From positions 1,058 through 65,057 of the forward strand of contig JBKPNQ010000156.1 in assembly GCA_046732715.1 (NCBI GenBank): DNA of 64,000 bases. Direction: 5' to 3'. The stretch comes from Acidobacteriota bacterium. GTDB taxonomy: Bacteria > Acidobacteriota > Vicinamibacteria > Vicinamibacterales > 2-12-FULL-66-21. Under the pieces are notes generated by a model. That model made no database searches. It saw only the letters and a program-made list of their open reading frames with translations, and was not told the origin of the DNA. This document shows positions 1 through 64,000 of the stretch, piece by piece (position 1 is the stretch's first letter; each line of letters opens with the position of its first letter). Position numbers and translations under genes: made by a program.

Positions 1-720
1 GAGGTGCTGGGATCGCACGACACGGCCGCCGCGCGAGACAAGGTGGGCTACCTGCCGGAGGAACGCGGCCTCTATAAGAAGATGACCATCCGTCGTCTGC
101 TCCGCTACTACGGGCGTTTGAAAGGGGAGCCGACGGCCCGCGTCGACGCGGCGATTGAAGACTGGATGCGCCGAATGGAGCTGCCCGGCCTCCTCGATCG
201 GCAGGTCGAGACGCTCTCGAAAGGGATGTCGCAGAAAGTGCAGTTCGTCTCGGCGGTCGTCTCGAACCCCTCGCTCCTGATTCTCGACGAGCCGTTCTCC
301 GGGTTGGACCCGGTCAACGCCCAGGTGCTCAAGGACGCAGTCCTCGAGATGCGCGGTCGCGGCGCGACGGTCGTCTTCAGCACCCACGACATGGCCACCG
401 CCGAACGCATGTGCGATCGCATCTTCATGATCTTTCGCGGACGCAAGGTGCTCGATGGCTCGCTCGAGAGCATCCAGGATCGGTACGGCGCCGACACCGT
501 CAGGGTCCGAACGTCCGGGGGCCTGGCCGCGCTGACGGATCTGTCCGAGATCGAGGCGGTGAACGACTTCGGCCAGATGCAGGAGATTCGGCTGCAGGGC
601 GACCCGCAATCCTTTCTCGCCCGTCTCGCGTCGCGGACCGCGGTGTACCACTTCGAGGTGACGCGACCGTCACTGCAGGACATATTCGTCCGGATCGCGA
701 AACCCGATCGAGGTGCGTAG
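1..720 (+). CDS. ABC transporter ATP-binding protein (ABC-2/NatA-like), 5' end cut by window edge
   Basis: Frame is open from nt 1. ABC signature LSKGMSQK, Walker B LLILDEPFSGLD and H-loop FSTHD are present; Walker A must lie upstream of the window. Stop TAG 718-720. Confidence 0.9.
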   Translation, partial: EVLGSHDTAAARDKVGYLPEERGLYKKMTIRRLLRYYGRLKGEPTARVDAAIEDWMRRMELPGLLDRQVETLSKGMSQKVQFVSAVVSNPSLLILDEPFSGLDPVNAQVLKDAVLEMRGRGATVVFSTHDMATAERMCDRIFMIFRGRKVLDGSLESIQDRYGADTVRVRTSGGLAALTDLSEIEAVNDFGQMQEIRLQGDPQSFLARLASRTAVYHFEVTRPSLQDIFVRIAKPDRGA

Positions 721-747
721 CCGCCGAGCGGAAATGCCGACACAGCC

Positions 748-2058
748 ATGCGCAAAACACTGATCGTCGCCCAATCGGAATTCACCACGCTCGTGAAAAC
801 GAAGGCATTTCTCATCAGCTTGATCCTCATGCCAATCGTCATGGGCGGATCGATTTTGATCGTCCGGTCGACGAGGGACGCCACGGACAACAAAGATCGA
901 ACGTTTGCCGTGGTTGATCACACCGGCGTGCTTGCTGAACCGCTACGCGCGGTCGCCAGCTTGTATAACTCGTCCACACCGTCAGCCATCGACAACGTCT
1001 TGCCGCGAAAGGGCCCACGTTTCATCCCCATCGAGGTCAAGCCAGATGGACGACCCGCCGACGAATTGCGGCTGGAGCTGTCGAACCGCGTGCGCAAGGA
1101 AGAGTTGTTTGCCTTTGTCGAAGTGCCAGCAGAGATTCTCGACCCGGCAGCCGGTGCATCCATCCGGTACTACTCGGATCATCCTTCGTACAATGCGTTG
1201 CCGCAGTGGATCCGGGCCACCGTCAACGCCGTCGTTCTCAACGAGCGCTTCCGGCAGGCGTCGGTCGATCGCGCGCTGGTCGTCCGGCTGACGAAGCAGG
1301 CGCCCATCGACGAGCGGGGGCTGTTCGAGTCAGCGGCGGGCGGAGGCGTCAAACCGGCAGAAGAAGTGAGCGTGGCGCGCGCGATCGGCGTTCCGCTGGC
1401 GGCGCTGGTGCTCATGTACATGACCATCATGACCAGCGCGCCCCAGCTCCTCAACAGCGTAATCGAAGAAAAGATGAGCCGGATCAGCGAAGTGCTCGTC
1501 GGCTCGGTCACCCCGTTCACGCTGATGATGGGCAAGTTGATCGGCGGAGCCGCCGCCTCGACGCTGCTGAGCGTCATCTACATTGCTGGCGGCCTGATTG
1601 TCGCGCAGTACTGGGGCGGCTATGCGAGCGCCATCACGCCGTCGATCGTTGGATGGTTTCTGCTCTTTCTCCTCCTGTCGTTGTTCATCTTCGGATCGCT
1701 GTTCATCGCGATTGGTGCCGCCTGTAACGATCTGAAGGATTCACAGAACATGATGACGCCGGTGATGCTGCTCGTGATGATCCCGGTGTTCACGTCCGGA
1801 TCGGTGCTGCGCGCGCCGGATGGCACGCTGGCGACCGTGCTGTCGCTGGTGCCGACTGCGGCGCCGTTTCTGATGCTGCTTCGCATCTCCCTTCAACCAG
1901 GCCCACCCGTGTGGCAGATTGTGCTGTCGATTCTGCTGATGGCGGTCACGGCTATCGCCGTCGTCTGGGCGGCTGGCAAGATTTTCCGAACTGGCCTTCT
2001 CATGCAAGGCAAGTCGGCCACCTTTGCCGAGATGCTCAGGTGGGTGGTGGCGAAGTGA
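748..2058 (+). CDS. ABC-2 type transporter permease (NatB-like)
   Basis: 436-aa ORF 27 nt after the ATPase stop. One N-terminal TM helix, a long soluble loop, then a cluster of hydrophobic helices in the C-terminal half. Confidence 0.8.
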   Translation: MRKTLIVAQSEFTTLVKTKAFLISLILMPIVMGGSILIVRSTRDATDNKDRTFAVVDHTGVLAEPLRAVASLYNSSTPSAIDNVLPRKGPRFIPIEVKPDGRPADELRLELSNRVRKEELFAFVEVPAEILDPAAGASIRYYSDHPSYNALPQWIRATVNAVVLNERFRQASVDRALVVRLTKQAPIDERGLFESAAGGGVKPAEEVSVARAIGVPLAALVLMYMTIMTSAPQLLNSVIEEKMSRISEVLVGSVTPFTLMMGKLIGGAAASTLLSVIYIAGGLIVAQYWGGYASAITPSIVGWFLLFLLLSLFIFGSLFIAIGAACNDLKDSQNMMTPVMLLVMIPVFTSGSVLRAPDGTLATVLSLVPTAAPFLMLLRISLQPGPPVWQIVLSILLMAVTAIAVVWAAGKIFRTGLLMQGKSATFAEMLRWVVAK

Positions 2059-2068
2059 ATTGCTGAAT

Positions 2069-2113
2069 GCTGATGACGATTGCTGATTGACTCATCAGCA
2101 ATCGTCAATCAGC
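2069..2113 (+). terminator. Imperfect hairpin (about 18 bp with two 1-nt bulges) built from TGCTGAT-type words, just after the permease stop
   Basis: GCTGATGACGATTGCTGATTGA (2069-2090) is near-complementary to TCATCAGCAATCGTCAATCAGC (2092-2113). It is followed by a weakly T-containing stretch. It overlaps the ORF-track start (2080) of the next gene. Confidence 0.4.
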
Positions 2114-2133
2114 AATTCTGTTACGATTTCCGG

Positions 2134-4077
2134 ATGGATTCCCGCGTCCTCGCCGCACGATCCGGACTCGGTGCGGTCGTGATCGCCTTCGTCATCGCCA
2201 CCGCCGCCGCGGCGCAGCAACCGGTTCAGTACAAGGTGTCGTTCCCCGAGCCCGAACATCATTACGCCCAGGTCGAGGTGACGTGGGGCGGCGTGACTGG
2301 CGCAACGCTCGAAGCGAGGATGAGCCGATCGTCGCCGGGACGGTATGCGGTCCACGAATTCGCCAAGAACGTCTTCGACGTTCACGCGTTCGACGGGCAC
2401 GGCAAAGAACTGAAACCAACCCGGCCAAATCCGTACCAATGGAACGTCACCGGTCACGACGGAACGGTCCGCATCACCTACAAGGTCTTCGGGAATCACG
2501 TGGACGGAACCTATCTCGCCGTCGACGAGTCGCACGCGCATGTGAACATGCCCGCGACGTTGATGTGGGCGCGGGGCTTCGATCTGCGTGCCGTCACCGT
2601 CAAGTTTGATCCCCCGGCTCAGTACTCGTGGAAGCCCGCGACGCAACTGTTTCCGACCGCCGATCCGTGGACGTTTACGGCGCCGAACCTGCAGTACTTG
2701 ATGGACAGCCCGACCGAACTGAGCGACTACACGCTGCGTTCCTTCAAGGTCAGGAATCCGGACGGGACGGAATACACGATTCGGGCGGCGGTCCATCACG
2801 ATGGCGACGCGTCAGTGATCGATGAGTACGCCGCAGGGGTAGAGAAGATCGTCAACGAAGCGGCAGCGGTGTACGGCGAATTCCCCGCCTTCGATACTGG
2901 CACCTACACGTTTCTCGGCGACTATGTTCCCTGGGGTGGCGGCGATGGTATGGAGCATCGCAACAGCACGGTGGTGGCGTCACCGACCTCGTTCAAAGAC
3001 CCGCAGGCGGCACGGGCGGCGCTCAGCACGGTTTCGCACGAGTTCTTTCATTGCTGGAACGTCGAGCGGATCCGTCCGAAGACGCTCGAGCCCTTCAACT
3101 TCGAAGAGGCGAACATCTCGGGTGAACTCTGGCTGGCCGAGGGCTTTACCCAGTACTACGGGCCTCTGATCATGACGCGAGCCGGGGTGTCGCCTGCCGA
3201 TCCGGCCGGACTGGTGAGAAACGCGGTTGCCGTCATCAACAGTCCGGCGCGACGGTTTCGATCGGCGGTCGAAATGAGCCAGATGGCCCCGTTCAGCGAT
3301 GCGGCGGTCGCGATCGACGAGACGAACCTGCCGACGACATTCATCTCCTACTACACGTATGGCGCAGCGATTGCGGCGGCGCTGGATCTGAGCCTCCGCG
3401 ATCGATCGAACGGACGGATCACGCTCGACGATTTCATGCGCGCGATGTGGGTGGCGTATGGGAAACCAGGAGGACCCAGCCCGGCGATCATCGCCAAGCC
3501 GTACACGTTGAAGGACGCTCGGGATCGTTTGGCGGACGTGTCTGGAGATCGTCGATTTGCCGATGAGTTTTTCGACAACTACATCGAGGGCCGGGAGCTG
3601 CCCGATTACGAAAAGCTGTTCGCGCGTGTTGGCCTCATCCTTCGCAAACGCAATCCGAGAGTCGCGTGGGTTGGTCTGCTCGATCAATCGTTTACCGGAG
3701 GTAGCCGACGTGGCGGCCGTCGTGGAGGTGCTGCGGCGACACCGAGCGTCACCGGCCCCGGAGTGCGCGTCCCCGGACTGGTGAATTGGGGAACGCCGGC
3801 GTACCGCGCCGGTCTCGAGGAGGGGGACCTGATAACCGCTGCGGACGGAAAAGCAATCGCGACGCTCGACGACTGGCAGGCAGCGGTGCGCATACACAAG
3901 CCAGGCGATTCAATGCCCGTGGAGTTCACTCGTCACGGTTCGACGGTCAAAGCGACGATCACAGTGGAAGAGGATCCGACGCTCGAGGTGGTGACGCTCG
4001 AGTCGACTGGCGGCACGCTATCGGCAGATCAAAAGGCGTTGCGGGACGGGTGGTTAGGATCTAAGAGAAAATCGTGA
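2134..4077 (+). CDS. M61 family (glycyl) aminopeptidase with C-terminal PDZ-like domain
   Basis: Signal-like N-terminus from ATG 2134. M61 zinc motif HEFFHCWNVERIRP. C-terminal PDZ-like GLEEGDLITAADGKAI. Contains a GGSRRGGRRGG low-complexity insert. Confidence 0.85.
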   Translation: MDSRVLAARSGLGAVVIAFVIATAAAAQQPVQYKVSFPEPEHHYAQVEVTWGGVTGATLEARMSRSSPGRYAVHEFAKNVFDVHAFDGHGKELKPTRPNPYQWNVTGHDGTVRITYKVFGNHVDGTYLAVDESHAHVNMPATLMWARGFDLRAVTVKFDPPAQYSWKPATQLFPTADPWTFTAPNLQYLMDSPTELSDYTLRSFKVRNPDGTEYTIRAAVHHDGDASVIDEYAAGVEKIVNEAAAVYGEFPAFDTGTYTFLGDYVPWGGGDGMEHRNSTVVASPTSFKDPQAARAALSTVSHEFFHCWNVERIRPKTLEPFNFEEANISGELWLAEGFTQYYGPLIMTRAGVSPADPAGLVRNAVAVINSPARRFRSAVEMSQMAPFSDAAVAIDETNLPTTFISYYTYGAAIAAALDLSLRDRSNGRITLDDFMRAMWVAYGKPGGPSPAIIAKPYTLKDARDRLADVSGDRRFADEFFDNYIEGRELPDYEKLFARVGLILRKRNPRVAWVGLLDQSFTGGSRRGGRRGGAAATPSVTGPGVRVPGLVNWGTPAYRAGLEEGDLITAADGKAIATLDDWQAAVRIHKPGDSMPVEFTRHGSTVKATITVEEDPTLEVVTLESTGGTLSADQKALRDGWLGSKRKS

Positions 4078-4081
4078 GTGT

Positions 4082-4179
4082 CAGTTTCCAGTTTCCAGGT
4101 TCCGGTTACCAGTTAGCAGTTTCCAGTGAAGAGCTGGCGACTGGAAACCACTGGAAGCTGGACACTGGCAACTGGGAAC
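4082..4179. repeat. 14 phase-locked heptamers (CAGTTTC-type then TGGNAAC-type) forming an imperfect long hairpin
   Basis: Units read directly: CAGTTTC CAGTTTC CAGGTTC CGGTTAC CAGTTAG CAGTTTC CAGTGAA GAGCTGG CGACTGG AAACCAC TGGAAGC TGGACAC TGGCAAC TGGGAAC. Perfect 8-bp core stem 4119-4126/4141-4148. Confidence 0.8.
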
Positions 4180-4205
4180 TCACTCTCCGCGTCACATATT
4201 AAAAA

Positions 4206-6563
4206 GTGATCGGTACAACGGTTCAGCATTATCGGGTTGACGAGCGCCTCGGGGCCGGCGGGATGGGCGAAGTGTATCGGGGTGAGGATACACGCCTCGG
4301 CCGGCCCGTCGCCCTGAAGTTTCTCCCGCCCTCGCTCAAGTCTGATCCGGAAAGCCGGGCGCGGTTCTTGAACGAAGCCCGCGCCGCCTCGATGCTGCGA
4401 TCTCCGAACATCGCGGTGACCTACGACATCGGCGAGGAAGATGGTGCCGACTTCATCGTGATGGAGTATGTCGACGGCGAGTTGTTGTCCTCACGGGTCG
4501 CGCGCGGTCCGTTGCCGGTGCGCGAGGTCGTAGAAATCGGGATCCAGGTGGCGGACGCTCTCGACGAAGCCCACTCGCGTGGGATCGTCCACCGCGACAT
4601 CAAGAGCGCGAACCTGATGAGGACCGAGCGGGGCCTGGTCAAAGTCCTCGACTTCGGACTGGCGAAGTTTGTCTCGAACGTCGCGTCTCAGGAAGTGACC
4701 AAACCGCAAATGACCATGGCGGGGATCGTCGTCGGCACCGTCTCGTACATGGCGCCCGAGCAGGCGCTGGGGCGGCCGATCGATCATCGCGTCGATCTGT
4801 TCTCGCTGGGCGTCGTCCTGTTCGAGCTGTTGACGGGGCGGATGCCGTTCGAAGGATCGACGCCGACGGAAATCATCGATCGAATTCTTCACGAGGTGCC
4901 GCCGCCGCCGTCGCGATATGCGAGCGGCGTACCTGCGACCGTCGATGTGATTGTCGCTCGCGCGCTCGAAAAGGATCCGGTCTTTCGCTATCAGCAAGCG
5001 AGCGATGTCGCGCACGATTTGCGGCAGGTCGGCGACGAGCTCGACGGGATGCCGCTTCGTCCGTCCAGTCGCATCACCGCCGCCGCATCGGCCGGGGCGG
5101 TCGAGAATTCGGTCGCGGTGATGACGTTCTCGAACATCACCCGCGAACCCGCCGATGACTGGATCGGCACCGGGATCGCTGAAACCGTCAGCTCCGATCT
5201 CAAGAACATTCACGGCCTGACCATCATCGGCCGCGCGCGGGTTTACGATGCGCTTCGTAATCTCAGCACCGATGCGCACCTGAACGATTCACTCGCCATC
5301 GATATCGGTCGCCGTCTCGGGGCAACCTGGGTCGTCGTCGGTGGATATCAGCGCCTCGCCGCCGTCGTGCGGATTACCGCCAGCTTCGTCGAGGTGGCGA
5401 GCGGCCAGGTCCGCCGCACTGTGAAGGTCGATGGCCGCATCGACGACATCTTCGCGCTGCAGGACAAGATTGTTTTTGAGCTGAGTCAGGGGCTGAACCT
5501 TGCGCTCCGAGGGACCGAGATTGCCGACATCGAGCGGCAGGAAACCCGTTCGGTTGCCGCCTACGAAAGCTACGCGCGTGGGATGATGAATCTGCGCCAG
5601 GCCACCCGCGAATCGATCGATCGCGCCATCGCCGCATTTGACGACGCGACGAAGCACGATCCGGAGTACGCCCATGCCTGGGCCGCGCTGGGAAACGCCT
5701 ATGGCCTGAAAGGAAGTTTCCTGGGCATGCACGAGATGGTCAACCAGGCGATCGATCTCGAGCGCCGCGCGCTCGCGATCGACCCCGAGTTCTCCGATGC
5801 GCATATGTGGCTTGGAAGCGGGCTGCTGGAACTCGGCCGCATCGAAGAAGCCATCGTCGAAATCCGCGAGTCGCTGCGTCTGGATCCAGAGAACGGGCAG
5901 GCGTACCAGGCACTCGCACGCGCCTACTGGGTTGGAAAGGGAGACTTCAAGGCCGCGATCCCGATGTTTGAGCGCGCCATCGCCTTGAATCCGGAAGCCG
6001 GCTACTCGTACCTCCAGTTGGCGCTGCTGCTGGCCTATGAGGGCCAGCTCGATCGCGCGGAGGAAATCAGTCGCCACGCGGTCGATTTGCAGGACCAATA
6101 CATCTCCGGCAACCTGGGGCTGCAGATCGTCGGCGCCCACGCGCGTCTGGGATACGTTCACTACTTGCGAGCACGCTACGACGATGCGCTGCGCGAGTAC
6201 GAACGGGAGATGGCCTTCATCGGAGCGGGCGACCATGCGCTGCGCGACCGCACACTGCTCGAACTGAACGTCAAGATCGGTGCGGTCTACTTACGGCAAG
6301 GGCGCCACGACGAGGCCGAGCGCCACTTCGGCCGGGCGCTCAAGAGCTTTGACGCCCGTGTCGCCAATGGCGCGGATGACCCGTTCACGCGTTACTACGT
6401 CGCGTCTCTTCACGCGCTTCGCGGTGACGCTGATCGGGCGCTCGATTCGCTCGAACGCGTCGCCCACAGCCTTCCCGCGCTCACGGCGGCTCGCGCGAGA
6501 CTCGATGTCGATCTGGCGTTCCTCCGCGATCAGCCGAGGTTCCACGCCCTGATCGGTTCGTAA
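4206..6563 (+). CDS. Ser/Thr protein kinase with C-terminal TPR-like repeat region
   Basis: GTG start. Kinase motifs GAGGMGEVY, HRDIKSANLM, DFGLAK and SYMAPE. The C-terminal half has repeated TPR-like helices. Confidence 0.9.
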   Translation: MIGTTVQHYRVDERLGAGGMGEVYRGEDTRLGRPVALKFLPPSLKSDPESRARFLNEARAASMLRSPNIAVTYDIGEEDGADFIVMEYVDGELLSSRVARGPLPVREVVEIGIQVADALDEAHSRGIVHRDIKSANLMRTERGLVKVLDFGLAKFVSNVASQEVTKPQMTMAGIVVGTVSYMAPEQALGRPIDHRVDLFSLGVVLFELLTGRMPFEGSTPTEIIDRILHEVPPPPSRYASGVPATVDVIVARALEKDPVFRYQQASDVAHDLRQVGDELDGMPLRPSSRITAAASAGAVENSVAVMTFSNITREPADDWIGTGIAETVSSDLKNIHGLTIIGRARVYDALRNLSTDAHLNDSLAIDIGRRLGATWVVVGGYQRLAAVVRITASFVEVASGQVRRTVKVDGRIDDIFALQDKIVFELSQGLNLALRGTEIADIERQETRSVAAYESYARGMMNLRQATRESIDRAIAAFDDATKHDPEYAHAWAALGNAYGLKGSFLGMHEMVNQAIDLERRALAIDPEFSDAHMWLGSGLLELGRIEEAIVEIRESLRLDPENGQAYQALARAYWVGKGDFKAAIPMFERAIALNPEAGYSYLQLALLLAYEGQLDRAEEISRHAVDLQDQYISGNLGLQIVGAHARLGYVHYLRARYDDALREYEREMAFIGAGDHALRDRTLLELNVKIGAVYLRQGRHDEAERHFGRALKSFDARVANGADDPFTRYYVASLHALRGDADRALDSLERVAHSLPALTAARARLDVDLAFLRDQPRFHALIGS

Positions 6564-6798
6564 GGGACCCGTGGCGTCGGGTTCGCTGACCCTCCTCAGG
6601 GCGCACCGTCGCAGCGGTCGAGCTCGACACGCGAACCAGATACCCATTGTTGTCGTCAGATCCACCTAACCTGGCTCGTCAACTTCCCAAGATTGACCGA
6701 CGTGCGCCCGCCAATCCCTGTCTGGGGCGAATCGTCGACGGCATCCTCCTCGCATTGGGAACGCCCGTCGCTATTTTGCTGACGGATTCGGGGGCGCC

Positions 6799-9339
6799 GT
6801 GTCGAACCTACGATCGGGACTTCTTCGTGTCGCCATCACCGCAGCCATATCGTCGTTCTGCCTCGTCGTGCCGCGCGCAGCGGAGGCGCAACTCGCGCCG
6901 CAAGAGCGTCTCTGCGATCCCTCATTTGAAAACTGCCGGACAGATCTCCTGACCTACATCAAACAGGAACAGGTTGGCATTGACGCCGCGTTCTGGCTGA
7001 TGAGCGACGATCGGTACGTCAGCGCCATCATCGGACGCTGGCAGGCGGGTGTACCGGTGCGGTTGCTCGTCGATCCGCGCTGTGACGAAAATCATGTGAC
7101 CTGTACCGCTGCGCTGGACAAGTTTCAAGCCGCCGGCGTGCCGATGCGATATCGGGCGACGAGCGGCATCCTGCATTGGAAGATGATGCTGTTCGCGGGG
7201 CAGGGACAACTCGAATTCTCGGGAGCCAACTACAACCCGTTCGAGTTCGTCCCGGTGACACCATACGTGAACTATACCGACGAGATCGTCTACTACACCG
7301 ACGATGCGCCAATCGTTCAGAGCTTCATGACCAAGTTCGATGATCTCTGGACGAGCGCGACGGAGTTCAAGGATTACGCAAACATTACGACGCCGCTGGT
7401 CCGGAACTACGACACCTTTCCCATCAGTCCTGACCTGAACTTTCCTCCCGATCAGAGTTATCGCAGCCGGGCGGTCGGCCGGTACAACGCTGAGACGCAG
7501 CAGATCGACGTCATGATGTTCCGCATCACCGACGTGTCCCACACCAACGCGATCGTCAAGGCGGTGCAACGCGGAGTCCCCGTACGGCTGATCACGGACG
7601 ACAGCGAGTACCGCAATCCCGATCGACTGTGGGATGCCTACAACGTAGACATCATGTACCGCGCGGGCGTGCAGATCCGGGTGGATGCACACGAGGGCAT
7701 CGATCACGCCAAGCTGGTGCTGCTTTATCAGCAGGGTATGTCCATTTTTGGATCGTCGAATTGGACCTCGCCCTCGAGCGACTCGCAGCGCGAGCACAAC
7801 TATTTCACTACCAAGGCGGCGATCTTCAACTGGGCGAAATCGCAGTTCAATCGCAAATGGTCGAATAGCGCGGGTTTCACGGAAACGAAAGCGTTTGTGC
7901 CGCTGCCTCCGACCAAGCCCTCGTACGTGTCGCCGGCGAATGCTGCGACGGCGGTGCCGACCACGGGTACCAGTCTGAAATGGAATGGCGGCCTGTGGGC
8001 GCATGTCTACGACGTGTACTTCGGCACCAGTCCAAATCCACCGCTGCTAGCCCAGGACGTCGCCCTTGGGCCCAGTCAGAGCAGTTCTGACAACAAGACC
8101 TACTCGCTGCCCGCGCTCCAGGCCGGCACGCTTTACTACTGGAAGATCGTGTCCAAGACGATGGCCGGCCTGACCGCGACTGGACCGGTGTGGAGTTTCA
8201 CGACCGCCGGAACGGGCGGCGGCGGATCGCTGCCGAGCCCGTGGCTCGATGCCGACGTGGGTGCCGTCGGTGCTCCGGGCAGCGCGAGCTTCGCAGATCC
8301 GACATTCACCGTGAGGGGCGCTGGCGCGGACGTCTGGGGCACCGCCGATGCGTTGCACTTCGTCTATCAGCCGCTCGACGGCGACGGGACGATCGTGGCG
8401 CGGGTCGCGAGCGTTCAGAACACCGCGGCCTGGGCCAAGGCCGGAGTGATGATTCGCTCGTCGCTGAGCGCGGGGTCCGCACAGGCGTTCATGCTCGTGT
8501 CAGCCGGCAAGGGCGTGGCATTTCAGCGGCGCCTGAGTGACGGAGCAACCAGTCTCAGCACCGCCGGCAGTGCCTCGACCGCACCCCGCTGGGTGAAGCT
8601 GACACGAAGCGGCGGCGCGATTACGGCATACGAATCGAGCACCGGAACATCCTGGACTCAGGTGGGAAGTGATACGTTCTCGATGCCGGGGAGCGTCCTT
8701 ATCGGTCTGGCCGTGTCGAGCCACGTCAGCGGCGTGACGTGCACCACGACGTTCGACGGCGTCAGCGTGACCTCCTCCGCGCCACCACCTCCTCCCTTGC
8801 CGTCTGGATGGGACGATGCCGACGTCGGTGCTGTCGGTAGTGCCGGCACAGCCAGCTTCGCCGGATCGACCTTCAGCGTCACCGGACAAGGGGCGGACAT
8901 CTGGGGAACCGCCGATGCGTTCAACTATGCGTATCGCACGGTGATGGGGGACACGACGATCATCGCGCGGGTCGCGACGGTTCAGAACGTCAACGCCTGG
9001 ACCAAAGCGGGCGTGATGATCCGCGAGTCACTCGGTCCGGGTGCGACCCACGCTTATGCCCTGGTGTCGGCCTCCAAAGGTGTGGCGTTCCAGCGGCGGC
9101 CAACGACCGGCGGAGTGACCGTGAGCACGGCTGGAACGCTGTCAGCCGCTCCACGATGGGTCAAGCTAACGCGCGTCGGGAATGTGTTCAGTGCGTATGA
9201 GTCCAGTGACGGCAGCACATGGTCGCTCGTTGGCACCGAGACGATTTCGATGAACGCCTCCGTACTAGTGGGCCTGGCAGTGACGAGCCACTCGACATCA
9301 CCCGCGACAGCGACGTTCGACGGTGTGACGGTTCAATGA
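6799..9339 (+). CDS. Secreted phospholipase D-like (two HKD motifs) protein with FN3-like segment and two tandem beta-sandwich (LamG/DUF1349-like) modules
   Basis: Signal peptide. HWKMMLF (about nt 7174) and DHAKLVLL..GSSNW (about nt 7704). Two ~189-aa tandem copies at 8230-8770 and 8797-9336 (W.D.DVGAVG..G.ASF ... WVKLTR.G). Confidence 0.7.
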   Translation: MSNLRSGLLRVAITAAISSFCLVVPRAAEAQLAPQERLCDPSFENCRTDLLTYIKQEQVGIDAAFWLMSDDRYVSAIIGRWQAGVPVRLLVDPRCDENHVTCTAALDKFQAAGVPMRYRATSGILHWKMMLFAGQGQLEFSGANYNPFEFVPVTPYVNYTDEIVYYTDDAPIVQSFMTKFDDLWTSATEFKDYANITTPLVRNYDTFPISPDLNFPPDQSYRSRAVGRYNAETQQIDVMMFRITDVSHTNAIVKAVQRGVPVRLITDDSEYRNPDRLWDAYNVDIMYRAGVQIRVDAHEGIDHAKLVLLYQQGMSIFGSSNWTSPSSDSQREHNYFTTKAAIFNWAKSQFNRKWSNSAGFTETKAFVPLPPTKPSYVSPANAATAVPTTGTSLKWNGGLWAHVYDVYFGTSPNPPLLAQDVALGPSQSSSDNKTYSLPALQAGTLYYWKIVSKTMAGLTATGPVWSFTTAGTGGGGSLPSPWLDADVGAVGAPGSASFADPTFTVRGAGADVWGTADALHFVYQPLDGDGTIVARVASVQNTAAWAKAGVMIRSSLSAGSAQAFMLVSAGKGVAFQRRLSDGATSLSTAGSASTAPRWVKLTRSGGAITAYESSTGTSWTQVGSDTFSMPGSVLIGLAVSSHVSGVTCTTTFDGVSVTSSAPPPPPLPSGWDDADVGAVGSAGTASFAGSTFSVTGQGADIWGTADAFNYAYRTVMGDTTIIARVATVQNVNAWTKAGVMIRESLGPGATHAYALVSASKGVAFQRRPTTGGVTVSTAGTLSAAPRWVKLTRVGNVFSAYESSDGSTWSLVGTETISMNASVLVGLAVTSHSTSPATATFDGVTVQ

Positions 9340-9350
9340 GGGGACGAAAG

Positions 9351-9467
9351 GGAAAAGGGAAAAGGGAAAAGTTAGAAGTTAGAAGTTAGAAGTAAGTGCA
9401 AAATCAAAGTTATCCTTACCTCTGACTTTTAACTTTTCACTTTTAACTCTTAACTTTTCACTTTCTC
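9351..9467 (+). repeat. Heptamer-built hairpin: purine-rich arm (GGAAAAG x3, TTAGAAG x3) against pyrimidine-rich arm (CTTTTAA/CTTTTCA/CTCTTAA/CTTTCTC x6)
   Basis: Units read directly in 7-nt phase. The arms pair only if G:T(U) wobble is allowed, which means on the + strand transcript. Confidence 0.75.
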
Positions 9468-9471
9468 TTCC

Positions 9472-10380
9472 GTGCCCTCCGTCTACGACGTCATCATCGT
9501 CGGCGCCGGCCCGGCCGGGCTGAGTGCCGCGCTCATCCTGGGGCGATGCCGCCGCACCGTGCTGATTTGCGATAGCGGAAAGCCGCGCAACGCTGCTTCG
9601 CGCGCGCTCCACGGGTATCTGACGCGCGATGGGATTGATCCCCGCGACTTTCGGTCCATCGGGCGCGAAGAGTTGGCGAGATATGAAACCGTTCACCTCA
9701 ACGATGTTGCAGTCACGGATGCGAGATGCCACGCGGATGGACGGTTCACCGTAACCCTGGCTGATGGATCGATCGTCCGTTCACGGAAGCTGCTGGTTGC
9801 CACCGGCGTGTGCGACAACCTTCCGGAGATCGACGGCATCCAGGAGCTGTATGGGCGCAGCGTTTTTCACTGTCCGTACTGCGACGGGTGGGAGCTTCGC
9901 GATCAACCGATTGCGATCTATGGCAAAGATCAGCGGGGCGTCGGACTCTCACTCGAGCTGACCGCCTGGAGTCGCGATCTTGTCCTGTGCACGGACGGAC
10001 CCGGCGGAATCGCCGACGAGGATCGCGCGCTCCTGGCGCGCAACGGGATTCGGATTCGCGAGGAGCGAGTGATCGCGCTCGAGGGGCGCGACGGAATCTT
10101 GGAGCGAATCGTGTTCGCCGGCGGCGAGCCGCTCGGGCGGCGAGCGATGTTCTTTACGACCGGCCAGTTCCAACGATCGGAGCTGGCGATGCGGCTTGGC
10201 TGCGAAGTCAACGACAAGGGAACCGTTCGAACCGGCCACTACGAATCCACCCACCTCCCGGGCCTTTACGTGGCCGGCGACGCGTCGCGCGCGGTGCAAT
10301 GGGTCGTCGTTGCGGCGGCTGAAGGGGCTGAGGCCGCCTTTGCGATCAACACCGACCTGATCAAAGAAGAACTGAAATAA
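9472..10380 (+). CDS. NAD(P)/FAD-dependent oxidoreductase, thioredoxin-reductase-like
   Basis: GTG start. IIVGAGPAGLSAA dinucleotide fold. Redox CxxC in FHCPYCDGWE. Confidence 0.8.
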   Translation: MPSVYDVIIVGAGPAGLSAALILGRCRRTVLICDSGKPRNAASRALHGYLTRDGIDPRDFRSIGREELARYETVHLNDVAVTDARCHADGRFTVTLADGSIVRSRKLLVATGVCDNLPEIDGIQELYGRSVFHCPYCDGWELRDQPIAIYGKDQRGVGLSLELTAWSRDLVLCTDGPGGIADEDRALLARNGIRIREERVIALEGRDGILERIVFAGGEPLGRRAMFFTTGQFQRSELAMRLGCEVNDKGTVRTGHYESTHLPGLYVAGDASRAVQWVVVAAAEGAEAAFAINTDLIKEELK

Positions 10381-10426
10381 TTCTCGCCAGGACTTCCTTA
10401 TCTACAGGGACTCCACAGGCCCGGAA

Positions 10427-10530
10427 TCCAAATTGGACTGCTCAAATTGTTGTTGGACTGGCAGTTTTTTGGTTTTCGTCCCACAAATCGCCCCTGATTT
10501 GACGTTCTGCGGCACCCAATCGATGATTGG
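10427..10530. promoter_or_regulatory. Candidate operator region upstream of the MocR-type regulator
   Basis: 11-bp palindrome TCCAAATTGGA (10427-10437). Direct repeat TTGGACTG at 10433-10440 and 10453-10460 (20-bp spacing). Palindrome CCAAT-N5-ATTGG at 10516-10530. Confidence 0.25.
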
Positions 10531-10584
10531 ACATCGCCAGGACGCCGTCGCCGGTGCCACACTCGCTGTCGTCCGGGAGGGACG

Positions 10585-12045
10585 ATGTTTCAACAGATCG
10601 AGCGTCAGTTCATGCGGACCGCACGGCCGTTGTACGGGCATCTCGTCAACCTGTTCGAGTCGGCAATCGCCCGCGGCGAGCTGCCATCCGGTTCCCGGCT
10701 CCCGCCTGAGCGCGAGCTGGCCGGGCGGCTGGGGATCAGCCGTACGACGGTGGTGAGTGCCTATCGAGAGCTGGAATCCCGGGGCCTCCTCCGTGGGTAC
10801 GTCGGCCGCGGCACGTTCGTGTGCGCCGCACCGGAGCCGAGCGGGACCCCGTTCGCCTGGCGCGGCAAGATTGCGTCAGCGGCGCTGCGTTCGAGCGACT
10901 CGACATTGCGTGATGCGATTCGGCACTCGTCCGACGCGCGGCTGCTGTCGCTCGCCGCCGGCGAACCAGCAATCGACTGCTTCCCGACCGCCGCATTTCA
11001 GCAGGCTATCGATCACGTGTTGAGGCGCGACGCCGATGCCGTGTGGAGTCATGGTCCAACCGAAGGCCAACCGGCGCTGCGCGAGGCGATCGCCGAACGC
11101 TTCCGGGTGCCGGCCGAGAGCGTCCTCATTCTCGCCGGGGCGCAGCAGGGACTCGATCTGCTCGCGCGCTGCCTGGTCGATCCCGGCGATGCCGTGATCA
11201 TCGATCGGCCGGGCTATCTCGGCGCCATTCAGTCATTCCGTGCGGCCGGGGCGAAGTTGATCGGATGGGATGTGGCACGCGGGGAAATCGACGAGCTCGA
11301 AGACCTGCTCCTGCGATACCGGCCGAAGCTGATTTACACGAATCCGACGTTTCAGAACCCGACCGGCGTCACCATGCCGATTCGCACCCGACGTGAACTG
11401 CTGAAGCTGGCCGAGCGCTATCGCGTCCCCATCGTCGAAGACGCGACCTACGGCGAACTGTACTTTCACGACGCTCCGCCGCCGTCGCTGCGCGATCTGG
11501 ACGCACAGAATCTGGTGATTCACTTGAACAGTTTTTCCAAGGTGATGGCACCTGGCCTTCGCCTGGGATGGTTGTCCGCGGCGCCGTCGATCATCGATCA
11601 AATCGCGATCATCAAGCAGCGGCTCGATCCGCACACACAGAATCTCGTTCAGTTCGCGATGGCACGGCTGATCCGTCAGGGCAGTTTCGATATCCACCTG
11701 AGGACGCTCCGTGAGGAGCACGCGCGTCGCTGCGCACAGATGGTCGCCGCGCTGCAGCGGCATGTCACCCCCGGCACGCTGCGATTTACGCGTCCGCACG
11801 GCGGGCTGTATCTGTGGTGCCGGCTGGTACCCGGGGTGAGCTCGCGCGCGCTGCTCGACCGCGCGCTAACCGCCGGCGTTGCGTTCATTGCCGGCGACGC
11901 GTTCTATCCTGATCCGGCGGGCGAGTCTGAGCTTCGACTCTGTTTCTCGAGCGTGATGCCTGCGACGATGGAGGATGCGGTGCGGCGACTGGCGAGTTGC
12001 CTGCCGGTTTCGGTCGAGCGACGACAGCTGCGCCCGATCGCATGA
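10585..12045 (+). CDS. MocR/GntR-family transcriptional regulator fused to PLP-dependent aminotransferase domain
   Basis: SD GGGAGGG before ATG 10585. wHTH LPPERELAGRLGISRTTVVSAYRELE. PLP-lysine motif NSFSKVMAPGLRLGW. Confidence 0.85.
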   Translation: MFQQIERQFMRTARPLYGHLVNLFESAIARGELPSGSRLPPERELAGRLGISRTTVVSAYRELESRGLLRGYVGRGTFVCAAPEPSGTPFAWRGKIASAALRSSDSTLRDAIRHSSDARLLSLAAGEPAIDCFPTAAFQQAIDHVLRRDADAVWSHGPTEGQPALREAIAERFRVPAESVLILAGAQQGLDLLARCLVDPGDAVIIDRPGYLGAIQSFRAAGAKLIGWDVARGEIDELEDLLLRYRPKLIYTNPTFQNPTGVTMPIRTRRELLKLAERYRVPIVEDATYGELYFHDAPPPSLRDLDAQNLVIHLNSFSKVMAPGLRLGWLSAAPSIIDQIAIIKQRLDPHTQNLVQFAMARLIRQGSFDIHLRTLREEHARRCAQMVAALQRHVTPGTLRFTRPHGGLYLWCRLVPGVSSRALLDRALTAGVAFIAGDAFYPDPAGESELRLCFSSVMPATMEDAVRRLASCLPVSVERRQLRPIA

Positions 12046-12557
12046 GCGATCAGCCGACGAAAGAGGTCTCCGTGCGTGAAGTCGAGCGGCTTCGGCGCGA
12101 GCTGATGGCCACGCTGAACGGCGATCCGTGGTACGGCCCCGCCGTGTCCAACATCCTCGACGGCATTGCCGCCGACATGGCCGCGGCGCATCCGATTCCA
12201 GGCGCCCATTCGATTTGGGAGCTTGTCCTTCACATGACCGCCTGGGTGAACGAGACAAAGCGGCGGCTCGAAGGAGGACCGCACCGAACGCCGGCTGAAG
12301 GAGACTGGCCTGCGGTTCGATCGATGACGCAGGAGGCGTGGACCGCAGCGCTCGCCGCTCTGCGGCAGTCCCACGACGATCTGTCCCGAACGATTGGTGC
12401 AGCCGAAGACTCGAGCCTGAGCCGGCAGATTGGCGGCCCGCAGGTCGATGCCATTGGAAACCCGGTCTCCTACTATCAGACGATCGTCGGGATCCTGCAG
12501 CACGACGCCTATCATGCTGGACAGATCGCGCTGCTCAAGAAAGTTCTGCATCGCTAA
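12042..12557 (+). CDS. DinB family protein (paralogue 1)
   Basis: ATG 12042 overlaps the MocR stop (ATGA). DinB-type His motifs ELVLHMTAW and LQHDAYHAGQI. Confidence 0.75.
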   Translation: MSDQPTKEVSVREVERLRRELMATLNGDPWYGPAVSNILDGIAADMAAAHPIPGAHSIWELVLHMTAWVNETKRRLEGGPHRTPAEGDWPAVRSMTQEAWTAALAALRQSHDDLSRTIGAAEDSSLSRQIGGPQVDAIGNPVSYYQTIVGILQHDAYHAGQIALLKKVLHR

Positions 12558-12653
12558 TCGCGCTCGTCGCTGATCCCGAATTCTTGGAATCCTCGAATCG
12601 CTTATCCTTGAATCGCGGCCTCCCGCCGAATGTGCAGCCTGCCTCGCCGGACC

Positions 12654-12705
12654 GGGAACCGCGAACCGCGAATAGCCGAACTGCGAACTGCGAACCGCGA
12701 CCTAC
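12654..12705. repeat. About 7 heptamers of the CGAACCG/CGAACTG word family
   Basis: GGGAACC GCGAACC GCGAATA G CCGAACT GCGAACT GCGAACC GCGACCT. The same word is arrayed at 20086-20127. Confidence 0.7.
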
Positions 12706-12721
12706 GAGTGGAGATGAACCC

Positions 12722-12868
12722 ATGGTGAAAGATCCCGTTTGTGGAATGACGATCGACGAGAAGACCGCCAAGGGGCAGAGCGAGTACAACGGTCAGACGT
12801 ACTACTTCTGCGCAGTGATCTGTAAAACGAAGTTCGACCAAGATCCGGCGAAGTACGTCAAGGGGTAA
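12722..12868 (+). CDS. YHS domain-containing small protein (48 aa)
   Basis: ATG 12722 with GGAG upstream. DPVCGM...YYFC motif typical of YHS/TRASH-type metal-binding modules. The long ORF-track frame 12338-12868 upstream of this ATG runs through repeats. Confidence 0.7.
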   Translation: MVKDPVCGMTIDEKTAKGQSEYNGQTYYFCAVICKTKFDQDPAKYVKG

Positions 12869-12893
12869 TCACCAGCGGGGCTTGAGCGCTCCC

Positions 12894-14489
12894 CTACACG
12901 ATTGCTGGCGGAGCCCCGTGACCGCTTTTGAAAGCGTCTCTATTGGTGCTGAAGATGACGCCGGGTGAGAGCTTCCAGTCCGGATCCAGCGCCCGCTTCA
13001 CTTCACGCATCTCGGCGATTCCCTGCTCTCCGTAGAGCTGGAGCAGCAGCTGTTGCTTCACGGGGTTGCGGCCGACACCGTGCTCGGCTAGCGGACATCC
13101 TCCCAGCCGGGCCGCTGCGCGGCCGAATTCGAGAATCGCGTCTTTGCCGCGCTCGACGTCTGCGTACGATCGCGGGATGACATTTGGATGCACGTTGCCG
13201 TCGGAGATGTGACCCCAGATCGCGTAGTCCAACTCACGGGCGTCGAATCCCTGCTTGTAGACATCCATCATCTCTGCGAACCGGTCGAGCGGCACCACCA
13301 TGTCTGCCGCGGTCTTGGCAATCTCGGGATGGATGTCCCGCTTCGCAATGCCAACCCGGCGGTTGACACCCGCCGGCACGGCCTCGCGAATCGCGATCAG
13401 CTGCGCCGCACGTCGCCGATCTTCCGGCATCGCAAGTTCGGTTGCGTCGAACAGGTCGCGTTCGGCGAGCATCCGGCAGAAACGCACGATGGCAGAGTCA
13501 GACGCCCCGGGCATCAACGCGCTGCCGATCTGATCGTAGGCCTCGGCTCGGGTGAGCCCTGGCGGCAGCTCGAGCTGCACCAGGAGGGCAACAGCGGTCT
13601 CGTCGGGAAACGAGACGTCGTTTCGTGCATCGGCTCCGTCCTCGCGCAGGATCGCGATCGACCGCGCATCCATGTTCTCGATGGCGGCGATGTCGATGCC
13701 GTTCTGATTCCCGGTCCGCCAGGTGTCGAGCGAAGCATGGCGTAGCGTCAATACCAGCTCGAGGGCCTGCTGTTCGGACCGGCACGGAATCAGCGCGAGC
13801 GCGGATTGCGGAACTGGTGAAAGGACGCGAAACGTCACCTGTGCAACGACGCCAAGCGTTCCTTCGGCGCCAATGAAGAGATCGACGAGATCCATGTCAG
13901 GAGCGGCATGGTATCCGGCTGAGCGCTTCGACACATTCGGCATCGCATAGCGCGGTAACGGAATCGAGATCCGTCCTCCGCCGGCCAGCACGTCGATCGA
14001 TCGGTCGTGCGCATGGTGCTCGCCTCGTTTCAAATCGAGGATCGTGCCGTCGGCCAGCACCACGACGAGACCCTCGACCCACTCGCGCGTGCTGCCGTAC
14101 TTGAACGTGGCGGCGCCGGCAGCGTTGGTCGAGACGATTCCCCCGACAGAGGCGCCCGTAAACGTGGGCGCCGGAGGAAACCAGCCTCCGACCGCTGCCA
14201 GTGTCTCCTGCATCGCGGCGATCGTCAGGCCGGCCTGAACTGTGATGCGATCGGCCGATCGGTCGATCACCTGCGTCATTCTTGTCGTCGCAACGATGAG
14301 CTCGCCCATCGGCGTCGCCCCTCCTGTCAACGACGACTGCGCGCCAATCGGAAGCACGGCTGGTGCAGATTTCACGGCCTCGGCAATCTCGCCTTCGGTC
14401 CGCGGGAAGACCACACCGGCAGCTTGGCCACCGGGGTAGTGGGCCGCATCTTCAAGAAATGCGGACGGTTCGCCGTACTCAATGGTCAT
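12894..14489 (-). CDS. FAD-binding oxidoreductase (GlcD / D-lactate dehydrogenase-like)
   Basis: Start taken at ATG 14489 (MTIEYGEP). FAD-binding N-domain (VFPRTEGEIAEAVK, LPIGAQSSLTGG). C-terminal GCPLAEHGVGR motif. Confidence 0.8.
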   Translation of the reverse strand: MTIEYGEPSAFLEDAAHYPGGQAAGVVFPRTEGEIAEAVKSAPAVLPIGAQSSLTGGATPMGELIVATTRMTQVIDRSADRITVQAGLTIAAMQETLAAVGGWFPPAPTFTGASVGGIVSTNAAGAATFKYGSTREWVEGLVVVLADGTILDLKRGEHHAHDRSIDVLAGGGRISIPLPRYAMPNVSKRSAGYHAAPDMDLVDLFIGAEGTLGVVAQVTFRVLSPVPQSALALIPCRSEQQALELVLTLRHASLDTWRTGNQNGIDIAAIENMDARSIAILREDGADARNDVSFPDETAVALLVQLELPPGLTRAEAYDQIGSALMPGASDSAIVRFCRMLAERDLFDATELAMPEDRRRAAQLIAIREAVPAGVNRRVGIAKRDIHPEIAKTAADMVVPLDRFAEMMDVYKQGFDARELDYAIWGHISDGNVHPNVIPRSYADVERGKDAILEFGRAAARLGGCPLAEHGVGRNPVKQQLLLQLYGEQGIAEMREVKRALDPDWKLSPGVIFSTNRDAFKSGHGAPPAIV

Positions 14490-14517
14490 GGCTGTTCGTG
14501 GCAAGCGATCCGCGACT

Positions 14518-14613
14518 CCGGGTCCGGGATCCCGGTTGACCCAGTTCCGAAGTCTCCCCGGATATCGGATCACGCATCACGGTCCCGGACCCGGTCGCCG
14601 TTTTCGGGCGACC
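14518..14613. promoter_or_regulatory. Divergent control region with inverted repeats and a leader hairpin
   Basis: CCGGGTCCGGGA (14518-14529) and its exact reverse complement TCCCGGACCCGG (14583-14594). 12-bp palindrome CCGGGATCCCGG (14524-14535). 7-bp hairpin GGTCGCC-N7-GGCGACC (14593-14613), 21 nt before ATG 14635. Confidence 0.3.
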
Positions 14614-14634
14614 ACTGAAGTATTATCGCGTGGT

Positions 14635-15759
14635 ATGACACACCGGTTCACGGTGGGGGTCGAAGAGGAGTTTCAGATCGTCGATCCGAAGACCTGGGAG
14701 CTGCGATCTCACGTCTCGGAGCTGCTCGCGTCGAGCTCGCCGGCGCTCGGCGAGCAGGTCAAGCGCGAGCTGCACCAGTCGATCATCGAAGTCGGCACGA
14801 AGATCTGCCAGAACGTACCCGAACTCCGCGAAGAGATCTTCAGAACCCGCCGCGAACTGACCGGCGGAGCCGAACGAGTCGGCCTCGCGGTCGCGGCCGC
14901 CGGGACCCATCCGTTCTCGGACTGGAAAGATCAGATCCTGTCTCCTGGTGTCCGTTACGACAGCATCGTGGAAGAGTTGCAGCAGCTGGCGCGGTCGCTC
15001 CTGATTTTCGGGCTGCACGTCCACGTCGCCGTGCCCGACAACCAGACCGCGATCGACATCATGAATGCGGCGAGATATTTCCTGCCGCACTTGCTCGCGT
15101 TATCCACCAGCTCGCCGTTCTGGATGGGGCGCGACACCGGCCTCAAGTCGTATCGCACGACGATCTTCCGTCGCTTTCCGCGCACCGGCGTGCCGGATCA
15201 TTTCGGCTCGTGGAGCGAGTACGAGAACTACATCAAGCTCCTGGTCGAGCTGCACTGCATCGACGATGCGAAAAAGATCTGGTGGGACGTGCGGCCGCAC
15301 CCAACCTTCGGCACGTTGGAGTTCCGCGTCTGTGACGTGCCGACCCGCCCCGAGGTGGCGGTGATGCTCGGCGCGCTCGCCCAGGCGATCGTCGTCAAGC
15401 TGCACAAGCTGTATACGCGGAATCTCGGCTTCCGGCTCTATCGCCGCGCCTTGATCGAAGAGAACAAGTGGCGTGCCGCGCGGTGGGGGATCGACGGCAA
15501 GCTGATTGACTTCGGCAAGCGGTCCGAGGTGCCGATGCGGCAGCTGGCGCTCGAGCTCTTGGAGTTCATCGACGACGTCGTCGACGAGCTGGAGAGCCGC
15601 GAAGCGGTGGAGTACGTGCACAGCGTCCTTCGTGAAGGGACGAGCGCCGATCAGCAGCTCGCGGTCTTTCGAGAGACCGGCGACCTCAAAGCCGTCGTCC
15701 GCCACATCGTCAACGAGACGCGCGCGGGCGTCGATCGCCGGGGAGAAGCGAGAGTATGA
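14635..15759 (+). CDS. Carboxylate-amine ligase, YbdK / glutamate-cysteine ligase family 2 (GCS2)
   Basis: N-terminus MTHRFTVGVEEEFQIVD is typical of GCS2. 374 aa. First gene of a tightly packed four-gene unit. Confidence 0.85.
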   Translation: MTHRFTVGVEEEFQIVDPKTWELRSHVSELLASSSPALGEQVKRELHQSIIEVGTKICQNVPELREEIFRTRRELTGGAERVGLAVAAAGTHPFSDWKDQILSPGVRYDSIVEELQQLARSLLIFGLHVHVAVPDNQTAIDIMNAARYFLPHLLALSTSSPFWMGRDTGLKSYRTTIFRRFPRTGVPDHFGSWSEYENYIKLLVELHCIDDAKKIWWDVRPHPTFGTLEFRVCDVPTRPEVAVMLGALAQAIVVKLHKLYTRNLGFRLYRRALIEENKWRAARWGIDGKLIDFGKRSEVPMRQLALELLEFIDDVVDELESREAVEYVHSVLREGTSADQQLAVFRETGDLKAVVRHIVNETRAGVDRRGEARV

Positions 15760-16760
15760 GTCCTCAATCGAGTGCGATAAAGCCGATCGGTCTGCTCGTC
15801 GGACGCGAGTACAGTTTTCCGCCGGCGTTCATCGCCCGCGTCAATGACAAAGGAGCCAGCCACGGCATCACCGCGGAGATGGTGCAGTGGGGCGGGACCA
15901 GGCTCGACGATCCGCCGAAATATTCGCTGATCGTCGACCGCATTTCCCACGAGGTGGAGTACTACCGTGGCGCGCTGAAGCACGCGATTCTCCAAGGCAC
16001 TTACGTCATCAACAACCCGTTTTGGTGGACCGCCGACGACAAGTATTTCAACTACGCGGTCATGTCGAGGCTGGGATGCGCGATCCCGAAGACGGTCCTG
16101 CTTCCACAGAAGGGATACCCCGCCGACATCGATCTGACGCCGGAATCGTTGCGGAACATGCAGTACCCGATCGACTGGGACGGCCTGCTTGACTACGTCG
16201 GTCGACCGGCGATTCTGAAACCGTATTCGGGCGGAGGATGGAAGCACGTCTACAAGGTGCGCGATGCCCGTGAGCTGATCGAGGCGTATGACGGCACCGC
16301 GCCATATTGCATGACATTGCAGGAGTTCATCGACTTCGACGGGTACGTCCGATGTTTTACCTTTGGCAAGACCGACATCACCCCGGTGCGCTACGATCCG
16401 CACCAGCGGTGTTATCTCGTCGATCATGCCTACCTCACGCCCGAACTTGGAGCCCGAATCGTCCGCGACGCACAGACGATCAACAAAGCGCTCGGTTACG
16501 AGATGAACACGATCGAATTTGCGGTGCGCGACGGCGTGCCGTACGCGATTGACTATCTCAATCCGGCTCCCGACTTTGAGCGCGAACGGATTACGGATTT
16601 TTACTTCACTCACGTGGTCGAAAAGATGAGCGACCTGGTGATCGATCGCGCGCTCAATCCCGATCCGACGCGCAGCTGGCCGCGATGGGAAGAGATGCTC
16701 GGCATCGGCTCGGCCGCCGGCTTCATTGGGGCCCCCCGCTCGCCAGCCGCGACGACATAA
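15756..16760 (+). CDS. ATP-grasp domain protein (RimK/glutathione-synthetase-like fold), unknown substrate
   Basis: ATGA overlap with the previous gene. ATP-grasp-like core ...RPAILKPYSGGGWKHVYKV... QEFIDFDGYVRCF ... NTIEFAVRDGVPYAIDYLN. Confidence 0.6.
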   Translation: MSPQSSAIKPIGLLVGREYSFPPAFIARVNDKGASHGITAEMVQWGGTRLDDPPKYSLIVDRISHEVEYYRGALKHAILQGTYVINNPFWWTADDKYFNYAVMSRLGCAIPKTVLLPQKGYPADIDLTPESLRNMQYPIDWDGLLDYVGRPAILKPYSGGGWKHVYKVRDARELIEAYDGTAPYCMTLQEFIDFDGYVRCFTFGKTDITPVRYDPHQRCYLVDHAYLTPELGARIVRDAQTINKALGYEMNTIEFAVRDGVPYAIDYLNPAPDFERERITDFYFTHVVEKMSDLVIDRALNPDPTRSWPRWEEMLGIGSAAGFIGAPRSPAATT

Positions 16761-18122
16761 ATGGACGCCATCGACGCCTGGCACTCGCTGCTGCGTCCCG
16801 ATGTCGAGCTGAGCCGACGCTACTTCGAGGAATTCTCGGCCGCGATGCGGTCGCACAAGCTCACGTTCGGCGATCGGATTCACTGTCCGTTTCTGCGGCC
16901 TTTCTTCCTGACGGAAGAAGACGAGTCGCGCATGCGCGCGGCAGCCGAAACCATTGCTGCGCTCGGTGAGCGCGTGATCGCGGCAGCCCTCGAGACCTCG
17001 TCGATCTTCAACCAGCTCGGGCTGACCGAGGCCGAAGAGCGGCTGGTGCGGCTCGATCCCGGGTACGAATGCGCGAGCACCGCATCACGGCTCGATGCGT
17101 TCCTGCTGCCCGACTCGCTGCATTTCGCCGAATACAATGCCGAGTCTCCAGCCGGCCTGGCCTATACGCAGCGACTGTGCGAGCTGTTCGAGGACATGCC
17201 AGCGATGCAAGCATTTCGCGCCGGCCGGCATGTGAGGTTCAACCGGACCATCGAACCGATGCTCGAGGGATTACTTGCCAGCTATAAGGATTGGGGTGGA
17301 CGCGCCGATCCTCCGGTCGTGGCGATCGTCGACTGGCGAAACGTGCCGACGTGGTCGGAGTTTGAAATCCTTCGGGATGCCTTCACCGCACTCGGAGTGC
17401 CGACGCTGGTGTGCGATCCCAGAGAACTGACATTCGAGGCCGGCGCGCTGCGGTACGGGGAATCCCGCATCGACCTCGTCTATCGCCGTGTGCTCATCAA
17501 CGACATCGTTGCGCGGCCCGACGACTGCGTGGCACTGATCCAGGCGTACGCCGAGCGGGCGGTCTGCGTCGCGAACACGTTCCGGTGCAAGCTGGCGCAC
17601 AAGAAGGCGTTCTTCGCCGTCCTGACCGACGAGCGGCACGAAGCGCTGTTTTCAGCCGCCGAGCGAGACGCCATTCGGGCGCACGTGCCGTGGACCCGCG
17701 TGCTCGCCGACACCGACACGGTCATGGATGGGCGGCGTCAGCCGCTCATGCGGCTGGCCGAAGATCACCGCGATGCGCTGGTGCTGAAGCCGAACGACGA
17801 GTACGGCGGCGCCGGGGTAAAGCTTGGCTGGGAGCTGACCCCTGGCGAGTGGAGCGCCGCGCTCGCCGAAGCGCTGAACGCGCCGGCTGGCAGCTGGGTG
17901 CTGCAGGAAAGAATTCCCGTCCGCCGCGAAACGTTTCCCATGTTTGATTCCGCCGGCGACGTGGCGATGCGCAACATGCTGGTGGATTTCGCGCCCTACC
18001 TGGTACGAGGCCGCATGACCGGGTATCTGACCCGACTCAGTTCCACCGGCTTGGCAAACGTGACGTCGGGCGGCGGCCAGGTTCCGGCATTTGTCGTCGG
18101 CCGGTCGATTTCCTCTGCTTGA
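16761..18122 (+). CDS. Circularly permuted ATP-grasp-like / glutathionylspermidine-synthase-like ligase
   Basis: ATG immediately follows the previous stop. C-terminal LVLKPNDEYGGAGV ... LTRLSSTGLANVTSGGGQVPAFVV resembles the CP-ATP-grasp signature (..KP..G.GG.G.. / ..N.S.GGG.KD.WV). Confidence 0.55.
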   Translation: MDAIDAWHSLLRPDVELSRRYFEEFSAAMRSHKLTFGDRIHCPFLRPFFLTEEDESRMRAAAETIAALGERVIAAALETSSIFNQLGLTEAEERLVRLDPGYECASTASRLDAFLLPDSLHFAEYNAESPAGLAYTQRLCELFEDMPAMQAFRAGRHVRFNRTIEPMLEGLLASYKDWGGRADPPVVAIVDWRNVPTWSEFEILRDAFTALGVPTLVCDPRELTFEAGALRYGESRIDLVYRRVLINDIVARPDDCVALIQAYAERAVCVANTFRCKLAHKKAFFAVLTDERHEALFSAAERDAIRAHVPWTRVLADTDTVMDGRRQPLMRLAEDHRDALVLKPNDEYGGAGVKLGWELTPGEWSAALAEALNAPAGSWVLQERIPVRRETFPMFDSAGDVAMRNMLVDFAPYLVRGRMTGYLTRLSSTGLANVTSGGGQVPAFVVGRSISSA

Positions 18123-18135
18123 TACAATTGTGGCG

Positions 18136-19167
18136 ATGATGTTCGGGCCTGTCAGCGACGACCTGCTTCCCGGCGCGCACAACGCCGTCAACACCTGCCT
18201 GGCGATTCGTCGCGGCGAACATGTCGCGCTGGTCGCCGACGAGGCGAGCCGCGCGGTGGCGGCGAGCCTCGAACGGGCGCTGATCGATGCCGGCGCCGAC
18301 GCTCACGGCCTCCTGATCGAATCGGCGGCTTCGCGTCCGATCACATCGGCTCCGCTCGAAGTTCTTCGCGCGTTCGAGAGCGCCGAGGCGGGCATCCTGT
18401 GTGTGCAGCCGCAAGAAGGCGAGCTGCCCGCCCGCATGGCGATCGTCGGTCTGATTGAGCGGCGCCGGATCCGCTACGCGCACATGGTTGGCGTGACGCC
18501 GCAGATCATGCGCGAGGGCATGCGCGCCGACTACCGGCAGGTCGACCGCCTGAGCACACAGTTGTGCGAGCGGATGGAGCGGGCGAGATCGCTGTCCGTT
18601 CGTACCGCGAACGGGACGGACTTCCGGGCCACCTTCGATCCTTCGCTGGCGTGGGTGAAGACGAGCGGATTGATCAACCCGCCCTACTGGTCGAACCTGC
18701 CAGCCGGAGAAGTGTTCACGACACCAGGCTCGGTCGATGGAACGTTCGTCTGCGACGGAACCGCCGGCGATTACTTCAACGCGAAGTACGGCAGCCTCGA
18801 TGAAACCCCGCTGGTGCTGGAGATTCGCGACGGCCGGCTCACGTCGGCGCAGTGTGATCGCTCCGATCTGGAACGTGACTTCTGGAGCTACTGCCATACC
18901 GACGAAAACAGCAATCGCGTCGGCGAGCTCGCGTTCGGCACGAATCTCGGCTTGCGCGAGATGATTGGCATTCTGCTGCAGGACGAGAAAGTGCCGGGTG
19001 TCCATCTGGCGTTTGGCGATCCCTATGGCAGCCAGACCCATGCCGACTGGAAATCGCGCACCCACGTCGATGTCCTCACACGGCACTGCGATGTCTGGAT
19101 CGATGACGAACAGGTCATCGCCGACGGACAGTACCTCCTCGAGAAGTTCGACCTGGTCGCTAGATGA
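18136..19167 (+). CDS. Aminopeptidase, M29 (AmpS/PepS-like) family
   Basis: Start ATG 18136, 13 nt after the previous stop. C-terminal GELAFGTN...VPGVHLAFGDPYG...THVD pattern is typical of M29 thermophilic metalloproteases. Confidence 0.65.
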   Translation: MMFGPVSDDLLPGAHNAVNTCLAIRRGEHVALVADEASRAVAASLERALIDAGADAHGLLIESAASRPITSAPLEVLRAFESAEAGILCVQPQEGELPARMAIVGLIERRRIRYAHMVGVTPQIMREGMRADYRQVDRLSTQLCERMERARSLSVRTANGTDFRATFDPSLAWVKTSGLINPPYWSNLPAGEVFTTPGSVDGTFVCDGTAGDYFNAKYGSLDETPLVLEIRDGRLTSAQCDRSDLERDFWSYCHTDENSNRVGELAFGTNLGLREMIGILLQDEKVPGVHLAFGDPYGSQTHADWKSRTHVDVLTRHCDVWIDDEQVIADGQYLLEKFDLVAR

Positions 19168-19170
19168 TCA

Positions 19171-19313
19171 GGTTCTACTAGGTTCTGCGCGATTCTACTG
19201 GGTTTTGCAAGGTTCGTTCAGGTTCTGCCGGCTCCGCGAGTGACCGCACCTCGCGGAACCTGATGAACGAACCCTGTAGAACCTCGTGGAACCTTGAAGA
19301 ACCCCGTAGAACC
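19171..19313. repeat. Long imperfect palindrome: six GGTTC-type decamers, central 7-bp GC stem, six GAACC-type decamers (10-nt phasing)
   Basis: Left units start at 19171, 19181, 19191, 19201, 19211 and 19221. Centre is CCGCGAG-N9-CTCGCGG (19234-19256). GAACC ends at 19260, 19273, 19283, 19293, 19303 and 19313. Lies between convergent genes. Confidence 0.8.
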
Positions 19314-19317
19314 TTAT

Positions 19318-20046
19318 CTACCAATGTGAGATGTACTCCCGGAGCTGCTCCTTCCAATAAGGCCAGTCGTGGCCTCCGCGCGGGCCCCAGTCATCCAGCG
19401 CATGGCGGATTCCCTGTCTGGCAAGCACGCCTGACATCGCGTACGAATAGCCGCTCTTCTCGTACGGGCCGGTCCCGGTGACCAATCTGATCTCACAGGT
19501 CGATAGCTGGTCGAGGTACCACGGATCGGTCAGGTTGGACATGTAGTCGACCGGGTTCTGAAAGTAGAAATTGTCGTCGTACAACCCGCCCATGAAATCT
19601 CGAAGGTCGAAAATACCCGAGAGCGCGTAGCAGCGCTTCACGAGGTGCGGGTAATGAAACAGCGTGTTGGCCGCATGGTAGGCGCCCAGTGAGGCGCCCA
19701 CGGTCGCGATCGGAATCCCTGGTGTCTGACAGCTCGAGTGCACGTAGGGAATGACTTCGTCCCTGATGTACTCGTCGAACATGCGTTGCCGCCAGCTGCG
19801 GTGAAACGGATGCGCGTGTGTGTTCAGGAACGATTCGTGGTTGTTCGACCCGACGCAGAACACCTTGAGCCGTCCGGCATCGATGAAATCGCCGATCGCG
19901 GCGATGAGGCCGTTCCGCTGGAGCTCCCACTCGTCGCCATGGCTCGTCGGAAATGCGAGCAGCGGTGGGCCCCAATGGCCGAACACCGAGACGCCCATGT
20001 CGTGTTGCAGGCGCGGGGAATACCAATATTGATGAAACGTTTGCAT
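19318..20046 (-). CDS. Esterase family protein (alpha/beta hydrolase)
   Basis: Start ATG 20046 (MQTFHQYWY). Nucleophile elbow GASLGAY. The upstream part of the ORF-track frame runs through the heptamer arrays. Confidence 0.7.
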   Translation of the reverse strand: MQTFHQYWYSPRLQHDMGVSVFGHWGPPLLAFPTSHGDEWELQRNGLIAAIGDFIDAGRLKVFCVGSNNHESFLNTHAHPFHRSWRQRMFDEYIRDEVIPYVHSSCQTPGIPIATVGASLGAYHAANTLFHYPHLVKRCYALSGIFDLRDFMGGLYDDNFYFQNPVDYMSNLTDPWYLDQLSTCEIRLVTGTGPYEKSGYSYAMSGVLARQGIRHALDDWGPRGGHDWPYWKEQLREYISHW

Positions 20047-20050
20047 TCTG

Positions 20051-20127
<77 letters not shown>

Positions 20128-20131
20128 TGCG

Positions 20132-20810
20132 TTACGAGGTGACGAGAACGATCGAGAAGCCGTCGTATCCCTTGGAACTGACGGTTTGAATCGCCGTCGC
20201 ATCCACGCGCGGTTCGGCGGCGGCCATCGTGAAAAACCGTTGCATGCCCTGGACGTTGGGATCTGTTGCCGAAGGATTGGCCACTTCACCCTTCCGGATC
20301 ACGTTGTCCACGACGATGATCGATCCAGCGTGTGACAGCTTGAGTGCCCACGTGAAGTATTGAGGGGTGTTTGGTTTGTCCGCGTCGATGAAGACGAGAT
20401 CGAATGGCGCGATTCCTTCGGTGGCTATCCTGGGCAGGGTGTCGAGAGCAGGTCCCAGCCGTACATCTACCATTCGGTCGAGCCCGGCGCGCGCGACGTT
20501 GGCGCGCGCCAGTTGGGCATGACGCGCATCGGCTTCCAGCGTGATCAGTCGGCCGCCCGGTTTCAGCGCCCGCGCCAGCCAGATGGTGCTGTATCCGCCA
20601 AGCGTGCCAACCTCCAGAATCGCGTGGGCGTTCACGAGCCGGGCCAGCATCTGAAGAAACTTGCCCTGGCTTGGCGCGACGTTGATCGGGGGAAGGCCGG
20701 CGGCATCGCTGCTGTCGAGCGCGGCGGCCAGGGCCGTGTCCGGTTTGACGATCGTGTCCGTGAGATAGCGGTCGACCGTGGCCCACAATTCTTCGGTCAT
20801 GGTTGTCATG
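20132..20810 (-). CDS. Class I SAM-dependent O-methyltransferase (caffeoyl-CoA OMT-like, family 3)
   Basis: Start ATG 20810. LEVGTLGGYS motif I and FDLVFIDADK. Confidence 0.8.
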
Positions 20811-21276
20811 ATTTCCAAATCCCCAGCGACTTGCGGACGAGTATCAGCTGTCCGACGTGATAAGCCGTGTGATCGGCAGCCAGCACGATCTGGCGCATAT
20901 ACGTCTGCCCGCTGCCATGCGGAATCCGGTCCGAGAGATCGATGCTCGTATCGAGCGCCAGCTGTTGCAACGCTTCGCGATCCTTGCGGAACGAATCGAT
21001 AGAGTTGTCCCACTCTGAACCGGACGGAGGCGCCGGCGACGCCGGCCAGTAATCGGTCGGCCAGTCCATCTCTTCGTAATCCTTGTTGCGGCTGAAGTCC
21101 AGGATGTCGTGCTGGGCGATGCGCATGTGCTCGACGAGCTCCCACGGTGAATGGCCTTCGGCACGCTGGCCGCGAAAGTCCTCGGGAATACCCTCTACCG
21201 CCGCGTCGAAGCCAACGTGCGCGTCCTCCCAGGACAGCATTTTCGCCAAGAGTTCACGAACAGCCTGATCGCTCAT
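20806..21276 (-). CDS. DinB family protein (paralogue 2)
   Basis: Start ATG 21276 (MSDQAVREL). WELVEHMRIAQHD and DHTAYHVGQLILV. Its stop overlaps the OMT start. Confidence 0.75.
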   Translation of the reverse strand: MSDQAVRELLAKMLSWEDAHVGFDAAVEGIPEDFRGQRAEGHSPWELVEHMRIAQHDILDFSRNKDYEEMDWPTDYWPASPAPPSGSEWDNSIDSFRKDREALQQLALDTSIDLSDRIPHGSGQTYMRQIVLAADHTAYHVGQLILVRKSLGIWKS

Positions 21277-21335
21277 GAAGTGCTCCCCATATGAACCAGA
21301 TTGGGACCGGGATCCGCGGTCCGGATATATCGTAC

Positions 21336-22145
21336 TTACTTTGGCGGCACCGTGCCCCCGGCCGCAGCGGTCGGCGTTGGCCAGCCGATGAGATACGTGA
21401 GCATGCCGGGTCCGGCGAGAAGCGGGGTGTAGCCCGCCTGCCATGTCATCCTGTCGTTCGCCGGCGCTCCGAGGGCGACCAGCTCATTGGCCGTGTAGGC
21501 GCGAAATTGAGAGACCAGGCCGTCCCAAAGGCAAATCAACGGGACGCACGGGAGCGGGTAGGTGAACAACAACCGCTTCCAGGAGAAGGGCCGCATCCAG
21601 GGCGTGAATACCCAGACGAAGAGTGGCATCAACAGAACCGGCAGGATCGTCTTGAACGTTCGGCGCGACGCTTCGAAGATGGCAATCGGCTGTCGCGCAT
21701 TCGCTGCGTCGAGCAGGATTGCTCGTGCGTCCTCTGGCTTGAAGTGATGAAACGCGTTGAACAGGGTTCGCAGGCCGATCAGCTCACGCGGAACCGCCCT
21801 CGCGTCCACCGGCGTTCGCAGGTAGTCAATGGCGCCGCCTGAAGCCTTGGCCGCGTCTTCGAAGGCGGAAATGTTGGGAAAGAGATCGGTCAACGTGGCG
21901 GTTGCTTTGACGCCCGATTCGGCGAGGTCGGCGATCACCGCTGGCAACGGACCGGAACCTCCCGAACACAGATCGACGATACGCGTCGTCCCCGCAGCGT
22001 CGAGTGTCTGACGGATCAACGGCGTGATCGCGCGATGGAGCGGCAGCGCGGTCTGGATGAAGTGCAGGTAGTCGGTGGCCAGATCGCGAACCGTGACCGG
22101 ACACCAGGCCTGATCTTCAATCTCGAACAGGTGAAGCCTGCGCAA
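21336..22145 (-). CDS. SAM-dependent methyltransferase with hydrophobic C-terminal half
   Basis: Motif I IVDLCSGGSGP. The C-terminal segment ILPVLLMPLFVWVF...LPCVPLICLW is hydrophobic. Confidence 0.6.
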   Translation of the reverse strand: MRRLHLFEIEDQAWCPVTVRDLATDYLHFIQTALPLHRAITPLIRQTLDAAGTTRIVDLCSGGSGPLPAVIADLAESGVKATATLTDLFPNISAFEDAAKASGGAIDYLRTPVDARAVPRELIGLRTLFNAFHHFKPEDARAILLDAANARQPIAIFEASRRTFKTILPVLLMPLFVWVFTPWMRPFSWKRLLFTYPLPCVPLICLWDGLVSQFRAYTANELVALGAPANDRMTWQAGYTPLLAGPGMLTYLIGWPTPTAAAGGTVPPK

Positions 22146-22150
22146 GGCGG

Positions 22151-23851
22151 CTACCTGGTTTTTCCCGGTCCCCAGAGCGCCCGTCCTGGCTTGCGACCGG
22201 TGTGCTCGCCGTCGTTTATTACCTGCGAGCCATTCACGAACACGTGCCGAATCCCGACGGCATACTGGTGCGGATTCTCGAACGTCGCGTGGTCGGCGAT
22301 TTTGGCGGGATCAAAGACCACGACGTCGGCAAACATTCCTTCCTTCAGGAATCCGCGTCGATCGAGCTCCAGGTTCGTGGCCGGCAGCCCACTGAGCTTT
22401 CGGATCGCCTCGGGCATGGTGAGGACCTTGTCGTCGCGCACGTACTTGCCGAGCACGCGTGCAAAGTTCCCGTATGCGCGCGGGTGAGCCGATGACTTGG
22501 TGAACGGCAACTCGGGCGCCATCGACGCCGCATCCGATCCGAATGACACCCACGGCAGGACGATCTCCTTGCGTATGTTCTCCTCCGACATCATGAAATA
22601 CACCGTATCGACGCGCGATCGATCTTCAAGCACGAGGTTCATGATCGTATCGACGGGGTCCTCGCCGCGAAGCTTGGCCGCCTGGGCGAGGGTCTTGCCA
22701 GTAAGCGGCTTCAGCTTGTCCGATTTGAAGCCGACGAGCAGGACCCGGTCAGCAGAGCCCGAAGCGCGGTACAAGTTCTCCCAATCGTCGGATGGCGTCC
22801 GGATTGCTGCCGCGATCTTCTTGCGCATTTCCGGATCCGCGAGTCGCGTATACGCCGCGTCATAGCCACCATCCAGCACCCAGGGCGGCATCGACGCGTC
22901 GAGGCCCGTCGCCCCGGCAGGATACGTGTACATGTCGGCGGTAATCTTCAGGCCGTCCCGCCGCGCGCCTTCGATCTTGGCAATGACCCGATCCATCTTG
23001 GGCCAGTTCGACTGGCCGGCAGCCTTCAGGTGGTAGATTTCCGCCGGAATCCCCGCCTCCCGGCTGATGCGAATCAGTTCGTCAACCGCTTCCAGCAGCC
23101 GATTGCCTTCGCTGCGCATATGCGAGATGTACTTGCCGCGATACTGCGCGGCGACCTTGCATAGCTCGATCAACTCTTCGGTGGATGCGTAAAAGGCCGG
23201 CGCGTAGATGAGCGACGATCCTATGCCGAGCGCACCCGCCTCCATCTCGTCGCGCACCAGCGACCGCATCTCGTCGAGTTGCGCCGGAGTCGGGCGCTTG
23301 TCTTCCAGGCCAACGACGTGCTCGCGGATCGTCGTCGCACCGATAAACGACGCGACGTTCTGGGAGACTCCTTGTTCTTCGAGGTGCTTCAGGTACTCCG
23401 ACAGGCTCGTCCAGGTAATCGAATACTTCAGATCTCCCATCTGCTCGATCGCCCGTCGTTTCATTGCAGGCGTGAGCGGACCCATCGAACTTCCTTCACC
23501 GAAGATCTGGGTGGTGACGCCCTCGCGAAGCTCTCCCTGCGAGCGTCCATCGATCAGCAGCGATTCGGTAGACCAGGACAGCATGTTGATGAAGCCGGGA
23601 GCCACTGCCAGTCCCGTTGCGTCGATAGTCGTCGTCGCCGGAAGGGCAGCGAGGTCGCCGATGCCGGCAATTCGGTCACCTTGGATGCCGACGTCCGCGC
23701 GTCGTCCCGGTGCACCCGTTCCGTCGTGGACGGTTCCGCCGCGGATGACGACGTCAAGCGGAGTCAGTTGAGAGGATGACGTTGATCTCGAGTTGGTCGA
23801 GAAGGCGAGCACACAGACGACAAAAACGAGCAGGATGCGGGAAAGACGCAT
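22151..23851 (-). CDS. N-acyl-D-amino-acid deacylase (D-aminoacylase) family amidohydrolase, paralogue 1
   Basis: Signal peptide. VVIRGGTVHDGTG..IQGDRIAGIG..APGF N-terminus. The usual HxH is replaced by MLSWS. Only 5 nt before the next gene downstream. Confidence 0.8.
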   Translation of the reverse strand: MRLSRILLVFVVCVLAFSTNSRSTSSSQLTPLDVVIRGGTVHDGTGAPGRRADVGIQGDRIAGIGDLAALPATTTIDATGLAVAPGFINMLSWSTESLLIDGRSQGELREGVTTQIFGEGSSMGPLTPAMKRRAIEQMGDLKYSITWTSLSEYLKHLEEQGVSQNVASFIGATTIREHVVGLEDKRPTPAQLDEMRSLVRDEMEAGALGIGSSLIYAPAFYASTEELIELCKVAAQYRGKYISHMRSEGNRLLEAVDELIRISREAGIPAEIYHLKAAGQSNWPKMDRVIAKIEGARRDGLKITADMYTYPAGATGLDASMPPWVLDGGYDAAYTRLADPEMRKKIAAAIRTPSDDWENLYRASGSADRVLLVGFKSDKLKPLTGKTLAQAAKLRGEDPVDTIMNLVLEDRSRVDTVYFMMSEENIRKEIVLPWVSFGSDAASMAPELPFTKSSAHPRAYGNFARVLGKYVRDDKVLTMPEAIRKLSGLPATNLELDRRGFLKEGMFADVVVFDPAKIADHATFENPHQYAVGIRHVFVNGSQVINDGEHTGRKPGRALWGPGKTR

Positions 23852-23866
23852 CCGCGCATTATCTCA

Positions 23867-23959
23867 TCCGAGGGGCTTCGCCCCTCGGACTCCCCGACAC
23901 GCGCACTCGCTCGCCGCTTCGCCGGCTCGCTCCGTTCGCGTGGCTCTCTCGCGCTGCTC
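23867..23959 (-). repeat. REP-like GC-rich element, copy A (second copy at 50141-50229)
   Basis: Hand alignment to copy B gives roughly 80% identity over ~90 nt. Terminal hairpin TCCGAGGGGC-TTC-GCCCCTCGGA at 23867-23889, 15 nt from the D-aminoacylase start codon. Confidence 0.75.
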
Positions 23960-24010
23960 GCTCGCGAGAGACTGAGCCGAACAACAAATGAGAGTGGGAG
24001 CGGATGCTGG

Positions 24011-24176
24011 CTAGTGTCCTGTCCCCGTGGTTCGCAACATAATTCCCGGGCGGGGCATCCCGGCTGGCGGCGATGCTCCTCCCTCAAATACTCCCGGTAT
24101 TCTCGGTCGTCGCGCCTTGCCATCCGGGCGCCGCGCTCCGGGACTTATGCCGCGATCCACGGGGACAGGACACTAG
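24011..24176. mobile_element. MITE-like element: perfect 20-bp terminal inverted repeats flanking 126 bp
   Basis: CTAGTGTCCTGTCCCCGTGG (24011-24030) and CCACGGGGACAGGACACTAG (24157-24176) are exact reverse complements. The interior is also partly palindromic. TA dinucleotides flank the GTGTCC...GGACAC core. Confidence 0.4.
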
Positions 24177-24631
24177 GAACCCACGTCCACGTAGACGGTG
24201 TTCAGCCGATAGTAGAGCACCTCGTTGAACTGACCGTCCGCCACGCGCGGCCATATCGGGACGGTCGTCGTACTCACAACCCGGACCTGGCCGACGACCT
24301 GATCGAGCCAGCCCAGGATTCGGACCTGCTCATCGTTGGTGAGCCGCGTCAAGTCTTCGAGCACCATCGTTGCGGCGCGGCCTCGCGTCGGAAGCTCCAG
24401 CGGCTGTCCGGGCCGCCACTTGAGGACCGGGCCTCGTAGATCGAGGCGCAGCATGTCCAGGACGATCCGTGTCGCTTCGGAACTTCCGACGACGAGAACA
24501 TTCGTGCGAGGCATGACTCCCACCCGGACATCCTTGCGCGGGACCGCGCTGATTCGCCGTTGCTTCCTGAGTTGAGACGACAGAGGGGGGGTGGATGGTC
24601 CGTCGGCGAGGGCATTCGACCGGTTCTCCAT
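24173..24631 (-). CDS. Degenerate sigma54-interaction (AAA+) domain protein, 152 aa
   Basis: Strong SD AAGGAGG before the ATG. Collinear with NtrC-type AAA+ cores (VLVVGSSEAT.. / TMVLEDLTRL / VRVVSTTT / GQFNEVLYYRLN) but lacks the Walker A lysine and the GAFTGA region. Confidence 0.55.
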   Translation of the reverse strand: MENRSNALADGPSTPPLSSQLRKQRRISAVPRKDVRVGVMPRTNVLVVGSSEATRIVLDMLRLDLRGPVLKWRPGQPLELPTRGRAATMVLEDLTRLTNDEQVRILGWLDQVVGQVRVVSTTTVPIWPRVADGQFNEVLYYRLNTVYVDVGS

Positions 24632-24746
24632 GGGGTGCCTCCTTGAGGCGGGGGATACCTGAGATCGCGCCGAATGTACTCACGAAGCATCCGGACCGCT
24701 ATCGGGAGAAGCGAGGGAAAGGACTAGGGAAGATCCCTAGTCAGGG

Positions 24747-24776
24747 GAAAAAGTTAAAAGTCAAAAAGTGAAAAGT
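24747..24776. repeat. Four AAAAGT units at 7-8 nt period, next to a small hairpin CTAGGGA-AGA-TCCCTAG (24724-24740)
   Basis: Read directly. Same word family as 9351-9467 and 40974-41008. Confidence 0.6.
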
Positions 24777-24806
24777 TCAGAGCCAGTTCATGGCGGCAGC
24801 GAATCG

Positions 24807-25469
24807 CTATCGATTTTCCAACCAGCCTTGGAGGACGGCATACTTGACGATATCGATTCGACCCCGTAACTCCAGCTTTCGCATGGCGTTCGCCTTGTGG
24901 GCCTCGACTGTCTTGACGCTCAGTGACAACTGGCCGGCAATTTCCTTGTTGCTGTAGCCGGCCGCAATGAGGCGGAGAACCTCGGCTTCCCGCTCGCTCA
25001 GCGTCGCGGGCGGCTTGCTGGACTTGTCACCGCGGCCAATGAGGCGGGCCGTCATGCGAGGGGTCAGCGTCGAGTCCAAGTACTGGCCGCCGGCGGCCGC
25101 TGCCCGAATCGCCTGCAGCAGCTCGTTTGGCGCGCTTTGCTTCAGCACGTACCCGGAGACACCTGCGCGCAGCAGCTCCTGCACGTACGCATCGTCGCCA
25201 TGCCTGGTCAGGGTGACGATGACCGCTTTGGGTTGCTGTTCTTTCAGTGCGCGCGTGGCGGCCAGGCCGTTCATCCCCGGCATCGAAATGTCCATGACAA
25301 TGACGTCAGGCTTGATGGCGAGCGCGTTCTGCATTGCTGTTTTTCCGTCGCTCGCTTCCGATACGACCGTCATGTCGGGCTGACTGTCGATCAGCAGCTT
25401 CAAACCGTGACGCACGGTGACGTGATCGTCGGCCAGCAGTACGCGAAGAGGTCCTGTGCGTTCGGTCAT
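24807..25469 (-). CDS. Response regulator, NarL/FixJ (LuxR-type HTH) family
   Basis: Receiver domain with LLADDH...VIVMDISMPGMNG. C-terminal LSEREAEVLRLIAAGYSNKEIA HTH. Confidence 0.9.
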   Translation of the reverse strand: MTERTGPLRVLLADDHVTVRHGLKLLIDSQPDMTVVSEASDGKTAMQNALAIKPDVIVMDISMPGMNGLAATRALKEQQPKAVIVTLTRHGDDAYVQELLRAGVSGYVLKQSAPNELLQAIRAAAAGGQYLDSTLTPRMTARLIGRGDKSSKPPATLSEREAEVLRLIAAGYSNKEIAGQLSLSVKTVEAHKANAMRKLELRGRIDIVKYAVLQGWLENR

Positions 25470-27271
25470 GACTGCGATGCCTTCCGTGAAACCGGGCTGG
25501 TCACCATCCGCACGAAGATCGCGGTGCCGTTGCCGGCGGACGATTCGATCTCGAGCGTTGCTCCGACCAGCGACGCGCGCTCGCGCATGCCAAGCAAGCC
25601 AAAACCCTCCGCGGCCGTTTCGCGCGACGCCAGATCGAATCCCACACCATCGTCTTCGACGATCAGGAGCACGCTGTCGGCGCGACGTTCGAGGATCACT
25701 TCAACGCTGGTCGCGCCGGCGTGCTTCGCCACGTTCGTGAGAGCCTCCTGCGCGATCCGGTAGAGCGCCGTTTCGACATCGGTGGGCAACCGGTCGTCCA
25801 TGAGCCCGGACGAGTGTAACCGTGCAGGAATGCCGACGCGTGCCGACCAGTCCTGGAGGTAATTCGCCAGCGCGGCTCGCAGCCCAAGGTCGTCAAGTGC
25901 GGTCGGGCGAAGCTGCCAGACCAGCTGGTCGACATCATGATCGAGCCGCTGGGCAATCGCCTCGATCGATTCGACGTGTGCGCGCCAGTCCGCTCGATCG
26001 GCGCTCGCGTCCTTGAGCGAGCGAATACGCAGGGCGAGGGCCGTCAAGTGCTCACCAAACTGATCGTGCATTTCACGCGCGATCCGGCGCCGCTCATCTT
26101 CCTGCGCGAAGACGAGCCGGGTGAGGAACTCGCGCCGCGCACGCTCCGATTCGGCCTGTTTCCGCTCGGTGAGGTCGAAATGCGTGCCGACGATTCGCAC
26201 GACCGGTCCTCCGGGTGCGGTGCGGACCGGGTAGCCGCGAGACAGCACTTCTACATAGTGGCCGTCCTTGTGCAGCAGCCGGAATTCCCCCTGATATGTG
26301 TCGGCGCCGGCGCGCACGCTTTCGCTCAGCCGGCGTGCCTGTTCCTTGTCATCCGGGTGAAGCAGCCGCTCCCACGCGTCGACATGCGGTTCGATCTCGT
26401 CGTCGGCGTACCCGAGCATTTCCTTCCAGCGCGTTGAGTACACGACGGCGCCGGTTTCGAGGTTCCAGTCCCACACCCCTTCTTGCGCGCCGGCGAACGC
26501 CAGCTTCAGTCGTTCCTCGTTCTCTCGTAGCGCGGCTTCAGCCTGTCGGCGTTCGGTGAGATCAAGATGAGTTCCGACGATGCGGACGACCGGACCGCCG
26601 GGCTCGCGGCGCATGGGAAATCCTCGAGAGAGCACGTGAACGTAGTGGCCCGCCTTGTGCCGGAGGCGGAACTCTGCTTCATACGTGGCACGCGCACCGC
26701 GCGCCACGCTCTCGTTTGCACGATCGGCACGCGATCGGTCGTCGGGGTGCACGAGACGTTCCCACGCGCTGAGGTTGGGTTCGATCTCGTCAGGAGCGTA
26801 TCCGAGCATCTCGATCCAGCGCGGCGAGTAGACGACGGCATTCGTTTCCAGGTTCCAATCCCAGACGCCCTCGAGTGCGCCGGCGACGGCGAGCGTGAGG
26901 CGTTCCTCGCTCTCTCGAAGCGCACGCTCCGCCTGCTTCCGCGCAGTAATCTCGCGTACGACCAACTGGACGGTCTGCTGACCTTCGCCGGTCAGCAGCG
27001 CGCCGGCGACGCTGACGTCGCACGCGCGCCCGTCGTGCCGTTTCAGCGAGAGATCGATAGGTGATGTTTTCCGTCCAGCCCGACAGCTGGTCGTGAAATC
27101 GCGCAGGTCTTGATGCTGTTCGAGGCTGAACCAGTCAAAGAGTGACTGGCCTACCAGCTCATCTGTGTCAAAAAGAGCCAGCGCCGAAGGATTGGCAAAC
27201 GCGATGCGGTCCTGTTCAAGGAGGAGGATTCCGTCCGGCGACGTCTCTACCAAACGTCGGTAGGGTTCCAT
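25466..27271 (-). CDS. Sensor histidine kinase with three PAS domains (HisKA_3-type)
   Basis: ATGA overlap with the regulator. H-box REMHDQFGEHL. HATPase_c at the C-terminus. PAS2 and PAS3 are a tandem 130-aa duplication (about 26153-26932). Confidence 0.9.
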   Translation of the reverse strand: MEPYRRLVETSPDGILLLEQDRIAFANPSALALFDTDELVGQSLFDWFSLEQHQDLRDFTTSCRAGRKTSPIDLSLKRHDGRACDVSVAGALLTGEGQQTVQLVVREITARKQAERALRESEERLTLAVAGALEGVWDWNLETNAVVYSPRWIEMLGYAPDEIEPNLSAWERLVHPDDRSRADRANESVARGARATYEAEFRLRHKAGHYVHVLSRGFPMRREPGGPVVRIVGTHLDLTERRQAEAALRENEERLKLAFAGAQEGVWDWNLETGAVVYSTRWKEMLGYADDEIEPHVDAWERLLHPDDKEQARRLSESVRAGADTYQGEFRLLHKDGHYVEVLSRGYPVRTAPGGPVVRIVGTHFDLTERKQAESERARREFLTRLVFAQEDERRRIAREMHDQFGEHLTALALRIRSLKDASADRADWRAHVESIEAIAQRLDHDVDQLVWQLRPTALDDLGLRAALANYLQDWSARVGIPARLHSSGLMDDRLPTDVETALYRIAQEALTNVAKHAGATSVEVILERRADSVLLIVEDDGVGFDLASRETAAEGFGLLGMRERASLVGATLEIESSAGNGTAIFVRMVTSPVSRKASQS

Positions 27272-27623
27272 GGGCCGATAAAGTCTAGCGCCTGTAGATT
27301 CTGGGCACCAAACGGTTCGAGGTTGGATTTCTGGCTGATTTCACGACACCTCCGCCGGCCTGTACGTTCCCGTGGCGCAGGTCGTTAATAGGAAGGAGAC
27401 GGGCCTGGCGGGGTCATTGAGTACGTCGGTTTGACTGGTGCAGCATGATCTTGACGTTCTACCTCGGTGTAGCGGCGGTCCAATTCAAGCAATATGCGGC
27501 GTACATGCAGCGCCGCACCGCGGTTCGTGCCGCGCAATTGAGCGTGACGTCTCAGAACTGAAGTACCTCGGGTGGAAACCCGATCCGCGAGAGGAATTGC
27601 GGCCGAGTGCGACGGGCTTTATA

Positions 27624-28304
27624 GTGGCAGTCTCCGAGCACCGCGTGATCTTTCGCTTCGATCGTTTTGCGCTCGACTCCGACACGCGACGTCTCCTCCG
27701 GGACGGCGAAGAAATCCACCTCTCTCCGAAGGCGCTCCAGCTTCTGCAAGTTCTCATCGAGAACCGGACCCGGGCGATGTCGCGGGCCGATCTCCAGAAG
27801 GAACTCTGGCCGACAACGTTCGTCCTCGACACCAACCTGGCGGGCCTGATCAAAGAGGTCAGGCGCGCGCTGGACGACACCGCCGAAACGCCGCGTTTCG
27901 TCCGGACCGTGCACCGGTTCGGATACTGGTTCATCGGCGAGGTCCAGGATGGCACCGGTTCCGGTTCGATTTCACGCGCGGCGGCATCGGTTCGGTATTG
28001 GCTGGTATGGTCGACGCGTCAGATCCCGGTCGACGCCGGCGAGCACATTCTCGGCCGGGCGCCGGACGCCTCGGTCTGGATTGATGCGCCCGGTGTGTCG
28101 CGTCACCACGCCCGTCTCGTCATCGACGGTGAAGACGTGACGGTCGAGGATCTGGGCAGCAAAAACGGCACCTACGTTGGCGATGAGCCAGTCGTCTCGC
28201 CACGCCGGTTGGTCGATGGTGATCAGATCCGTCTTGGACCTGTGGTGATCACTTTCCGCATCCCACCGCCGGTCGGATCGACAGACACGGTGCGGATAGA
28301 CTAG
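27624..28304 (+). CDS. Winged-helix (OmpR/Trans_reg_C-type) DNA-binding protein fused to FHA domain
   Basis: FRFDRFALDSDTRRLLRDGEEIHLSPKALQLLQVL...TVHRFGYWF wHTH. FHA motif LGR...VSRHHARL...DLGSKNGT. Start uncertain: in-frame candidates at 27438, 27597, 27624 and 27645. Confidence 0.75.
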   Translation: MAVSEHRVIFRFDRFALDSDTRRLLRDGEEIHLSPKALQLLQVLIENRTRAMSRADLQKELWPTTFVLDTNLAGLIKEVRRALDDTAETPRFVRTVHRFGYWFIGEVQDGTGSGSISRAAASVRYWLVWSTRQIPVDAGEHILGRAPDASVWIDAPGVSRHHARLVIDGEDVTVEDLGSKNGTYVGDEPVVSPRRLVDGDQIRLGPVVITFRIPPPVGSTDTVRID

Positions 28305-28420
28305 CGCGGATTCCACAGAATCCACATCTCCAACCCACACGCCCCCTACGACTTTGCGTCACGCCAGTCACTAATCTTCACTCCGCGTCGCATGGTTAGT
28401 GCGTCGCCAGGAGGTGGGAT

Positions 28421-29683
28421 GTGACTCGGACAATAAACACAAGGCTGACGCGGCTCGCGATTGTCGCAGCGCTTATCCTCGCCGGCTCCGTTACACGCGC
28501 CGACGCCGACGTCGTCAGCGACTGGAATCTGCAGTTGTTGAAAGTGCCGTTCGCGGTGGGGCCGCCGCAAGCGCGGCTGCTGGCGATCATGCACGTGGCG
28601 ATGCACGATGCCATCAATTCGATCACCGGCGAGTATCAAACCTATCGGCGTCCGGCCCTCGCGCCGTTTGGCGCGTCGCCAGTCGCGGCGGGTGCCGCGG
28701 CGGCCCATCGTGTGCTCGTCACGCTGCTGCCCGCGTCGATGATTCCGGAGTACGACACCGCGCTGCAAGCGTCGCTCGACGGGATCCCGGAGCCCGAGCA
28801 GAGTCTAGGAGTCGCCGTCGGTGAGGATGTCGCACGGAGACTGCTCGACGAGCGCAGCCACGACGGTTTTTCAGCGGTCGTTCCCTACACGCCGGGTACG
28901 GGGCCCGGTGCGTGGATACCAACGCTGCCGTTGTTCGCGCCCGCGCTGCTGCCTGGCCTTGGTGACGTTGTGCCTTTCGCCCTGCATTCCGGCGATCAGT
29001 TCCGGCCCGACGGTCCACCCTCGCTCACGAGTGAGGAGTATGCCGCCGACGTGAACGAAGTGCAGCTCCGCGGCGACGCCAACGGCGAGACCCTTGGAAA
29101 TAGATCGCACGCCGAGTCCGCGACGGCGCGGTTCTGGCTCGGTAACAGCATTCCAATCTTCCAGCAGATCGCGCGGCAGATTTCATCCGGCCGGGGCCTT
29201 GGGCTCTCCGAGAACGCGCGGTTCTTCGCGCTGCTGAGCATCGCGGGCGCCGACGCGTACATCGCGGCGTGGGATGCGAAGTACACCTACAACTTCTGGC
29301 GGCCGGTGACCGCGATCCGACAGGCGGACAGCGATGGAAACCCGGCGACGATTGGTGATACGTCGTGGCTGCCGCTTGGACCCACGCCTCCGTTCCCCGA
29401 CTACGTTTCCGGCCACACCACTTACACGGGCGCGTTCGTTCAGGTGGTCGAGCGAATATTCGGGACGGCGCCGGTGACGTTCACCGTAATGAACGTGAAT
29501 GTGCCTGCGGCCGAACAGAGCCGCACCTATCACAGCATCGGGGAGCTGTCCGACGAAATGATCGAAGCGAGAATCCTCGCGGGAATCCATTTTCGCACCG
29601 CTGACCGTGACGGCGATTGCCTGGGGCGGCAGGTGGCGCAGTTCGCGCTGATACACGAGCTGCGGACAGCGCGGAAACAATGA
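28421..29683 (+). CDS. PAP2 superfamily protein, vanadium-haloperoxidase / acid-phosphatase-like, secreted
   Basis: SD AGGAGG before GTG. Signal peptide. PAP2 motifs FWRPVTAIR, YVSGHTT and ARILAGIHFRTAD. Confidence 0.75.
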   Translation: MTRTINTRLTRLAIVAALILAGSVTRADADVVSDWNLQLLKVPFAVGPPQARLLAIMHVAMHDAINSITGEYQTYRRPALAPFGASPVAAGAAAAHRVLVTLLPASMIPEYDTALQASLDGIPEPEQSLGVAVGEDVARRLLDERSHDGFSAVVPYTPGTGPGAWIPTLPLFAPALLPGLGDVVPFALHSGDQFRPDGPPSLTSEEYAADVNEVQLRGDANGETLGNRSHAESATARFWLGNSIPIFQQIARQISSGRGLGLSENARFFALLSIAGADAYIAAWDAKYTYNFWRPVTAIRQADSDGNPATIGDTSWLPLGPTPPFPDYVSGHTTYTGAFVQVVERIFGTAPVTFTVMNVNVPAAEQSRTYHSIGELSDEMIEARILAGIHFRTADRDGDCLGRQVAQFALIHELRTARKQ

Positions 29684-29688
29684 CGCGC

Positions 29689-29748
29689 TAATCCCTCATC
29701 CCTGATCACTGACGCGATTCGGGATCAGTGATCAGGGATGAGGGATTA
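29689..29748. terminator. Perfect 24-bp inverted repeat (12-nt loop) between convergent genes; arms are three heptamer words
   Basis: TAATCCCTCATCCCTGATCACTGA (29689-29712) and its exact reverse complement (29725-29748). The right arm contains the stop codon of the minus-strand gene. No T-tract on either side. Confidence 0.55.
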
Positions 29749-30696
29749 CTTGCCCAGCCCTTTGATGGCGTTCCCGCCTCCGAACTCACGAGTCAGTGTG
29801 ATGCCGAGCAGGTGCCCCATGTGGGCGCCAAAATTCCCGGCAACGGTCGAAACCCAGATCCCTGACAGCTCGGTCGACGATCTCAGGCGAATAGTCAGGC
29901 CGCCGCCGACGTTGGTGTAATTCGACACGACGAATCGATCGTGGGTCGTCCAGCCATGGGCGACGAGCTGGGGTACCGTGGGACCCTTGTGCCTCATTTG
30001 CCATCCGACCAGGCCTTTCAGTCCCCAGCGTCGAGTGATATCCGTCCCTGCCTCGACGTCCACGTTGCTGCGCACGGACGAGAGGTCGTCGACCACCTCG
30101 GCGGCGGCGAGAGAGTAGCGCGCGTGAACGTAGGTTGACGGTATCCACGTGCTGAGGTCGGTTCCTCCGCTCGCGCCGACTTGAAAGTCGGTCCGATGTC
30201 GACCGGGGACGGCCTCGCCGTCTGTTTCGTATTCGTGCGTCGGCACAGTAATGCCTGCGAGCGGCGCGAGGGCGACGCGGTGGAGCTCGATCATCCGCCG
30301 CACCTCGACGTGCAGATCCTGAAACGCACCATGGTAAAAACCATCGTCGAGTGGCCCCGGAGTCGTGACGATTCCGCCGACGAAGTAGCCACCGGGCAGC
30401 CCGGTGTATTTCGACGCGATGTAGGGCAGGCTGACCGTTAGGCCAATTGAATACGGCAGACCCCAATCGGCTTCCGCGACCAGAGACTTCGAGTGCGTGG
30501 CCCCCGTGTCGGTGGTTGGTATGCCCGCAGGACCGACGTAATGCCCTTTGACGTAGTAGTTCTGATACGTCACCGACACGGTCCCTTCGCCGGGTGGAGG
30601 AACCCATGGCTGGGCAAGGGCTGGAATCGCTGCAGCGTGAAAAACGACCACAACACGCCACATCCGTCCGATCCGCACGAGGCGGGTGCGCATCAC
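29746..30696 (-). CDS. Putative outer-membrane beta-barrel protein (hypothetical)
   Basis: Signal peptide ...AAIPALAQP. Alternating beta-strand-like pattern with aromatic residues. Alternative start at 30663. Confidence 0.45.
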   Translation of the reverse strand: MMRTRLVRIGRMWRVVVVFHAAAIPALAQPWVPPPGEGTVSVTYQNYYVKGHYVGPAGIPTTDTGATHSKSLVAEADWGLPYSIGLTVSLPYIASKYTGLPGGYFVGGIVTTPGPLDDGFYHGAFQDLHVEVRRMIELHRVALAPLAGITVPTHEYETDGEAVPGRHRTDFQVGASGGTDLSTWIPSTYVHARYSLAAAEVVDDLSSVRSNVDVEAGTDITRRWGLKGLVGWQMRHKGPTVPQLVAHGWTTHDRFVVSNYTNVGGGLTIRLRSSTELSGIWVSTVAGNFGAHMGHLLGITLTREFGGGNAIKGLGK

Positions 30697-30715
30697 GAGG
30701 GGTTATCGGATAGTC

Positions 30716-31240
30716 CTAATGTGCCAGGCGTCCGCCGTCCTTCAGTCTGAAATCGAGCGCGTGATCGATCTCGACCAGAGCGTCGTTATCGCTCATTGCG
30801 CGAGGGTTGAGCAGGCAGTGAAAGTCTTTCCTGAGCTGGGCTTCGGCGGGCTTGTTTGAGTCCAGCAGGATTGGAAGGATTGCGGTCCGGGACGGCGCCG
30901 CATCGACTTCTTTTTTCAGCATCTCCAGGTCACTGTACTCGGCGATCACGAGCGGATATTTCGCGGTGGCAAGGATGGACGCGACGTCTTCCCCGCGCTG
31001 GAGCACTCGCGGCGAGTGTCCAGCTTTCTTGAGCAGGTCCTCGAACATCGCCATGCCCGGCGAGGTCGAACGAGCCGGTCGATAAATCAGAATCGACGAC
31101 GGATGAAGAGCGGCGTACCTTCGACTCGATACGCTCCGACCCGGGCGCATGAACTTGTCGCCGCAGGCGCTCACATCCGCGTAAGCCAGGGCCAGAAGTC
31201 CCGCGGCGAAACCCGCGACGGCCAGACGACGGAACATCAT
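30716..31240 (-). CDS. Secreted hypothetical protein with (beta-alpha)5 receiver-like pattern
   Basis: SD AAGGAG. Signal peptide ending ...YADVSACGDKF. No recognisable catalytic motifs. Confidence 0.6.
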   Translation of the reverse strand: MMFRRLAVAGFAAGLLALAYADVSACGDKFMRPGRSVSSRRYAALHPSSILIYRPARSTSPGMAMFEDLLKKAGHSPRVLQRGEDVASILATAKYPLVIAEYSDLEMLKKEVDAAPSRTAILPILLDSNKPAEAQLRKDFHCLLNPRAMSDNDALVEIDHALDFRLKDGGRLAH

Positions 31241-31269
31241 CGTGCGCTCCTTGAGCGAGGGTTTCGAGC

Positions 31270-31299
31270 AATCTAAGACTCGCTCGTGATCCTGTCAAG
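31270..31299 (-). promoter_or_regulatory. Sigma70-like promoter candidate TTGACA-N18-TAGATT
   Basis: On the minus strand, TTGACA is at 31299-31294 and TAGATT at 31275-31270, about 30 nt upstream of ATG 31240. Confidence 0.4.
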
Positions 31300-31358
31300 C
31301 GCCGTTGCCCGGGTTTGTTGTGGGATTTTCGTGGTTTCACGAAGCGCGGATGCCGATC

Positions 31359-34190
31359 CTAGGGAGACTGAAGCCCCAGGCCCGGATTGAACCAGTCGGC
31401 AAGAGTTCGGCGGCGTAGCTTCAGGCCGTCCATGACCCACAGATCGCCGCGAAGCCGCACCGTCGCGATGACCGCCGTGCGGCTATCCGCGCTCAGCGTG
31501 AAGCCCTTCACCGGGTTGTTGGCCGGCGGCGACGCTCCCAGCCTGGCAAGGATTTTCTGGCGGCCGTTCATTGGGTCGACCTCCACCACAACCAATTGCA
31601 TCTCGTCCGTCTCCTTGATCCCGACCAGTCGGGTCCCTCGATCGGCCCATTCATGGAGCAGCCATCGGTCCGTCACTTGACTGTTCTGGATTCCCCGGCT
31701 GTTCTTGCCATCGGTCGACACGAGGATGAGACCCTTGTCTGTTTCCCACGTAATCCAGTCGTTGGCCGGTGACCAGTGCGGTGCGGCGCCGGGCACTCCG
31801 TCGGTTCGGAGGATCACCGGTTCAGAGCCGCTCCCGACACGAACTTTGGCGAGCACCCACTGACGCGATTTCCATTCCGTGTAGGCGATCCACTCTCCGT
31901 TGGGAGACCACGTCGGCGCGCTCTGGTAGCCCTCGTGCGACGCCGGCAGCAGCGGGACCGGGGCACCGCCGTCGGTGAACCGGGTCCAGATTCGCAAAGG
32001 CCAGATCATGGGTTTCTGCGCGTTCCGCAGGAACGCGATTTGCCGGCCGTCTGGTGAAAACGTCGGCGCTCCCAGCATGATCGTCCGGTCGTCGCCGAAC
32101 TCCCTCTGTGTGACGACGGGCTGATCCACCCATCGATCGGCCTGTCGCCGTCTGAGCCAGATTTCGTCCTGGCCGCTGCGATCTGTGACGTACGCCAGCG
32201 CGCTGCCGTCGGCGGACCACGCCGGCTCGGATTCGCTGCGCGACGTGACGATGAGCGGCCGCATCTGAGCCAGCGTCGACGGAGCTGGTTCCGGCGCCTT
32301 GGGATCAACCGCCACCGACACGAGGTCGTAATCGGAGTCCTCGCGAGCAAACACGATCTGATCGCCTGACGGCGAGGCCGATGGGGAGTACTCGTTGTCC
32401 GCGCTTCGCGTCAGCGGCCACCAGCGATTCCGATTCAGATCCGCAATCCACAGGTCCGCACCCGGTCTCGTCAGCGAGATGACGGCCAGCACGACGTGAT
32501 GCCCGTCAGGGAGCCAGCTGAAACTCGTGGCCCGCGGGGCGAGATCCGGCCAACCCTCGAGTCGTCGATATGGCGCGCCACCGTTGAGCGGCACGATCCA
32601 GAATTGCCAGCCGCGCGCCTCGGGTTGCAGCTCTATCGATCTCGCGACGGCGCAAATCCCTAATCGGCTGCCGTCTGGCGAGAAGGCGAGTGAGCCTTCG
32701 ACGAATGGAAGCGCTCCGAGCGTGGCGGACTTGGCGGCATGACTCTCCACGTTGTCGCTGGTCCAGGGCTCGACGCCGCCCGGCGTCGACAGCCACAGTG
32801 TCGAGTCTCCGACGATGTCCCCCTGGCCTTCGTCGCGGAGGAACGCAATCGCAGTCCCGTCTGGGGAGATGGCGCCGCGAATCGCATCGCGGACGACGAT
32901 CTCCGGTGTGCCACCCGATGCGCCAACCGACCAGATGCCCTCCTTGTCCTGCGCCTGGGAGACGTAATAAATCCGTTTGCCATCGTGCGACCAGAACGGC
33001 TGCGTCGCATCGAAGTTGCCAAACGTGACTTGAACGGGTCCGGAAGACGAGAGTCGGCGTGTGAAGATCTGAAGGACGCCGCCGACTTCGGCGGCATACG
33101 CAACGACCTCATCGGTTGGGGACCACGAGGGGAATCCTTCATAGGCGCCTTGGGTGGCGAGCGGCGTGAAACGCAAAGCCGAGACGTCGATCACCTCACC
33201 ACCAAAGCGCGGCAGCATCAGCACGATCGCGGCCGCCAGCGTGGCGACGATCGCTCCTACCATCAGCGCAACCCGCCACGGCGTGTTGAATATCCAGGGA
33301 GGCGTGGCTTCGCGGTCGGTGACCTCGGTCAGGCGATCGCGAAGCATCCGCAGTTCACGGTGAAGGTCTGCGGTCGACGCGTACCGATCGGCCGGATGCT
33401 TCGCAAAACATCGCTCGATGATCCAGCGCAGCTGGAGCGGTGTTTTCGGGCCCAGTCCCGTCATCGGCGGCAGATCGTCGTTGATGATGGCGTGGAGCGT
33501 TGCCGCCGGCGTGTCGCGACGAAACGCGGGCCGGCCGGTCAGCATCTCGTAAAGGATCAGACCGAACGAAAACTGATCCGTGTGAAAGTCGGTTGGCGAG
33601 CCGAGCGCCTGCTCGGGACTCATATAAGGTACCGTCCCCGATCGGAGCCCATCCTCGGTCTCGGTCACGTCTCCTGACGGCGTCGACGACGCACCTGCGG
33701 CGTCCACGCCGATACGAGTCAGGCCGAAGTCGAGAATCTTCGCGCGGCCGGTCCTCGTCACCATGATGTTCTCGGGCTTGAGATCGCGGTGGACGATGGC
33801 GGCGTCGTGCGCGGCGGCGAGCCCGTCGGCGATCTGCGTCGCCAGGTCCAGGGCTCGCTTGAGCGGCACGCGTCCGCGTCGGATCTCCTCCCGGAGCGAC
33901 TGACCATCGATGACTTCGGATGCGATGAAGGGGGGATCGCCGTCCACCGACACGTCGAAGACGGTCACGATGTTGGGATGGTTGAGCGTGCCGGCGGCGC
34001 GCGCCTCGGCCACGAAGCGTTGCAGTCGATCGGTATCGATCGGCGATCGGCGATGGAGGATCTTGAGCGCGACTTCACGCTCGAGCCTCGGATCCCACGC
34101 GCGATACACTTCGCCGCCGCCCCCGCTCCCGAGCAACTCGAGAATCTGATAGGGCCCAAGCGCCGGCCGAGAAGCGGTCCCCGCTTTCAT
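31359..34190 (-). CDS. Ser/Thr protein kinase with TM helix and TolB-like (PD40/WD40-like) beta-propeller region
   Basis: GSGGGGEVY, HRDLKPENIM, DFGLTR and YMSPE. One TM helix. Repeated ..SPDG..IAF..-type propeller blades. Confidence 0.9.
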   Translation of the reverse strand: MKAGTASRPALGPYQILELLGSGGGGEVYRAWDPRLEREVALKILHRRSPIDTDRLQRFVAEARAAGTLNHPNIVTVFDVSVDGDPPFIASEVIDGQSLREEIRRGRVPLKRALDLATQIADGLAAAHDAAIVHRDLKPENIMVTRTGRAKILDFGLTRIGVDAAGASSTPSGDVTETEDGLRSGTVPYMSPEQALGSPTDFHTDQFSFGLILYEMLTGRPAFRRDTPAATLHAIINDDLPPMTGLGPKTPLQLRWIIERCFAKHPADRYASTADLHRELRMLRDRLTEVTDREATPPWIFNTPWRVALMVGAIVATLAAAIVLMLPRFGGEVIDVSALRFTPLATQGAYEGFPSWSPTDEVVAYAAEVGGVLQIFTRRLSSSGPVQVTFGNFDATQPFWSHDGKRIYYVSQAQDKEGIWSVGASGGTPEIVVRDAIRGAISPDGTAIAFLRDEGQGDIVGDSTLWLSTPGGVEPWTSDNVESHAAKSATLGALPFVEGSLAFSPDGSRLGICAVARSIELQPEARGWQFWIVPLNGGAPYRRLEGWPDLAPRATSFSWLPDGHHVVLAVISLTRPGADLWIADLNRNRWWPLTRSADNEYSPSASPSGDQIVFAREDSDYDLVSVAVDPKAPEPAPSTLAQMRPLIVTSRSESEPAWSADGSALAYVTDRSGQDEIWLRRRQADRWVDQPVVTQREFGDDRTIMLGAPTFSPDGRQIAFLRNAQKPMIWPLRIWTRFTDGGAPVPLLPASHEGYQSAPTWSPNGEWIAYTEWKSRQWVLAKVRVGSGSEPVILRTDGVPGAAPHWSPANDWITWETDKGLILVSTDGKNSRGIQNSQVTDRWLLHEWADRGTRLVGIKETDEMQLVVVEVDPMNGRQKILARLGASPPANNPVKGFTLSADSRTAVIATVRLRGDLWVMDGLKLRRRTLADWFNPGLGLQSP

Positions 34191-34363
34191 GAACGGATTG
34201 GTTGATCTTATACCCGCGGAGGTCGGTTGGCCGCGGCTGGCCCGCCTTCGCGACCGCGCCGCTTCAGCGCGACCGGCTGGCGCTCCAGGCCTGCTGCTGG
34301 CGGATCACCGTTCCGAGCGGCGCGATTGGGCGATGGATTCGTCGTGAAGTCGTGCGGTGAGGG

Positions 34364-35011
34364 TCAGTCAAACGGCAGATCGAGCGCGCGAGCCGTTGTC
34401 GCGGACGACATCCCGAGCTGGTTGAGTCGAACGTCGGTGTGCGACCGGCAGATGGATCCCAGCGCGTTGCTGGTCTCCGGATTGAGGAAGGTCGAGGCCG
34501 AGTAGCCGCAGAGGACGGTCAGCGATTCACGCGACGCGAGCTCACTCCACAGATTCTCCAGGACGTCGGCCGCCTGGAAGAATCCGTCGGCGGCAAGCAC
34601 GTCGACCATGTCGCTGTAGACGCGGAGTGCCGCGCCTGATGAGTTGAGCTGACGAACCGTCTTGCCAACGACCTCGTCGAACAGGCCCCGGCTGGGCACG
34701 CCGTGCCACATCATGCGGGTGAGCGTCCGGGCGGCGTCGAGTACCGTGAGAGATCCGCTGGCGACGGCATCGCTCAAGGTGACGTTGGCCGCCGTCAATC
34801 GCGATGAGGTCGAGTTCCAGTGCGGCAGTCGCATGACCAGCAGTACCGCGTCGCCCTGCCGCAGACCGTCGAGGACGAAGGTGGAGACGCGGTCGGTCAT
34901 CGACTCGTTCGTCTCGAACATCTCGACCATATGCCGAGAAGCAGCACTCCCGTTGACGAGGGCCTGTTCTTCGGCCGTCGACGCACGATCTTTAGGATGA
35001 TCGCAACTCAT
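34364..35011 (-). CDS. MEDS-domain-like sensory protein (hypothetical)
   Basis: Start ATG 35011 (MSCDHPKD). HMVEMFETNESMTDRVSTFVLDGLRQGDAVLLV resembles the N-terminus of MEDS domains. Confidence 0.45.
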   Translation of the reverse strand: MSCDHPKDRASTAEEQALVNGSAASRHMVEMFETNESMTDRVSTFVLDGLRQGDAVLLVMRLPHWNSTSSRLTAANVTLSDAVASGSLTVLDAARTLTRMMWHGVPSRGLFDEVVGKTVRQLNSSGAALRVYSDMVDVLAADGFFQAADVLENLWSELASRESLTVLCGYSASTFLNPETSNALGSICRSHTDVRLNQLGMSSATTARALDLPFD

Positions 35012-35096
35012 CGTTAACGTCGGCAATCCTACACTAAGTGCTGCAGAGGTGTCCGGCAAAGTTCGAATGAAAATCTCACAGTGAGAGGACAGGCGT

Positions 35097-35143
35097 GGGC
35101 AAAAGAAAACGCCGTTCGCACCTTCATCAGATGCGAACGGCGT
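35097..35143 (-). terminator. Canonical Rho-independent terminator
   Basis: Perfect 12-bp stem ACGCCGTTCGCA/TGCGAACGGCGT (35109-35120 / 35132-35143) with an 11-nt loop, followed on the minus strand by TTTCTTTTG. Lies 45 nt after the stop at 35188. Confidence 0.8.
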
Positions 35144-35187
35144 GAATGGCTGAGGTGAGTGCCCGGAACGGGCCCGCGACAACCTCG

Positions 35188-35853
35188 TCAGTATGCGAAC
35201 GTTCCGAAGAACGACGACCGCTTGTTCGGATCGCTCCACTTCGTTCCGAGCGCCGCACCGCTGAACGCATTTTCAGCCGTCGTTCCCATCATCGGATCGG
35301 AGACATCGGCGAACGGGTGGAACCACTGATGTGCGCCGCAGCTCGGGTCGTGGCTCATTTCCTTTTGCACGGTGAGCCGCAGCGCCTTCGCTGAAACCTT
35401 GATCGCCTCGGGCCCGTCGGCGAACTGGATCGTCGTCGGCGTTGTCTCGATCACCGTCGAGACCATGCCGTTCGAGTGCTGCTTCGCCATCGAGATGAGC
35501 GCCGAGCGCTGAGCTGGCGTTGCTCGTTCGTCGACGAAAATCGCAGCGCGCGTGGCCGCGGCCGCGCCACCGATCTCGCGAATCCCGAGATTCTGATCGC
35601 CGGCAATTGCGGCGACGACCGAGAGGCCGGTTAACGGTACCCCATCAAAGCTGCCGCGATCGACTTTCCACACGAGCAATGCCTCGCGGCCGGTCGTCGC
35701 AGCCTCGCCGTTCATGATGCATCCACCGGTGAACACCTCGGCCGTTCTTGCTTCGACGTACGAGCCGCTGATTGACGTGCCCGAGGCGCCGCTGGCGCCG
35801 AGAGGAGCCGCGACGAGGCCTGCCAGCACCGTCGTCAATACCGCGTGTCTCAT
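35188..35853 (-). CDS. Secreted hypothetical protein
   Basis: SD AAGGAAGG. Signal peptide. 221 aa. Last gene before the terminator at 35097-35143. Confidence 0.6.
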   Translation of the reverse strand: MRHAVLTTVLAGLVAAPLGASGASGTSISGSYVEARTAEVFTGGCIMNGEAATTGREALLVWKVDRGSFDGVPLTGLSVVAAIAGDQNLGIREIGGAAAATRAAIFVDERATPAQRSALISMAKQHSNGMVSTVIETTPTTIQFADGPEAIKVSAKALRLTVQKEMSHDPSCGAHQWFHPFADVSDPMMGTTAENAFSGAALGTKWSDPNKRSSFFGTFAY

Positions 35854-35977
35854 GGCTGTTATTTCCTTCCTTTACTGCTCGCGGGGCCCCACCCCCGCTC
35901 GCTCGCGCTCGGCGACTTCGCGCCTCGCGCGGGCCGCAGGCGCTTCTTCGTGCTCGGACGGAGCCCCGAGCACGTAC

Positions 35978-36205
35978 CTAGAGCTTGCAACACCCCCGCT
36001 CACCGCAGCAGATGTCCGGGCGGACGGGCTGGCCGTCGGGCCCGAAGCCACTGTGTGTGTCTATGCACCAGTAGGCCGATGTTTCATATCGATCATAAAA
36101 CGTTGACTCCGCCGGGTCCACCACGGCCGCGATATACATGCTTTTCGTGCGGATTCGGAGGCAGTGAACCCCGACGGTAATCTTGGGCGATGTCAATGAT
36201 TCCAT
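35978..36205 (-). CDS. Small Cys-containing conserved hypothetical protein (75 aa)
   Basis: ATG 36205 lies 13 nt after the FAD-subunit stop (alternative ATG at 36247). Motifs CLRIRTKSMY ... YWCIDTHSGFGPDGQPV...CCGERGCC. Confidence 0.5.
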   Translation of the reverse strand: MESLTSPKITVGVHCLRIRTKSMYIAAVVDPAESTFYDRYETSAYWCIDTHSGFGPDGQPVRPDICCGERGCCKL

Positions 36206-36218
36206 GTCTGCTCCGCGA

Positions 36219-37226
36219 TCAGAGGGTCGTTCTGGTTCCGGGGACATTCAGCCCGGCGGCATTCAGAATCGCCCGTTTCACCGCTGTCTTGGCGACCTGG
36301 ATCTTGTATGCGTTCTGGCTCATCGGCTTGGCATCGCGCAACGCTGCCTCGGCGGCCGCCGCCGCCGTCTGCTCGTTGATTGCCTTGCCGGCAAGCGCCG
36401 CTTCCGCCGCCTGCGATCGCCACGGAATCGGCGCGACCGCTCCCATGACGACGCGCGCCGCGCCGACCGTGTTGCCGTTCATGGTGAGGAGAACCGTTGC
36501 AAAGGCTATCGGCCAGTCGTGCGATTCCTTGTAGCGAACCTCGTAATGCCCGCTCTTGACCGCGCCCGGGGCCGGCAGGATCACGTGCGTGAGGAGCTCA
36601 TCCGGCGCGAGCACGTTTTCCCGCTGCACGTTCTGTAGCGTCGGCATCGTGAAGTACTCCGCCGCTGGGACCATCCGCTCACCCTTGGGACCGAACAAGC
36701 GGAACGTTGCGCCGTACGCAACCGACGGCACCGCAAGGCTCGACGGATGGACGATGAAGCTCGGGCCGTTGCCAAAGATGGCGTGGAACTGGTTTTCGCC
36801 TGAAGGAGAGAAGCACTGACTGCCTCCCTTCTTGAAGCAGACGAACTCCTCGTTGCGGAAATACCAGCATCGCGGCCGCTGGTTGAGATTTCCTCCAACC
36901 GTGCCCTGGTTGCGGATCTGCGGCGTGCCGACTTCTCCGGCCGCCACGATCATTGCGGGATAGAGTTTCGCAACCTGCGCGTTCGCCGCCAGGTCGACGA
37001 TCCTCATCGCTGCGCCGATCTTGAGTCCACCGCCCGGCATCGGGGTGACCGTCGATTCGAGGGCGCCTTTGACGTTGACGATGCGGTCCGGCTGCGTGAC
37101 GTAGTCCTTCATCCGCGCGAGCAGATCCTGCCCGCCGCCAAGCGGCATCGCCTTCTCGTGCTCGGGGCTCAGCGCGCGAACCGCATCCCTTTCGTTCGCG
37201 GGATTCACATACGAGAACGCTTTCAC
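36219..37226 (-). CDS. Xanthine dehydrogenase family, FAD-binding subunit (CoxM/PaoB-like)
   Basis: 335 aa. FAD-binding PCMH-type pattern (LGGGQDLL, GTVGGNL). Confidence 0.85.
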   Translation of the reverse strand: MKAFSYVNPANERDAVRALSPEHEKAMPLGGGQDLLARMKDYVTQPDRIVNVKGALESTVTPMPGGGLKIGAAMRIVDLAANAQVAKLYPAMIVAAGEVGTPQIRNQGTVGGNLNQRPRCWYFRNEEFVCFKKGGSQCFSPSGENQFHAIFGNGPSFIVHPSSLAVPSVAYGATFRLFGPKGERMVPAAEYFTMPTLQNVQRENVLAPDELLTHVILPAPGAVKSGHYEVRYKESHDWPIAFATVLLTMNGNTVGAARVVMGAVAPIPWRSQAAEAALAGKAINEQTAAAAAEAALRDAKPMSQNAYKIQVAKTAVKRAILNAAGLNVPGTRTTL

Positions 37227-37238
37227 TGCATCCTCCTT

Positions 37239-39551
37239 TTAGGCTCTTTGCGCCAATGTCTGAAGAATCTTTGCCGGCGTGAGCGGCAGGCTGCGCACGG
37301 TGACCCCGATCGCGTTTCGGACCGCGAGCGCAATCGCCGCCGCGGTGGGAACGGTCGGCGGCTCGCCGATGCCAACCACGCCACGCTCGGACTGATCCAT
37401 CAGCCGGACGTCGATCTTGGGGATGTCCGACATGCCCGCCAGCAGATACCACTCCATGTTCGGGTTCACCATCTGGCCGGTGTTCCGATCGAGGATCCGA
37501 TCCTCGAACAACGCAAAGTTCAGGGAGCCAACGATGCCGCCGTAGACCTGGCTTTCAGCCGTGAGCCTGCTGACGACGAGGCCGCAGTCCTGGAGCGCCA
37601 GCACGCGAACGACCTTGACGATGCCGGTTTCGATGTCGACCTTCACCTCGGCGAACTGCACGCCAGAGGTCGTAGCCGACGAGAGGCCCGGCTGCCACGC
37701 GCCGTCGCCGACAATAGGTTGTGCGCCGATCTGCTTGCAGGCGTCAGCCCACGACATGCCCTTCGAAGGGTTGTCCTTCACCTGGATGCGGCCGTTGACG
37801 GCGACGAGGGTTGCGGCCTCGACGCCAAGTGCCGGCGCGACTTTGTCCTTCAGCGCGTCCAGCGCGTTGACGGTCGCGATGCGGATCGCCGGACTGATGC
37901 CCGCCGCCGTCGTGCTGCCGCCGGAGCCGCCGCTCATCGGATACATGGTGTCCCCGATTTCCGGCTTGATGTTGGTCGTGGGTATGCCGAACGTGTCCGC
38001 CGCCACGACCGCCACGAGCGTCCGCGTGCCGGTGCCGAGATCCTGCGTGCCGCAGCGGACGATGACCATGCCGTCGGACGCGATCTCCACGTGTGCGCGC
38101 CCCTGATTGCCGCCGCCGCCCCACGTGTTGATCGCGACGCCCATGCCCGTCTTGATCGGACCAGGCGTCGGGTCGCCGGTCGGATGGCGCTTGTCCCAGC
38201 CGAACTCTTTGGCGCCTTGCCGCAGGTATTGGCCCCACATCGCGTTTGGTGCCTCGGGGGGCAGGTTCTTGATCCGGAATTCGACCGGATCCATCTTCAC
38301 CAGGTCCGCGAGTTCTTCCATCAACACTTCGGTGATGAACGAGCCCTGCGGATGTCCCGGTGCGCGCATCGGGCGCTGCTGGCCGGTATTGATGAACACG
38401 TCCTTGTGCGCGCGGCGACGGTTAGGGAATTGATAGATGTAGGGAAGCGGAAATCCTGCAGCTGCTCCAGCGCCGCCCGTGCCCCACGACTCCGCGTCGA
38501 AAGCCGTCAACGTCCCGTCCGCCGCGACGCCGGCTTTGATTCGCGCTGCCGCGGACGGCCGGTTTCCAGTCGCGAGATGCTCTTCCTTGCGATCGAGCAT
38601 CAGCTTCACAGGAGCTTTCGCGTCTTTCGCCAGGCGTGCGCAGATCATCGTCTGCGGGTCTTGCGCGCCCAGCTTGCTGCCGAAGCCGCCCCCCATGTAC
38701 TGCGTGATGACGCGAACGTTGGAGGACGGGATGTTCAGTCCGGTCGCGAGACCTTCCTTCGTCGCGAAGACGCCCTGCGTCGAGACCCATGCCGTGAGGT
38801 TGTCGCCGTCCCACTCGCACACCGCGCCATGTGATTCGAGGCACACGTGCGTGATCACGTGGGTGGAATAGGTCTGTTCGAGCATCTGCGCCGCCTGTTT
38901 GAAGCCCGCGGCAATGTCGCCGGTCTCCTGAGTCTGTCCTTGTCTGACGTTGCTCCTCGGCGTTCCTGGCGTCGTATCGAGCGCCGGGCCGCTCGCGGCG
39001 AAGACTGGCGGGGCGTTGCCGGCGAGCGCCTGATCAACTTGAATCACCGCCGGCAGCACCTCGTACTCGACCTTGACGAGGCGCGCCGCGTCGATCGCGT
39101 GTTCTTCCGTGTCCGCGGCGACCCCGGCGATCTCGTCTCCCTGGAACATCACGATGCTGCTGCGCTGCGTGTTCGCGGGATCCCGCCAGAGATGCGTGGC
39201 CTTGACGCCCGGCGCCTTCTGCGCCGCAGTCATATCAACCGAGACAATTCGTGCGTGCGGATGCGGCGACCGGACGATGCGGCCGTAGAGCATGCCGGGT
39301 CGATTGATGTCGAACGTGTAGCGTGCCTTGCCGGTGACTTTGTCGGGGCCGTCGAGCCGCTTGACGTGCGTGCCGATGGACGAATGCGGTGGCGCCCAGT
39401 GATATTTCGGATCGGCGGGCGGAGCCTGAGGACCACGACCGCCGCCCTGTGCCTGCGGAGCCGGAGCCTGACCGCCGCGGCCGCCGCCCTGCGGTGGTTG
39501 CGGGGCTGGAGCCTGCCCGCCCGGTGCCTGGGGTTCGTTCGGGCTAGCCAC
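37239..39551 (-). CDS. Xanthine dehydrogenase family, molybdopterin-binding large subunit
   Basis: 770 aa. KRLDGPDKVTGKARYTFD N-domain. Typical aldehyde-oxidase/XDH a/b-hammerhead and Moco domains. GTG start overlaps the small-subunit stop by 8 nt. Has a G/P/Q-rich N-terminal extension. Confidence 0.9.
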   Translation of the reverse strand: MASPNEPQAPGGQAPAPQPPQGGGRGGQAPAPQAQGGGRGPQAPPADPKYHWAPPHSSIGTHVKRLDGPDKVTGKARYTFDINRPGMLYGRIVRSPHPHARIVSVDMTAAQKAPGVKATHLWRDPANTQRSSIVMFQGDEIAGVAADTEEHAIDAARLVKVEYEVLPAVIQVDQALAGNAPPVFAASGPALDTTPGTPRSNVRQGQTQETGDIAAGFKQAAQMLEQTYSTHVITHVCLESHGAVCEWDGDNLTAWVSTQGVFATKEGLATGLNIPSSNVRVITQYMGGGFGSKLGAQDPQTMICARLAKDAKAPVKLMLDRKEEHLATGNRPSAAARIKAGVAADGTLTAFDAESWGTGGAGAAAGFPLPYIYQFPNRRRAHKDVFINTGQQRPMRAPGHPQGSFITEVLMEELADLVKMDPVEFRIKNLPPEAPNAMWGQYLRQGAKEFGWDKRHPTGDPTPGPIKTGMGVAINTWGGGGNQGRAHVEIASDGMVIVRCGTQDLGTGTRTLVAVVAADTFGIPTTNIKPEIGDTMYPMSGGSGGSTTAAGISPAIRIATVNALDALKDKVAPALGVEAATLVAVNGRIQVKDNPSKGMSWADACKQIGAQPIVGDGAWQPGLSSATTSGVQFAEVKVDIETGIVKVVRVLALQDCGLVVSRLTAESQVYGGIVGSLNFALFEDRILDRNTGQMVNPNMEWYLLAGMSDIPKIDVRLMDQSERGVVGIGEPPTVPTAAAIALAVRNAIGVTVRSLPLTPAKILQTLAQRA

Positions 39552-40158
39552 GGGTCACCCCCTTCACGCTGGAGACGGCTTCGAAGATCCGGGAGAAGGT
39601 CCCGCAGCGGCAGATGTTGCCGTCGAGCCCTTTGCGAATCTGGTCAGGCGTCGGCGACGGGTTCTTTTCGAGCAGCGCGACGCTCGCCATGACGAAGCCC
39701 GGCGTGCAGAACCCGCACATCAGCGCATCCTTGTCGCAGAATGCCTGCTGGACCGGGTGCAGACCGGAGGCGGTTGCCAGGCCGTCAACGTTGCGGACTT
39801 CCTTGCCCTGACATTCGATAGCGAGCGTCGAGCAGGCGTACACCGCCCGGCCGTCGACGATCATCGTGCACGCGCCGCAGGCGCCACGGTCGCAGCCGCG
39901 CTTGTTCCCGGTCAGGTCGGCGCGCATCCGCAGGGCGTCGAGGAGCGTGACGCGCGGTTCGATCATCAAATCGACGCGCTTTCCATTGACCGTCAGGCGG
40001 ACGGGCACATTACCGGGCCCGACCCCGTTGACGGCGGCCTGGGCGTCGGCTTCGGCCGGCGAAGTCGCTGCCGTGACGGCACTGACCACGCCCGCAGTCT
40101 TCAGAAAGTCGCGGCGGCTGACGGAGAAACCGCCGGGTTTATCGTCCTTTTCAGCCAT
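39544..40158 (-). CDS. (2Fe-2S)-binding small subunit with Tat signal
   Basis: Twin-arginine motif SRRDFLKTAG. Cys clusters CDRGACGACT and CGFCTPG...CRC. Confidence 0.9.
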   Translation of the reverse strand: MAEKDDKPGGFSVSRRDFLKTAGVVSAVTAATSPAEADAQAAVNGVGPGNVPVRLTVNGKRVDLMIEPRVTLLDALRMRADLTGNKRGCDRGACGACTMIVDGRAVYACSTLAIECQGKEVRNVDGLATASGLHPVQQAFCDKDALMCGFCTPGFVMASVALLEKNPSPTPDQIRKGLDGNICRCGTFSRIFEAVSSVKGVTRG

Positions 40159-40270
40159 CTGTCGTTCCTCTCGGCAGGTGCGTCGTTACAGGGACCCCGC
40201 GTCCGGGCGGCGTTATCGAGCTCATGGCCTCGCGAGGCGAAGCCGCGAGGGTCTGAGGCGCAGCATCGCT

Positions 40271-40299
40271 AGTGTAGTACTGTTGGCGCGGTCTCGCAA
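40271..40299 (-). promoter_or_regulatory. Sigma70-like promoter candidate TTGCGA-N17-TACACT upstream of the XDH-family operon
   Basis: On the minus strand, TTGCGA is at 40299-40294 and TACACT at 40276-40271. The ~105-nt leader contains a GC hairpin with a GAA loop (40228-40250). Confidence 0.3.
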
Positions 40300-40300
40300 A

Positions 40301-40960
40301 CTAAACCGGACGGGCCCGGGGAAGGCAAAAACGGCCCAGCCCTCTGCGGATCACCACAGCCATCCCAAGAAGCCCGAGTGCCCCGCTTACCCACGAAATA
40401 CGCCGCAGCGCCGCGTTCGTTTCGATGTCATAGCCGACCGTCAGACTGTGCTGATCGCGGTCGCGTTGCTGAGTCAGAATCTCAATCCGGCTATCGGAAG
40501 GGACAAGCGCATTGGCCAGATAGACGCTCACCTCCGGCCGATGTCGATTGACGACGCTGATCTCATGCCTGCCGTGTATGGTCTCGGGAAGTACCGCTGA
40601 GGCGAACAGGCGGATAGTCCCGACGCCCCCAACGATGGCATCGACGGCTGGAACCTGCACGTCTCGGATCGTCAGCGGCACCGGCCGATGGTCGACTGTC
40701 AGCGCGACCGACCTCAGCACGTCATTGGCGTAGGCAAGCCCCTCGACCTGCGACAGTTGGCCGTCGCGGTTCGTGTCGATCCAGCCTGTCACCTGCTCCG
40801 CGATACTGACGCCCGGCGTGAGATCGATCTCCAGATTCACCCGGTTGGCAGCGATTCCGACCAGCGTCGCCTGGAGATAGTCGTCGAGGCGATGTGCGCC
40901 GGCGGGTCTGCTGGCTGTCAGCGAGATGAGAAGAGCGAAGGTTAATACCCGGACGGTCAT
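40301..40960 (-). CDS. Secreted/anchored hypothetical protein with one canonical EF-hand loop
   Basis: Signal peptide. DTNRDGQLSQVE fits the DxNxDGxLxxxE calcium loop. C-terminal TM helix. Confidence 0.6.
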   Translation of the reverse strand: MTVRVLTFALLISLTASRPAGAHRLDDYLQATLVGIAANRVNLEIDLTPGVSIAEQVTGWIDTNRDGQLSQVEGLAYANDVLRSVALTVDHRPVPLTIRDVQVPAVDAIVGGVGTIRLFASAVLPETIHGRHEISVVNRHRPEVSVYLANALVPSDSRIEILTQQRDRDQHSLTVGYDIETNAALRRISWVSGALGLLGMAVVIRRGLGRFCLPRARPV

Positions 40961-40973
40961 TGTGCGAATCAGT

Positions 40974-41008
40974 ACTTTTAACTTTTTACTTTTTACTTTT
41001 TACTTTTT
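40974..41008. repeat. Five phased heptamers ACTTTTA/ACTTTTT (AAAAAGT on the minus strand) overlapping the DUF3500 stop codon
   Basis: Counted directly. Stop TAA (41002-41000, minus strand) and the last two Lys codons lie inside the array. Confidence 0.85.
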
Positions 41009-42121
41009 CACCAACCCCGCCCCGTAATCGTTCGTCGGGTCTCGGTAGATCGTGTGAATGTGATCGATGTCCCCCTGCTGCGGCGCGTACTCGATGATCA
41101 CCGTCGGTCCTTGAATGCGGTAGTACGCGAGCTCGCCGTTGGTGGTTGAACCGCTCCAGGCGAAATAGGTTTTGGCCAGGTTCGTCTTCACCTCCGCCAT
41201 CTTGGCGCTCGCGCCTTCGTCGTTCAGGATGCCGACCCACTCGTGAACGATGTCGAGCAGCATTTCCTGCTGCTTCGCATTCATCGCGGACGCGAGCATT
41301 CCTTCTGGTTGGATCACCTTGCCGTCGTTGCCCGGGCCGAGCACGAGATCTCGCACCTGGTAATTCAGGATCGCCTGCTTCTTCTGGTTGTCGTCGAGCG
41401 CGTTGATCAGCGCGAACCCTTTGTCGTTTTCGCTTCCGAGCGGCCGAACCGTTTGTCCGTTGAGTACGTATTTCGCGGGTTGCGCGGCCGGCAGGCTTGG
41501 CGTCATCACGTTGCCGGCGCCGACCATGGTGATGTTGATCGCCAGGTGGTGTCCGCCGAACTGAAGCATCCAGGGACTGGCGGGTGACGGTGCACCAACG
41601 AAGGCGATGAAATACTCGTCGCGGCCGAAGACGAGCCCGCCGCCCCGGCCGCCTCCCGCCGGCCGGCCCCCTCCACCGGCAGCGCCGGGGGCACCCGCTC
41701 CCCCGGGAGGTCCAGGGCGTCCGCCCGTTCGGCCCCCGCCCTGGTTCTTCAACACTTCATCCCCGTTCATGATGTCGAGCACCTTCTGGTAACCGGATCG
41801 GCTGAGCGCGGCAGCGACGGTGGCCATCGCGGCGTCGCGCTGTGTCGCCGTGAGGTCGCCGAGTCGCAGGCCGTTGCGCTGGAAAATACCGCTCGGCAGG
41901 TTGGACCACCCCGTCTTCTGAGGGCTGTTGAACTCGAACGTCGCCTTCGTCCGGTCTGCGTCGCTCAGCGTCGCCAGGAACGCGTTGGCGGCCACCACTA
42001 CCTTGTTGGTGATGCCGCTCTGCACCGCCGGTTTGGCGGTTGGTGATGCGGCACGCTGCGCGAAGCCGGACGCAAGCAGCACGGCCAGTAGAACGGTGAA
42101 TGAAGCGCGCGGCGTTTTCAT
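41000..42121 (-). CDS. DUF3500 domain-containing secreted protein
   Basis: Start ATG 42121 (MKTPRASF, signal peptide). FGGHHLAIN and DIDHIHTIYRDPTNDYG motifs. Contains a Gly/Arg/Pro-rich insert. Confidence 0.75.
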   Translation of the reverse strand: MKTPRASFTVLLAVLLASGFAQRAASPTAKPAVQSGITNKVVVAANAFLATLSDADRTKATFEFNSPQKTGWSNLPSGIFQRNGLRLGDLTATQRDAAMATVAAALSRSGYQKVLDIMNGDEVLKNQGGGRTGGRPGPPGGAGAPGAAGGGGRPAGGGRGGGLVFGRDEYFIAFVGAPSPASPWMLQFGGHHLAINITMVGAGNVMTPSLPAAQPAKYVLNGQTVRPLGSENDKGFALINALDDNQKKQAILNYQVRDLVLGPGNDGKVIQPEGMLASAMNAKQQEMLLDIVHEWVGILNDEGASAKMAEVKTNLAKTYFAWSGSTTNGELAYYRIQGPTVIIEYAPQQGDIDHIHTIYRDPTNDYGAGLVKK

Positions 42122-42142
42122 GCCGGATAAGGTAGATCCCGA

Positions 42143-43693
42143 TTGATCGGAATGGAAATGAAAAAAGAGTGTCTCCGGTATGATGCCGCTGTGCCAGTCC
42201 GTTTCGGTCTCGTCATCATCCTGGCTGTGAGCCTGGGCAGCGGCTGCCGTCGCGAGACCGCCAACCCGGCGCCCGCGAACAGGCCGAATGTGCTTTTCAT
42301 CCTGCTGGACGACCTGCGCTGGGACACTGTCGGCTACGCCGGGCATCCGAATCTCAAGACGCCCAACATCGATCGGATGGCGAACGAAGGCGTGAACTTC
42401 CGGAATGCCTTTGCGACGACGTCTCTGTGCTCACCGAGCCGCGCGTCGCTCTTGAGCGGGTTGTATGCCCACCGGCACGGGGTCACCAACAACTTCACCG
42501 AGTTTCCCGAGTCGATCGACAGCTTTCCGCGTGCGCTCCAACGCGCCGGCTATGCGACCGCTTATGTCGGCAAGTACCACATGGGCGAGAACAACGACGG
42601 GCCCAGGCCGGGATTCGACTATTTCGTCACCCACAAGGGGCAGGGACAGTATTTCGGCACGGAGTTCAACCTCAATGGCGAACGCCGTGAAACACCCTCG
42701 GGCTACTACACCACGGTCGTCACCGACATCGCGCTCGACTGGTTGAAGCGCGATCACGCCGGAAAGCCCTGGATGCTGATCCTGGGTCACAAGGCGCCGC
42801 ACAGCTTTTACACGCCCGAGCCGAAGTACGCGCACGCATTTGATGATGTCAGGGTGCCGTATCCGACGAGCGCGTTCGAGTTGAAGGACAAGCCGACGTG
42901 GATCAAGGAACGGATGTACACGTGGCACGGAATCTACGGGCCGCTGTTCGACTGGCGCAAGAAATTTCCTGACGATCGCCCCGAAGCGGTGCACGACTTC
43001 GAGAACATGGTGCATGCCTACTGGGCGACCGTACTCAGCGTCGATGACAACGTCGGCCGGCTTCGCGCGTGGCTGGAACAGACAGGACAACTCGAGAACA
43101 CCATCATCGTGTTCTGCGGCGACAACGGGCTGCTGCAGGGCGAACACGGAATGGTCGACAAGCGGACGATGCACGAGCCGAGCATTCGCATTCCGATGGC
43201 AGTTCGGTACCCGGGCCTGACAAAGACGCCGAAGCTGATCGATCAGCAGGTGCTGACGGTGGACATGGCGCCAAGCCTGCTCGAGCTGACCGGCACATCA
43301 CCGCTGCAGAACATCGATGGCCGATCGTGGGTCCGCCTTGTCCGCTCCGGCGATCCGGCGTGGCGTACCAGCTGGTTCTACTACTACAACTACGAAAAAG
43401 AGTTTCCGTACACGCCGAACGTGCGCGGTGTGCGAACCGACAGCTGGAAGTACATGCACTACCCGCACGGAGATGGATCTCCCGACCGTCACCTGGCGGA
43501 GCTGTACGATGTGAAGAAAGATCGGGACGAGCGCGTCAACCTCATCGCTGATCCGGCACACGCGGATACGCTGGCGGGCTTGAAGAAAGAGCTTGAACGA
43601 CTGATGGCGGCAACTGGCTTGACCAGCGGAACCGACAAGATGCCAATCGACGCCGGCATCAAGACCGAGTTGCCGGACCAGAAGATTCGCTGA
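42143..43693 (+). CDS. Sulfatase (formylglycine-dependent arylsulfatase family)
   Basis: [11 protein letters not shown] sulfatase signature. Lipoprotein-like N-terminus. The start may be ATG 42152. Confidence 0.85.
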
Positions 43694-43707
43694 GAAACGG
43701 CCGGCCA

Positions 43708-44457
43708 CTACTGCCAGCGAAAGACCCGCGCCGAAAACCCCGTGCAGATTAGGAAGATCAGACCGAGGGCGGCGACGTCGCCGGCGTGTGCGATCCATCC
43801 ATCTCCCCGCCAGATCCCTCGCAAGAGCGACACGGTATAGGTCAATGGCAGCAGCCGCGCGACGAACTGCAAAGCCGGCGGCAGCGCAGTGATCGGGACG
43901 AACAATCCGGAAATGCCAACCATCGGATACAGAATCAACGTGCCGACTGGCTGAGCAAAACGCGCGGTGGGAACCAGGCTGGCGATGACGAACCCCATCG
44001 ACACGATGCAGAAGGTGCAGTAGAGCAGCGCGGCGCCGAACGCGACGAACGGGGCGTCAACCCCGGCAGGGAAGTATCGTTTGCCGGCCAGGATCATGCC
44101 CGCCAGCGTGACCGCGGTAAACAACAGCTTCACCAGCACGTGAGCGGTCAGGATCGTGATCGATCGCAGCGGTGTAGCCCGCAGTCGCTTGAGGATGCCG
44201 CCCTCGCGATAGATCGCGATGATCGTGACCAGCGACAGCACGGCGCTGAGCGCGATCAGGATCGCGGCCAGTATCGGCAGATCGACGGTGATCAGATCCG
44301 GCGAGCCCGCCGGCGGCCGCCCGGCTCGCGGCGCGAACATTCGTCCGAGCACGACAAAGACGAGCACCGGTATGCCGACGGTGCCGATGACACCGAGCGG
44401 CTCACGAACGAAGATCTTGATCTCGAGCCAGGTCAGGGTCAGCAGTCCTCGCAGCAT
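43708..44457 (-). CDS. ABC-2 type transporter permease
   Basis: Start ATG 44457 (MLRGLLTLTWLE). Six hydrophobic helices. 8 nt after the ATPase stop. Confidence 0.8.
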   Translation of the reverse strand: MLRGLLTLTWLEIKIFVREPLGVIGTVGIPVLVFVVLGRMFAPRAGRPPAGSPDLITVDLPILAAILIALSAVLSLVTIIAIYREGGILKRLRATPLRSITILTAHVLVKLLFTAVTLAGMILAGKRYFPAGVDAPFVAFGAALLYCTFCIVSMGFVIASLVPTARFAQPVGTLILYPMVGISGLFVPITALPPALQFVARLLPLTYTVSLLRGIWRGDGWIAHAGDVAALGLIFLICTGFSARVFRWQ

Positions 44458-44465
44458 CGTCAGCC

Positions 44466-45380
44466 TCAGTTCCGAATCGAGTGCCCGGTGACCTTGAGGA
44501 AGACATCCTCGAGCGTCGACCGTTCCGTGCTGAAGTCGGTGACCGGAATTCGATGCTCCGCGATGCATTCGATGACGCGGGTCACGAAGTCCTCGCCGCG
44601 TCCGCGGATCGTGACCCGTCCGTCGCGAGCGGTCAGGGAGTCCACCTGCGGAATCACCCGGAATCGTTCGCCGGCGGTGTCGTCTCTCGTCGTGACGATC
44701 ACGATCCGCTCCGGCGCGTGCCGGCGGATCAATTCGTCCGGCGTGCCGATGTCGATAATCCGTCCGTGATCGATGATCGCCACGCGATCGCACAGCCGCT
44801 CCGCTTCCTCCATCAGATGCGTGGTCAAAAAAACCGTCTTGCCACGGGCACGGATGCCGCGCACCAGTTCCCAGATCGCTCGTCGCGCCTGCGGGTCCAA
44901 CCCGGTCGTCAGCTCGTCGAGGAACACGACTTCCGGGTCGTTGATCAGCGCCAGCGCGATGAAGAGACGCTGCTTCTGGCCGCCGGACAGCGTCATGAAC
45001 CAGGCATTGCGCTTGTCGCTCAGGCCGAGCTGTTCCAGCAGTTTGTCGCCATCGACCGGATGTCTATATAAGGTGGCCCATAAGCCGACCGCCTCGCGGA
45101 CCTTGATGCGTTTTTGCAATTGCGCTTCTTGGAGCTGGACGCCGATTCGGTCCTGAAGCGCGTAGAGGTCTTTTCTCGGATCGAGCCCCAGCACCGAGAT
45201 CGTGCCCCGATCGGGCGCCCGCAACCCTTCGACGCATTCCATCGTCGTGGTCTTGCCGGCGCCGTTCGGTCCGATCAGGCCGAAGATCTCTCCCTCGTTC
45301 ACGTCGAACGAGACTTCGTCAACTGCGACCGACGGTCCGTAGGTCTTGCGGATTTGTGAGACCTGAACGACTGGCGGCAC
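44466..45380 (-). CDS. ABC transporter ATP-binding protein (DrrA/ABC-2 subfamily)
   Basis: GTG start. Walker A GPNGAGKTT, signature LSGGQKQR, Walker B VVFLDELTTGLD. Confidence 0.9.
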   Translation of the reverse strand: MPPVVQVSQIRKTYGPSVAVDEVSFDVNEGEIFGLIGPNGAGKTTTMECVEGLRAPDRGTISVLGLDPRKDLYALQDRIGVQLQEAQLQKRIKVREAVGLWATLYRHPVDGDKLLEQLGLSDKRNAWFMTLSGGQKQRLFIALALINDPEVVFLDELTTGLDPQARRAIWELVRGIRARGKTVFLTTHLMEEAERLCDRVAIIDHGRIIDIGTPDELIRRHAPERIVIVTTRDDTAGERFRVIPQVDSLTARDGRVTIRGRGEDFVTRVIECIAEHRIPVTDFSTERSTLEDVFLKVTGHSIRN

Positions 45381-45488
45381 GCCAAGAAGCTTACTGCGTT
45401 CGCCGTCACGCTGTATTCATGGCTTAGACAAGAAGGCAGTTCGACCGTGAACATCGACGAACGTGATCGCGCACCACGGCTGTGACCG

Positions 45489-46841
45489 TCAGTGGCCCGG
45501 ATACCCCGGCCGTTTGAGCCACACCGGCATCGGCGCCGACGCGGGTTTCTGGGTGTAGCGATAGGCCTCGATGGCCCATCCGCCTGGACCGCGACCCATG
45601 ACGAGCGTCATGAGCCCTTCGAACGTCGGCAGCGGTTTGCCGCCCGCATCACTGAGGCCGCGCAACTCCCACTTGCCGTCGACGACCGCGACGTCAGCGC
45701 CGATGCAGCGAACGTTGCCGAACATCAGGGGATGCTTGGAGCCGCGGTATTCCTGCCGCGTGAACAGCGCGGCACGATTCGCGCGAATCGTTTCCCGGCC
45801 GCGTTCGGTCAACCCATCAGGATGAACCATGTCGCCGTCGACAGACCAGAGCAGCGACAGGTTGGTTGCGTCGGCATTGTTCCAGTGGAGTGTGAACGCA
45901 TCGGCAAAGCCGCGAATCGTCCGCTCGTCGCCAGGTGAGCACGTCGGTCCGCTGCTGGCTGACGGGCGGCGTGCTGGCGGCGGGGCCGCAGGCGCGGCTG
46001 GCGGCGGCGTCATGAGCGGACCCGGCGCCGGCGGAGTGGCATGCCGGAGCACCTCGATGTCCTGGAGAATGGCGCCGACCAGCCCCTCAACGACGGTCCG
46101 TCCTTTTTCGCGCGTCGCGAGCGTCGGATCGCCCCACACGCCGCTCTCCGAATAGGTGCCGGAAGCGCCGCGACGTCGCGTGAGCTGCAACGGACCCGGC
46201 GACGCCGTGTATTCCTTCACCGCGCGACGCATGTCGACCGAGGCCGGCTCGATGTAGAGCATCATCGACGTCTCGATCTCGTCGGCGTGCGTGCCTCCTT
46301 CCTCCTGACGAATCGACGCTGACACCCGATCGAGATGGCCTGCGAGATCCGTGTACGAGAGCAGGATGCCCTGGGACGCGAGCAGCCGCGCAGCCGGCTC
46401 CAGCGCCCTCGTGGTCGAGACGCCGGTGTTAAGAATGTAGAACCGACGCGGGCCAAAGCGGGCGAGGCCGGTGATCGCCTCGACCGACAGCGTCCGGGCG
46501 GTATCGAGCGTCAGCGATGTGGAGCCTGGATATTCAATGAAGGCGGGGTAGAAGTGATACGCAAGCGGCGGTGCAACGACGACGTCCGATGCGTCGAGCA
46601 CGCGCGACGTCAGGTAATCGCTGACGATGGCGTCGTTGCCGAGTTTGAGATGCGGTCCGTGCTCCTTCGAGCCCGCGCCGAGCGGGACGACCACGACCGT
46701 GTCGGGCCGGAGCACGCTCTCGGCTTGCTGCCAGGTGATGTCCGACAGCCGGATGCCTCGCGGACGCGGCTGCGCCTGCGTCAGGCCGCGCGGGATAATC
46801 ACTGTGACCGCAAGGGTCGACGCGAGCAGCAGCACACGCAT
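45489..46841 (-). CDS. Creatininase-family amidohydrolase fused to a SnoaL/DUF4440-like C-terminal domain
   Basis: Start ATG 46841 (signal peptide). GAGSKEHGPHL and THADEIETSMML creatininase motifs. Pro/Ala linker. C-terminal NTF2-like segment. Confidence 0.65.
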   Translation of the reverse strand: MRVLLLASTLAVTVIIPRGLTQAQPRPRGIRLSDITWQQAESVLRPDTVVVVPLGAGSKEHGPHLKLGNDAIVSDYLTSRVLDASDVVVAPPLAYHFYPAFIEYPGSTSLTLDTARTLSVEAITGLARFGPRRFYILNTGVSTTRALEPAARLLASQGILLSYTDLAGHLDRVSASIRQEEGGTHADEIETSMMLYIEPASVDMRRAVKEYTASPGPLQLTRRRGASGTYSESGVWGDPTLATREKGRTVVEGLVGAILQDIEVLRHATPPAPGPLMTPPPAAPAAPPPARRPSASSGPTCSPGDERTIRGFADAFTLHWNNADATNLSLLWSVDGDMVHPDGLTERGRETIRANRAALFTRQEYRGSKHPLMFGNVRCIGADVAVVDGKWELRGLSDAGGKPLPTFEGLMTLVMGRGPGGWAIEAYRYTQKPASAPMPVWLKRPGYPGH

Positions 46842-46903
46842 AGGTTCTTCTCCGGCGCTGACGTCTGTGGGCCCGTATTCGGACGCGAATGTACACTGAA
46901 TCA

Positions 46904-47680
46904 ATGTCTGACTGGGATGCTGCGAAGTACCACCGTATCTCCGATCCCCAACTGGCGTGGGGACGCGTCGTCGCGGAGCGACTGGCGCCGGCCGCGGGCG
47001 AACGGATCCTCGATGTCGGCTGCGGCACTGGACGTTTGACGGAGGAGATCGCCCGAACGCCGGGAATAACTGTCGTGGGGTTGGACCGGTCCGCGTCGAT
47101 GCTGCGGCAGGCCGGCAGCCGGGGTCAGCCCCCGGTCGGTTTACCGACCTATGTCCTCGGGGATGGGGCTGACCTCCCGTTCGCCGATGCGTTTGACGCC
47201 ATCTTCAGTGCCGCCACTTTTCACTGGATCCCCGATCACGACCAGCTGTTTCGCAGCCTGTACAGGGCGCTCAAGCCGGGTGGACGGGTTGTCGCCCAGT
47301 GTGGCGGGGCAGGAAATCTGAGTCGGCTTCATGGCCGGGCGCGGGCCCTGATGCGCTCGACCGACTACGAGCGCTACTTTTCAGGATGGCGCGATTTCAA
47401 CCATTTCGAAAATGTTCCCGACACGGAAGATCGGCTCGCGCGCGCGGGGTTCACGGATGTCGTGGTCACGCTCGTGGCCTCGCCGGTGCCGTTCGAGCGG
47501 CCGGAGCAGTTCTCCGAGTTCGTTGCCGCCGTGTGCCTCCGTCATCACCTCGACCGGCTGCCGGTCGACGGCCGCGACGGCTTCATGCGCCGAATGACCG
47601 ATCAGGCTCTTCAGGACGATCCGCCGCTGACCCTGGATTACTGGCGATTGAACATCCAGGCCCGAAAGGCGGCCGCGTGA
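46904..47680 (+). CDS. Class I SAM-dependent methyltransferase (Tam-like)
   Basis: MSDWDAAKYHRISDPQ..., ILDVGCGTGRLT motif I. Confidence 0.75.
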   Translation: MSDWDAAKYHRISDPQLAWGRVVAERLAPAAGERILDVGCGTGRLTEEIARTPGITVVGLDRSASMLRQAGSRGQPPVGLPTYVLGDGADLPFADAFDAIFSAATFHWIPDHDQLFRSLYRALKPGGRVVAQCGGAGNLSRLHGRARALMRSTDYERYFSGWRDFNHFENVPDTEDRLARAGFTDVVVTLVASPVPFERPEQFSEFVAAVCLRHHLDRLPVDGRDGFMRRMTDQALQDDPPLTLDYWRLNIQARKAAA

Positions 47681-49539
47681 CGGTCCCGTATCCGGCGCGC
47701 GCGGCTGAACATGGTGTCCGCCGCGACGCGGAACTGAAACGTTCGCTCCAGATCTCGCGCGCCCGTCTCGCTGTCTTTCTGGGTGGAGCCGGATGCGTGA
47801 TCTGGACGATCGTTCACAGAGGCGGAGCAGGCTGGCTGGCGCTCGACGCCGTACTCGTCATCATCTTCGGTGCGCTCGTCGCGTGGCACGCGCGCGTCGA
47901 GGACCGCGTGGCCTGGCATCACGCGCTCCAGGCGGTCAGTCTCCGTTCCGCCGCTCGTGTCGAGCGCCGCTGGGACGACCTGCCTCCGGCGGAGGTGCCG
48001 GCGTCGATCGACCTGGCGCATCACCCCTACGCCATCGATCTCGATCTCTTTGGACGGGCGTCGCTCTTCCAGTGGCTCGGGCCCGCTGCGACGGCTCGAG
48101 GAAGCTCGACGCTCGCGAACTGGCTGCTCGGCGCAGCCGATCGTGATGTCGTGGCGGCGCGACAGACGTCCGTTGACGAACTGGCGCCGATGGACGATTG
48201 GCGCGAGCAGCTCGCCGCGCACGGCGAACTCGCGCGCGATGCCCGACTGGCGGACATTGACGCGTTCCTTGGCTGGGCCGAGGGCCCGCCGTGGTCCACG
48301 ATGTTCGCCGTTCCTGTCAGTCGAGGACGGCACGCGACGGTTCTCCCCGCGGCGATGTATCTCGTCGTGCTGGCGCTGACCGCGGCCATCTGGATTCTTC
48401 TGGCCCTCTTCCTTCTTGATGTCACCGATGCGGCCTTCTGGTTTATTCCGGTGGTCGCTGGAGTCGTGCTGACGTTCGCGTACGCCGGTCGAATGTATCG
48501 CGCCTTCAATCGCGCGGGGGCCGGACAGCAGGCGCTTTCGCGGTACGCAGCGCTCTTCGAGCACGTGACGACGGTCAGCTTCAAGTCGCCGCTCCTGCGC
48601 GGCTTCCACCAGCGGCTGTCGGTTGAACGAACGTCGGCACCCGCATGCATGCGGCGGCTGAACCGGATCCTGGGCTGGGCCGAGCTTCGCAGTGGCGCCG
48701 GCATCTTTCACTTCCTTGTCCAGGCATTCACGCTGTGGGACTTCCACGTGCTGTTTGCGCTTGAACGTTGGCGAGCATCCACAGGCAGGCACGTGCGCGA
48801 CTGGCTCGACGCCGTCGGCGAGGTCGATGCGCTCTCGTCGCTCGCAATCGCGCGACGCGACAATCCTGAGTGGGCGATGCCGCAGGTGGATGACGCTCGT
48901 GTGCTCGAGGCCGTCGCGCTGGGCCATCCACTGATTGATAACGATCGGCGCATCTGCAACGACGTCAGCGTCGGGCCGCCGGGAACGCTTCTGCTCGTCA
49001 CCGGATCGAACATGTCGGGCAAGAGCACGCTCCTCCGGGCAATCGGCCTCAATGCCGTGCTCGCCCAGGCGGGCGGCTGCGTCTGCGCCCAGCGCCTGCG
49101 GCTGCCGCCTTGCGATCTCCAGAGCAGCATCCGCGTCCAGGACTCCCTGGAGCTCGGGTTGTCGTACTTCATGGCCGCGCTCGCTCGGTTGAAGGGCGTC
49201 GTCGACGCGGCGGAAGATCCCCGCCGCAAGGACCGTGCGCTCTTTTATCTGCTCGACGAAATCCTGCAGGGGACCAACAGCGTCGAGCGTGCGATCGCCG
49301 TTCGTGCCGTTGCGCGGCATCTGCTCGACGCCGGCGCGATCGGCGTGATGACGACGCACGACTTGAGCCTTGCCGGCGAGGAGCCGCTGAAGTCGTCCGC
49401 CAGGCTCGTGCACTTTACGGAGATCGTCGACGATCGTGGCGCGATGCGCTTCGACTACCGGCTCCGGCAGGGCCTCGCCACGTCACGCAATGCGCTGCGC
49501 CTGATGCAGATCATCGGTATTGATTTGAAGGAGGGGTAA
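47677..49539 (+). CDS. MutS-related protein (domain V ATPase only) with N-terminal membrane region
   Basis: GTG 47677 overlaps the methyltransferase stop (GTGA). Several TM helices. Walker A GSNMSGKST, Walker B LLDEILQGTN, MTTHD. Confidence 0.75.
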   Translation: MTVPYPARAAEHGVRRDAELKRSLQISRARLAVFLGGAGCVIWTIVHRGGAGWLALDAVLVIIFGALVAWHARVEDRVAWHHALQAVSLRSAARVERRWDDLPPAEVPASIDLAHHPYAIDLDLFGRASLFQWLGPAATARGSSTLANWLLGAADRDVVAARQTSVDELAPMDDWREQLAAHGELARDARLADIDAFLGWAEGPPWSTMFAVPVSRGRHATVLPAAMYLVVLALTAAIWILLALFLLDVTDAAFWFIPVVAGVVLTFAYAGRMYRAFNRAGAGQQALSRYAALFEHVTTVSFKSPLLRGFHQRLSVERTSAPACMRRLNRILGWAELRSGAGIFHFLVQAFTLWDFHVLFALERWRASTGRHVRDWLDAVGEVDALSSLAIARRDNPEWAMPQVDDARVLEAVALGHPLIDNDRRICNDVSVGPPGTLLLVTGSNMSGKSTLLRAIGLNAVLAQAGGCVCAQRLRLPPCDLQSSIRVQDSLELGLSYFMAALARLKGVVDAAEDPRRKDRALFYLLDEILQGTNSVERAIAVRAVARHLLDAGAIGVMTTHDLSLAGEEPLKSSARLVHFTEIVDDRGAMRFDYRLRQGLATSRNALRLMQIIGIDLKEG

Positions 49540-49655
49540 CGGCGGCGCTGGGGCTCGGCCATTCCTTCCACCCTCGGCAGTCGCGATTCACTGCCTCGAT
49601 CTCCGGCTCAGTCAAGCTGGCCCATCGCTTGCACCGTCAGGGGTGCGAGGGTGAT

Positions 49656-50123
49656 GTGAGGGTAGTTCGCTTCCATCGTGTCCGCCGCGCGAGCGCGGCC
49701 TGGCTGTCAGCACTTGTATTGACGCTGTTCGGCCTTGCCGGCTGTCATGGACGTCCGGTTGTCGACCTCGGCGCGAAACCCGCCGAGGCAGACGGTACGA
49801 TCAGCGGCACCGTTCGCGGGCCCGAAGGGACGAGCGCAATTTCCGGGCGCACGGTCGAAGTCGTGAACGTCGACACGGGCGAGAGCCAGCGCGGCACAAC
49901 GAACGTCGCCGGCGGATTCACGTTCAAGGTGAAACCGGGAAAATACCGCATCGACCTGGCGTTACAGGACGGCGAAGTCCTCGTCAAGAAGCCGGACGTG
50001 ATCCACGTCAATCGAAGCGATGTGGACGCTCACGCAGACTTTGTTCTCGGTGCGACGCGAGTGTCCAGACCGCGAACGCGTATGCCTCGATCGGACGACG
50101 GCCTCGGCGCGGGAATAGCCTGA
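49656..50123 (+). CDS. Lipoprotein with carboxypeptidase-regulatory-like beta-sandwich domain
   Basis: GTG 49656 with GAGGG upstream (the ORF track starts at TTG 49629). Lipobox LAGC. GTISGTVRGPEG...GGFTFKVKPGKYRI. Confidence 0.6.
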   Translation: MRVVRFHRVRRASAAWLSALVLTLFGLAGCHGRPVVDLGAKPAEADGTISGTVRGPEGTSAISGRTVEVVNVDTGESQRGTTNVAGGFTFKVKPGKYRIDLALQDGEVLVKKPDVIHVNRSDVDAHADFVLGATRVSRPRTRMPRSDDGLGAGIA

Positions 50124-50140
50124 CGCACAGCACAGCGAAC

Positions 50141-50229
50141 GAGCGCAGCGAGTGAGCCACGCGACGGAGTGCGCCGGCGAAGCGGCGCGCGAGAGCCGTA
50201 GGGGAGTTCGAGGGGCGAAGCCCCTCGAA
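50141..50229 (+). repeat. REP-like GC-rich element, copy B (inverted relative to copy A)
   Basis: Aligns by hand to 23867-23959 (reverse complement). Hairpin TTCGAGGGGC-GAA-GCCCCTCGAA at 50207-50229, 24 nt upstream of GTG 50254. Confidence 0.75.
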
Positions 50230-50253
50230 TAAACAACGTTATACTCGGGGCGC

Positions 50254-51855
50254 GTGCGTGCCTCGCGCCTGCCGGTTACCGCCGCCATCGTCATCGGGTC
50301 GCTGGGCCTGACCGGCGCCGGTTCGCAGCGACCTCAACCTGCCCGGTACGACGTTCTCATTTCCCACGGGACAGTGATTGACGGCTCGGGGGCGCGTCCG
50401 GTGCGCGCCGAGGTGGCGATCAGGGACGGCCGTATCGTCGCCATCGGCTCTCTGCCGAACGCGACTGCCGCCGAGATCATCGATGCGACCGGGCTCATGG
50501 TGGCTCCCGGCTTCATCGATGTCCACACCCACGCCGACGACATCGCCGACACCCCTCGCGCCGAAAATTTCGTTCGCATGGGCGTGACGTCCGTCATTGC
50601 GGGCAACTGCGGAGGATCCGCGCTCGACATCGGCGAAGCGCTGACGAAGATTCGTCAGGCCGGCATCGCGATCAACTACGCCACGCTCATCGGGCACAAT
50701 ACCGTCCGCCGCGCGGTGATGGGAACGGCAAATCGCGACCCCACGATTTCAGAACTCGCGAAGATGAAATCGCTCGTGTGGCGCGCCATGGCCGACGGCG
50801 CGGTCGGCTTGTCGACCGGCCTTCAGTACGTCCCCGGCACCTACGCGAGGTTCGCCGAGATCCTCGAACTTGCCCGGGTCGCGGGCAACGCCGGCGGCCT
50901 GTACGCGTCTCATATGCGCAATGAAGGGACCGAGCTCGAAGCGGCGGTGCAGGAGACGATTCACGTCGGAGAGATGACGATGTGCCGCGTGCAGATCTCG
51001 CATTTGAAGGTTGACAGCCCGAACAACTGGGGCGCGAGTGCGCGCGCGCTCTCGCTGATCGATGCGGCGAGAAAGCGCGGAATCGACGTCCAGGCCGATC
51101 AGTATGCATACACCGCAGCGAGCTCGACGCTCGGTATCCGGTTTCCCGCGTGGGTGCTCGAGGGAGGCCAGGACGCGATCACGAAGCGCCTGAATGATCC
51201 CGAGCAGTGGGTGAAGATCAAGAGCGAGATGCGTGATCTGCTATCGGAGCGTGGTCTGTCCGACCTCTCTTTTGCTGTCGTGGCTTCGTATCGTCCAGAT
51301 CCGTCTCTCAACGGTCTGTCGATGAAACAGGTCGCGGTCAGACTCCGCGGATCTGACGCCGCCGACGCGCAGTTCGACGCGGCGAGAGCGATGATGCTGG
51401 CCGGTGGTGCCTCGATGGTGTACCACCTGATGTCTGAGGACGACGTGAATCGGATCATGCGGCATCCACAAGTAGGGATCGCGTCCGACAGCAGCGTGCT
51501 GACGATGGGTGACGGTATCCCGCACCCGCGCGGCTACGGCAACAACGCTCGCGTGCTTGGGGAGTATGTACGGAACCGACACGTGATCCCGATCGAGGAG
51601 GCGGTCCGGAAGATGACGTCGCTGCCCGCCGAGCACTTCAAGTTCGATCGGCGAGGGCTCGTCAAGGCGGGATACGCCGGCGACCTGACGTTGTTCGACG
51701 CAAACGCCGTCGCCGACGCGGCCACCTTCGAAAAGCCGCACGCCTTCGCGGCGGGCATTCCTTACGTGCTCGTCAACGGCGTAGTCGTCGTTCGAAGGGG
51801 AGAGCAGACGGCGGCGCTGCCGGGGCAGGTCCTGAAGAGTTCTCCGCCGAAGTGA
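50254..51855 (+). CDS. N-acyl-D-amino-acid deacylase (D-aminoacylase) family amidohydrolase, paralogue 2
   Basis: Signal peptide. VLISHGTVIDGSG..IRDGRIVAIG..APGFIDVHTHAD, with the canonical HxH. Confidence 0.85.
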   Translation: MRASRLPVTAAIVIGSLGLTGAGSQRPQPARYDVLISHGTVIDGSGARPVRAEVAIRDGRIVAIGSLPNATAAEIIDATGLMVAPGFIDVHTHADDIADTPRAENFVRMGVTSVIAGNCGGSALDIGEALTKIRQAGIAINYATLIGHNTVRRAVMGTANRDPTISELAKMKSLVWRAMADGAVGLSTGLQYVPGTYARFAEILELARVAGNAGGLYASHMRNEGTELEAAVQETIHVGEMTMCRVQISHLKVDSPNNWGASARALSLIDAARKRGIDVQADQYAYTAASSTLGIRFPAWVLEGGQDAITKRLNDPEQWVKIKSEMRDLLSERGLSDLSFAVVASYRPDPSLNGLSMKQVAVRLRGSDAADAQFDAARAMMLAGGASMVYHLMSEDDVNRIMRHPQVGIASDSSVLTMGDGIPHPRGYGNNARVLGEYVRNRHVIPIEEAVRKMTSLPAEHFKFDRRGLVKAGYAGDLTLFDANAVADAATFEKPHAFAAGIPYVLVNGVVVVRRGEQTAALPGQVLKSSPPK

Positions 51856-51914
51856 GGATTTGCGGAAGCGACATCAGTCCGCGACTGTCGCTGGTTGAGA
51901 TCCGGACCTTGGAA

Positions 51915-52421
51915 CTATTCATCCGCCGCCGCGAAATAGATCGCGATTGGCGCCAGCAGCAGCCAGGCGCCCACAATCACGAACATGACAAGCGGAACGG
52001 CGGCCGTCAGTCGTGACACGTCGGTGATCGTGAACGCGACACCAGGAAGGAGCCCGGCCAGCCAGGCTCGCCATTCGCTGACCGACTGTGCCGGGATCGC
52101 ACGGAGGAGCGCAGTCGCCAGCCAGACGGCGACGGATGCTGCGACACCCTGAATGAATGCGACAGGACGTCCGGCCGCACGGGCGGCGTCCTCCCGTGCG
52201 CGGAACTGCGCTCGCCACCACACGATGCCCGCTGACGGCACGCGCACGTCGCGCCAGGCGTCGTCTCGATCGCCGGCGAACGCGGCCGCGACGTCGCCGA
52301 GATCGCGGCAAATTGCACAGGTATCGACGTGAGCGCGGAGGTCCTCGTCACATCGGGCCGGCCACCGGCCGGCTGCCAGCGCGTCGAGCACATCCTGTTC
52401 GCGATCGCATTCACACGTCAT
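51915..52421 (-). CDS. Anti-sigma factor (zf-HC2 type) with TM helices
   Basis: HVDTCAICRD zinc-finger motif. Overlaps the sigma-factor gene by 11 nt. Confidence 0.7.
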   Translation of the reverse strand: MTCECDREQDVLDALAAGRWPARCDEDLRAHVDTCAICRDLGDVAAAFAGDRDDAWRDVRVPSAGIVWWRAQFRAREDAARAAGRPVAFIQGVAASVAVWLATALLRAIPAQSVSEWRAWLAGLLPGVAFTITDVSRLTAAVPLVMFVIVGAWLLLAPIAIYFAAADE

Positions 52422-53007
52422 GGCGTCCAGCTTTCTCGGTAGTCGAAGGCGTTCGATCGGTCCGCAACAGGTCCGCCAGCTTGCGGCGCGCCCGAAACAG
52501 CAACAGCCGAACGCTTTCGGCCTTTACTCCCAGAACGCCGGCAATGTCACGATGGTTCGAGCCCTGCGCGTACGCGAGCCAGAGCATTTGCCGCTCGCGC
52601 GGTCTGAGCTGCGCCATGGCGCGGCCGAGATCGGTGCGACGTTCGGCATCCGCGGCAACGTCCACGGCCGTGGGCAGCGTCTCGGCCGGAATCTCGACGA
52701 ATTGTCCGCGAAGCCGGCGGCGGTGTCCGTCGCGCGCCAGGTTCGTGGCAATGCGGAACAGCGAGTTCCGGCGATGCGCGTCGCTCTCGTGCAGCACCCG
52801 GGCGCGAAGGAATCGGTAGTAGGTCTCCTGGAGCAGATCGTCAGCCAGGTCAGGGCTTCCGGTAATGCGGGACAAGTACGCCCACAACGCGCGTGCCGTG
52901 CGATCGTACAGCGCGCGGAAGGCCTCCTCGTCCATTTCGAACACGCCGTCCGCGGCCGCAGCTTCAGCGCGAAGCTGCTCGACCTCGGCGATCGTCACAT
53001 CAGACAT
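52411..53007 (-). CDS. ECF-type RNA polymerase sigma-70 factor
   Basis: Start ATG 53007. Region 2 DLLQETYYRFL. Region 4 RERQMLWLAYAQGSNHRDIAGVLGVKAESVR. Confidence 0.85.
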   Translation of the reverse strand: MSDVTIAEVEQLRAEAAAADGVFEMDEEAFRALYDRTARALWAYLSRITGSPDLADDLLQETYYRFLRARVLHESDAHRRNSLFRIATNLARDGHRRRLRGQFVEIPAETLPTAVDVAADAERRTDLGRAMAQLRPRERQMLWLAYAQGSNHRDIAGVLGVKAESVRLLLFRARRKLADLLRTDRTPSTTEKAGRHDV

Positions 53008-53905
53008 GATCGGCTGGCGCAGGATCCAGGAGCCCGAGCTTTCTCGACAGGAAGTATGCGGCAACTGCGGAGACAATAAACCCGCCGCCCAGCGATAGAG
53101 CGACAACACCGAGGACGCGGAACAATTCGGCAGGCTCGTCGATGAACGTACTGCTGACGTAGAGCAAGCCGATTCCGGTCAGCAGCAGCACGACGCCGAC
53201 CTGGGCCGACCAGAGGATCCGAGAGAACGGCGCGCCCATCGATCGCGGCTCGTCGGGCAGCTGGATCGGCGCTGATTCGAGGAACCGGCGCCCGGCCGGC
53301 GTCTGCATGTAGGCGAGGAGATCCTCATTCGCCGTGAACCGATCCAGCAGCTTGCTGTGCACCTCGTACTGCACCTTCGACAGCTTGTTCCAGCGCCGCG
53401 TGTTGATCATCATGCGGACGAACCAGACTATCAGACCCACGACGACGAGGAATGCGGCGAACGCGGCAACCCCTGCGAGCAATCCGTTCATTTCCTGGCG
53501 CTGCCGCCATCGCGGGTCGTTGTAGGAGGGGTTTGGTGAATTGACGTTTTCAAGAAAGTACGCGGGATTGTGCGCCACTTCCTGGTGCTGGGCGATGAAC
53601 GAGGCCAATGCGGGATAGGGCGACAGATACGTCGGGTTGTTCATCAACGCAGGATCCAGCTTCAGCACGCGGCCGACCGCGGGAGGATACCTCTCGAGAA
53701 TCCTTTCGAGGTCCTGCCGAGTCTGGTCCGCGGTCGCATCCTGTGAACTCGCGGGAGTCGATCCGACCTGCCCGGCCACCGGAACCGCCCGGCGTGCGGA
53801 AGAAGCGGGCGCCTCCTGGGCCGCCGCCAGCGGAGACCCCGCCGCCCACAACAGGGCCACGGCGCAGACGGTGCGAAGAATTCTCTGACGGATTGTGTGG
53901 GGCAT
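53000..53905 (-). CDS. Membrane protein (hypothetical), first gene of the ECF sigma unit
   Basis: ATG 53905 is preceded by GAGGAG. Signal peptide plus three hydrophobic helices. Its stop overlaps the sigma start by 8 nt. Confidence 0.55.
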   Translation of the reverse strand: MPHTIRQRILRTVCAVALLWAAGSPLAAAQEAPASSARRAVPVAGQVGSTPASSQDATADQTRQDLERILERYPPAVGRVLKLDPALMNNPTYLSPYPALASFIAQHQEVAHNPAYFLENVNSPNPSYNDPRWRQRQEMNGLLAGVAAFAAFLVVVGLIVWFVRMMINTRRWNKLSKVQYEVHSKLLDRFTANEDLLAYMQTPAGRRFLESAPIQLPDEPRSMGAPFSRILWSAQVGVVLLLTGIGLLYVSSTFIDEPAELFRVLGVVALSLGGGFIVSAVAAYFLSRKLGLLDPAPADHV

Positions 53906-53970
53906 GTCCAATCGACTCCTCACACGCTATTACGCAGGCGCGACGAATTGGTTAACTATCTTCCTCGCTC

Positions 53971-54077
53971 GCTGCTGGCTGCTGGCTGCTGGCTGCTGGC
54001 TGCTGGCTGCTGGCGGAGACGAGATTCGCTGGAAAACTGGGAACTGGCAACTGGGAACTGGGAACTGGCAACTGGTT
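53971..54077. repeat. Two adjacent heptamer arrays: GCTGCTG x6 (perfect) and ACTGG(G/C)A x5 plus ACTGGTT
   Basis: Counted base by base: 53971-54012 and 54036-54077. The last unit overlaps the aminotransferase stop codon. TGGCAACTGGGAAC at 54045-54058 is identical to 4166-4179. Confidence 0.9.
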
Positions 54078-55200
54078 ACTTCTCGTTGAGTGCCGCGCGC
54101 AATTCAACCCCGATTCGGCGGAGGCCTTCGCGCAGGAAGGCCTCGTGACCTCCGAGCCAGATCCGCAAATATCCTTCGAGTCCGACGTGGGATCCTGGGA
54201 CGACGAGCGTATTCTGGCGGACTCGAATGCGTTCGGCGAGTTCGATGCTGGCGATGGGCGAGTCGTACTTGATCAGCGCAATCGCCCCGGCCTGCGGTTC
54301 CTGCCAGGTGACGCGGCCGCAGAAACTGTCGATCCACTGGCGGGCGATTGGCAGGTTGTGTCCGAGGATCTCGCGCGTCCGGGCGTAGCACCGGTCGCGA
54401 TTGATGCCTTCGACTGCCACCCGCGCGATTCGATCGGACATCTTGTTCGGCCCGATGGTCAGATAGTCGTGCTGCGTCCAGCAGTGTGAGGCGAGTTGCC
54501 CGGGCGCCACGATCCACCCGATCCGAATGCCCGGGATGCCGTACGCCTTCGACAGGCCGCTGGTCACGATGACGCGGTCGCTCAGGCCCCAAAAACTCTT
54601 CGTCCGCGGTCGATCGATCTCGGCCCCGAGATACACCTCGTCGGCTAACAGCCACGTGCTGGTCGACTCGCATCGGTCGACGATTCGGGCCATCGACGAC
54701 TCCGAAAGCACCGCTCCGGTCGGATTATTGGGATTGGAAAGATAGAGGAGGCGAGTGCCCGGTGCGACGGCACGCTCGAACTCCTCCCAGTCCGGATCCC
54801 AACCCTGATCCTGCCGAAGACGGAACGTGCGAACCTCAGCCCCCAGGCTCCGCGCGACGCCGGGCATCTGCATGTAGTTGGGCAATTGCATCGCGAAGCA
54901 ATCGCCGCCGTGCAGTTGGCTGAGCGCCACCAGGTAGTTTGCTTCCGACGTGCCGTTGGTGACCTCGATCTGGTCAATCGTCGTGCCTGGATACAGCGCC
55001 CTGATTCGTTCGCGAAGTTCGACGGTTCCGTTCGACTGGCTGTAACCAAGAGGCTGATCGAGGAACTCCTCCAGGTTGAATCCCATCTCGACGAGTTCAC
55101 GAAGTGTCAGCGGCCGCACGCCGCTTTCGCTCATGTCGTACTCGACGAGGTTTTCCCACGTCGACTGCATGCGCTCCATCTCGAACGGTTCTATCGGCAT
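54076..55200 (-). CDS. Pyridoxal-phosphate-dependent aminotransferase (class I/II)
   Basis: Start ATG 55200 (MPIEPFEMERMQS). PLP-lysine motif GLSKAYGIPGIRIGW. Confidence 0.85.
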   Translation of the reverse strand: MPIEPFEMERMQSTWENLVEYDMSESGVRPLTLRELVEMGFNLEEFLDQPLGYSQSNGTVELRERIRALYPGTTIDQIEVTNGTSEANYLVALSQLHGGDCFAMQLPNYMQMPGVARSLGAEVRTFRLRQDQGWDPDWEEFERAVAPGTRLLYLSNPNNPTGAVLSESSMARIVDRCESTSTWLLADEVYLGAEIDRPRTKSFWGLSDRVIVTSGLSKAYGIPGIRIGWIVAPGQLASHCWTQHDYLTIGPNKMSDRIARVAVEGINRDRCYARTREILGHNLPIARQWIDSFCGRVTWQEPQAGAIALIKYDSPIASIELAERIRVRQNTLVVPGSHVGLEGYLRIWLGGHEAFLREGLRRIGVELRAALNEK

Positions 55201-55217
55201 GTAGAGATCCTGGAGAT

Positions 55218-55370
55218 TGCGAAGAGAACGAAGTTCACAACGAAGGAACGAAGAAAACGAAGACGAACGAAGGTTTCTCTCGTAGGCAAAAAAAATACTG
55301 GTTTTCTTCGTTCGCCTCCGTTGACTTCGTTTCTTCGTTGTGAACTTCGTTTCCTTCGTAATCTTCGTCA
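55218..55370. repeat. Long imperfect inverted repeat built from ACGAAG-type words, loop with an A8 run
   Basis: Core AACGAAGTTCACAACGAAG(G)AACGAAG on the left arm matches the reverse complement of 55330-55358 at 27 of 28 positions. The central ~30 nt contain AAAAAAAA. Confidence 0.8.
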
Positions 55371-56342
55371 CTACCGAGCGGAGCGACCGCGCGCTTCTTC
55401 CCGGAATTCCTCCAGCCGCTCCGGATCGATGTTGCCGCCGCTGATGATGGCCACGGTCGGGCCTGGCACGCCAGCGCCGGCGAGCGCCGCGGCGACGCTG
55501 GCGGCGCCCGATGGTTCGACGACAATCCCCACCGACGACTCGAGCCACAGGACCGCGTCGATGATTTGACGATCCTCAACCGTCACCACGCTATCGACAT
55601 ATTGGTGGACGAGAGCGAACGTCAGGTCACCGGGGCGAACCGGCAGCAGCCCGTCGGCGATGCTGTCGGTTCGGTCCAGCGTCACCGGGTGTCCGGCCTC
55701 GAGGGACGATTTCATCTTCGCGGCACCGGCTGGCTCGACGCCAACCACCTTCACGTCTGGTCGCGACAGCTTGACTGCCGCGGCAACGCCTGCCGCGAGG
55801 CCGCCTCCGCCGATTGGCACGAGCACGGTCGCGACGTCTGGGCGTTGTTCGAGTATTTCCAGTCCGGCGGTGCCTTGTCCCGCGACAATCCACGGGTGAT
55901 CGAACGGCGGCACCATCGTCAGTCCTCGGGCGGCTGCTTCGGCCTCCGCCCGTAGACGACGATCGGTTGAGGTCGTCCCAGCGAAGATTACTTCCGCCCC
56001 GAATCCTTTCACCCCTTCGATCTTGACCCTCGGCGCCGTGGTGGGCATGACGACGACGGCCGGAGCGCCCAGTTCGCGTGCGGCGAGGGCCATGGCCTGT
56101 CCGTGGTTGCCCGAGGAATAGGTGATGACACCCCGGCGTCGCTCGTCGCGGCTCAGCTGCGCGACCATGTTGTACGCGCCGCGTATTTTGAACGCACCGC
56201 CCGGCTGCTGACTTTCGCACTTCAGCAGAAGCGTTCGGCCCGCGTGCGACGACACATCTAGCAGCTCCGTCAATCGCGCGATTCGCGAGACGCGCGCCGA
56301 GGCGGCGCGAATGTCGTCAAGGGTGATGGGTTCGGTGTGCAT
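55371..56342 (-). CDS. Threonine/serine dehydratase (PLP-dependent, no ACT regulatory domain)
   Basis: PLP-lysine motif GGAFKIRGAYN. GNHGQA. Gly-rich loop GGGGL. Confidence 0.85.
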   Translation of the reverse strand: MHTEPITLDDIRAASARVSRIARLTELLDVSSHAGRTLLLKCESQQPGGAFKIRGAYNMVAQLSRDERRRGVITYSSGNHGQAMALAARELGAPAVVVMPTTAPRVKIEGVKGFGAEVIFAGTTSTDRRLRAEAEAAARGLTMVPPFDHPWIVAGQGTAGLEILEQRPDVATVLVPIGGGGLAAGVAAAVKLSRPDVKVVGVEPAGAAKMKSSLEAGHPVTLDRTDSIADGLLPVRPGDLTFALVHQYVDSVVTVEDRQIIDAVLWLESSVGIVVEPSGAASVAAALAGAGVPGPTVAIISGGNIDPERLEEFREEARGRSAR

Positions 56343-56437
56343 GCCAGTAAAAAGGGAAGGATATCAATTCTATACCTCGGCGGTTGCGCATGGCCCGCGC
56401 GTTGCACGCGTCATCGCTTACAGGCATCGGAGGGAAC

Positions 56438-57457
56438 ATGGCAGTGATGAGGCGAAAGTGGAAACCGAAGAGATTGCGCGATCAGGTGATCATCATCACG
56501 GGCGCGTCGAGCGGGATCGGTCTGGCGACGGCGCGGATGGCAGCCGCGCGCGGAGCCCGCGTGGTGCTGACGTCGCGGAATGAACGGGATCTCCGAGTTG
56601 CCGTCGAAGAGATTCACGTGCGCGGCGGCCGGGCGACGCACGTCGTCGCCGACGTCGCGGTGCCAGAAGAAATGGATCGCGTCGCCGACATCGCGTTCCG
56701 AGAGTTCGGGGCGTTCGACACGTGGGTCAACAATGCCGGCATTTCTATCTACGGCCGGCTGACCGACGTCCCGATGGACGACAAGCGGCGGCTGTTTGAC
56801 ACGAATTTCTGGGGCGTGGTCAACGGTTGCCGGACGGCGGTTCGTCATTTCGCCAATCATGGCGGCACCATTGTCAACATTGGCAGCGTCGTCTCCGACC
56901 GGGCGATCCCCCTGCAGGGGATGTATTCGGCGTCCAAGCATGCCGTGCTGGGTTACACGGATGCGCTTCGGATGGAGCTCGAGCACGATGGGTTGCCGAT
57001 TCATGTCACGCTTGTCAAGCCGGCGTCGATCAACACGCCGTTCGTCGAGCACGCGCGCAACTACATGCCCGAGGCGCCGACGTTCCCACCGCCGGTGTAC
57101 GCCCCTGAGGTCGTCGCTCGCGCGATTCTCCGTTGTGCGGAGCGCCGCGTTCGAGAGATCACCGTTGGCGCAGGCGGTGGGATGATCGCCGCCATCGGAC
57201 GTCTGGCGCCGCGCACGACGGACATGCTGATGGAGCGCACGCTCTATGATCAGCAGAAAGACAAGACTGGAAAGATCCAATCGCTTGATAGCCTGTATCG
57301 TCCGACCCGGGATGGATTGGCCGTCGGTCCGTACGATGGTCATGTGAGGAGAACGAGCTTCTCTACGAGAATGGTTCTGTCGAACGTGACGCGGGCATTG
57401 CCATTCCTCGCCGCCGGTGCGGTGCTGGCCGCGAGCGCGCGGTGGAATACTGAATAG
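56438..57457 (+). CDS. SDR family oxidoreductase with C-terminal extension
   Basis: SD GGAGGGA before ATG 56438. TGASSGIGLATA. Catalytic YSASKHAV. Confidence 0.85.
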   Translation: MAVMRRKWKPKRLRDQVIIITGASSGIGLATARMAAARGARVVLTSRNERDLRVAVEEIHVRGGRATHVVADVAVPEEMDRVADIAFREFGAFDTWVNNAGISIYGRLTDVPMDDKRRLFDTNFWGVVNGCRTAVRHFANHGGTIVNIGSVVSDRAIPLQGMYSASKHAVLGYTDALRMELEHDGLPIHVTLVKPASINTPFVEHARNYMPEAPTFPPPVYAPEVVARAILRCAERRVREITVGAGGGMIAAIGRLAPRTTDMLMERTLYDQQKDKTGKIQSLDSLYRPTRDGLAVGPYDGHVRRTSFSTRMVLSNVTRALPFLAAGAVLAASARWNTE

Positions 57458-57632
57458 TTCCGGGACCCGGGTCCGGCCCTCCTTCGCGGCTATGTGGCCA
57501 CGAAGGGCAACCTTCGCGCGACTTGCCAGCCATAGCTCACGCTCCGTGGCAGGCAAGCGTAAGCAAAGGTTGGCGGCGATTCGCGCCTCGCGGGAGAACT
57601 CGGAGGCGACGAAAGGCCTGTAAGATGACGCG

Positions 57633-59897
57633 ATGAGAGTCGCGCTGGGTGCCGCGCTTGTTGCAATTCTGGCCGTTACGCCGGCGCGTCCTCCGCAGTC
57701 ATCGGCGCCGTTCGTTCCGATTGGGGTCTGGTACGGCGGCGGGACGACGCGCGCGCCGATGGTTTCCCGAAATCCTGCAGCGGAACGCGAGGGCTGGCGC
57801 CGCGATCTCGCGGCGATCAAATCGCTGGGATTCAACAGCGTCAAGACATGGGTGGACTGGGCAGCCGCAGAGCCGGAGCGCGGACGGTATCGCTTTGATG
57901 CGCTAGAACAGCTGCTGACGCTTGCCGATGAAGCCGGCTTGCGCGTCATCGTTCAGATTTACACCGACGCCGCGCCCGAGTGGCTGGGGACACGTTATCC
58001 GGATTCGAGCTTCGTGACCGATCAGGGCGCGCGCATCGGCTCCCAGGCTTCACCCGGCTACTGCCTCGATCACGCAGGCGTGCGAGCGGACATGGTCGCA
58101 TTCATCGGTGCGGCGACCAGCGCAGCGGCGCGACACCCGTCGTTCTACGCCGTGGACGTGTGGAGCGAACCTCACGTCGTCAACTGGGTCTGGTTCAATA
58201 CGCCGGTCGAGTTCTGCTACTGCCCGCACACCCAGGCGCGTTTTCGCGAGTGGTTGAAACGGAAATATCAGTCGCTCGACGCGGTCAACCGCGCCTGGTA
58301 CCGGACGTTCTCGTCGTGGGATCAGATTGAACCGCCGCGCTTCGGGACCATTCTGTCCTACAGCGATTTCATCGACTGGAAAACCTTCATCGCCAACAAG
58401 CTGGCAGAGGATCTGCGGTTGAAGGCCGATGCGTCCGTCGCTCGCGGTCCTCGTCCGGTTTCGAGCCACTCGGACGCACCAGCCATCATGCTCAGTCCGC
58501 TTTCCGGTTTTGGCAATCCGGACGACTGGTGGATGACGCGGTCGGTTGACTACTACGGCACGTCGATCTACCCGAAGCACGCGGCGGCTGCGACGCCGTG
58601 GTCGCCGGTGCGGCTGACGTCGGCGCTCGACGGGATTCGATCGGCCTCTGGCGATCGCGGCTGGTGGATTGGTGAACTTCAGGCGGGACAGGGCGCAACC
58701 GGTGTTCGTGTGGCCGCACCAGTCACGGGGGCCGATCTTCGACTCTGGGGATGGGCGGCGATCTCGCGAGGCGCGCGGGCGATCTCCTACTACGCCTGGT
58801 ATCCCATGAGCTCGGGATACGAATCGAACGGCTACGGCATGATCGATCTCGACGGAACGATCACCGATCGCGCACGGATCGCCGGTGACTTTGCCGGCGT
58901 CGTCGGTCGCAACGCCGCATTGTTCGCGCCACTTCGGCCACACCCGTCGCGCGTGGCGATTCTTTACAACCGAATGTCCTATCTCGTCGGCGGCAACACG
59001 GTTGCGCCCGGCACGGTCGTGCGGAACTCGATGCTCGGCATCTACCGCGCGTTGTTCGAACAGAACGTCCAGGTTGATTTCATCCATCCGGACGACGTGG
59101 TGGCCGGCGGAGCCTCCAAGTACAGCGTCGTTTACCTGAGTTATCCCCTCATGCTGCACCAGCCCGTCGTCGAAGCGCTGAAGGCATATGTGAAAGGCGG
59201 TGGCACGCTCATCAGCGAGGCCCGTCCAGCGTGGAACGACGAGCGCGGGCTCGCCAACGCTCGAATTCCTGGGGGCGGGCTGGATCAGACGTTTGGCGCC
59301 CGTGAGCGCGAGCTCCGATCGGGTGAGTCCATCGCGTTCACCATGGACAAGTCGCTCGATGGCGCGCTTGGACCGCTTGCCGGACGAAGCTTCAACGGCG
59401 TCGGGTTTGCCGAGCACCTCGACGTCAGCGAGGGAGCGCGGGTGCTCGCTCGCTTTTCGGGTGAGGGAGCGGGACCTGGCGCTCCGGCAATCGTAGAGAC
59501 GCGGCAAGGCGCCGGACGCGCCATCCTGATTGGCACATTTCCCTCGGCGGCGTTCGAGCAGGATCCGGAAAAGATGCGCCCAACCGGACAATTCCTCCAG
59601 CAGCTGATCGCCAGCGTCGGTGTTGCACCGGAGATCCGCATCGATGGTGCAGCCGGACGCGTCGAGGCGCGATTCCTCGAGTCTCCCGACGCCATCGTCC
59701 TCATTGCCATCAATCACGGAGAGAGCGTCGAGCGCGTGACACTCAGGTTTGCCCCGGATGTCCCCGAAGCGATTTGGCAGAACATGGAAACCGGAGCATC
59801 CGTCAACTTCGTCCAGGGCGCGGACGGACCAACCTACACGCACACCTTCGCCGCCCGCGACGCGATGGTGCTCGTGAGGGGGAAGAGGCTGCGGTAG
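57633..59897 (+). CDS. Beta-galactosidase-like glycoside hydrolase (GH42-like)
   Basis: Signal peptide. VKTWVDWAAAEPERGRYRFDALEQLL... N-terminal TIM-barrel pattern. Middle trimerisation-like segment VAILYN. Confidence 0.7.
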   Translation: MRVALGAALVAILAVTPARPPQSSAPFVPIGVWYGGGTTRAPMVSRNPAAEREGWRRDLAAIKSLGFNSVKTWVDWAAAEPERGRYRFDALEQLLTLADEAGLRVIVQIYTDAAPEWLGTRYPDSSFVTDQGARIGSQASPGYCLDHAGVRADMVAFIGAATSAAARHPSFYAVDVWSEPHVVNWVWFNTPVEFCYCPHTQARFREWLKRKYQSLDAVNRAWYRTFSSWDQIEPPRFGTILSYSDFIDWKTFIANKLAEDLRLKADASVARGPRPVSSHSDAPAIMLSPLSGFGNPDDWWMTRSVDYYGTSIYPKHAAAATPWSPVRLTSALDGIRSASGDRGWWIGELQAGQGATGVRVAAPVTGADLRLWGWAAISRGARAISYYAWYPMSSGYESNGYGMIDLDGTITDRARIAGDFAGVVGRNAALFAPLRPHPSRVAILYNRMSYLVGGNTVAPGTVVRNSMLGIYRALFEQNVQVDFIHPDDVVAGGASKYSVVYLSYPLMLHQPVVEALKAYVKGGGTLISEARPAWNDERGLANARIPGGGLDQTFGARERELRSGESIAFTMDKSLDGALGPLAGRSFNGVGFAEHLDVSEGARVLARFSGEGAGPGAPAIVETRQGAGRAILIGTFPSAAFEQDPEKMRPTGQFLQQLIASVGVAPEIRIDGAAGRVEARFLESPDAIVLIAINHGESVERVTLRFAPDVPEAIWQNMETGASVNFVQGADGPTYTHTFAARDAMVLVRGKRLR

Positions 59898-59941
59898 TTT
59901 CTCGCGGCTCGCCGCCACTTCGCGTTGCGCGTATGTGACAG

Positions 59942-60511
59942 ATGATTGCGTTGCGGCTCTTCGATCCGAGTCGAACTCCAACGGACTGGACGGAGATCAT
60001 CCGGCCGGGCCAGTACGTTGCGTTCGCAAAAACGCTCGATACGGGCGCACCATGCGACGCCGAGGGTGGCACCTTTCCAGAAATCGAAGCTGCGACGTGC
60101 TTACTGTTCGACAATCTGTCGGAAGCAGAAAGATTCTGCAGACGGCAGGCCGGGCGTGCGTTAGACGTCAGATTCGAGATCTTCGATTCGACCGGACGTG
60201 CCAATCCACCGCTCTTGGTGGTTGTTCATCCGTCGAAAGTCGCGAAGCTCGAAGGGAACCCGCGCGGGATGATGCTCCGGACGGCGGCGGCCACTGCGAT
60301 GCTATTTGCAGCAGCTGTGGCATTCTGGTACGACTTCACGCATGGACCGAGCGCGCGATTCTTCCCGACGCTCCTCGGAATGAACCTCGTTGTCGTCGCC
60401 GCACGGTTATTTCAATTGAACAATTCGTATCAGCACGCCGAACGCGTACGAAAGGAGCGTCTTGCTGAGCATCAGAAGTCGCAGGAATATCTCGCCGGTC
60501 TCGAGCATTGA
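59942..60511 (+). CDS. Hypothetical membrane protein
   Basis: 189-aa ORF with coding-like composition. Two hydrophobic helices in the C-terminal half. No recognisable motifs. Confidence 0.45.
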   Translation: MIALRLFDPSRTPTDWTEIIRPGQYVAFAKTLDTGAPCDAEGGTFPEIEAATCLLFDNLSEAERFCRRQAGRALDVRFEIFDSTGRANPPLLVVVHPSKVAKLEGNPRGMMLRTAAATAMLFAAAVAFWYDFTHGPSARFFPTLLGMNLVVVAARLFQLNNSYQHAERVRKERLAEHQKSQEYLAGLEH

Positions 60512-60544
60512 TCGCGAGCCGCGAACTCCGCATCCGAACCGCGA

Positions 60545-61075
60545 TTAAGGGACGTCAATCGCCATCGGCACGACGACGGTTCCCCAGTGAAGGACCAGCT
60601 CGGCTTTGTTGCCGTCGACGACGGGGAAGTAGAAGGCAAGTGTCTCCATGTGGGTGCCCTGACGGGGCGTCGCCTGTACGCGCAGCACGTCCTGGTCAGC
60701 CGGATACCGCGTGTGAAACACCGGCTGGGCTCGGTTGAAGATCATCGCCCAGTGTTCGGCGCCTGGCTCTGCCCACAGGGAGTAGGTGCCGGAGGCGAGC
60801 GTTTGCCCGTTGATCTTGACGTCGGTCGAGAGCTGAATCGTCGTGCAGTAGTCGGCGCCAGGACACCAGACGCGACCGTACGGAACGAGCGAGCCGAAGA
60901 GCGTTCGACCGCGCGCCACGGGACGGTTGTACTCGATCGTGATCGTCGTGCCGGCCACCTGCTGGCTGACCGTGCCGTGCTGGCTCGGCTTGGGCGCCTG
61001 TGCCCAGCCCGGCGTCCTCAGCGCGAACACCGTGAACGCAGCAGCGATGACGACGACCGATGCAATGGTCTTCAT
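60545..61075 (-). CDS. DUF2911 domain-containing secreted protein
   Basis: Signal peptide. YNRPVARGRTLFGSLVPYGRVWCPGA...ASGTYSLW pattern. Confidence 0.7.
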   Translation of the reverse strand: MKTIASVVVIAAAFTVFALRTPGWAQAPKPSQHGTVSQQVAGTTITIEYNRPVARGRTLFGSLVPYGRVWCPGADYCTTIQLSTDVKINGQTLASGTYSLWAEPGAEHWAMIFNRAQPVFHTRYPADQDVLRVQATPRQGTHMETLAFYFPVVDGNKAELVLHWGTVVVPMAIDVP

Positions 61076-61086
61076 GGATGGAACCT

Positions 61087-61581
61087 TTAGCGCAGTGCCT
61101 TGCTGAAGAAGAGATCATGATCCCCGGGTGGCTCGAATCCCGCGAGCCTGACCGCGAGCGCGATCTGCGCCCAGTGGCGGGTCTCGTGGAGCAGAATGTG
61201 AAAGAGCAGCTTTCGCGGCGTCATCGACCATTGTTGTTCCCGGACTTCGATACTCCGCACCGTATCCCCGTCGTCCTCATCGAGGTCGGCGACGAACTGC
61301 TCGAGCTCGCGGCGAACGGAGGCGCCGTAATCAAAGAGCGGCGCGACATTGTTGCCGGTCAACCCCGTGCTCTCGGACGGCCGCTGGGCGGTGAGCCGCT
61401 GCAGGTGACGGCGTTCGACGAGAAAGATGTGATCGATCAGCCTGCCCACCGTGGGAAGGCGGCCTCCCGGCTGCACCGGGGCGTCGAGCGCCGCGGAGTG
61501 ATCGCCGAGCCACGCGCGCCACTTGTCCCGTTCGCCATTCGTGTAGCGCAGCATTTCGTCGAAGGCGATGGCGAGCGGCAT
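61087..61581 (-). CDS. DinB family protein (paralogue 3)
   Basis: HIFLVERRHL and LLHETRHWAQIA His motifs. 2 nt after the upstream M16 gene's stop. Confidence 0.7.
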   Translation of the reverse strand: MPLAIAFDEMLRYTNGERDKWRAWLGDHSAALDAPVQPGGRLPTVGRLIDHIFLVERRHLQRLTAQRPSESTGLTGNNVAPLFDYGASVRRELEQFVADLDEDDGDTVRSIEVREQQWSMTPRKLLFHILLHETRHWAQIALAVRLAGFEPPGDHDLFFSKALR

Positions 61582-61583
61582 GG

Positions 61584-63038
61584 CTACTTCATCACCTCGG
61601 AGGTTTCGACAATCTTGATCGGCCCGAGGTTCAGAGCTTTGACTCCAGGTTCGATGACCTTGCGATCGCCGACGATGACGACGGCGAACTTGTCCGGCTG
61701 AATGTACCGCTCGGCGGCGGTGTGGACGTCGGCGGGCGTGACGCCGCGCACGTGCTCGGTGAAGGTCGAGAAGTAATCCGACGGCAGGTTATGGATGAAC
61801 GCCGTCGCCAGCGACCCCGCCATGCTCTCGGTAGTTTCGAAGTTGCGCGGCATGAGCAGCGCGAAGTAGTTCTTCGCCTTCTCGACCTCGTCCGCCGCGA
61901 TTGGCTTGCGAATCCCATCGAGCTCCTTGAAGAATTCCGTGAGCGCTTCTGCCGTCTTGTCCGTTTGAACGCCGGCGGCAGCGTAGAACGGTCCGGCGCT
62001 GCGCCGCATGTCGAATACGGACGACGCGCCGTAGGCATAGCCATGCGCTTCACGCAGGTTTTGGTTCAGGCGGGACGTGAACGAGCCGCCGAGAATCGTG
62101 TTCAGGACGCGAAGGGCGAAGTAGTCCGGAGTCGAACGTGGTACGCCAATCCAGCCGATCCTGATCTGCGACTGCGCCGCGCCAGGCTTGTCGATGAGAT
62201 ACACCTGTCGTGTCGTTAATTGCGGCGCGGCCGGGACGGTGATGGCAGCCGGCGCGGTTCCTTTCCATGTGCCGAACACCGTTTCGAGTCGTGCGATCGC
62301 ATTCGCCGCGGTGATGTCGCCTGTCACGATCAGTCCGGCGTTCGACGGGACGTAGTTCTGTGCGTGGAATTGGCGGAGGTCCGCGATCGCGAAGCTCTTC
62401 ACCGCCGCGGCCGTGCCGATCGACAACGTGCCATATCGATGCTGCGGCCCGTAGACGAGTCGAGGAAACGCGAATTCGATCAGTGATTCCGGGTCGTCCT
62501 CGGCCTGGATCAGCGATGTCAGCAGCTCCTCGCGAACGCGCTGCAGCTCTTCCTGCGGAAACGTCGGTCGCAGGGCGACGTCGGCCATGATCGGAAGCGC
62601 ATCGCCGAGACGAGCGACCGGCACGTGCAATTCCACATACGACGCGTCGGACGTGCTGGAGGTCGAGAGATTCGCACCGAGATAGTCGACGGCGTCAGCA
62701 ATCTGGAGCGCGTTTCGGCTGCCTGCGCCTTCGTCGAGCATCTCGGCCGCCAGGTCGGCAAGCCCGAATTTGCCACGGGGGTCGGCGGCGGAACCCGATT
62801 TGACGATGAGCGAGACGTGGACGACGGGCACCTTGTGCAGCTCGACGATCCAGACCGGCAAACCGTTGGAGAGGGTCCGCTTCTCAATCGGCGGCAGCTT
62901 CAGCGCGGGTGGTGGTCCTGGCTTTGGTGCCACGGAGCGATCCGGTGCCTGCTGTTTCGCCGTCACGGACGGGGGCTGGAGCCCCGGGCTGATGGCGAGA
63001 ACGACCACGAGCAGAGCGCATGATGCCGGCGATTTCAT
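61584..63038 (-). CDS. M16 (pitrilysin) family peptidase subunit lacking the HxxEH motif (likely non-catalytic)
   Basis: Signal peptide. M16 N- and C-domain layout. The position of HxxEH reads LADLAAEML. Confidence 0.8.
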   Translation of the reverse strand: MKSPASCALLVVVLAISPGLQPPSVTAKQQAPDRSVAPKPGPPPALKLPPIEKRTLSNGLPVWIVELHKVPVVHVSLIVKSGSAADPRGKFGLADLAAEMLDEGAGSRNALQIADAVDYLGANLSTSSTSDASYVELHVPVARLGDALPIMADVALRPTFPQEELQRVREELLTSLIQAEDDPESLIEFAFPRLVYGPQHRYGTLSIGTAAAVKSFAIADLRQFHAQNYVPSNAGLIVTGDITAANAIARLETVFGTWKGTAPAAITVPAAPQLTTRQVYLIDKPGAAQSQIRIGWIGVPRSTPDYFALRVLNTILGGSFTSRLNQNLREAHGYAYGASSVFDMRRSAGPFYAAAGVQTDKTAEALTEFFKELDGIRKPIAADEVEKAKNYFALLMPRNFETTESMAGSLATAFIHNLPSDYFSTFTEHVRGVTPADVHTAAERYIQPDKFAVVIVGDRKVIEPGVKALNLGPIKIVETSEVMK

Positions 63039-63043
63039 GACGT

Positions 63044-64000
63044 CTACTCGTGCTTTCCCGGCGGCGCTGCCTTCGTCGGCTCAACCGTCAACTCGACGCG
63101 GCGATTGGTCGGTAGCCAGAACGCCGCAGCCACCTGAATGTCACCGGCGGACAGCGCGCGATATCGTGACAGGTCCTCGTTGAAGTAATCGGGATTGCCG
63201 GTGGCGGTGTAGTACGCGTTCAGCTGATTGCCCTTGCCTGAGAAGCCACCGACGCTTTCCATCCGGTTATAGAACGAGGCCTCGATTTGATTGATCGCAC
63301 GCTGAAACTCACGCGGCGTCGGCGACGCCTGTTGAAGTTTCACGATTTCCTCGTCGACGATGGATTTGATCCGATCGATCAACGCGGCCGGCCTCGTCGC
63401 GGCGTCACCCGGCCTGGCGGTGACGACAATCTGAAATTGGGAGTCGAGCGCTGCTGAGGCTTGATAGGCGGTGACGTCCTGTGCAATCTGCAGGTCGTAG
63501 ACCAGACGTTTGTAGAGCCGCGAATTCTTTCCGCCCGCCAGAATCTGCGAAACGACGTCGAGCTCGGCATCGCCAGGCTTGTATAGCGACGGGGTGATCC
63601 AGGCGAGATACAGACGCGGCAGCTGCACCCGATCTTCGATGGTCTTTTTGCTGACGCCGGTGAGCATCGCCGGTATGTACTGAATCGGCGGGACCGGCGC
63701 GGCGCCCGGCTTCACGTCGCTGAACCATTTCTCCACCAGCCCACGCGTCTTTTTTGGATCGATGTCGCCAGCGATCACGAGGCTGGCATTGGACGGCTGG
63801 TAGTACTTGCGGAAGAACTCGACGACATCGTCGTAGCTTGCCGCCGTGAGATCCTCCATGTATCCAATCGTCGGCCAGCTATACGGGTGCCCTTCGGGGA
63901 ACAGCATTTTTCCGAGCTCGATCGAGGCCATTCCGTAAGGCGTGTTCTCGTAGCTCTGACGTCGTTCGTTCTTGACGACATCGCGCTGACCGTTGACCCG
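63044..64000 (-). CDS. M16 family peptidase, 5' end beyond window edge
   Basis: The frame stays open to nt 64000 (…VNGQRDVVKNERRQSYENTPYGMASIELGK…). This is the C-terminal half of an insulinase-like protein. Confidence 0.8.
   Translation of the reverse strand, partial: RVNGQRDVVKNERRQSYENTPYGMASIELGKMLFPEGHPYSWPTIGYMEDLTAASYDDVVEFFRKYYQPSNASLVIAGDIDPKKTRGLVEKWFSDVKPGAAPVPPIQYIPAMLTGVSKKTIEDRVQLPRLYLAWITPSLYKPGDAELDVVSQILAGGKNSRLYKRLVYDLQIAQDVTAYQASAALDSQFQIVVTARPGDAATRPAALIDRIKSIVDEEIVKLQQASPTPREFQRAINQIEASFYNRMESVGGFSGKGNQLNAYYTATGNPDYFNEDLSRYRALSAGDIQVAAAFWLPTNRRVELTVEPTKAAPPGKHE

Follow-up and report, generated by a model that had tools for sequence, protein, structure and literature searches.

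Intergenic tandem repeats of heptanucleotides, among them hairpin-forming ones between cistrons, are known as STRR from filamentous cyanobacteria (PMC2670836; Mazel 1990, as summarized in PMC4692102). According to the account of Mrazek 2007 given in PMC4679880, many large genomes of free-living bacteria have heptamers as the most abundant class of long SSRs (5-11-nt units). Cases defined by a particular word have been reported from Xanthomonas and Nostoc (PMC4692102) and from Beggiatoaceae (PMC4679880), and hypervariable intergenic heptamers at conserved positions are on record (PMC2670836, PMC4692102, PMC4679880). As for the 7-nt length, a published suggestion is that it reflects how much DNA the polymerase holds (Mrazek 2007, as relayed in PMC4679880 and PMC4692102). 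For the cyanobacterial hairpins, roles in transcript stability and in translational coupling have been suggested (PMC2670836), and for the TAACTGA repeats a translational role (PMC4679880); for the Xanthomonas heptamers, a regulatory role could not be identified (PMC4692102).

The arrays analysed here belong to this known class of intergenic heptanucleotide repeats. In the window, by which we mean the whole 64,000-nt stretch of DNA, from a soil member of the Vicinamibacterales (Acidobacteriota), about one-third of the intergenic gaps are filled by heptamer tandem arrays, often built as mirror-image hairpins. As in cyanobacterial STRR, the heptamers are intergenic and form hairpins in part. The original prediction had recognized no described family in them, a reading that does not hold, as their kind is that of STRR, long SSRs, the Xanthomonas GGGAATC repeats, and the Beggiatoaceae TAACTGA repeats. 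It was right in setting them apart from REP, BIME, and ERIC elements: they have no genome-wide consensus and no match in Rfam. The prediction's own test, whether they match a known repeat family whose function is established, comes out halfway: the kind is known, and the class has no established function.

TRF called tandem arrays at all 11 places where the original prediction had seen spacers filled by short words in register. Period 7 was assigned at nine loci (2059-2116, 4082-4175, 9347-9464, 12651-12700, 20051-20126 with 100% match, 24749-24777, 29721-29746, 40973-41008, and 53967-54075) and period 10 in one array, 19170-19314. The single 10-nt array of the prediction therefore stands, while its count of ten 7-nt arrays falls to nine, with 55218-55370 being an irregular mirror palindrome. 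A self-match scan of the window (at least 80% self-match over 28 nt) gave six segments at lag 7 (344 nt) and five at lag 14, and none at lags 2-6, 8-13, or 15; ten second-order Markov shuffles of the window gave zero segments at every lag. The eleven features are as follows:

2059-2116: heptamer hairpin, its left arm of ATTGCTG-type and its right arm of ATCAGCA-type words, between the stop codon of an ABC-2 permease gene (2056-2058) and the ATG of an M61 peptidase gene (2134; Pfam and codon check); RNA fold -33.8 kcal/mol, z -5.9, arm mirror identity 79%.

4082-4179: heptamer hairpin, left arm (CAGTTTC)n and right arm CTGG(A/C/G)A(A/C/G), following the stop of the M61 peptidase gene (4075-4077) and preceding the GTG start of a Ser/Thr kinase gene (4206); fold -59.7 kcal/mol, z -7.0, arm mirror identity 70%.

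9347-9467: heptamer hairpin, left arm (GGAAAAG)3(TTAGAAG)3 and right arm (ACTTTTN)6, with 100%-match sub-arrays and a 21-nt super-period in TRF, beginning 7 nt past a stop codon (9337-9339) and ending 4 nt short of a GTG (9472); fold -48.8 kcal/mol, z -5.5.

12651-12705: direct imperfect (GCGAACC)n array (TRF), 16 nt upstream of a YHS-domain gene (ATG 12722) with a GGAG Shine-Dalgarno sequence; fold z -0.4. Just upstream, at ~12570-12650, lies a degenerate 7-8-nt periodic stretch of GAATCC type.

19170-19314: 10-nt-period hairpin, (GGTTCNNNNN)6 opposite (NNNNNGAACC)5-6 (TRF periods 10, 20, and 30), in a convergent spacer between stops at 19165-19167 (plus strand) and 19318-19320 (minus strand); fold -78.4 kcal/mol, z -8.5.

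20051-20127: perfect direct array of (AGCTTCC)5, adjoined in the same register by a second one, (CGCGAAC)6 (TRF 100% match), between an O-methyltransferase stop (20132-20134, minus strand) and an esterase ATG (20046-20044, minus strand); sense RNA (GGUUCGC)n(UGGAAGC)n-UCAGA-AUG, fold z -0.5.

24747-24777: short direct (AAAAGTN)4 array (TRF) beside a conserved palindrome, CTAGGGAAGATCCCTAG (24724-24740), between a LuxR-type response-regulator gene and the gene at 24173-24631, both on the minus strand.

29689-29748: almost perfect palindrome of heptamers, TAATCCC TCATCCC TGATCAC opposite GTGATCA GGGATGA GGGATTA, in a convergent spacer; arm mirror identity 93%, each unit matching its counterpart; RNA fold -49.8 kcal/mol, z -9.7; the final 3 nt are the stop codon of the gene at 29746-30696 (minus strand).

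40973-41008: direct (ACTTTTT)5 array, sense RNA (AAAAAGU)5 (TRF 93% match; fold z -0.7), taking in the last two codons and TAA stop (41002-41000) of a DUF3500 gene and ending 13 nt short of an ATG (40960, minus strand).

53967-54077: two direct arrays, (GCTGCTG)6.9 and, after 20 nt, (AACTGGS)6 with a 21-nt super-period (TRF 97% and 91-100% match), abutting an aminotransferase stop (54076-54078, minus strand), 61 nt upstream of an ATG (53905, minus strand); fold z -0.85.

55218-55370: long imperfect palindrome with an ACGAAG/CTTCGT core, not 7-periodic (TRF period 9, 18-22% indels), between the stop of a PALP-enzyme gene (55371-55373, minus strand) and an aminotransferase ATG (55200, minus strand); CGAAG cores spaced by 9, 12, 8, 9, and 10 nt versus 19, 8, 12, 9, and 9 nt in the mirrored arm; fold -72.4 kcal/mol, z -8.3.

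Arrays occupy 73-97% of eight spacers, in agreement with the prediction that they largely fill them, and their ends lie 0-7 nt from stop codons, with the stop codon itself inside the array in two cases. The predicted split into hairpins and purely direct arrays was also recovered. Six of the 11 (2059, 4082, 9347, 19170, 29689, and 55218) fold as RNA hairpins with z-scores of -5.5 to -9.7, and their arms mirror each other unit by unit, irregular spacings included. The other five are unstructured and direct: for those at 12654, 20051, 40974, and 53971, shuffled sequences fold as well (z -0.4 to -0.85), and at 24747 the fold of the spacer leaves the array unpaired, the signal there (z -2.7) coming from the neighbouring palindrome. 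All six array hairpins in the window are devoid of U-tracts. An ordinary intrinsic terminator, predicted near 35097-35143, is present at 35143-35109 on the minus strand as a 15-bp stem followed by TTTCTTTT, and so the arrays are, as had been supposed, not this genome's canonical terminator type.

Comparison with relatives reveals rapid turnover. In L084, a conspecific contig whose esterase protein is identical, the 20051 spacer holds (GCGGTTC)4(GCTGGAA)7, that is 4+7 units versus 5+5 in the window, so that copy number does differ between close relatives. A relative 96.4% identical over 11 kb (L212) has about four AGCTTCC units there, one of them truncated, and nine GCGAA-type units with a 14-nt higher-order repeat. 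Its arrays are 68%, 91%, and 87% identical to those of the window, with unit gains and losses, against 93.5-96% at third codon positions and 97% in non-array spacer; the 87% is that of the 24747 array, the remainder of whose spacer is 97% identical. In this comparison with a ~96%-identical relative, the arrays diverge faster than synonymous sites. Identical copies occur as well: the 12651 and 24747 arrays in three conspecific metagenome contigs each and the 40973 array in four, the contigs coming in all from six samples, five of JGI and one of ENA.

Orthologous spacers of relatives contain other words, other periods, or no array, in which case they measure just 0-35 nt. The 19170 array is orthologous in L002 and L212, with the same GGTTC hairpin in L002; L004 retains the right arm only, L005, L008, L015, and L048 have heptamer hairpins of other words, L039 and L045 direct heptamers, L031 an 11-mer, and ~11 relatives just 3-35 nt without an array. 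Similar turnover is seen in the 20051, 24747, and 12654 spacers: related CAGNTTC arrays occur in the 20051 spacer of six genomes (L066, L002, L003, L005, L008, and L016), the palindrome CTAGGGAAGATCCCTAG is followed in other species by AATCCTG arrays, ATTCAGC arrays, or none, and the 12651 array has different words in every orthologous spacer. The exact array sequence is not conserved, and the arrays are dispensable in relatives, many of which have only a 0-35-nt array-free spacer.

Word families do recur at unlinked loci, as predicted. Cross-locus word pairs within one mismatch number 7 in the window versus 1.4 expected (P about 4e-4), and the predicted 14-mer, TGGCAACTGGGAAC, is identical at 4166 and 54045. 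Within a genome, 23.5% of array pairs more than 1 kb apart share a word, whereas the figure for pairs from different genomes is 5.3% (odds ratio 5.5, p 3e-9), and dozens of unrelated words are found in one genome. One relative (L034) has two unlinked ~150-nt copies of (CAACTCC)n-centre-(GGGAGTT)n, their centres 90% identical over 41 nt and their flanks unrelated.

The arrays were further surveyed in 62 Vicinamibacterales-like loci (1.07 Mb, ~17% non-coding, genes called crudely by ORF plus GC3). Of 100 lag-7 arrays, 81 (81%) are non-coding; lags 8, 9, and 10 gave 16, 14, and 10 arrays and lags 4-6 gave 0-6. Units of 6 nt or less are almost absent, and the unit-size spectrum peaks sharply at 7 nt and tails off to 11. 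Lag-7 arrays number ~93 per Mb in Vicinamibacterales-like loci, ~15 in Acidiferrales, and ~6 in Terriglobia; (CCAGNTT)n arrays are present in many phyla. The probable explanation, which we favour, is that the arrays represent simple-sequence repeats of the STRR type, with heptanucleotide units for the most part, and characterize Vicinamibacterales genomes across the lineage. The in-register short-word arrays that fill the spacers are one family-like phenomenon, as first proposed.

Such arrays would begin with duplication of a local 7-mer, occasionally of 8-11 nt, and would be amplified or contracted in place by replication slippage or unequal exchange. Point-mutated variant units may then be amplified within the same array, and in-register word switches and 14- and 21-nt super-periods would result because variant units arise and amplify inside one array. 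Inverted copying of whole arms by fold-back or template-switch synthesis, or complementarity kept by quasi-palindrome correction, would produce the mirror-image hairpins, and occasional copying of array-bearing hairpins, or their words, into other spacers would yield the genome-specific word repertoire. We infer slippage and template switching as the mechanisms, and we speculate that 7 nt is the smallest slipped loop escaping repair, which would fit the unit-size spectrum. Several observations run against parts of this scheme. Pure in-place slippage does not account for the return of the same word families at unlinked loci, nor for a CAGNTTC family kept in a single spacer by species in which the adjacent protein has no more than 84-90% identity, although arrays diverge faster than synonymous sites. 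In the 10-nt array, the GGTTC core is invariant in both arms and in four genomes while its linkers vary, which resembles constraint or directed homogenisation. Three imperfect or short arrays are wholly stable in three to four conspecific contigs each, and the orientation bias of (GGAANCU)n upstream of starts, given below, also counts against the scheme.

Alternatively, the arrays may be selected cis-regulatory RNA elements whose unit number tunes expression, a possible if rather unlikely reading in which hairpins between cistrons and between convergent genes would terminate or attenuate transcription without a U-tract or would stabilise 3' ends, and direct arrays near starts would be translation leaders with Shine-Dalgarno-like GGAAG repeats or unstructured A/U-rich tracts. 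Six very stable hairpins (z -5.5 to -9.7) do stand right after stop codons, three arrays end 4-13 nt before starts without a canonical Shine-Dalgarno sequence, the esterase leader keeps its word family in six related species, and stability or coupling and translation have been proposed for the cyanobacterial hairpins (PMC2670836) and TAACTGA (PMC4679880). Across phyla, (GGAANCU)n lies within 25 nt upstream of a start in 37 of 105 cases versus 20 of 105 for the opposite orientation (p 0.03), which hints at an mRNA-leader role. However, many relatives manage with a 0-35-nt array-free spacer, arrays diverge faster than synonymous sites, the sense strand folds no better than the antisense (favoured in 10 cases, the antisense in 13; Wilcoxon p 0.83), and divergent spacers carry arrays almost as often (9.5%) as tandem (13.1%) and convergent (13.5%) ones, with no strong bias. 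The last two results, like the unit-by-unit mirroring of the arms, speak for a symmetry that lies in the DNA and thus for the favoured explanation. The window's direct arrays are also inconsistent in orientation to transcription, and the Xanthomonas study identified no regulatory role (PMC4692102).

Improbable, too, is that the arrays stem from the copying of small mobile elements, non-autonomous or REP-like, which would spread from spacer to spacer with heptamer arrays as their inverted termini. The paired L034 hairpins with their common centre and unrelated flanks, the genome-specific repertoires, and the 14-mer common to 4166 and 54045 would fit; yet the window arrays have no consensus beyond the word, unrelated loops and centres, and no target-site duplications that we could see, five are direct only, and word and unit number change in place at orthologous arrays. 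The window does contain one clear insertion of MITE type (24011-24176), but this looks quite different, with unique 20-bp inverted termini and no heptamers. Still less probable are DNA-level sites for a nucleoid-associated or sequence-specific protein, or non-B DNA (cruciforms, G4), with selection on the repeated core and not the transcript. The 10-nt array, whose linker columns hold 24 of 26 mismatches around an invariant core (P about 7.5e-5), repeats GGTTC every 10 bp, close to one helical turn, in its two arms and in four genomes; the 21-nt super-periods of some arrays correspond to about two turns, complementarity is strand-symmetric, and the 9347 array has one G4-capable run (9340-9366), comparable to the G4-capable G-rich heptamers of Xanthomonas and Nostoc (PMC4692102). 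Dozens of unrelated words per genome speak against a single binding protein. Unit numbers that are not multiples of three, the dispensability of the arrays in relatives, and a negative general test for column-restricted variation (4 of 77 heptamer arrays at p < 0.05) also count against this reading. Assembly or sequencing artefacts we consider practically excluded: short-read assemblers handle tandem repeats poorly and a search with one array flank matched no metagenome contig, but the arrays are identical to the base in contigs assembled independently from six metagenome samples, and dozens of independently assembled MAGs contain arrays of this kind. Independent assemblies effectively refute this candidate.

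As STRR-type repeats, the arrays behave as hypermutable insertions and would represent extra DNA that widens a spacer up to the flanking coding sequence. Once transcribed, they probably affect expression secondarily: hairpin arrays may serve as pause, terminator, or mRNA-stabilising structures without a U-tract, and direct arrays as unstructured or Shine-Dalgarno-like leaders in which unit number could tune the downstream gene.

TRF reports a tandem repeat at all eleven sites in the window at which the original prediction had placed a short-word array (named here by their starts). The division into ten 7-nt arrays and one 10-nt array needs correcting to nine heptamer arrays, one 10-nt array, and one irregular array:

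2059-2116, heptamer array, period 7
4082-4175, heptamer array, period 7
9347-9464, heptamer array, period 7
12651-12700, heptamer array, period 7 (also called 12654)
19170-19314, 10-nt array, period 10
20051-20126, two abutting heptamer arrays, period 7, each with a 100% match
24749-24777, heptamer array, period 7 (array 24747)
29721-29746, heptamer array, period 7 (array 29689)
40973-41008, heptamer array, period 7 (also called 40974)
53967-54075, heptamer array, period 7 (also called 53971)
55218-55370, irregular mirror array, not 7-periodic (TRF period 9, ~20% indels)

TRF scores range from 32 to 89 across the nine heptamer arrays, and the arrays sum to 945 nt of the window. In the irregular array, the spacing of the CGAAG core in one arm (9, 12, 8, 9, and 10 nt) is mirrored by that of CTTCG in the other (19, 8, 12, 9, and 9 nt). 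A lag scan of the window, which scores self-match at a fixed offset (at least 80% over 28 nt, each lag from 2 to 15), returned six segments at lag 7, five at lag 14, and none at lags 2-6, 8-13, or 15; second-order Markov shuffles of the window gave no segment at any lag. Tandem units of 5-11 nt in runs longer than chance, a hallmark of the published LSSR(5-11) class of repeats, are present in the window. Words also recur at unlinked loci, as originally described, with seven pairs falling within one mismatch where 1.4 are expected (P ~4e-4), and the identical 14-mer TGGCAACTGGGAAC is found at 4166 and 54045 and nowhere else. Upstream of the 12651 array, positions 12570-12650 hold degenerate words of GAATCC type, at periods of both 7 and 8 nt, and the orthologous spacer at locus L003 (4440-4626) is a 187-nt array mixing 7-nt TCCCGAA with 8-nt TCCTGGAA and TCCTCGAA. 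Unit size can therefore drift inside one array.

With gene ends set by Pfam matches and codon checks, all eleven arrays are intergenic, nine in co-directional spacers and two (19170 and 29689) in convergent ones, and in eight spacers the array takes up 73-97% of the length. The arrays start 0-7 nt past a stop codon or overlap it: the TAA at 41002-41000 lies inside the (ACTTTTT)5 array, and the TAA at 29748-29746 forms the final 3 nt of the 29689-29748 palindrome. At the other end, three arrays finish 4-13 nt before start codons (GTG 9472, and ATG 20046 and ATG 40960 on the minus strand). Starts directly after arrays (9472, 4206, and, on the minus strand, 20046 and 40960) lack a canonical Shine-Dalgarno sequence, which is present at other window genes (AAGGAGG before 24631 on the minus strand and GGAG before 12722). 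Beside arrays, start calls by longest ORF are often wrong, the corrections being 2080 to 2134, 53923 to 53905, and 55548 to 55200.

The arrays differ in their capacity to fold. Six form long hairpins, in which two arms carry complementary words (2059, 4082, 9347, 19170, 29689, and 55218; z of RNA fold energy relative to shuffles -5.9, -7.0, -5.5, -8.5, -9.7, and -8.3, respectively), with each arm 70-93% identical to the reverse complement of its partner. The direct arrays, with words in one orientation, at 12654, 20051, 40974, and 53971 fold no better than shuffles (z -0.4 to -0.85), and the direct array at 24747 is unpaired in the spacer fold, its z of -2.7 being due to an adjoining palindrome. 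The 29689 arms mirror each other unit by unit (TAATCCC/TCATCCC/TGATCAC against GTGATCA/GGGATGA/GGGATTA). Such mirroring, which extends to the irregular spacing of 55218, indicates that the arms are copies of one another rather than independently grown arrays.

No T-run or U-tract follows any of the six hairpins, and none of them has the make-up of an intrinsic terminator, a G+C-rich hairpin running directly into a U-tract; the arrays are thus unlike the canonical terminators of this genome, as had been proposed. The ordinary terminator put forward for comparison does exist on the minus strand at 35143-35109, where a 15-bp stem is followed by TTTCTTTT. Located downstream of gene 35188-35853, it is the clearest canonical terminator in the scanned interval 27000-46000; the ten remaining terminator-like hits there are short-stemmed and do not exceed the number in shuffles. 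Rfam at gathering thresholds identified no family in the window, and ARAGORN identified no tRNA or tmRNA there.

A neighbouring protein places the window in the Vicinamibacterales (Acidobacteriota), with 91% amino-acid identity to the best species representative. Applied to 1.07 Mb from 62 Vicinamibacterales-like loci (with crude gene calls), the same lag scan yielded 100 lag-7 arrays, 81 of them within the ~17% of DNA called non-coding. Other lags were sparse, with 16, 14, 10, and 6 arrays at lags 8, 9, 10, and 11 and 3, 0, and 6 at lags 4, 5, and 6. The heptamer is therefore dominant and mainly non-coding, as in LSSR(5-11) repeats, with 0-16 arrays at any other lag from 4 to 12. Densities by lineage were as follows:

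Lag-7 arrays per Mb in the window and in compared loci
This window, ~125
Vicinamibacterales-like loci, ~93
Acidiferrales loci, ~15
Terriglobia and other loci, ~6

At ~90-125 arrays per Mb, a Vicinamibacterales genome of a few Mb would hold several hundred. Mirror-image pairing also extends beyond the window, in that 24 of 108 arrays in relatives have a partner array of complementary words within 400 nt. In a collection-wide scan for CCAGNTT in at least three tandem units, Acidobacteriota contributed 24 among the 80 matches listed, which also included Halomonas, Pseudomonas, Anaerolineae, Bacteroidota, Desulfobacterota, and Planctomycetota. In Pseudomonas and Halomonas (L105, L109, L128, and L143), perfect (CCAGCTT) arrays have 10-18 units; in L109 and L143 the array, read on the opposite strand, sits ~8 nt upstream of an apparent ATG, resembling window array 20051, so that the same word and placement appear in distant phyla.

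Between close strains, where a comparison of copy number had been proposed, unit number varies. The perfect 20051 array, whose neighbouring genes encode an esterase and an O-methyltransferase, reads (GCGGTTC)4(GCTGGAA)7 in the conspecific contig L084, against five plus five units in the window. No change is seen in the imperfect or short arrays 12654, 24747, and 40974 across metagenome contigs that encode identical proteins. A relative covering 15147-26429 at 96.4% identity (L212) shows only 68%, 91%, and 87% identity in the three arrays it spans, with gains and losses of units and a 14-nt higher-order repeat, compared with 93.5-96% at third codon positions of the flanking genes and 97% in the non-array portion of the same spacer. 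We conclude that the arrays change faster than synonymous sites, and that whole-unit length instability, as in LSSR(5-11) repeats, is seen in both L084 and L212, with the three imperfect or short arrays being stable. Strain variants of 53967-54077 were sought by exact-protein look-ups (53000-53923, 53000-53905, and 9472-10380) and by a metagenome scan with the flank of the array, and neither gave a match.

Turnover is more extensive between species, where the neighbouring protein is 84-91% identical. The convergent spacer 3' of an M29-like gene, which holds the 19170 array, has the same GGTTC 10-mer hairpin in L002 and the right arm only in L004. Four loci (L005, L008, L015, and L048) have heptamer hairpins built from unrelated words, L039 and L045 have direct heptamers, L031 has an 11-mer, and about eleven relatives have 3-35 nt without any array. 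In the esterase leader (the 20051 spacer), CAGNTTC-type arrays recur in L066, L002, L003, L005, L008, and L016, an unrelated word is found in L007, and the remaining relatives have 19-60 nt without an array. The third case is a palindrome, CTAGGGAAGATCCCTAG, followed by three different word families, or none, depending on the species. Taken together, these states indicate that the arrays are added DNA, dispensable, repeatedly born, and rapidly turned over; one word family can nonetheless stay long at one site. The palindrome itself (24724-24740) is perfect, kept in eight of eight orthologous spacers, and identical in conspecific contigs. It precedes a small gene whose product has a sigma-54-interaction-like domain, and its role may be that of an operator or of a structural RNA element.

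Words are shared within genomes well beyond what is seen between them. For arrays separated by more than 1 kb, a common word is found in 23.5% of within-genome pairs and in 5.3% of between-genome pairs (odds ratio 5.5, p 3e-9). Locus L034 contains two unlinked copies of ~150 nt (4673-4825 and 9840-9985), each built as (CAACTCC)n, a centre, and (GGGAGTT)n, with centres 90% identical over 41 nt and unrelated flanks, which argues that some spread occurs by copying whole array-bearing elements. Miniature inverted-repeat transposable elements (MITEs) are marked by terminal inverted repeats, a target-site duplication, and multiple near-identical copies. The L034 pair is one instance of dispersed copies; the arrays in the window share no interior, and none showed a target-site duplication. 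What looks like a MITE insertion polymorphism lies elsewhere in the window, at 24011-24176. This 166-bp element has perfect 20-bp terminal inverted repeats (CTAGTGTCCTGTCCCCGTGG and CCACGGGGACAGGACACTAG), and the minus-strand gene 24173-24631 takes its stop codon from the right terminus. The element is missing from the 96.4%-identical L212, within a larger indel of ~270 nt, and is present in the conspecific contig L089, with an 81% match at L056 8787-8867.

At the level of the unit, the GGTTC/GAACC core of the 10-nt array is unchanged across 11 units, two arms, and four genomes, and 24 of 26 mismatches fall in the 5-nt linkers (P ~7.5e-5). This pattern of core and linker holds for the 10-nt array and a few others (e.g., L029 1888-2011). 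As a general rule for heptamers we rejected it, only four of 77 imperfect arrays giving p < 0.05. For a core common to all words there was only mild enrichment (1.8-fold for CAG/CTG and 3-4-fold for TCAG, GGGA, and AACT), from non-independent counts.

The simplest account that fits these facts, and the most likely one, is that the arrays are lineage-wide hypermutable simple-sequence repeats. Arrays would be seeded locally and then amplified or contracted in place by whole units. Word switches that stay in register, and super-periods of 14 and 21 nt, would come from variant units amplified within an array. Arms would arise as inverted duplications of the DNA, and arrays or words would occasionally be copied between spacers. 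The within-genome sharing of words, the L034 copies, and the invariant GGTTC core do not fit pure local slippage. Arrays would be tolerated only where coding sequence is undisturbed, hence the filling of spacers up to stop and start codons. As for the unit itself, we speculate that 7 nt is the smallest slipped loop that escapes repair, which fits a size spectrum with hardly any arrays at 6 nt or less, a sharp peak at 7, and a tail to 11; the published idea, as summarised in PMC4679880 and PMC4692102, is that 7 nt reflects how much DNA the polymerase holds (Mrazek 2007).

A role in RNA could instead, though less probably, be primary, and several results bear on it. Selection at the RNA level should favour the transcribed strand through G-U pairing, and this sense advantage is absent: the sense strand is favoured in two of the four co-directional hairpins in the window and, among 25 structured arrays in co-directional spacers, in 10 cases against 13 for antisense (Wilcoxon p 0.83). 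Terminators should avoid divergent spacers, and the arrays are about equally frequent in tandem (13.1%), convergent (13.5%), and divergent (9.5%) spacers of at least 40 nt, by crude gene calls, which lends no support to terminator-type placement. A leader role has a hint in its favour for the GGAANCU word, which in that orientation has a long ORF starting within 25 nt downstream in 37 of 105 evaluable cases, compared with 20 in the opposite orientation (binomial p 0.03, by a crude ORF criterion). Effects on transcripts are plausible as secondary consequences, in that hairpins may pause, terminate, or stabilise RNA, and direct arrays may act as Shine-Dalgarno-like or unstructured leaders in which unit number tunes expression. 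It is improbable that a dedicated, lineage-specific trans-acting system, and not passive slippage, makes or maintains the arrays as a genome-wide, copy-number-tunable layer of post-transcriptional control, although this would explain the 7-nt rule here and in cyanobacteria, Xanthomonas, and Beggiatoaceae. Such a system could consist of a nucleic-acid-binding protein, or of an enzyme that recognises or copies words of 7-nt period, and would co-evolve with the word repertoire of each genome, as RAYTs do with REPs, and a binder specific for (GGTTCNNNNN)n or (CCAGCTT)n would fit it.

The reading of the arrays as hypermutable repeats also places them among described elements, and here the original prediction fares unevenly: its description is sound and the arrays are indeed no REP/BIME family, but its suggestion of an undescribed type does not hold, since intergenic heptamer repeats are already described. 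The nearest relatives are the STRR (short tandemly repeated repetitive sequences) of filamentous, heterocyst-forming cyanobacteria. These are tandem repeats of 7 bp, some of which form hairpins between genes of a single operon (e.g., hupS-hupL); their function is unexplained, with transcript stability or translational coupling suggested (PMC2670836; Mazel et al. 1990, as cited in PMC4692102). Like STRR, the window arrays are 7-nt tandems at many dispersed intergenic or intercistronic sites, with several word families per genome, some hairpins, and genome-characteristic repertoires. They differ in their host (Acidobacteriota, 63% G+C, rather than cyanobacteria), in having many more coexisting word families, and in their words, tandem copies of CCCCAGT (STRR1), TTGGTCA (STRR2), and CAACAGT (STRR3) being absent from the window.

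Also close is the LSSR(5-11) class, long simple sequence repeats (SSRs) of 5-11-nt unit size. According to the summary in PMC4679880, the survey of Mrazek, Guo & Shah 2007 showed that most genomes rich in 5-11-nt repeats have the heptanucleotide as their most abundant long-SSR unit, the ten richest coming from Burkholderia, cyanobacteria, actinobacteria, and Xanthomonas. Slippage has been proposed as the origin (summaries in PMC4679880 and PMC4692102). The window arrays share with this class, as summarised, the longer-than-chance tandems, the predominance of heptamers, the non-coding location, and large free-living genomes; its definition there is without mirror-image pairing, whereas the window arrays are paired in part.

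The heptamers GGGAATC of Xanthomonas and GGGGA(C/T)T of Nostoc are intergenic, lie near ORF ends, sometimes form inverted pairs in convergent spacers, and keep their position between the same genes across species with extensive variation in length and sequence; neither an association with gene function nor a regulatory role emerged (Rehm et al. 2015, PMC4692102). Those genomes have one G-rich, G4-forming word family each, whereas the words here are diverse and mostly non-G4: the window contains no tandem GGGAATC, GGGGATT, or GGGGACT, and the one G4-type motif in its arrays is the G-quadruplex-capable run 9340-9366, GGGGACGAAAGGGAAAAGGGAAAAGGG, derived from a (GGAAAAG)n arm. TAACTGA direct repeats occur in marine Beggiatoaceae, some cyanobacteria, and Bacteroidetes, mostly a few nt upstream of starts (MacGregor 2015, PMC4679880), as a single word that most sets repeat 2-6 times, with inverted repeats almost absent (PMC4679880). 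Our arrays resemble them in being intergenic, in having the same word in distant phyla, and, for the three arrays before 9472, 20046, and 40960, in lying just upstream of starts, but they involve many words, half of the arrays are hairpins, and tandem TAACTGA is absent from the window.

REP/BIME and ERIC elements are likewise intergenic, often intercistronic, hairpin-forming, genome-specific, and dispersed. REP families, however, have one consensus of 20-40 nt without internal periodicity; no such consensus emerged from the window hairpins, which share 7-nt words only and have unrelated loops. VNTR/MIRU loci and contingency SSRs are similar in their strain-level polymorphism of unit number and in their intercistronic position touching stops or starts; MIRU units are 40-100 bp. 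Contingency SSRs mostly have units of 1-5 nt (PMC4692102), with heptamer examples described in Haemophilus (PMC12721329), and control surface or virulence genes of host-adapted bacteria, whereas the window neighbours are ordinary metabolic and regulatory genes. The window arrays have all the defining behaviour of the heptamer-repeat class and none of its specific words. We found no literature report of such arrays in Acidobacteriota, the Mrazek 2007 survey being represented by summaries.

Intergenic heptamers have been known since 1990 and, in the 2007 study as summarised, rank first among long SSRs in many large bacterial genomes. The phenomenon will not surprise a specialist, but the comparative material is unusually clear. 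What is added is a well-populated soil lineage, the Vicinamibacterales, to the hosts of heptamer repeats, together with a comparative series, dozens of species per spacer, that makes the birth, inversion, spread, and loss of arrays tractable. For annotation, the arrays mark breaks in short-read assemblies and easily mis-called starts, and they are strain-level length markers (VNTR) for an abundant, rarely cultured soil group.

Follow-up and report, generated by a model that had tools for sequence, protein, structure and literature searches.

Acidobacteriota are among the most abundant bacteria in soil, and a compact gene group in one of their genomes raises the question of what three ATP-dependent amide-bond ligases, encoded together with a metallopeptidase, make between them. 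The genes, referred to as G1 to G4, form a real operon that is tightly conserved in soil Acidobacteriota. The window is the whole 64,000-nucleotide stretch of DNA that was analyzed, and the operon and its surroundings are arranged within it as follows:

11997-12557, plus strand: standalone DinB_2 gene
14635-15759, plus strand: G1, predicted YbdK/GCS2-type ligase, 374 aa, starting at an in-frame ATG within a longer ORF (14482-15759)
15756-16760, plus strand: G2, candidate ATP-grasp-like protein, 334 aa
16761-18122, plus strand: G3, predicted circularly permuted ATP-grasp ligase, 453 aa
18136-19167, plus strand: G4, putative M29-like metallohydrolase, 343 aa, within the ORF 18091-19167
19168-19317, no strand: long hairpin of 150 nt with AGGTTC hexamers, between the convergent G4 and hydrolase genes
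19318-20046, minus strand: alpha/beta-hydrolase of PF00756 ('putative esterase'), approximately 242 aa, convergent with G4
20806-21444, minus strand: standalone DinB_2 gene

The junctions, as read from the sequence, comprise a 4-nt ATGA overlap of G1 and G2 at 15756-15759 (agtATGAgt), a direct TAA-ATG abutment of G2 and G3 (acaTAAATGgac, 0 nt at 16760/16761), and a 13-nt gap between the G3 stop codon (TGA, 18120-18122) and the ATGATG at 18136. The start selected for G1 yields 374 aa, in agreement with the G1 length seen at most related loci. No terminator-like site was found on the plus strand within the operon, promoter-like matches occur there at chance level, no Rfam element was found, and none of the five proteins encoded by G1-G4 and the hydrolase gene matches a PADLOC model of anti-phage defence. 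The first-pass annotation had described four co-directional genes on one transcript and had seen no small ORF resembling a precursor peptide; both statements are borne out, the gaps of -4, 0, and 13 nt leaving no space for such an ORF.

G1 is predicted to be a YbdK/GCS2-type carboxylate-amine ligase. It matches Pfam GCS2 (PF04107) with an E-value of 2.3e-63 and 214.7 bits (cutoff 21), its best NCBIfam match is the 'carboxylate-amine ligase' model NF010039 (523.4 bits, cutoff 371), and its residues 3-346 match the solved structure of E. coli YbdK (1r8g, E=1.1e-49). Equivalog models do not support an assignment as glutamate-cysteine ligase, the 'glutamate--cysteine ligase' model NF010043 (391 bits, cutoff 409), NF010041 (307 bits, cutoff 332), and NF010045 (226 bits, cutoff 395) all scoring under their cutoffs. 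The gamma-Glu-Cys ligase activity of E. coli YbdK is only weak, and the term gamma-glutamyl as applied to G1 is therefore an extrapolation.

Sequence profiles and a structure model concur in predicting that G3 is a circularly permuted ATP-grasp ligase with a fold like that of glutathione synthetase and glutathionylspermidine synthetase. Residues 124-426 match Pfam CP_ATPgrasp_2 (PF14403; 36.9 bits, gathering score 32), and a precomputed assignment to this family exists for each of the 120 closest homologues of G3; the GSP_synth model does not match G3. Furthermore, the G3 family profile matches a 'putative glutathionylspermidine synthase' (3n6x, 5.7e-15), Cp1B (7.5e-10), and YgiC (4.7e-5) in the PDB, the matches including 3n6x, 9cjn, 7uk8, and 2io7. 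The AF2 model is of moderate confidence (pLDDT 64.5, pTM 0.65), and its best Foldseek matches are human, yeast, and plant glutathione or homoglutathione synthetases, E. coli YjfC and YgiC, Cp1B, GspS, and TryS, with E-values of 1e-7 to 1e-3 and TM-scores of 0.40-0.45; the PDB entries 8fbz, 2hgs, 1m0w, 3kal, 7uk6, 7uk8, 9cjn, and 2io7 are matched at 1e-7 to 2e-4. The permutation is also visible in the motifs, the E124-x-N126 motif of G3 lying N-terminal of K343/GG and Q382, whereas the order in G2 is the reverse.

For G2, weak but consistent signals point to a classical, non-permuted ATP-grasp-like protein among enzymes of the RimK/LysX/Ddl type. TIGR00768 (rimK_fam) matches at E=1.7e-7 and 30.9 bits, far under its cutoff of 143.4, and the family profile matches D-Ala-D-Ala ligase (3r23, E=8.7e-4) and PurK (E=5e-3) in the PDB. 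The AF2 model is poor (pLDDT 49); its best 50 Foldseek matches are all ATP-grasp enzymes, with TM-scores of only approximately 0.2, and ITPK1 is among the best of them. The ATP-grasp fold also covers kinases. The catalytic motifs occur in the expected order and are invariant or nearly so (K155, G159-G161, E190, E254, D266, N269): the invariant PAILKPYSGGGWKHV contains K155 and the Gly loop and is followed by LQEFI (E190) and IEFA...IDYLNPAPD (E254, D266, N269), the acidic-Asn spacing being D-x-x-N rather than the usual E-x-N. The initial designation of G2 as a classical ATP-grasp protein agrees with these weak profile and fold signals, but the protein lies outside every Pfam ATP-grasp family, and the designation has the weaker evidence because no Pfam family matches G2 even at E<=10. 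G2 seems to represent an ATP-grasp family that is without a Pfam model and confined to Acidobacteriota.

G4 is a putative dinuclear metallohydrolase of the M29 superfamily, possibly an exopeptidase. Pfam Peptidase_M29 (PF02073) matches with 45.1 bits (gathering score 27), the match being partial and restricted to the C-terminal half (profile positions 182-353 of 406). Among solved structures, NicX (7cn3, E=4.3e-10) is nearest in sequence, and the family profile also matches aminopeptidase AmpS (1zjc). NicX is a dioxygenase, not an aminopeptidase. E192, E264, and H290 of G4 align with the AmpS motifs PTEEVFT, GEVAL, and CHLAIG, the C-terminal H310-x-D312 aligns with the HxD of NicX, and all five predicted metal ligands (E192, E264, H290, H310, D312) are invariant in the family alignment. 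The M29-type aminopeptidase of the first-pass annotation thus keeps its five AmpS metal ligands, but its nearest solved sequence is that of the dioxygenase. Overall, the family and fold assignments support the first-pass description of three different amide-ligase folds beside an M29-type metallohydrolase.

Downstream, the convergent gene encodes a protein that matches PF00756 with 42 bits (gathering score 22) and contains a GASLG nucleophile elbow and a His in the C-terminal GGHDW. Between it and G4, AGGTTC hexamers recur with a 10-nt period in a hairpin whose predicted RNA fold has a dG of -81.1 kcal/mol (z = -10.3 against shuffles); all seven matches to the AGGTTC-element motif lie in this hairpin, against 0.18 expected. 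Close relatives (L001/L006, L004, L005, L083, and L128) carry this element at an identical position, and it is probably a bidirectional terminator or a REP-like element.

Synteny was counted over 160 distinct Acidobacteriota loci, including Vicinamibacterales and Terriglobia-type lineages. G2 and G3 are adjacent in 128 of 128 loci and G1 and G2 in 109 of 110, and G1-G2-G3 is thus an invariant core. G4 is next to G3 in 83 of 131 loci, displaced within the flank in 17, and absent from the fetched flank in 31, hence adjacent or nearby in 100. The PF00756 hydrolase gene lies downstream on the opposite strand in 81 of the 114 loci with room for it and is the fifth gene of the conserved set. Neither G4 nor the hydrolase is an obligatory partner of G1-G3, since each is missing from approximately a quarter of the fetched flanks. 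Identities across classes are approximately 73-95% for G1, 68-90% for G2, 57-86% for G3, and 66-92% for G4. The expectation that the gene order would recur in related genomes is strongly confirmed; as for the four genes being the unit, the three-ligase core stood, but G4 is not always in the flank and the hydrolase belongs to the set as well.

That the four genes are merely functionally unrelated neighbors is extremely improbable. Its one piece of support is that a minority of loci lack G4 and the hydrolase in the flank; against it, the G1-G2-G3 adjacency is essentially invariant over the 160 loci, which span approximately 57-99% G3 identity, the coding regions overlap or abut, and the genes are still together after a rearrangement. 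The rearranged locus (L166) carries the hydrolase, G2, an EgtC-like GAT-II protein, G3, and G1 in a different order, without G4. An arrangement shared by 160 distinct related loci goes far beyond what chance would produce, and for G1-G3 the synteny data refute unrelated neighborhood.

The flanks bear on a catabolic or salvage role, in which an environmental amine or peptide would be captured by gamma-glutamylation or ligation (Puu-type), processed by a neighboring oxidase and amidohydrolases, and released by peptidases. Bordering the operon in Vicinamibacterales are genes for a divergent GlcD-like FAD oxidase, a MocR/GntR-aminotransferase regulator, an O-methyltransferase, and an Amidohydro_3 protein, and the conserved set itself includes two hydrolases; both observations fit such a role. 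However, Terriglobia-type loci keep only G1-G4 and the hydrolase and none of these flanking genes, no transporter is linked to the operon in the orthologous loci, and a catabolic route would have little reason to spend ATP on three ligases in a row, which makes this role quite improbable.

The reading we favor, with somewhat better than even confidence, is an Acidobacteriota-specific operon whose three ligases, acting in series, would use ATP to assemble a small peptide-like metabolite independently of the ribosome. The best reading of the product is a gamma-glutamyl-type peptide or peptidyl-amine, with the hydrolases serving in trimming or turnover. G1 would form the first amide, which, if it behaves like its characterized relatives, would be a gamma-glutamyl amide such as Glu with Cys or another amino acid or amine. 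G2 and G3 would then each convert a free carboxylate into an acyl-phosphate and attach a further amino acid or amine, yielding a tri- or tetrapeptide or a peptidyl-amine, and G4 and the convergent hydrolase may trim, mature, or recycle it, one option being removal of an N-terminal (gamma-)glutamyl residue. The substrates are presumed to be small molecules and the order of the steps is likewise provisional. For assembly speak the operon structure, the family and fold assignments, the strong conservation of the proteins across classes, and the linkage with its survival in the rearranged locus. Partial linkages in distant G3 relatives add to this: G3 with GCS2 (L169), G3 with G4 in a distant lineage (L174), and G3 beside other ATP-grasp ligases (L163, L172). 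A small-peptide product is favored by the characterized structural relatives of G3, each of which joins small peptides with amino acids or amines. Against assembly stand the fold of G2, which is drawn from sub-threshold matches and a low-confidence model and is shared with kinases, the dioxygenase as nearest solved sequence of G4, and the moderate G3 model (pLDDT 64.5) with its TM-scores of approximately 0.4-0.45.

The same ligases could instead modify a peptide or protein, extending a C-terminus or side chain by amino acids as RimK, LysX, and tubulin-tyrosine ligase do, with the M29 peptidase and the hydrolase reversing or processing the modification. The nearest sequence families of G2, RimK and LysX, act on proteins, and ArgX/LysX complexes are among its best fold matches. 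A MATCAP/DUF1704 carboxypeptidase gene, of a family that reverses an ATP-grasp-made protein modification in eukaryotes, lies beside a distant G3 relative (L167), and PafA, the ligase for Pup, belongs to the carboxylate-amine ligase superfamily. We nevertheless judge this distinctly unlikely: the operon and its immediate surroundings contain neither a small ORF nor a conserved gene for a carrier or target like LysW, Pup, or S6, the genes are spaced by -4, 0, and 13 nt in this operon and by approximately 60-125 nt in Terriglobia-type loci, all characterized structural relatives of G3 use small molecules as substrates, and G4 appears to be of exopeptidase type with an AmpS-like site.

A cysteine-containing low-molecular-weight thiol, either a glutathione-like tripeptide or a glutathionyl-amine comparable to glutathionylspermidine, made for redox or detoxification enzymes by G1 as a gamma-Glu-Cys ligase followed by G2 and G3, is a narrower version of the assembly reading. 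The characterized YbdK-type enzymes, EgtA and haloarchaeal GshA, are gamma-Glu-Cys ligases, and G1 falls just short of the NF010043 cutoff (391 against 409); however, the NCBIfam model that fits G1 best is the generic 'carboxylate-amine ligase' rather than one for glutamate-cysteine ligases. For G3, glutathione and homoglutathione synthetases and GspS/TryS are the best structural matches, G2 homologues are labeled 'glutathione synthase/RimK-type ligase' by JGI, and the EgtC-like gamma-glutamyl amidohydrolase of the rearranged locus scores 134.6 bits against TIGR03442, under the cutoff of 218.65. A TPR-AhpC/TSA-redoxin protein is encoded inside or beside the G3-GCS2 cluster in L169 and L171, but only in such distant relatives, and the operon itself has no thiol-specific feature. 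The first-pass annotation had also pointed to DinB-fold genes as possible thiol transferases. Two standalone DinB_2/MST-like genes do flank the operon on both sides, but the link is weak, DinB-fold genes being very common in these genomes and present at unrelated loci (L024, L168). Moreover, published genome surveys point to bacillithiol or N-methyl-bacillithiol as the predicted thiol of Acidobacteria (PMC6282198), so the nearby DinB proteins already have a candidate thiol. The thiol link is speculative, and a thiol product is unlikely. A farther-reaching possibility, conceivable but rather unlikely, is that the operon makes an undescribed gamma-glutamyl peptide or peptidyl-amine, perhaps a thiol or cofactor of low molecular weight that is specific to the lineage and resembles glutathionylspermidine; G2 would then found a new family of ATP-grasp ligases.

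No characterized pathway is known to match the operon, as had been noted from the outset. The route from GshA through GshB to GspS/TryS, leading to glutathionylspermidine and trypanothione, resembles it fold for fold in its three successive ATP-dependent ligations, which are catalyzed by an enzyme of the glutamate-cysteine ligase type, an ATP-grasp of the RimK/GshB type, and a permuted ATP-grasp of the GspS/GS type, and likewise includes a hydrolase able to reverse a step. By contrast, none of the three ligases is orthologous: G1 is YbdK-type GCS2 rather than GshA, no GshA, GshB, or CHAP model matches any of the four proteins, the CHAP amidase domain of GspS is absent, and G3 matches CP_ATPgrasp_2 rather than GSP_synth. 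The E. coli peptide-spermidine ligases YgiC and YjfC (Pederick et al., 2023, via PMC12568646) and Cp1B, a fungal enzyme of the E-64 pathway, are, like G3, stand-alone permuted ATP-grasp enzymes of the same fold (Foldseek E of approximately 1e-5); their reactions link a small acid or a peptide with an amine or an amino acid. They share only approximately 10-14% identity with G3, and their contexts are without GCS2, a second ATP-grasp, or an M29 partner.

In ergothioneine synthesis, EgtA is of the same subfamily type as G1 and EgtC resembles the protein of the rearranged locus, which by analogy suggests an add-then-remove gamma-glutamyl logic. G1 falls under the EgtA-type cutoffs (NF010041, 307 against 332; NF010043, 391 against 409), however, the operon encodes no EgtB, EgtD, or EgtE homologue, and the nearby DinB_2 genes are short and stand-alone. 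G4 shares the PF02073 match with the M29 aminopeptidases AmpS, AmpT, and PepS and keeps the Glu, Glu, His, His, and Asp of AmpS, but has 343 aa against approximately 410, with a profile match in the C-terminal half only; NicX is nearer in sequence than AmpS-type enzymes, yet lacks both Glu positions in the alignment.

The closest parallel is a neighborhood of CP_ATPgrasp_2 genes that Iyer, Abhiman, Burroughs, and Aravind (Mol Biosyst 2009) reportedly predicted to make small peptides. It is said to combine the permuted ATP-grasp and a GCS2-like COOH-NH2 ligase with an alpha/beta-hydrolase peptidase, a GAT-II amidohydrolase, and an M20 peptidase, the latter two being absent from the operon of this window. 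The likeness extends to a PF14403 protein (G3) with a GCS2 ligase in the same operon (109 of 110 loci, and also L166 and L169), a linked PF00756 alpha/beta-hydrolase (81 of 114 loci and L166), a GAT-II (EgtC-like) amidohydrolase in the variant L166 only, and a product that is uncharacterized in both; the differences are that a third ligase, G2, is invariant here and that the metallopeptidase is M29-like, not M20. With G3, GCS2, and hydrolase reportedly already predicted together, the operon is less novel than first implied, and it is therefore best regarded as a variant of this already predicted, uncharacterized neighborhood type.

The segment at 14635–19167 was described in the first-pass annotation as a four-gene operon of three ATP-dependent ligases and an aminopeptidase, and direct reading of the sequence confirms the genes, their coordinates and their junctions. 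The genes and their borders, with predicted products, are as follows:

12894–14573, minus strand: GlcD-like FAD oxidase, divergent, upstream border of the operon
14635–15759, plus strand: G1, YbdK/GCS2 carboxylate-amine ligase
15756–16760, plus strand: G2, ATP-grasp-like protein
16761–18122, plus strand: G3, circularly permuted ATP-grasp protein
18136–19167, plus strand: G4, M29-type metallohydrolase
19318–20046, minus strand: PF00756 alpha/beta-hydrolase, convergent, downstream border of the operon

G1 and G2 overlap in ATGA (15756–15759), the TAA of G2 is followed without a gap by the ATG of G3 (16758–16763), and the TGA of G3 (18120–18122) is separated by 13 nt from the ATGATG at 18136. The start of G1 is placed at ATG 14635 and not at the upstream ATG 14482, because G1 homologues measure 364–380 aa in nearly all related loci. 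The 51-codon extension (14482–14634, plus strand) is supported neither by homologue lengths nor by family matches and looks like a high-G+C artefact. Two antisense ORFs on the minus strand (15651–16883, 410 aa; 18037–19086, 349 aa) are also treated as high-G+C artefacts, since the plus-strand ORFs carry family matches and conserved homologues. No terminator-like site was found on the plus strand inside the operon, promoter-like matches across it occur at chance level only, and neither Rfam elements at the operon nor a riboswitch or leader upstream were found. The G+C content (approximately 0.62–0.64) is the same as that of the surroundings. Membership in a known defence system is ruled out by the absence of any match to the PADLOC models.

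G1 is solidly assigned from its sequence as a YbdK/GCS2 carboxylate-amine ligase, with matches to PF04107 (2.3e-63, Pfam profile search), NF010039 (523 bits, cutoff 371, NCBIfam) and the E. coli YbdK structure 1r8g (1e-49); it falls just under the cutoff of the ‘glutamate--cysteine ligase’ equivalog NF010043 (391 vs 409). G3 clears the Pfam gathering score of CP_ATPgrasp_2 (PF14403). Its AlphaFold2 model is of moderate quality (pLDDT 64.5, pTM 0.65), and the best fold matches of this model are eukaryote-type glutathione and homoglutathione synthetases, followed by the E. coli peptide-spermidine ligases YjfC and YgiC, fungal Cp1B, GspS and trypanothione synthetase. Furthermore, a profile built from diverse G3 family members matches 3n6x, Cp1B, YgiC, YjfC and GspS by sequence alone. 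The conserved E124-x-N126 of G3 lies far N-terminal to the Lys/Gly-loop (K343, G349–G350) and the hinge Q382; this motif order is the reverse of that in G2 and, as read from the residues, is what circular permutation predicts. The earlier call of a circularly permuted ATP-grasp-like protein is thus borne out by family match, fold search and motif order. G3 belongs to a large wider family (593 representatives at 50% clustering, E<1e-30). In the plasmid collection G3 relatives occur at approximately 25% identity only; several of them are annotated as glutathionylspermidine synthase family, and these matches are uninformative.

The weak point is G2, for which every independent signal, from sequence and from model, points to an ATP-grasp protein. 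Its description as a classical ATP-grasp protein agrees with the motif order and with profile and fold matches, but a Pfam search gives no match at all and the structure model is poor (pLDDT 49, from a 26-sequence alignment at 79–90% identity). The match to the RimK-family model is far under the cutoff. The G2 family profile matches D-Ala-D-Ala ligase and PurK, and the best 50 Foldseek matches of the poor model are all ATP-grasp proteins, which is indicative only. The motifs PAILKPYSGGGWKHV, LQEFI and IEFA...IDYLNPAPD, all invariant, resemble those of ATP-grasp proteins and stand in the classical order, and stretches such as NNPFWWTADDK are also invariant in this extremely conserved family. 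Because the ATP-grasp kinase ITPK1 is among the fold matches, a ligase function for G2 is held only as likely. G2 homologues form at least approximately 8,000 clusters at 90% identity; among the matches listed, they are mostly named ‘hypothetical protein’ in their sources, and those with a named organism are almost only from Acidobacteriota, one (P0454) being labelled ‘Candidatus Cybelea sp.’. No G2 relative was found in the plasmid collection.

G4 had been called an M29-type aminopeptidase. It does clear the M29 gathering score, but over the C-terminal half of the Pfam profile only, and its nearest solved sequence is the dioxygenase NicX. Unlike NicX, G4 retains the Glu, Glu and His aligned with the metal-binding motifs of AmpS, plus a C-terminal HxD, and the five residues (E192, E264, H290, H310 and D312) are all invariant in the family. 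Since these AmpS-type metal-ligand positions are kept and invariant, G4 is read as a hydrolase, probably of the exopeptidase kind. The convergent hydrolase has marginal matches only to solved structures, namely S-formylglutathione hydrolase (E=0.017) and antigen 85.

Conservation was assessed in 80 genome and 80 metagenome loci, giving 160 distinct loci with G3 identities of 57–99%, which were scored with profiles of G1–G4; denominators are the loci with room for the feature. The organism of the window is an Acidobacteriota bacterium near Vicinamibacterales MAGs, and a soil metagenome contig carries a G3 99% identical to its own. G2 lies directly upstream of G3 in 128/128 loci and G1 directly upstream of G2 in 109/110, and adjacency of G1–G3 by chance is excluded. 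G4 follows G3 within 500 nt in 83/131 loci, is displaced within the fetched flank in 17/131 and is not in that flank in 31/131, and the convergent hydrolase is present in 81 of 114. In loci lacking G4, unrelated genes such as PhzF or gyrA follow G3. As the adjacency of G1, G2 and G3 is near-invariant and G4 or the hydrolase is missing in some loci, the three ligases are the invariant core and the other two are frequent accessories; the expected conservation of the four-gene order therefore holds for G1–G3 but only in part of the loci for G4, and the hydrolase joins the set. Among the 160 loci are Terriglobia-type MAGs labelled ‘Ca. Acidiferrales’ and ‘Ca. Sulfotelmatobacter’, which have only G1–G4 and the hydrolase in common with the window. 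Cross-class identity is high for G1 and G2 (approximately 70–75%), and the operon is under strong purifying selection in at least two classes. Together with the number of G2 clusters, this speaks for a housekeeping metabolite and against an occasional secondary product. What is established is the gene structure, the families and folds, the catalytic motifs and the linkage.

All relatives that the genome and metagenome scans yielded were close ones (at least 55% identity), nearly all with an Acidobacteriota label, and breadth beyond these was covered by 11 loci with 30–45% relatives. Among the loci examined, the full G1-G2-G3(-G4) set came from Acidobacteriota alone. One full G1-G2-G3 core (CAWGVW010000002.1) is labelled ‘uncultured Gammaproteobacteria bacterium’; this label and that of P0454 reflect either binning or classification errors or rare occurrence outside Acidobacteriota. 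Separately, several Vicinamibacterales loci (L016, L023, L040 and L056) have 1.5–1.8 kb inserted between G3 and G4, and candidate ORFs in this insert (e.g., L016:1661–2764 and L023:9469–9912) have no Pfam match.

Between the convergent G4 and hydrolase, positions 19168–19317 form a near-perfect hairpin of 150 nt, composed of AGGTTC hexamers with a 10-nt period, approximately six along one arm, with the complementary hexamers along the other (RNA fold dG -81 kcal/mol, z = -10.3). All seven hits (7/7) of the AGGTTC-array motif in the 64-kb window are inside the hairpin, against 0.18 expected. The hairpin recurs at the same position in the relatives L001/L006, L004, L005, L083 and L128, where the hexamer cores are retained, the arms stay complementary and the spacers vary; in L058 a similar array precedes G1. 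Candidate interpretations of the hairpin are a bidirectional terminator, a REP/MITE-like element and a protein-binding array. Two stand-alone genes lie further out:

11997–12557, plus strand: DinB_2/MST-like gene
20806–21444, minus strand: DinB_2/MST-like gene

These genes and the wider flanks (MocR-type regulator, YHS-domain protein, FAD oxidase, O-methyltransferase, a 269-aa unknown protein and an Amidohydro_3 protein) share synteny across Vicinamibacterales; in Terriglobia-type loci this synteny is absent.

For substrates, step order and product, we infer as the most economical reading, with a modest preference, that a small peptide or peptidyl-amine is assembled in three ATP-dependent steps without the ribosome. 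G1 would form the first amide, probably gamma-glutamyl; G2 and G3 would each extend the chain through an acyl-phosphate intermediate; and G4 and the hydrolase may trim or recycle the product. Distant relatives bear on this assembly. In an Acidobacteriota MAG (L166:1764–11265; G3 40% identical), the cluster has no G4 and comprises the hydrolase, G2, an EgtC-like GAT-II amidohydrolase encoded on the other strand, an inserted PIN/PhdYeFM toxin-antitoxin pair, G3 and G1. After G1 come two paralogous proteins in tandem (364 and 375 aa), for which neither Pfam nor NCBIfam gives a match and the other fetched loci have no homologue. That the genes stay linked although their order has changed is good evidence that they are functionally coupled. 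As a gamma-glutamyl-amidohydrolase-type enzyme stands there in place of G4, there is a hint that the two enzymes may share a role in cleaving off an N-terminal (gamma-)glutamyl group. A catabolic gamma-glutamylation route for the operon as a whole is unlikely. Other relatives include a G3-G4 pair (L174) and G3 relatives paired with other ATP-grasp ligases (L163 and L172), the former locus also having an oligopeptide ABC transporter; in L165, L168, L170 and L173, no partner gene was found beside the G3 relative. In L167:2–2141, a CP_ATPgrasp_2 gene is immediately preceded by a MATCAP/DUF1704 peptidase gene (134 bits). The eukaryotic tubulin detyrosinating carboxypeptidase belongs to the MATCAP family, and this bacterial ligase-peptidase pair recalls tubulin tyrosination/detyrosination. 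Protein or peptide tagging by the operon itself is unlikely.

A more specific version of the small-peptide assembly, with a thiol as its product, is unlikely. In its favour, gamma-Glu-Cys is what characterised YbdK-type enzymes make, G3 resembles glutathione synthetases, and the L166 cluster contains the EgtC-like enzyme. Moreover, in the distant relative L169:958–7150 a G3-like gene and GCS2 occur with a TPR-AhpC/TSA-redoxin protein (approximately 700 aa, thioredoxin-fold) and a second G3 paralogue, the redoxin protein being encoded on the same strand between GCS2 and that paralogue. In L171:207–3660, also from a distant relative, such a redoxin protein lies directly upstream of a G3 paralogue. 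These two loci may connect the wider family with thiol redox chemistry. DinB_2 genes also lie on either side of the operon. The thiol link of the earlier suggestion is weak: DinB genes are ubiquitous in these genomes, the operon contains no thiol-specific feature, and bacillithiol or N-methyl-bacillithiol is already predicted for Acidobacteria (PMC6282198).

The operon is worth an experiment, although it is no surprise in kind, and the first-pass description is essentially right overall and its interpretation reasonable. Acidobacteriota are dominant, poorly cultured soil bacteria whose lineage-specific metabolism is very little characterised. Identification of the product would give roles to four poorly characterised protein families together, one of them an ATP-grasp family without a Pfam model, and would test a comparative-genomics prediction of 2009 that, to our knowledge, has never been followed up biochemically. 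A thiol or stress-protective peptide would be a new entry on the short list of bacterial low-molecular-weight redox/compatible solutes.

The view that no characterised pathway corresponds to the operon stands against the glutathione, glutathionylspermidine and ergothioneine systems, none of which matches; G1-G2-G3 mirror GshA, GshB and GspS fold for fold, yet none of the three is orthologous. A literature search on CP_ATPgrasp_2, PF14403 and RoseRS_2616 found no characterised member. The closest known thing is the gene neighbourhood attached to PF14403, a family whose description reportedly comes from Iyer and colleagues in 2009 (Mol Biosyst 5:1636). That neighbourhood reportedly links the permuted ATP-grasp with a GCS2-like ligase, an alpha/beta-hydrolase peptidase, a GAT-II amidohydrolase and an M20 peptidase, and is said to be predicted to make small peptides. 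The operon is real, strongly conserved and lineage-specific, and comparative genomics had reportedly predicted its class before: G3, GCS2 and the hydrolase are common to both, whereas the GAT-II and M20 enzymes are absent from the operon, which adds an invariant extra ATP-grasp protein (G2) and an M29-like enzyme.
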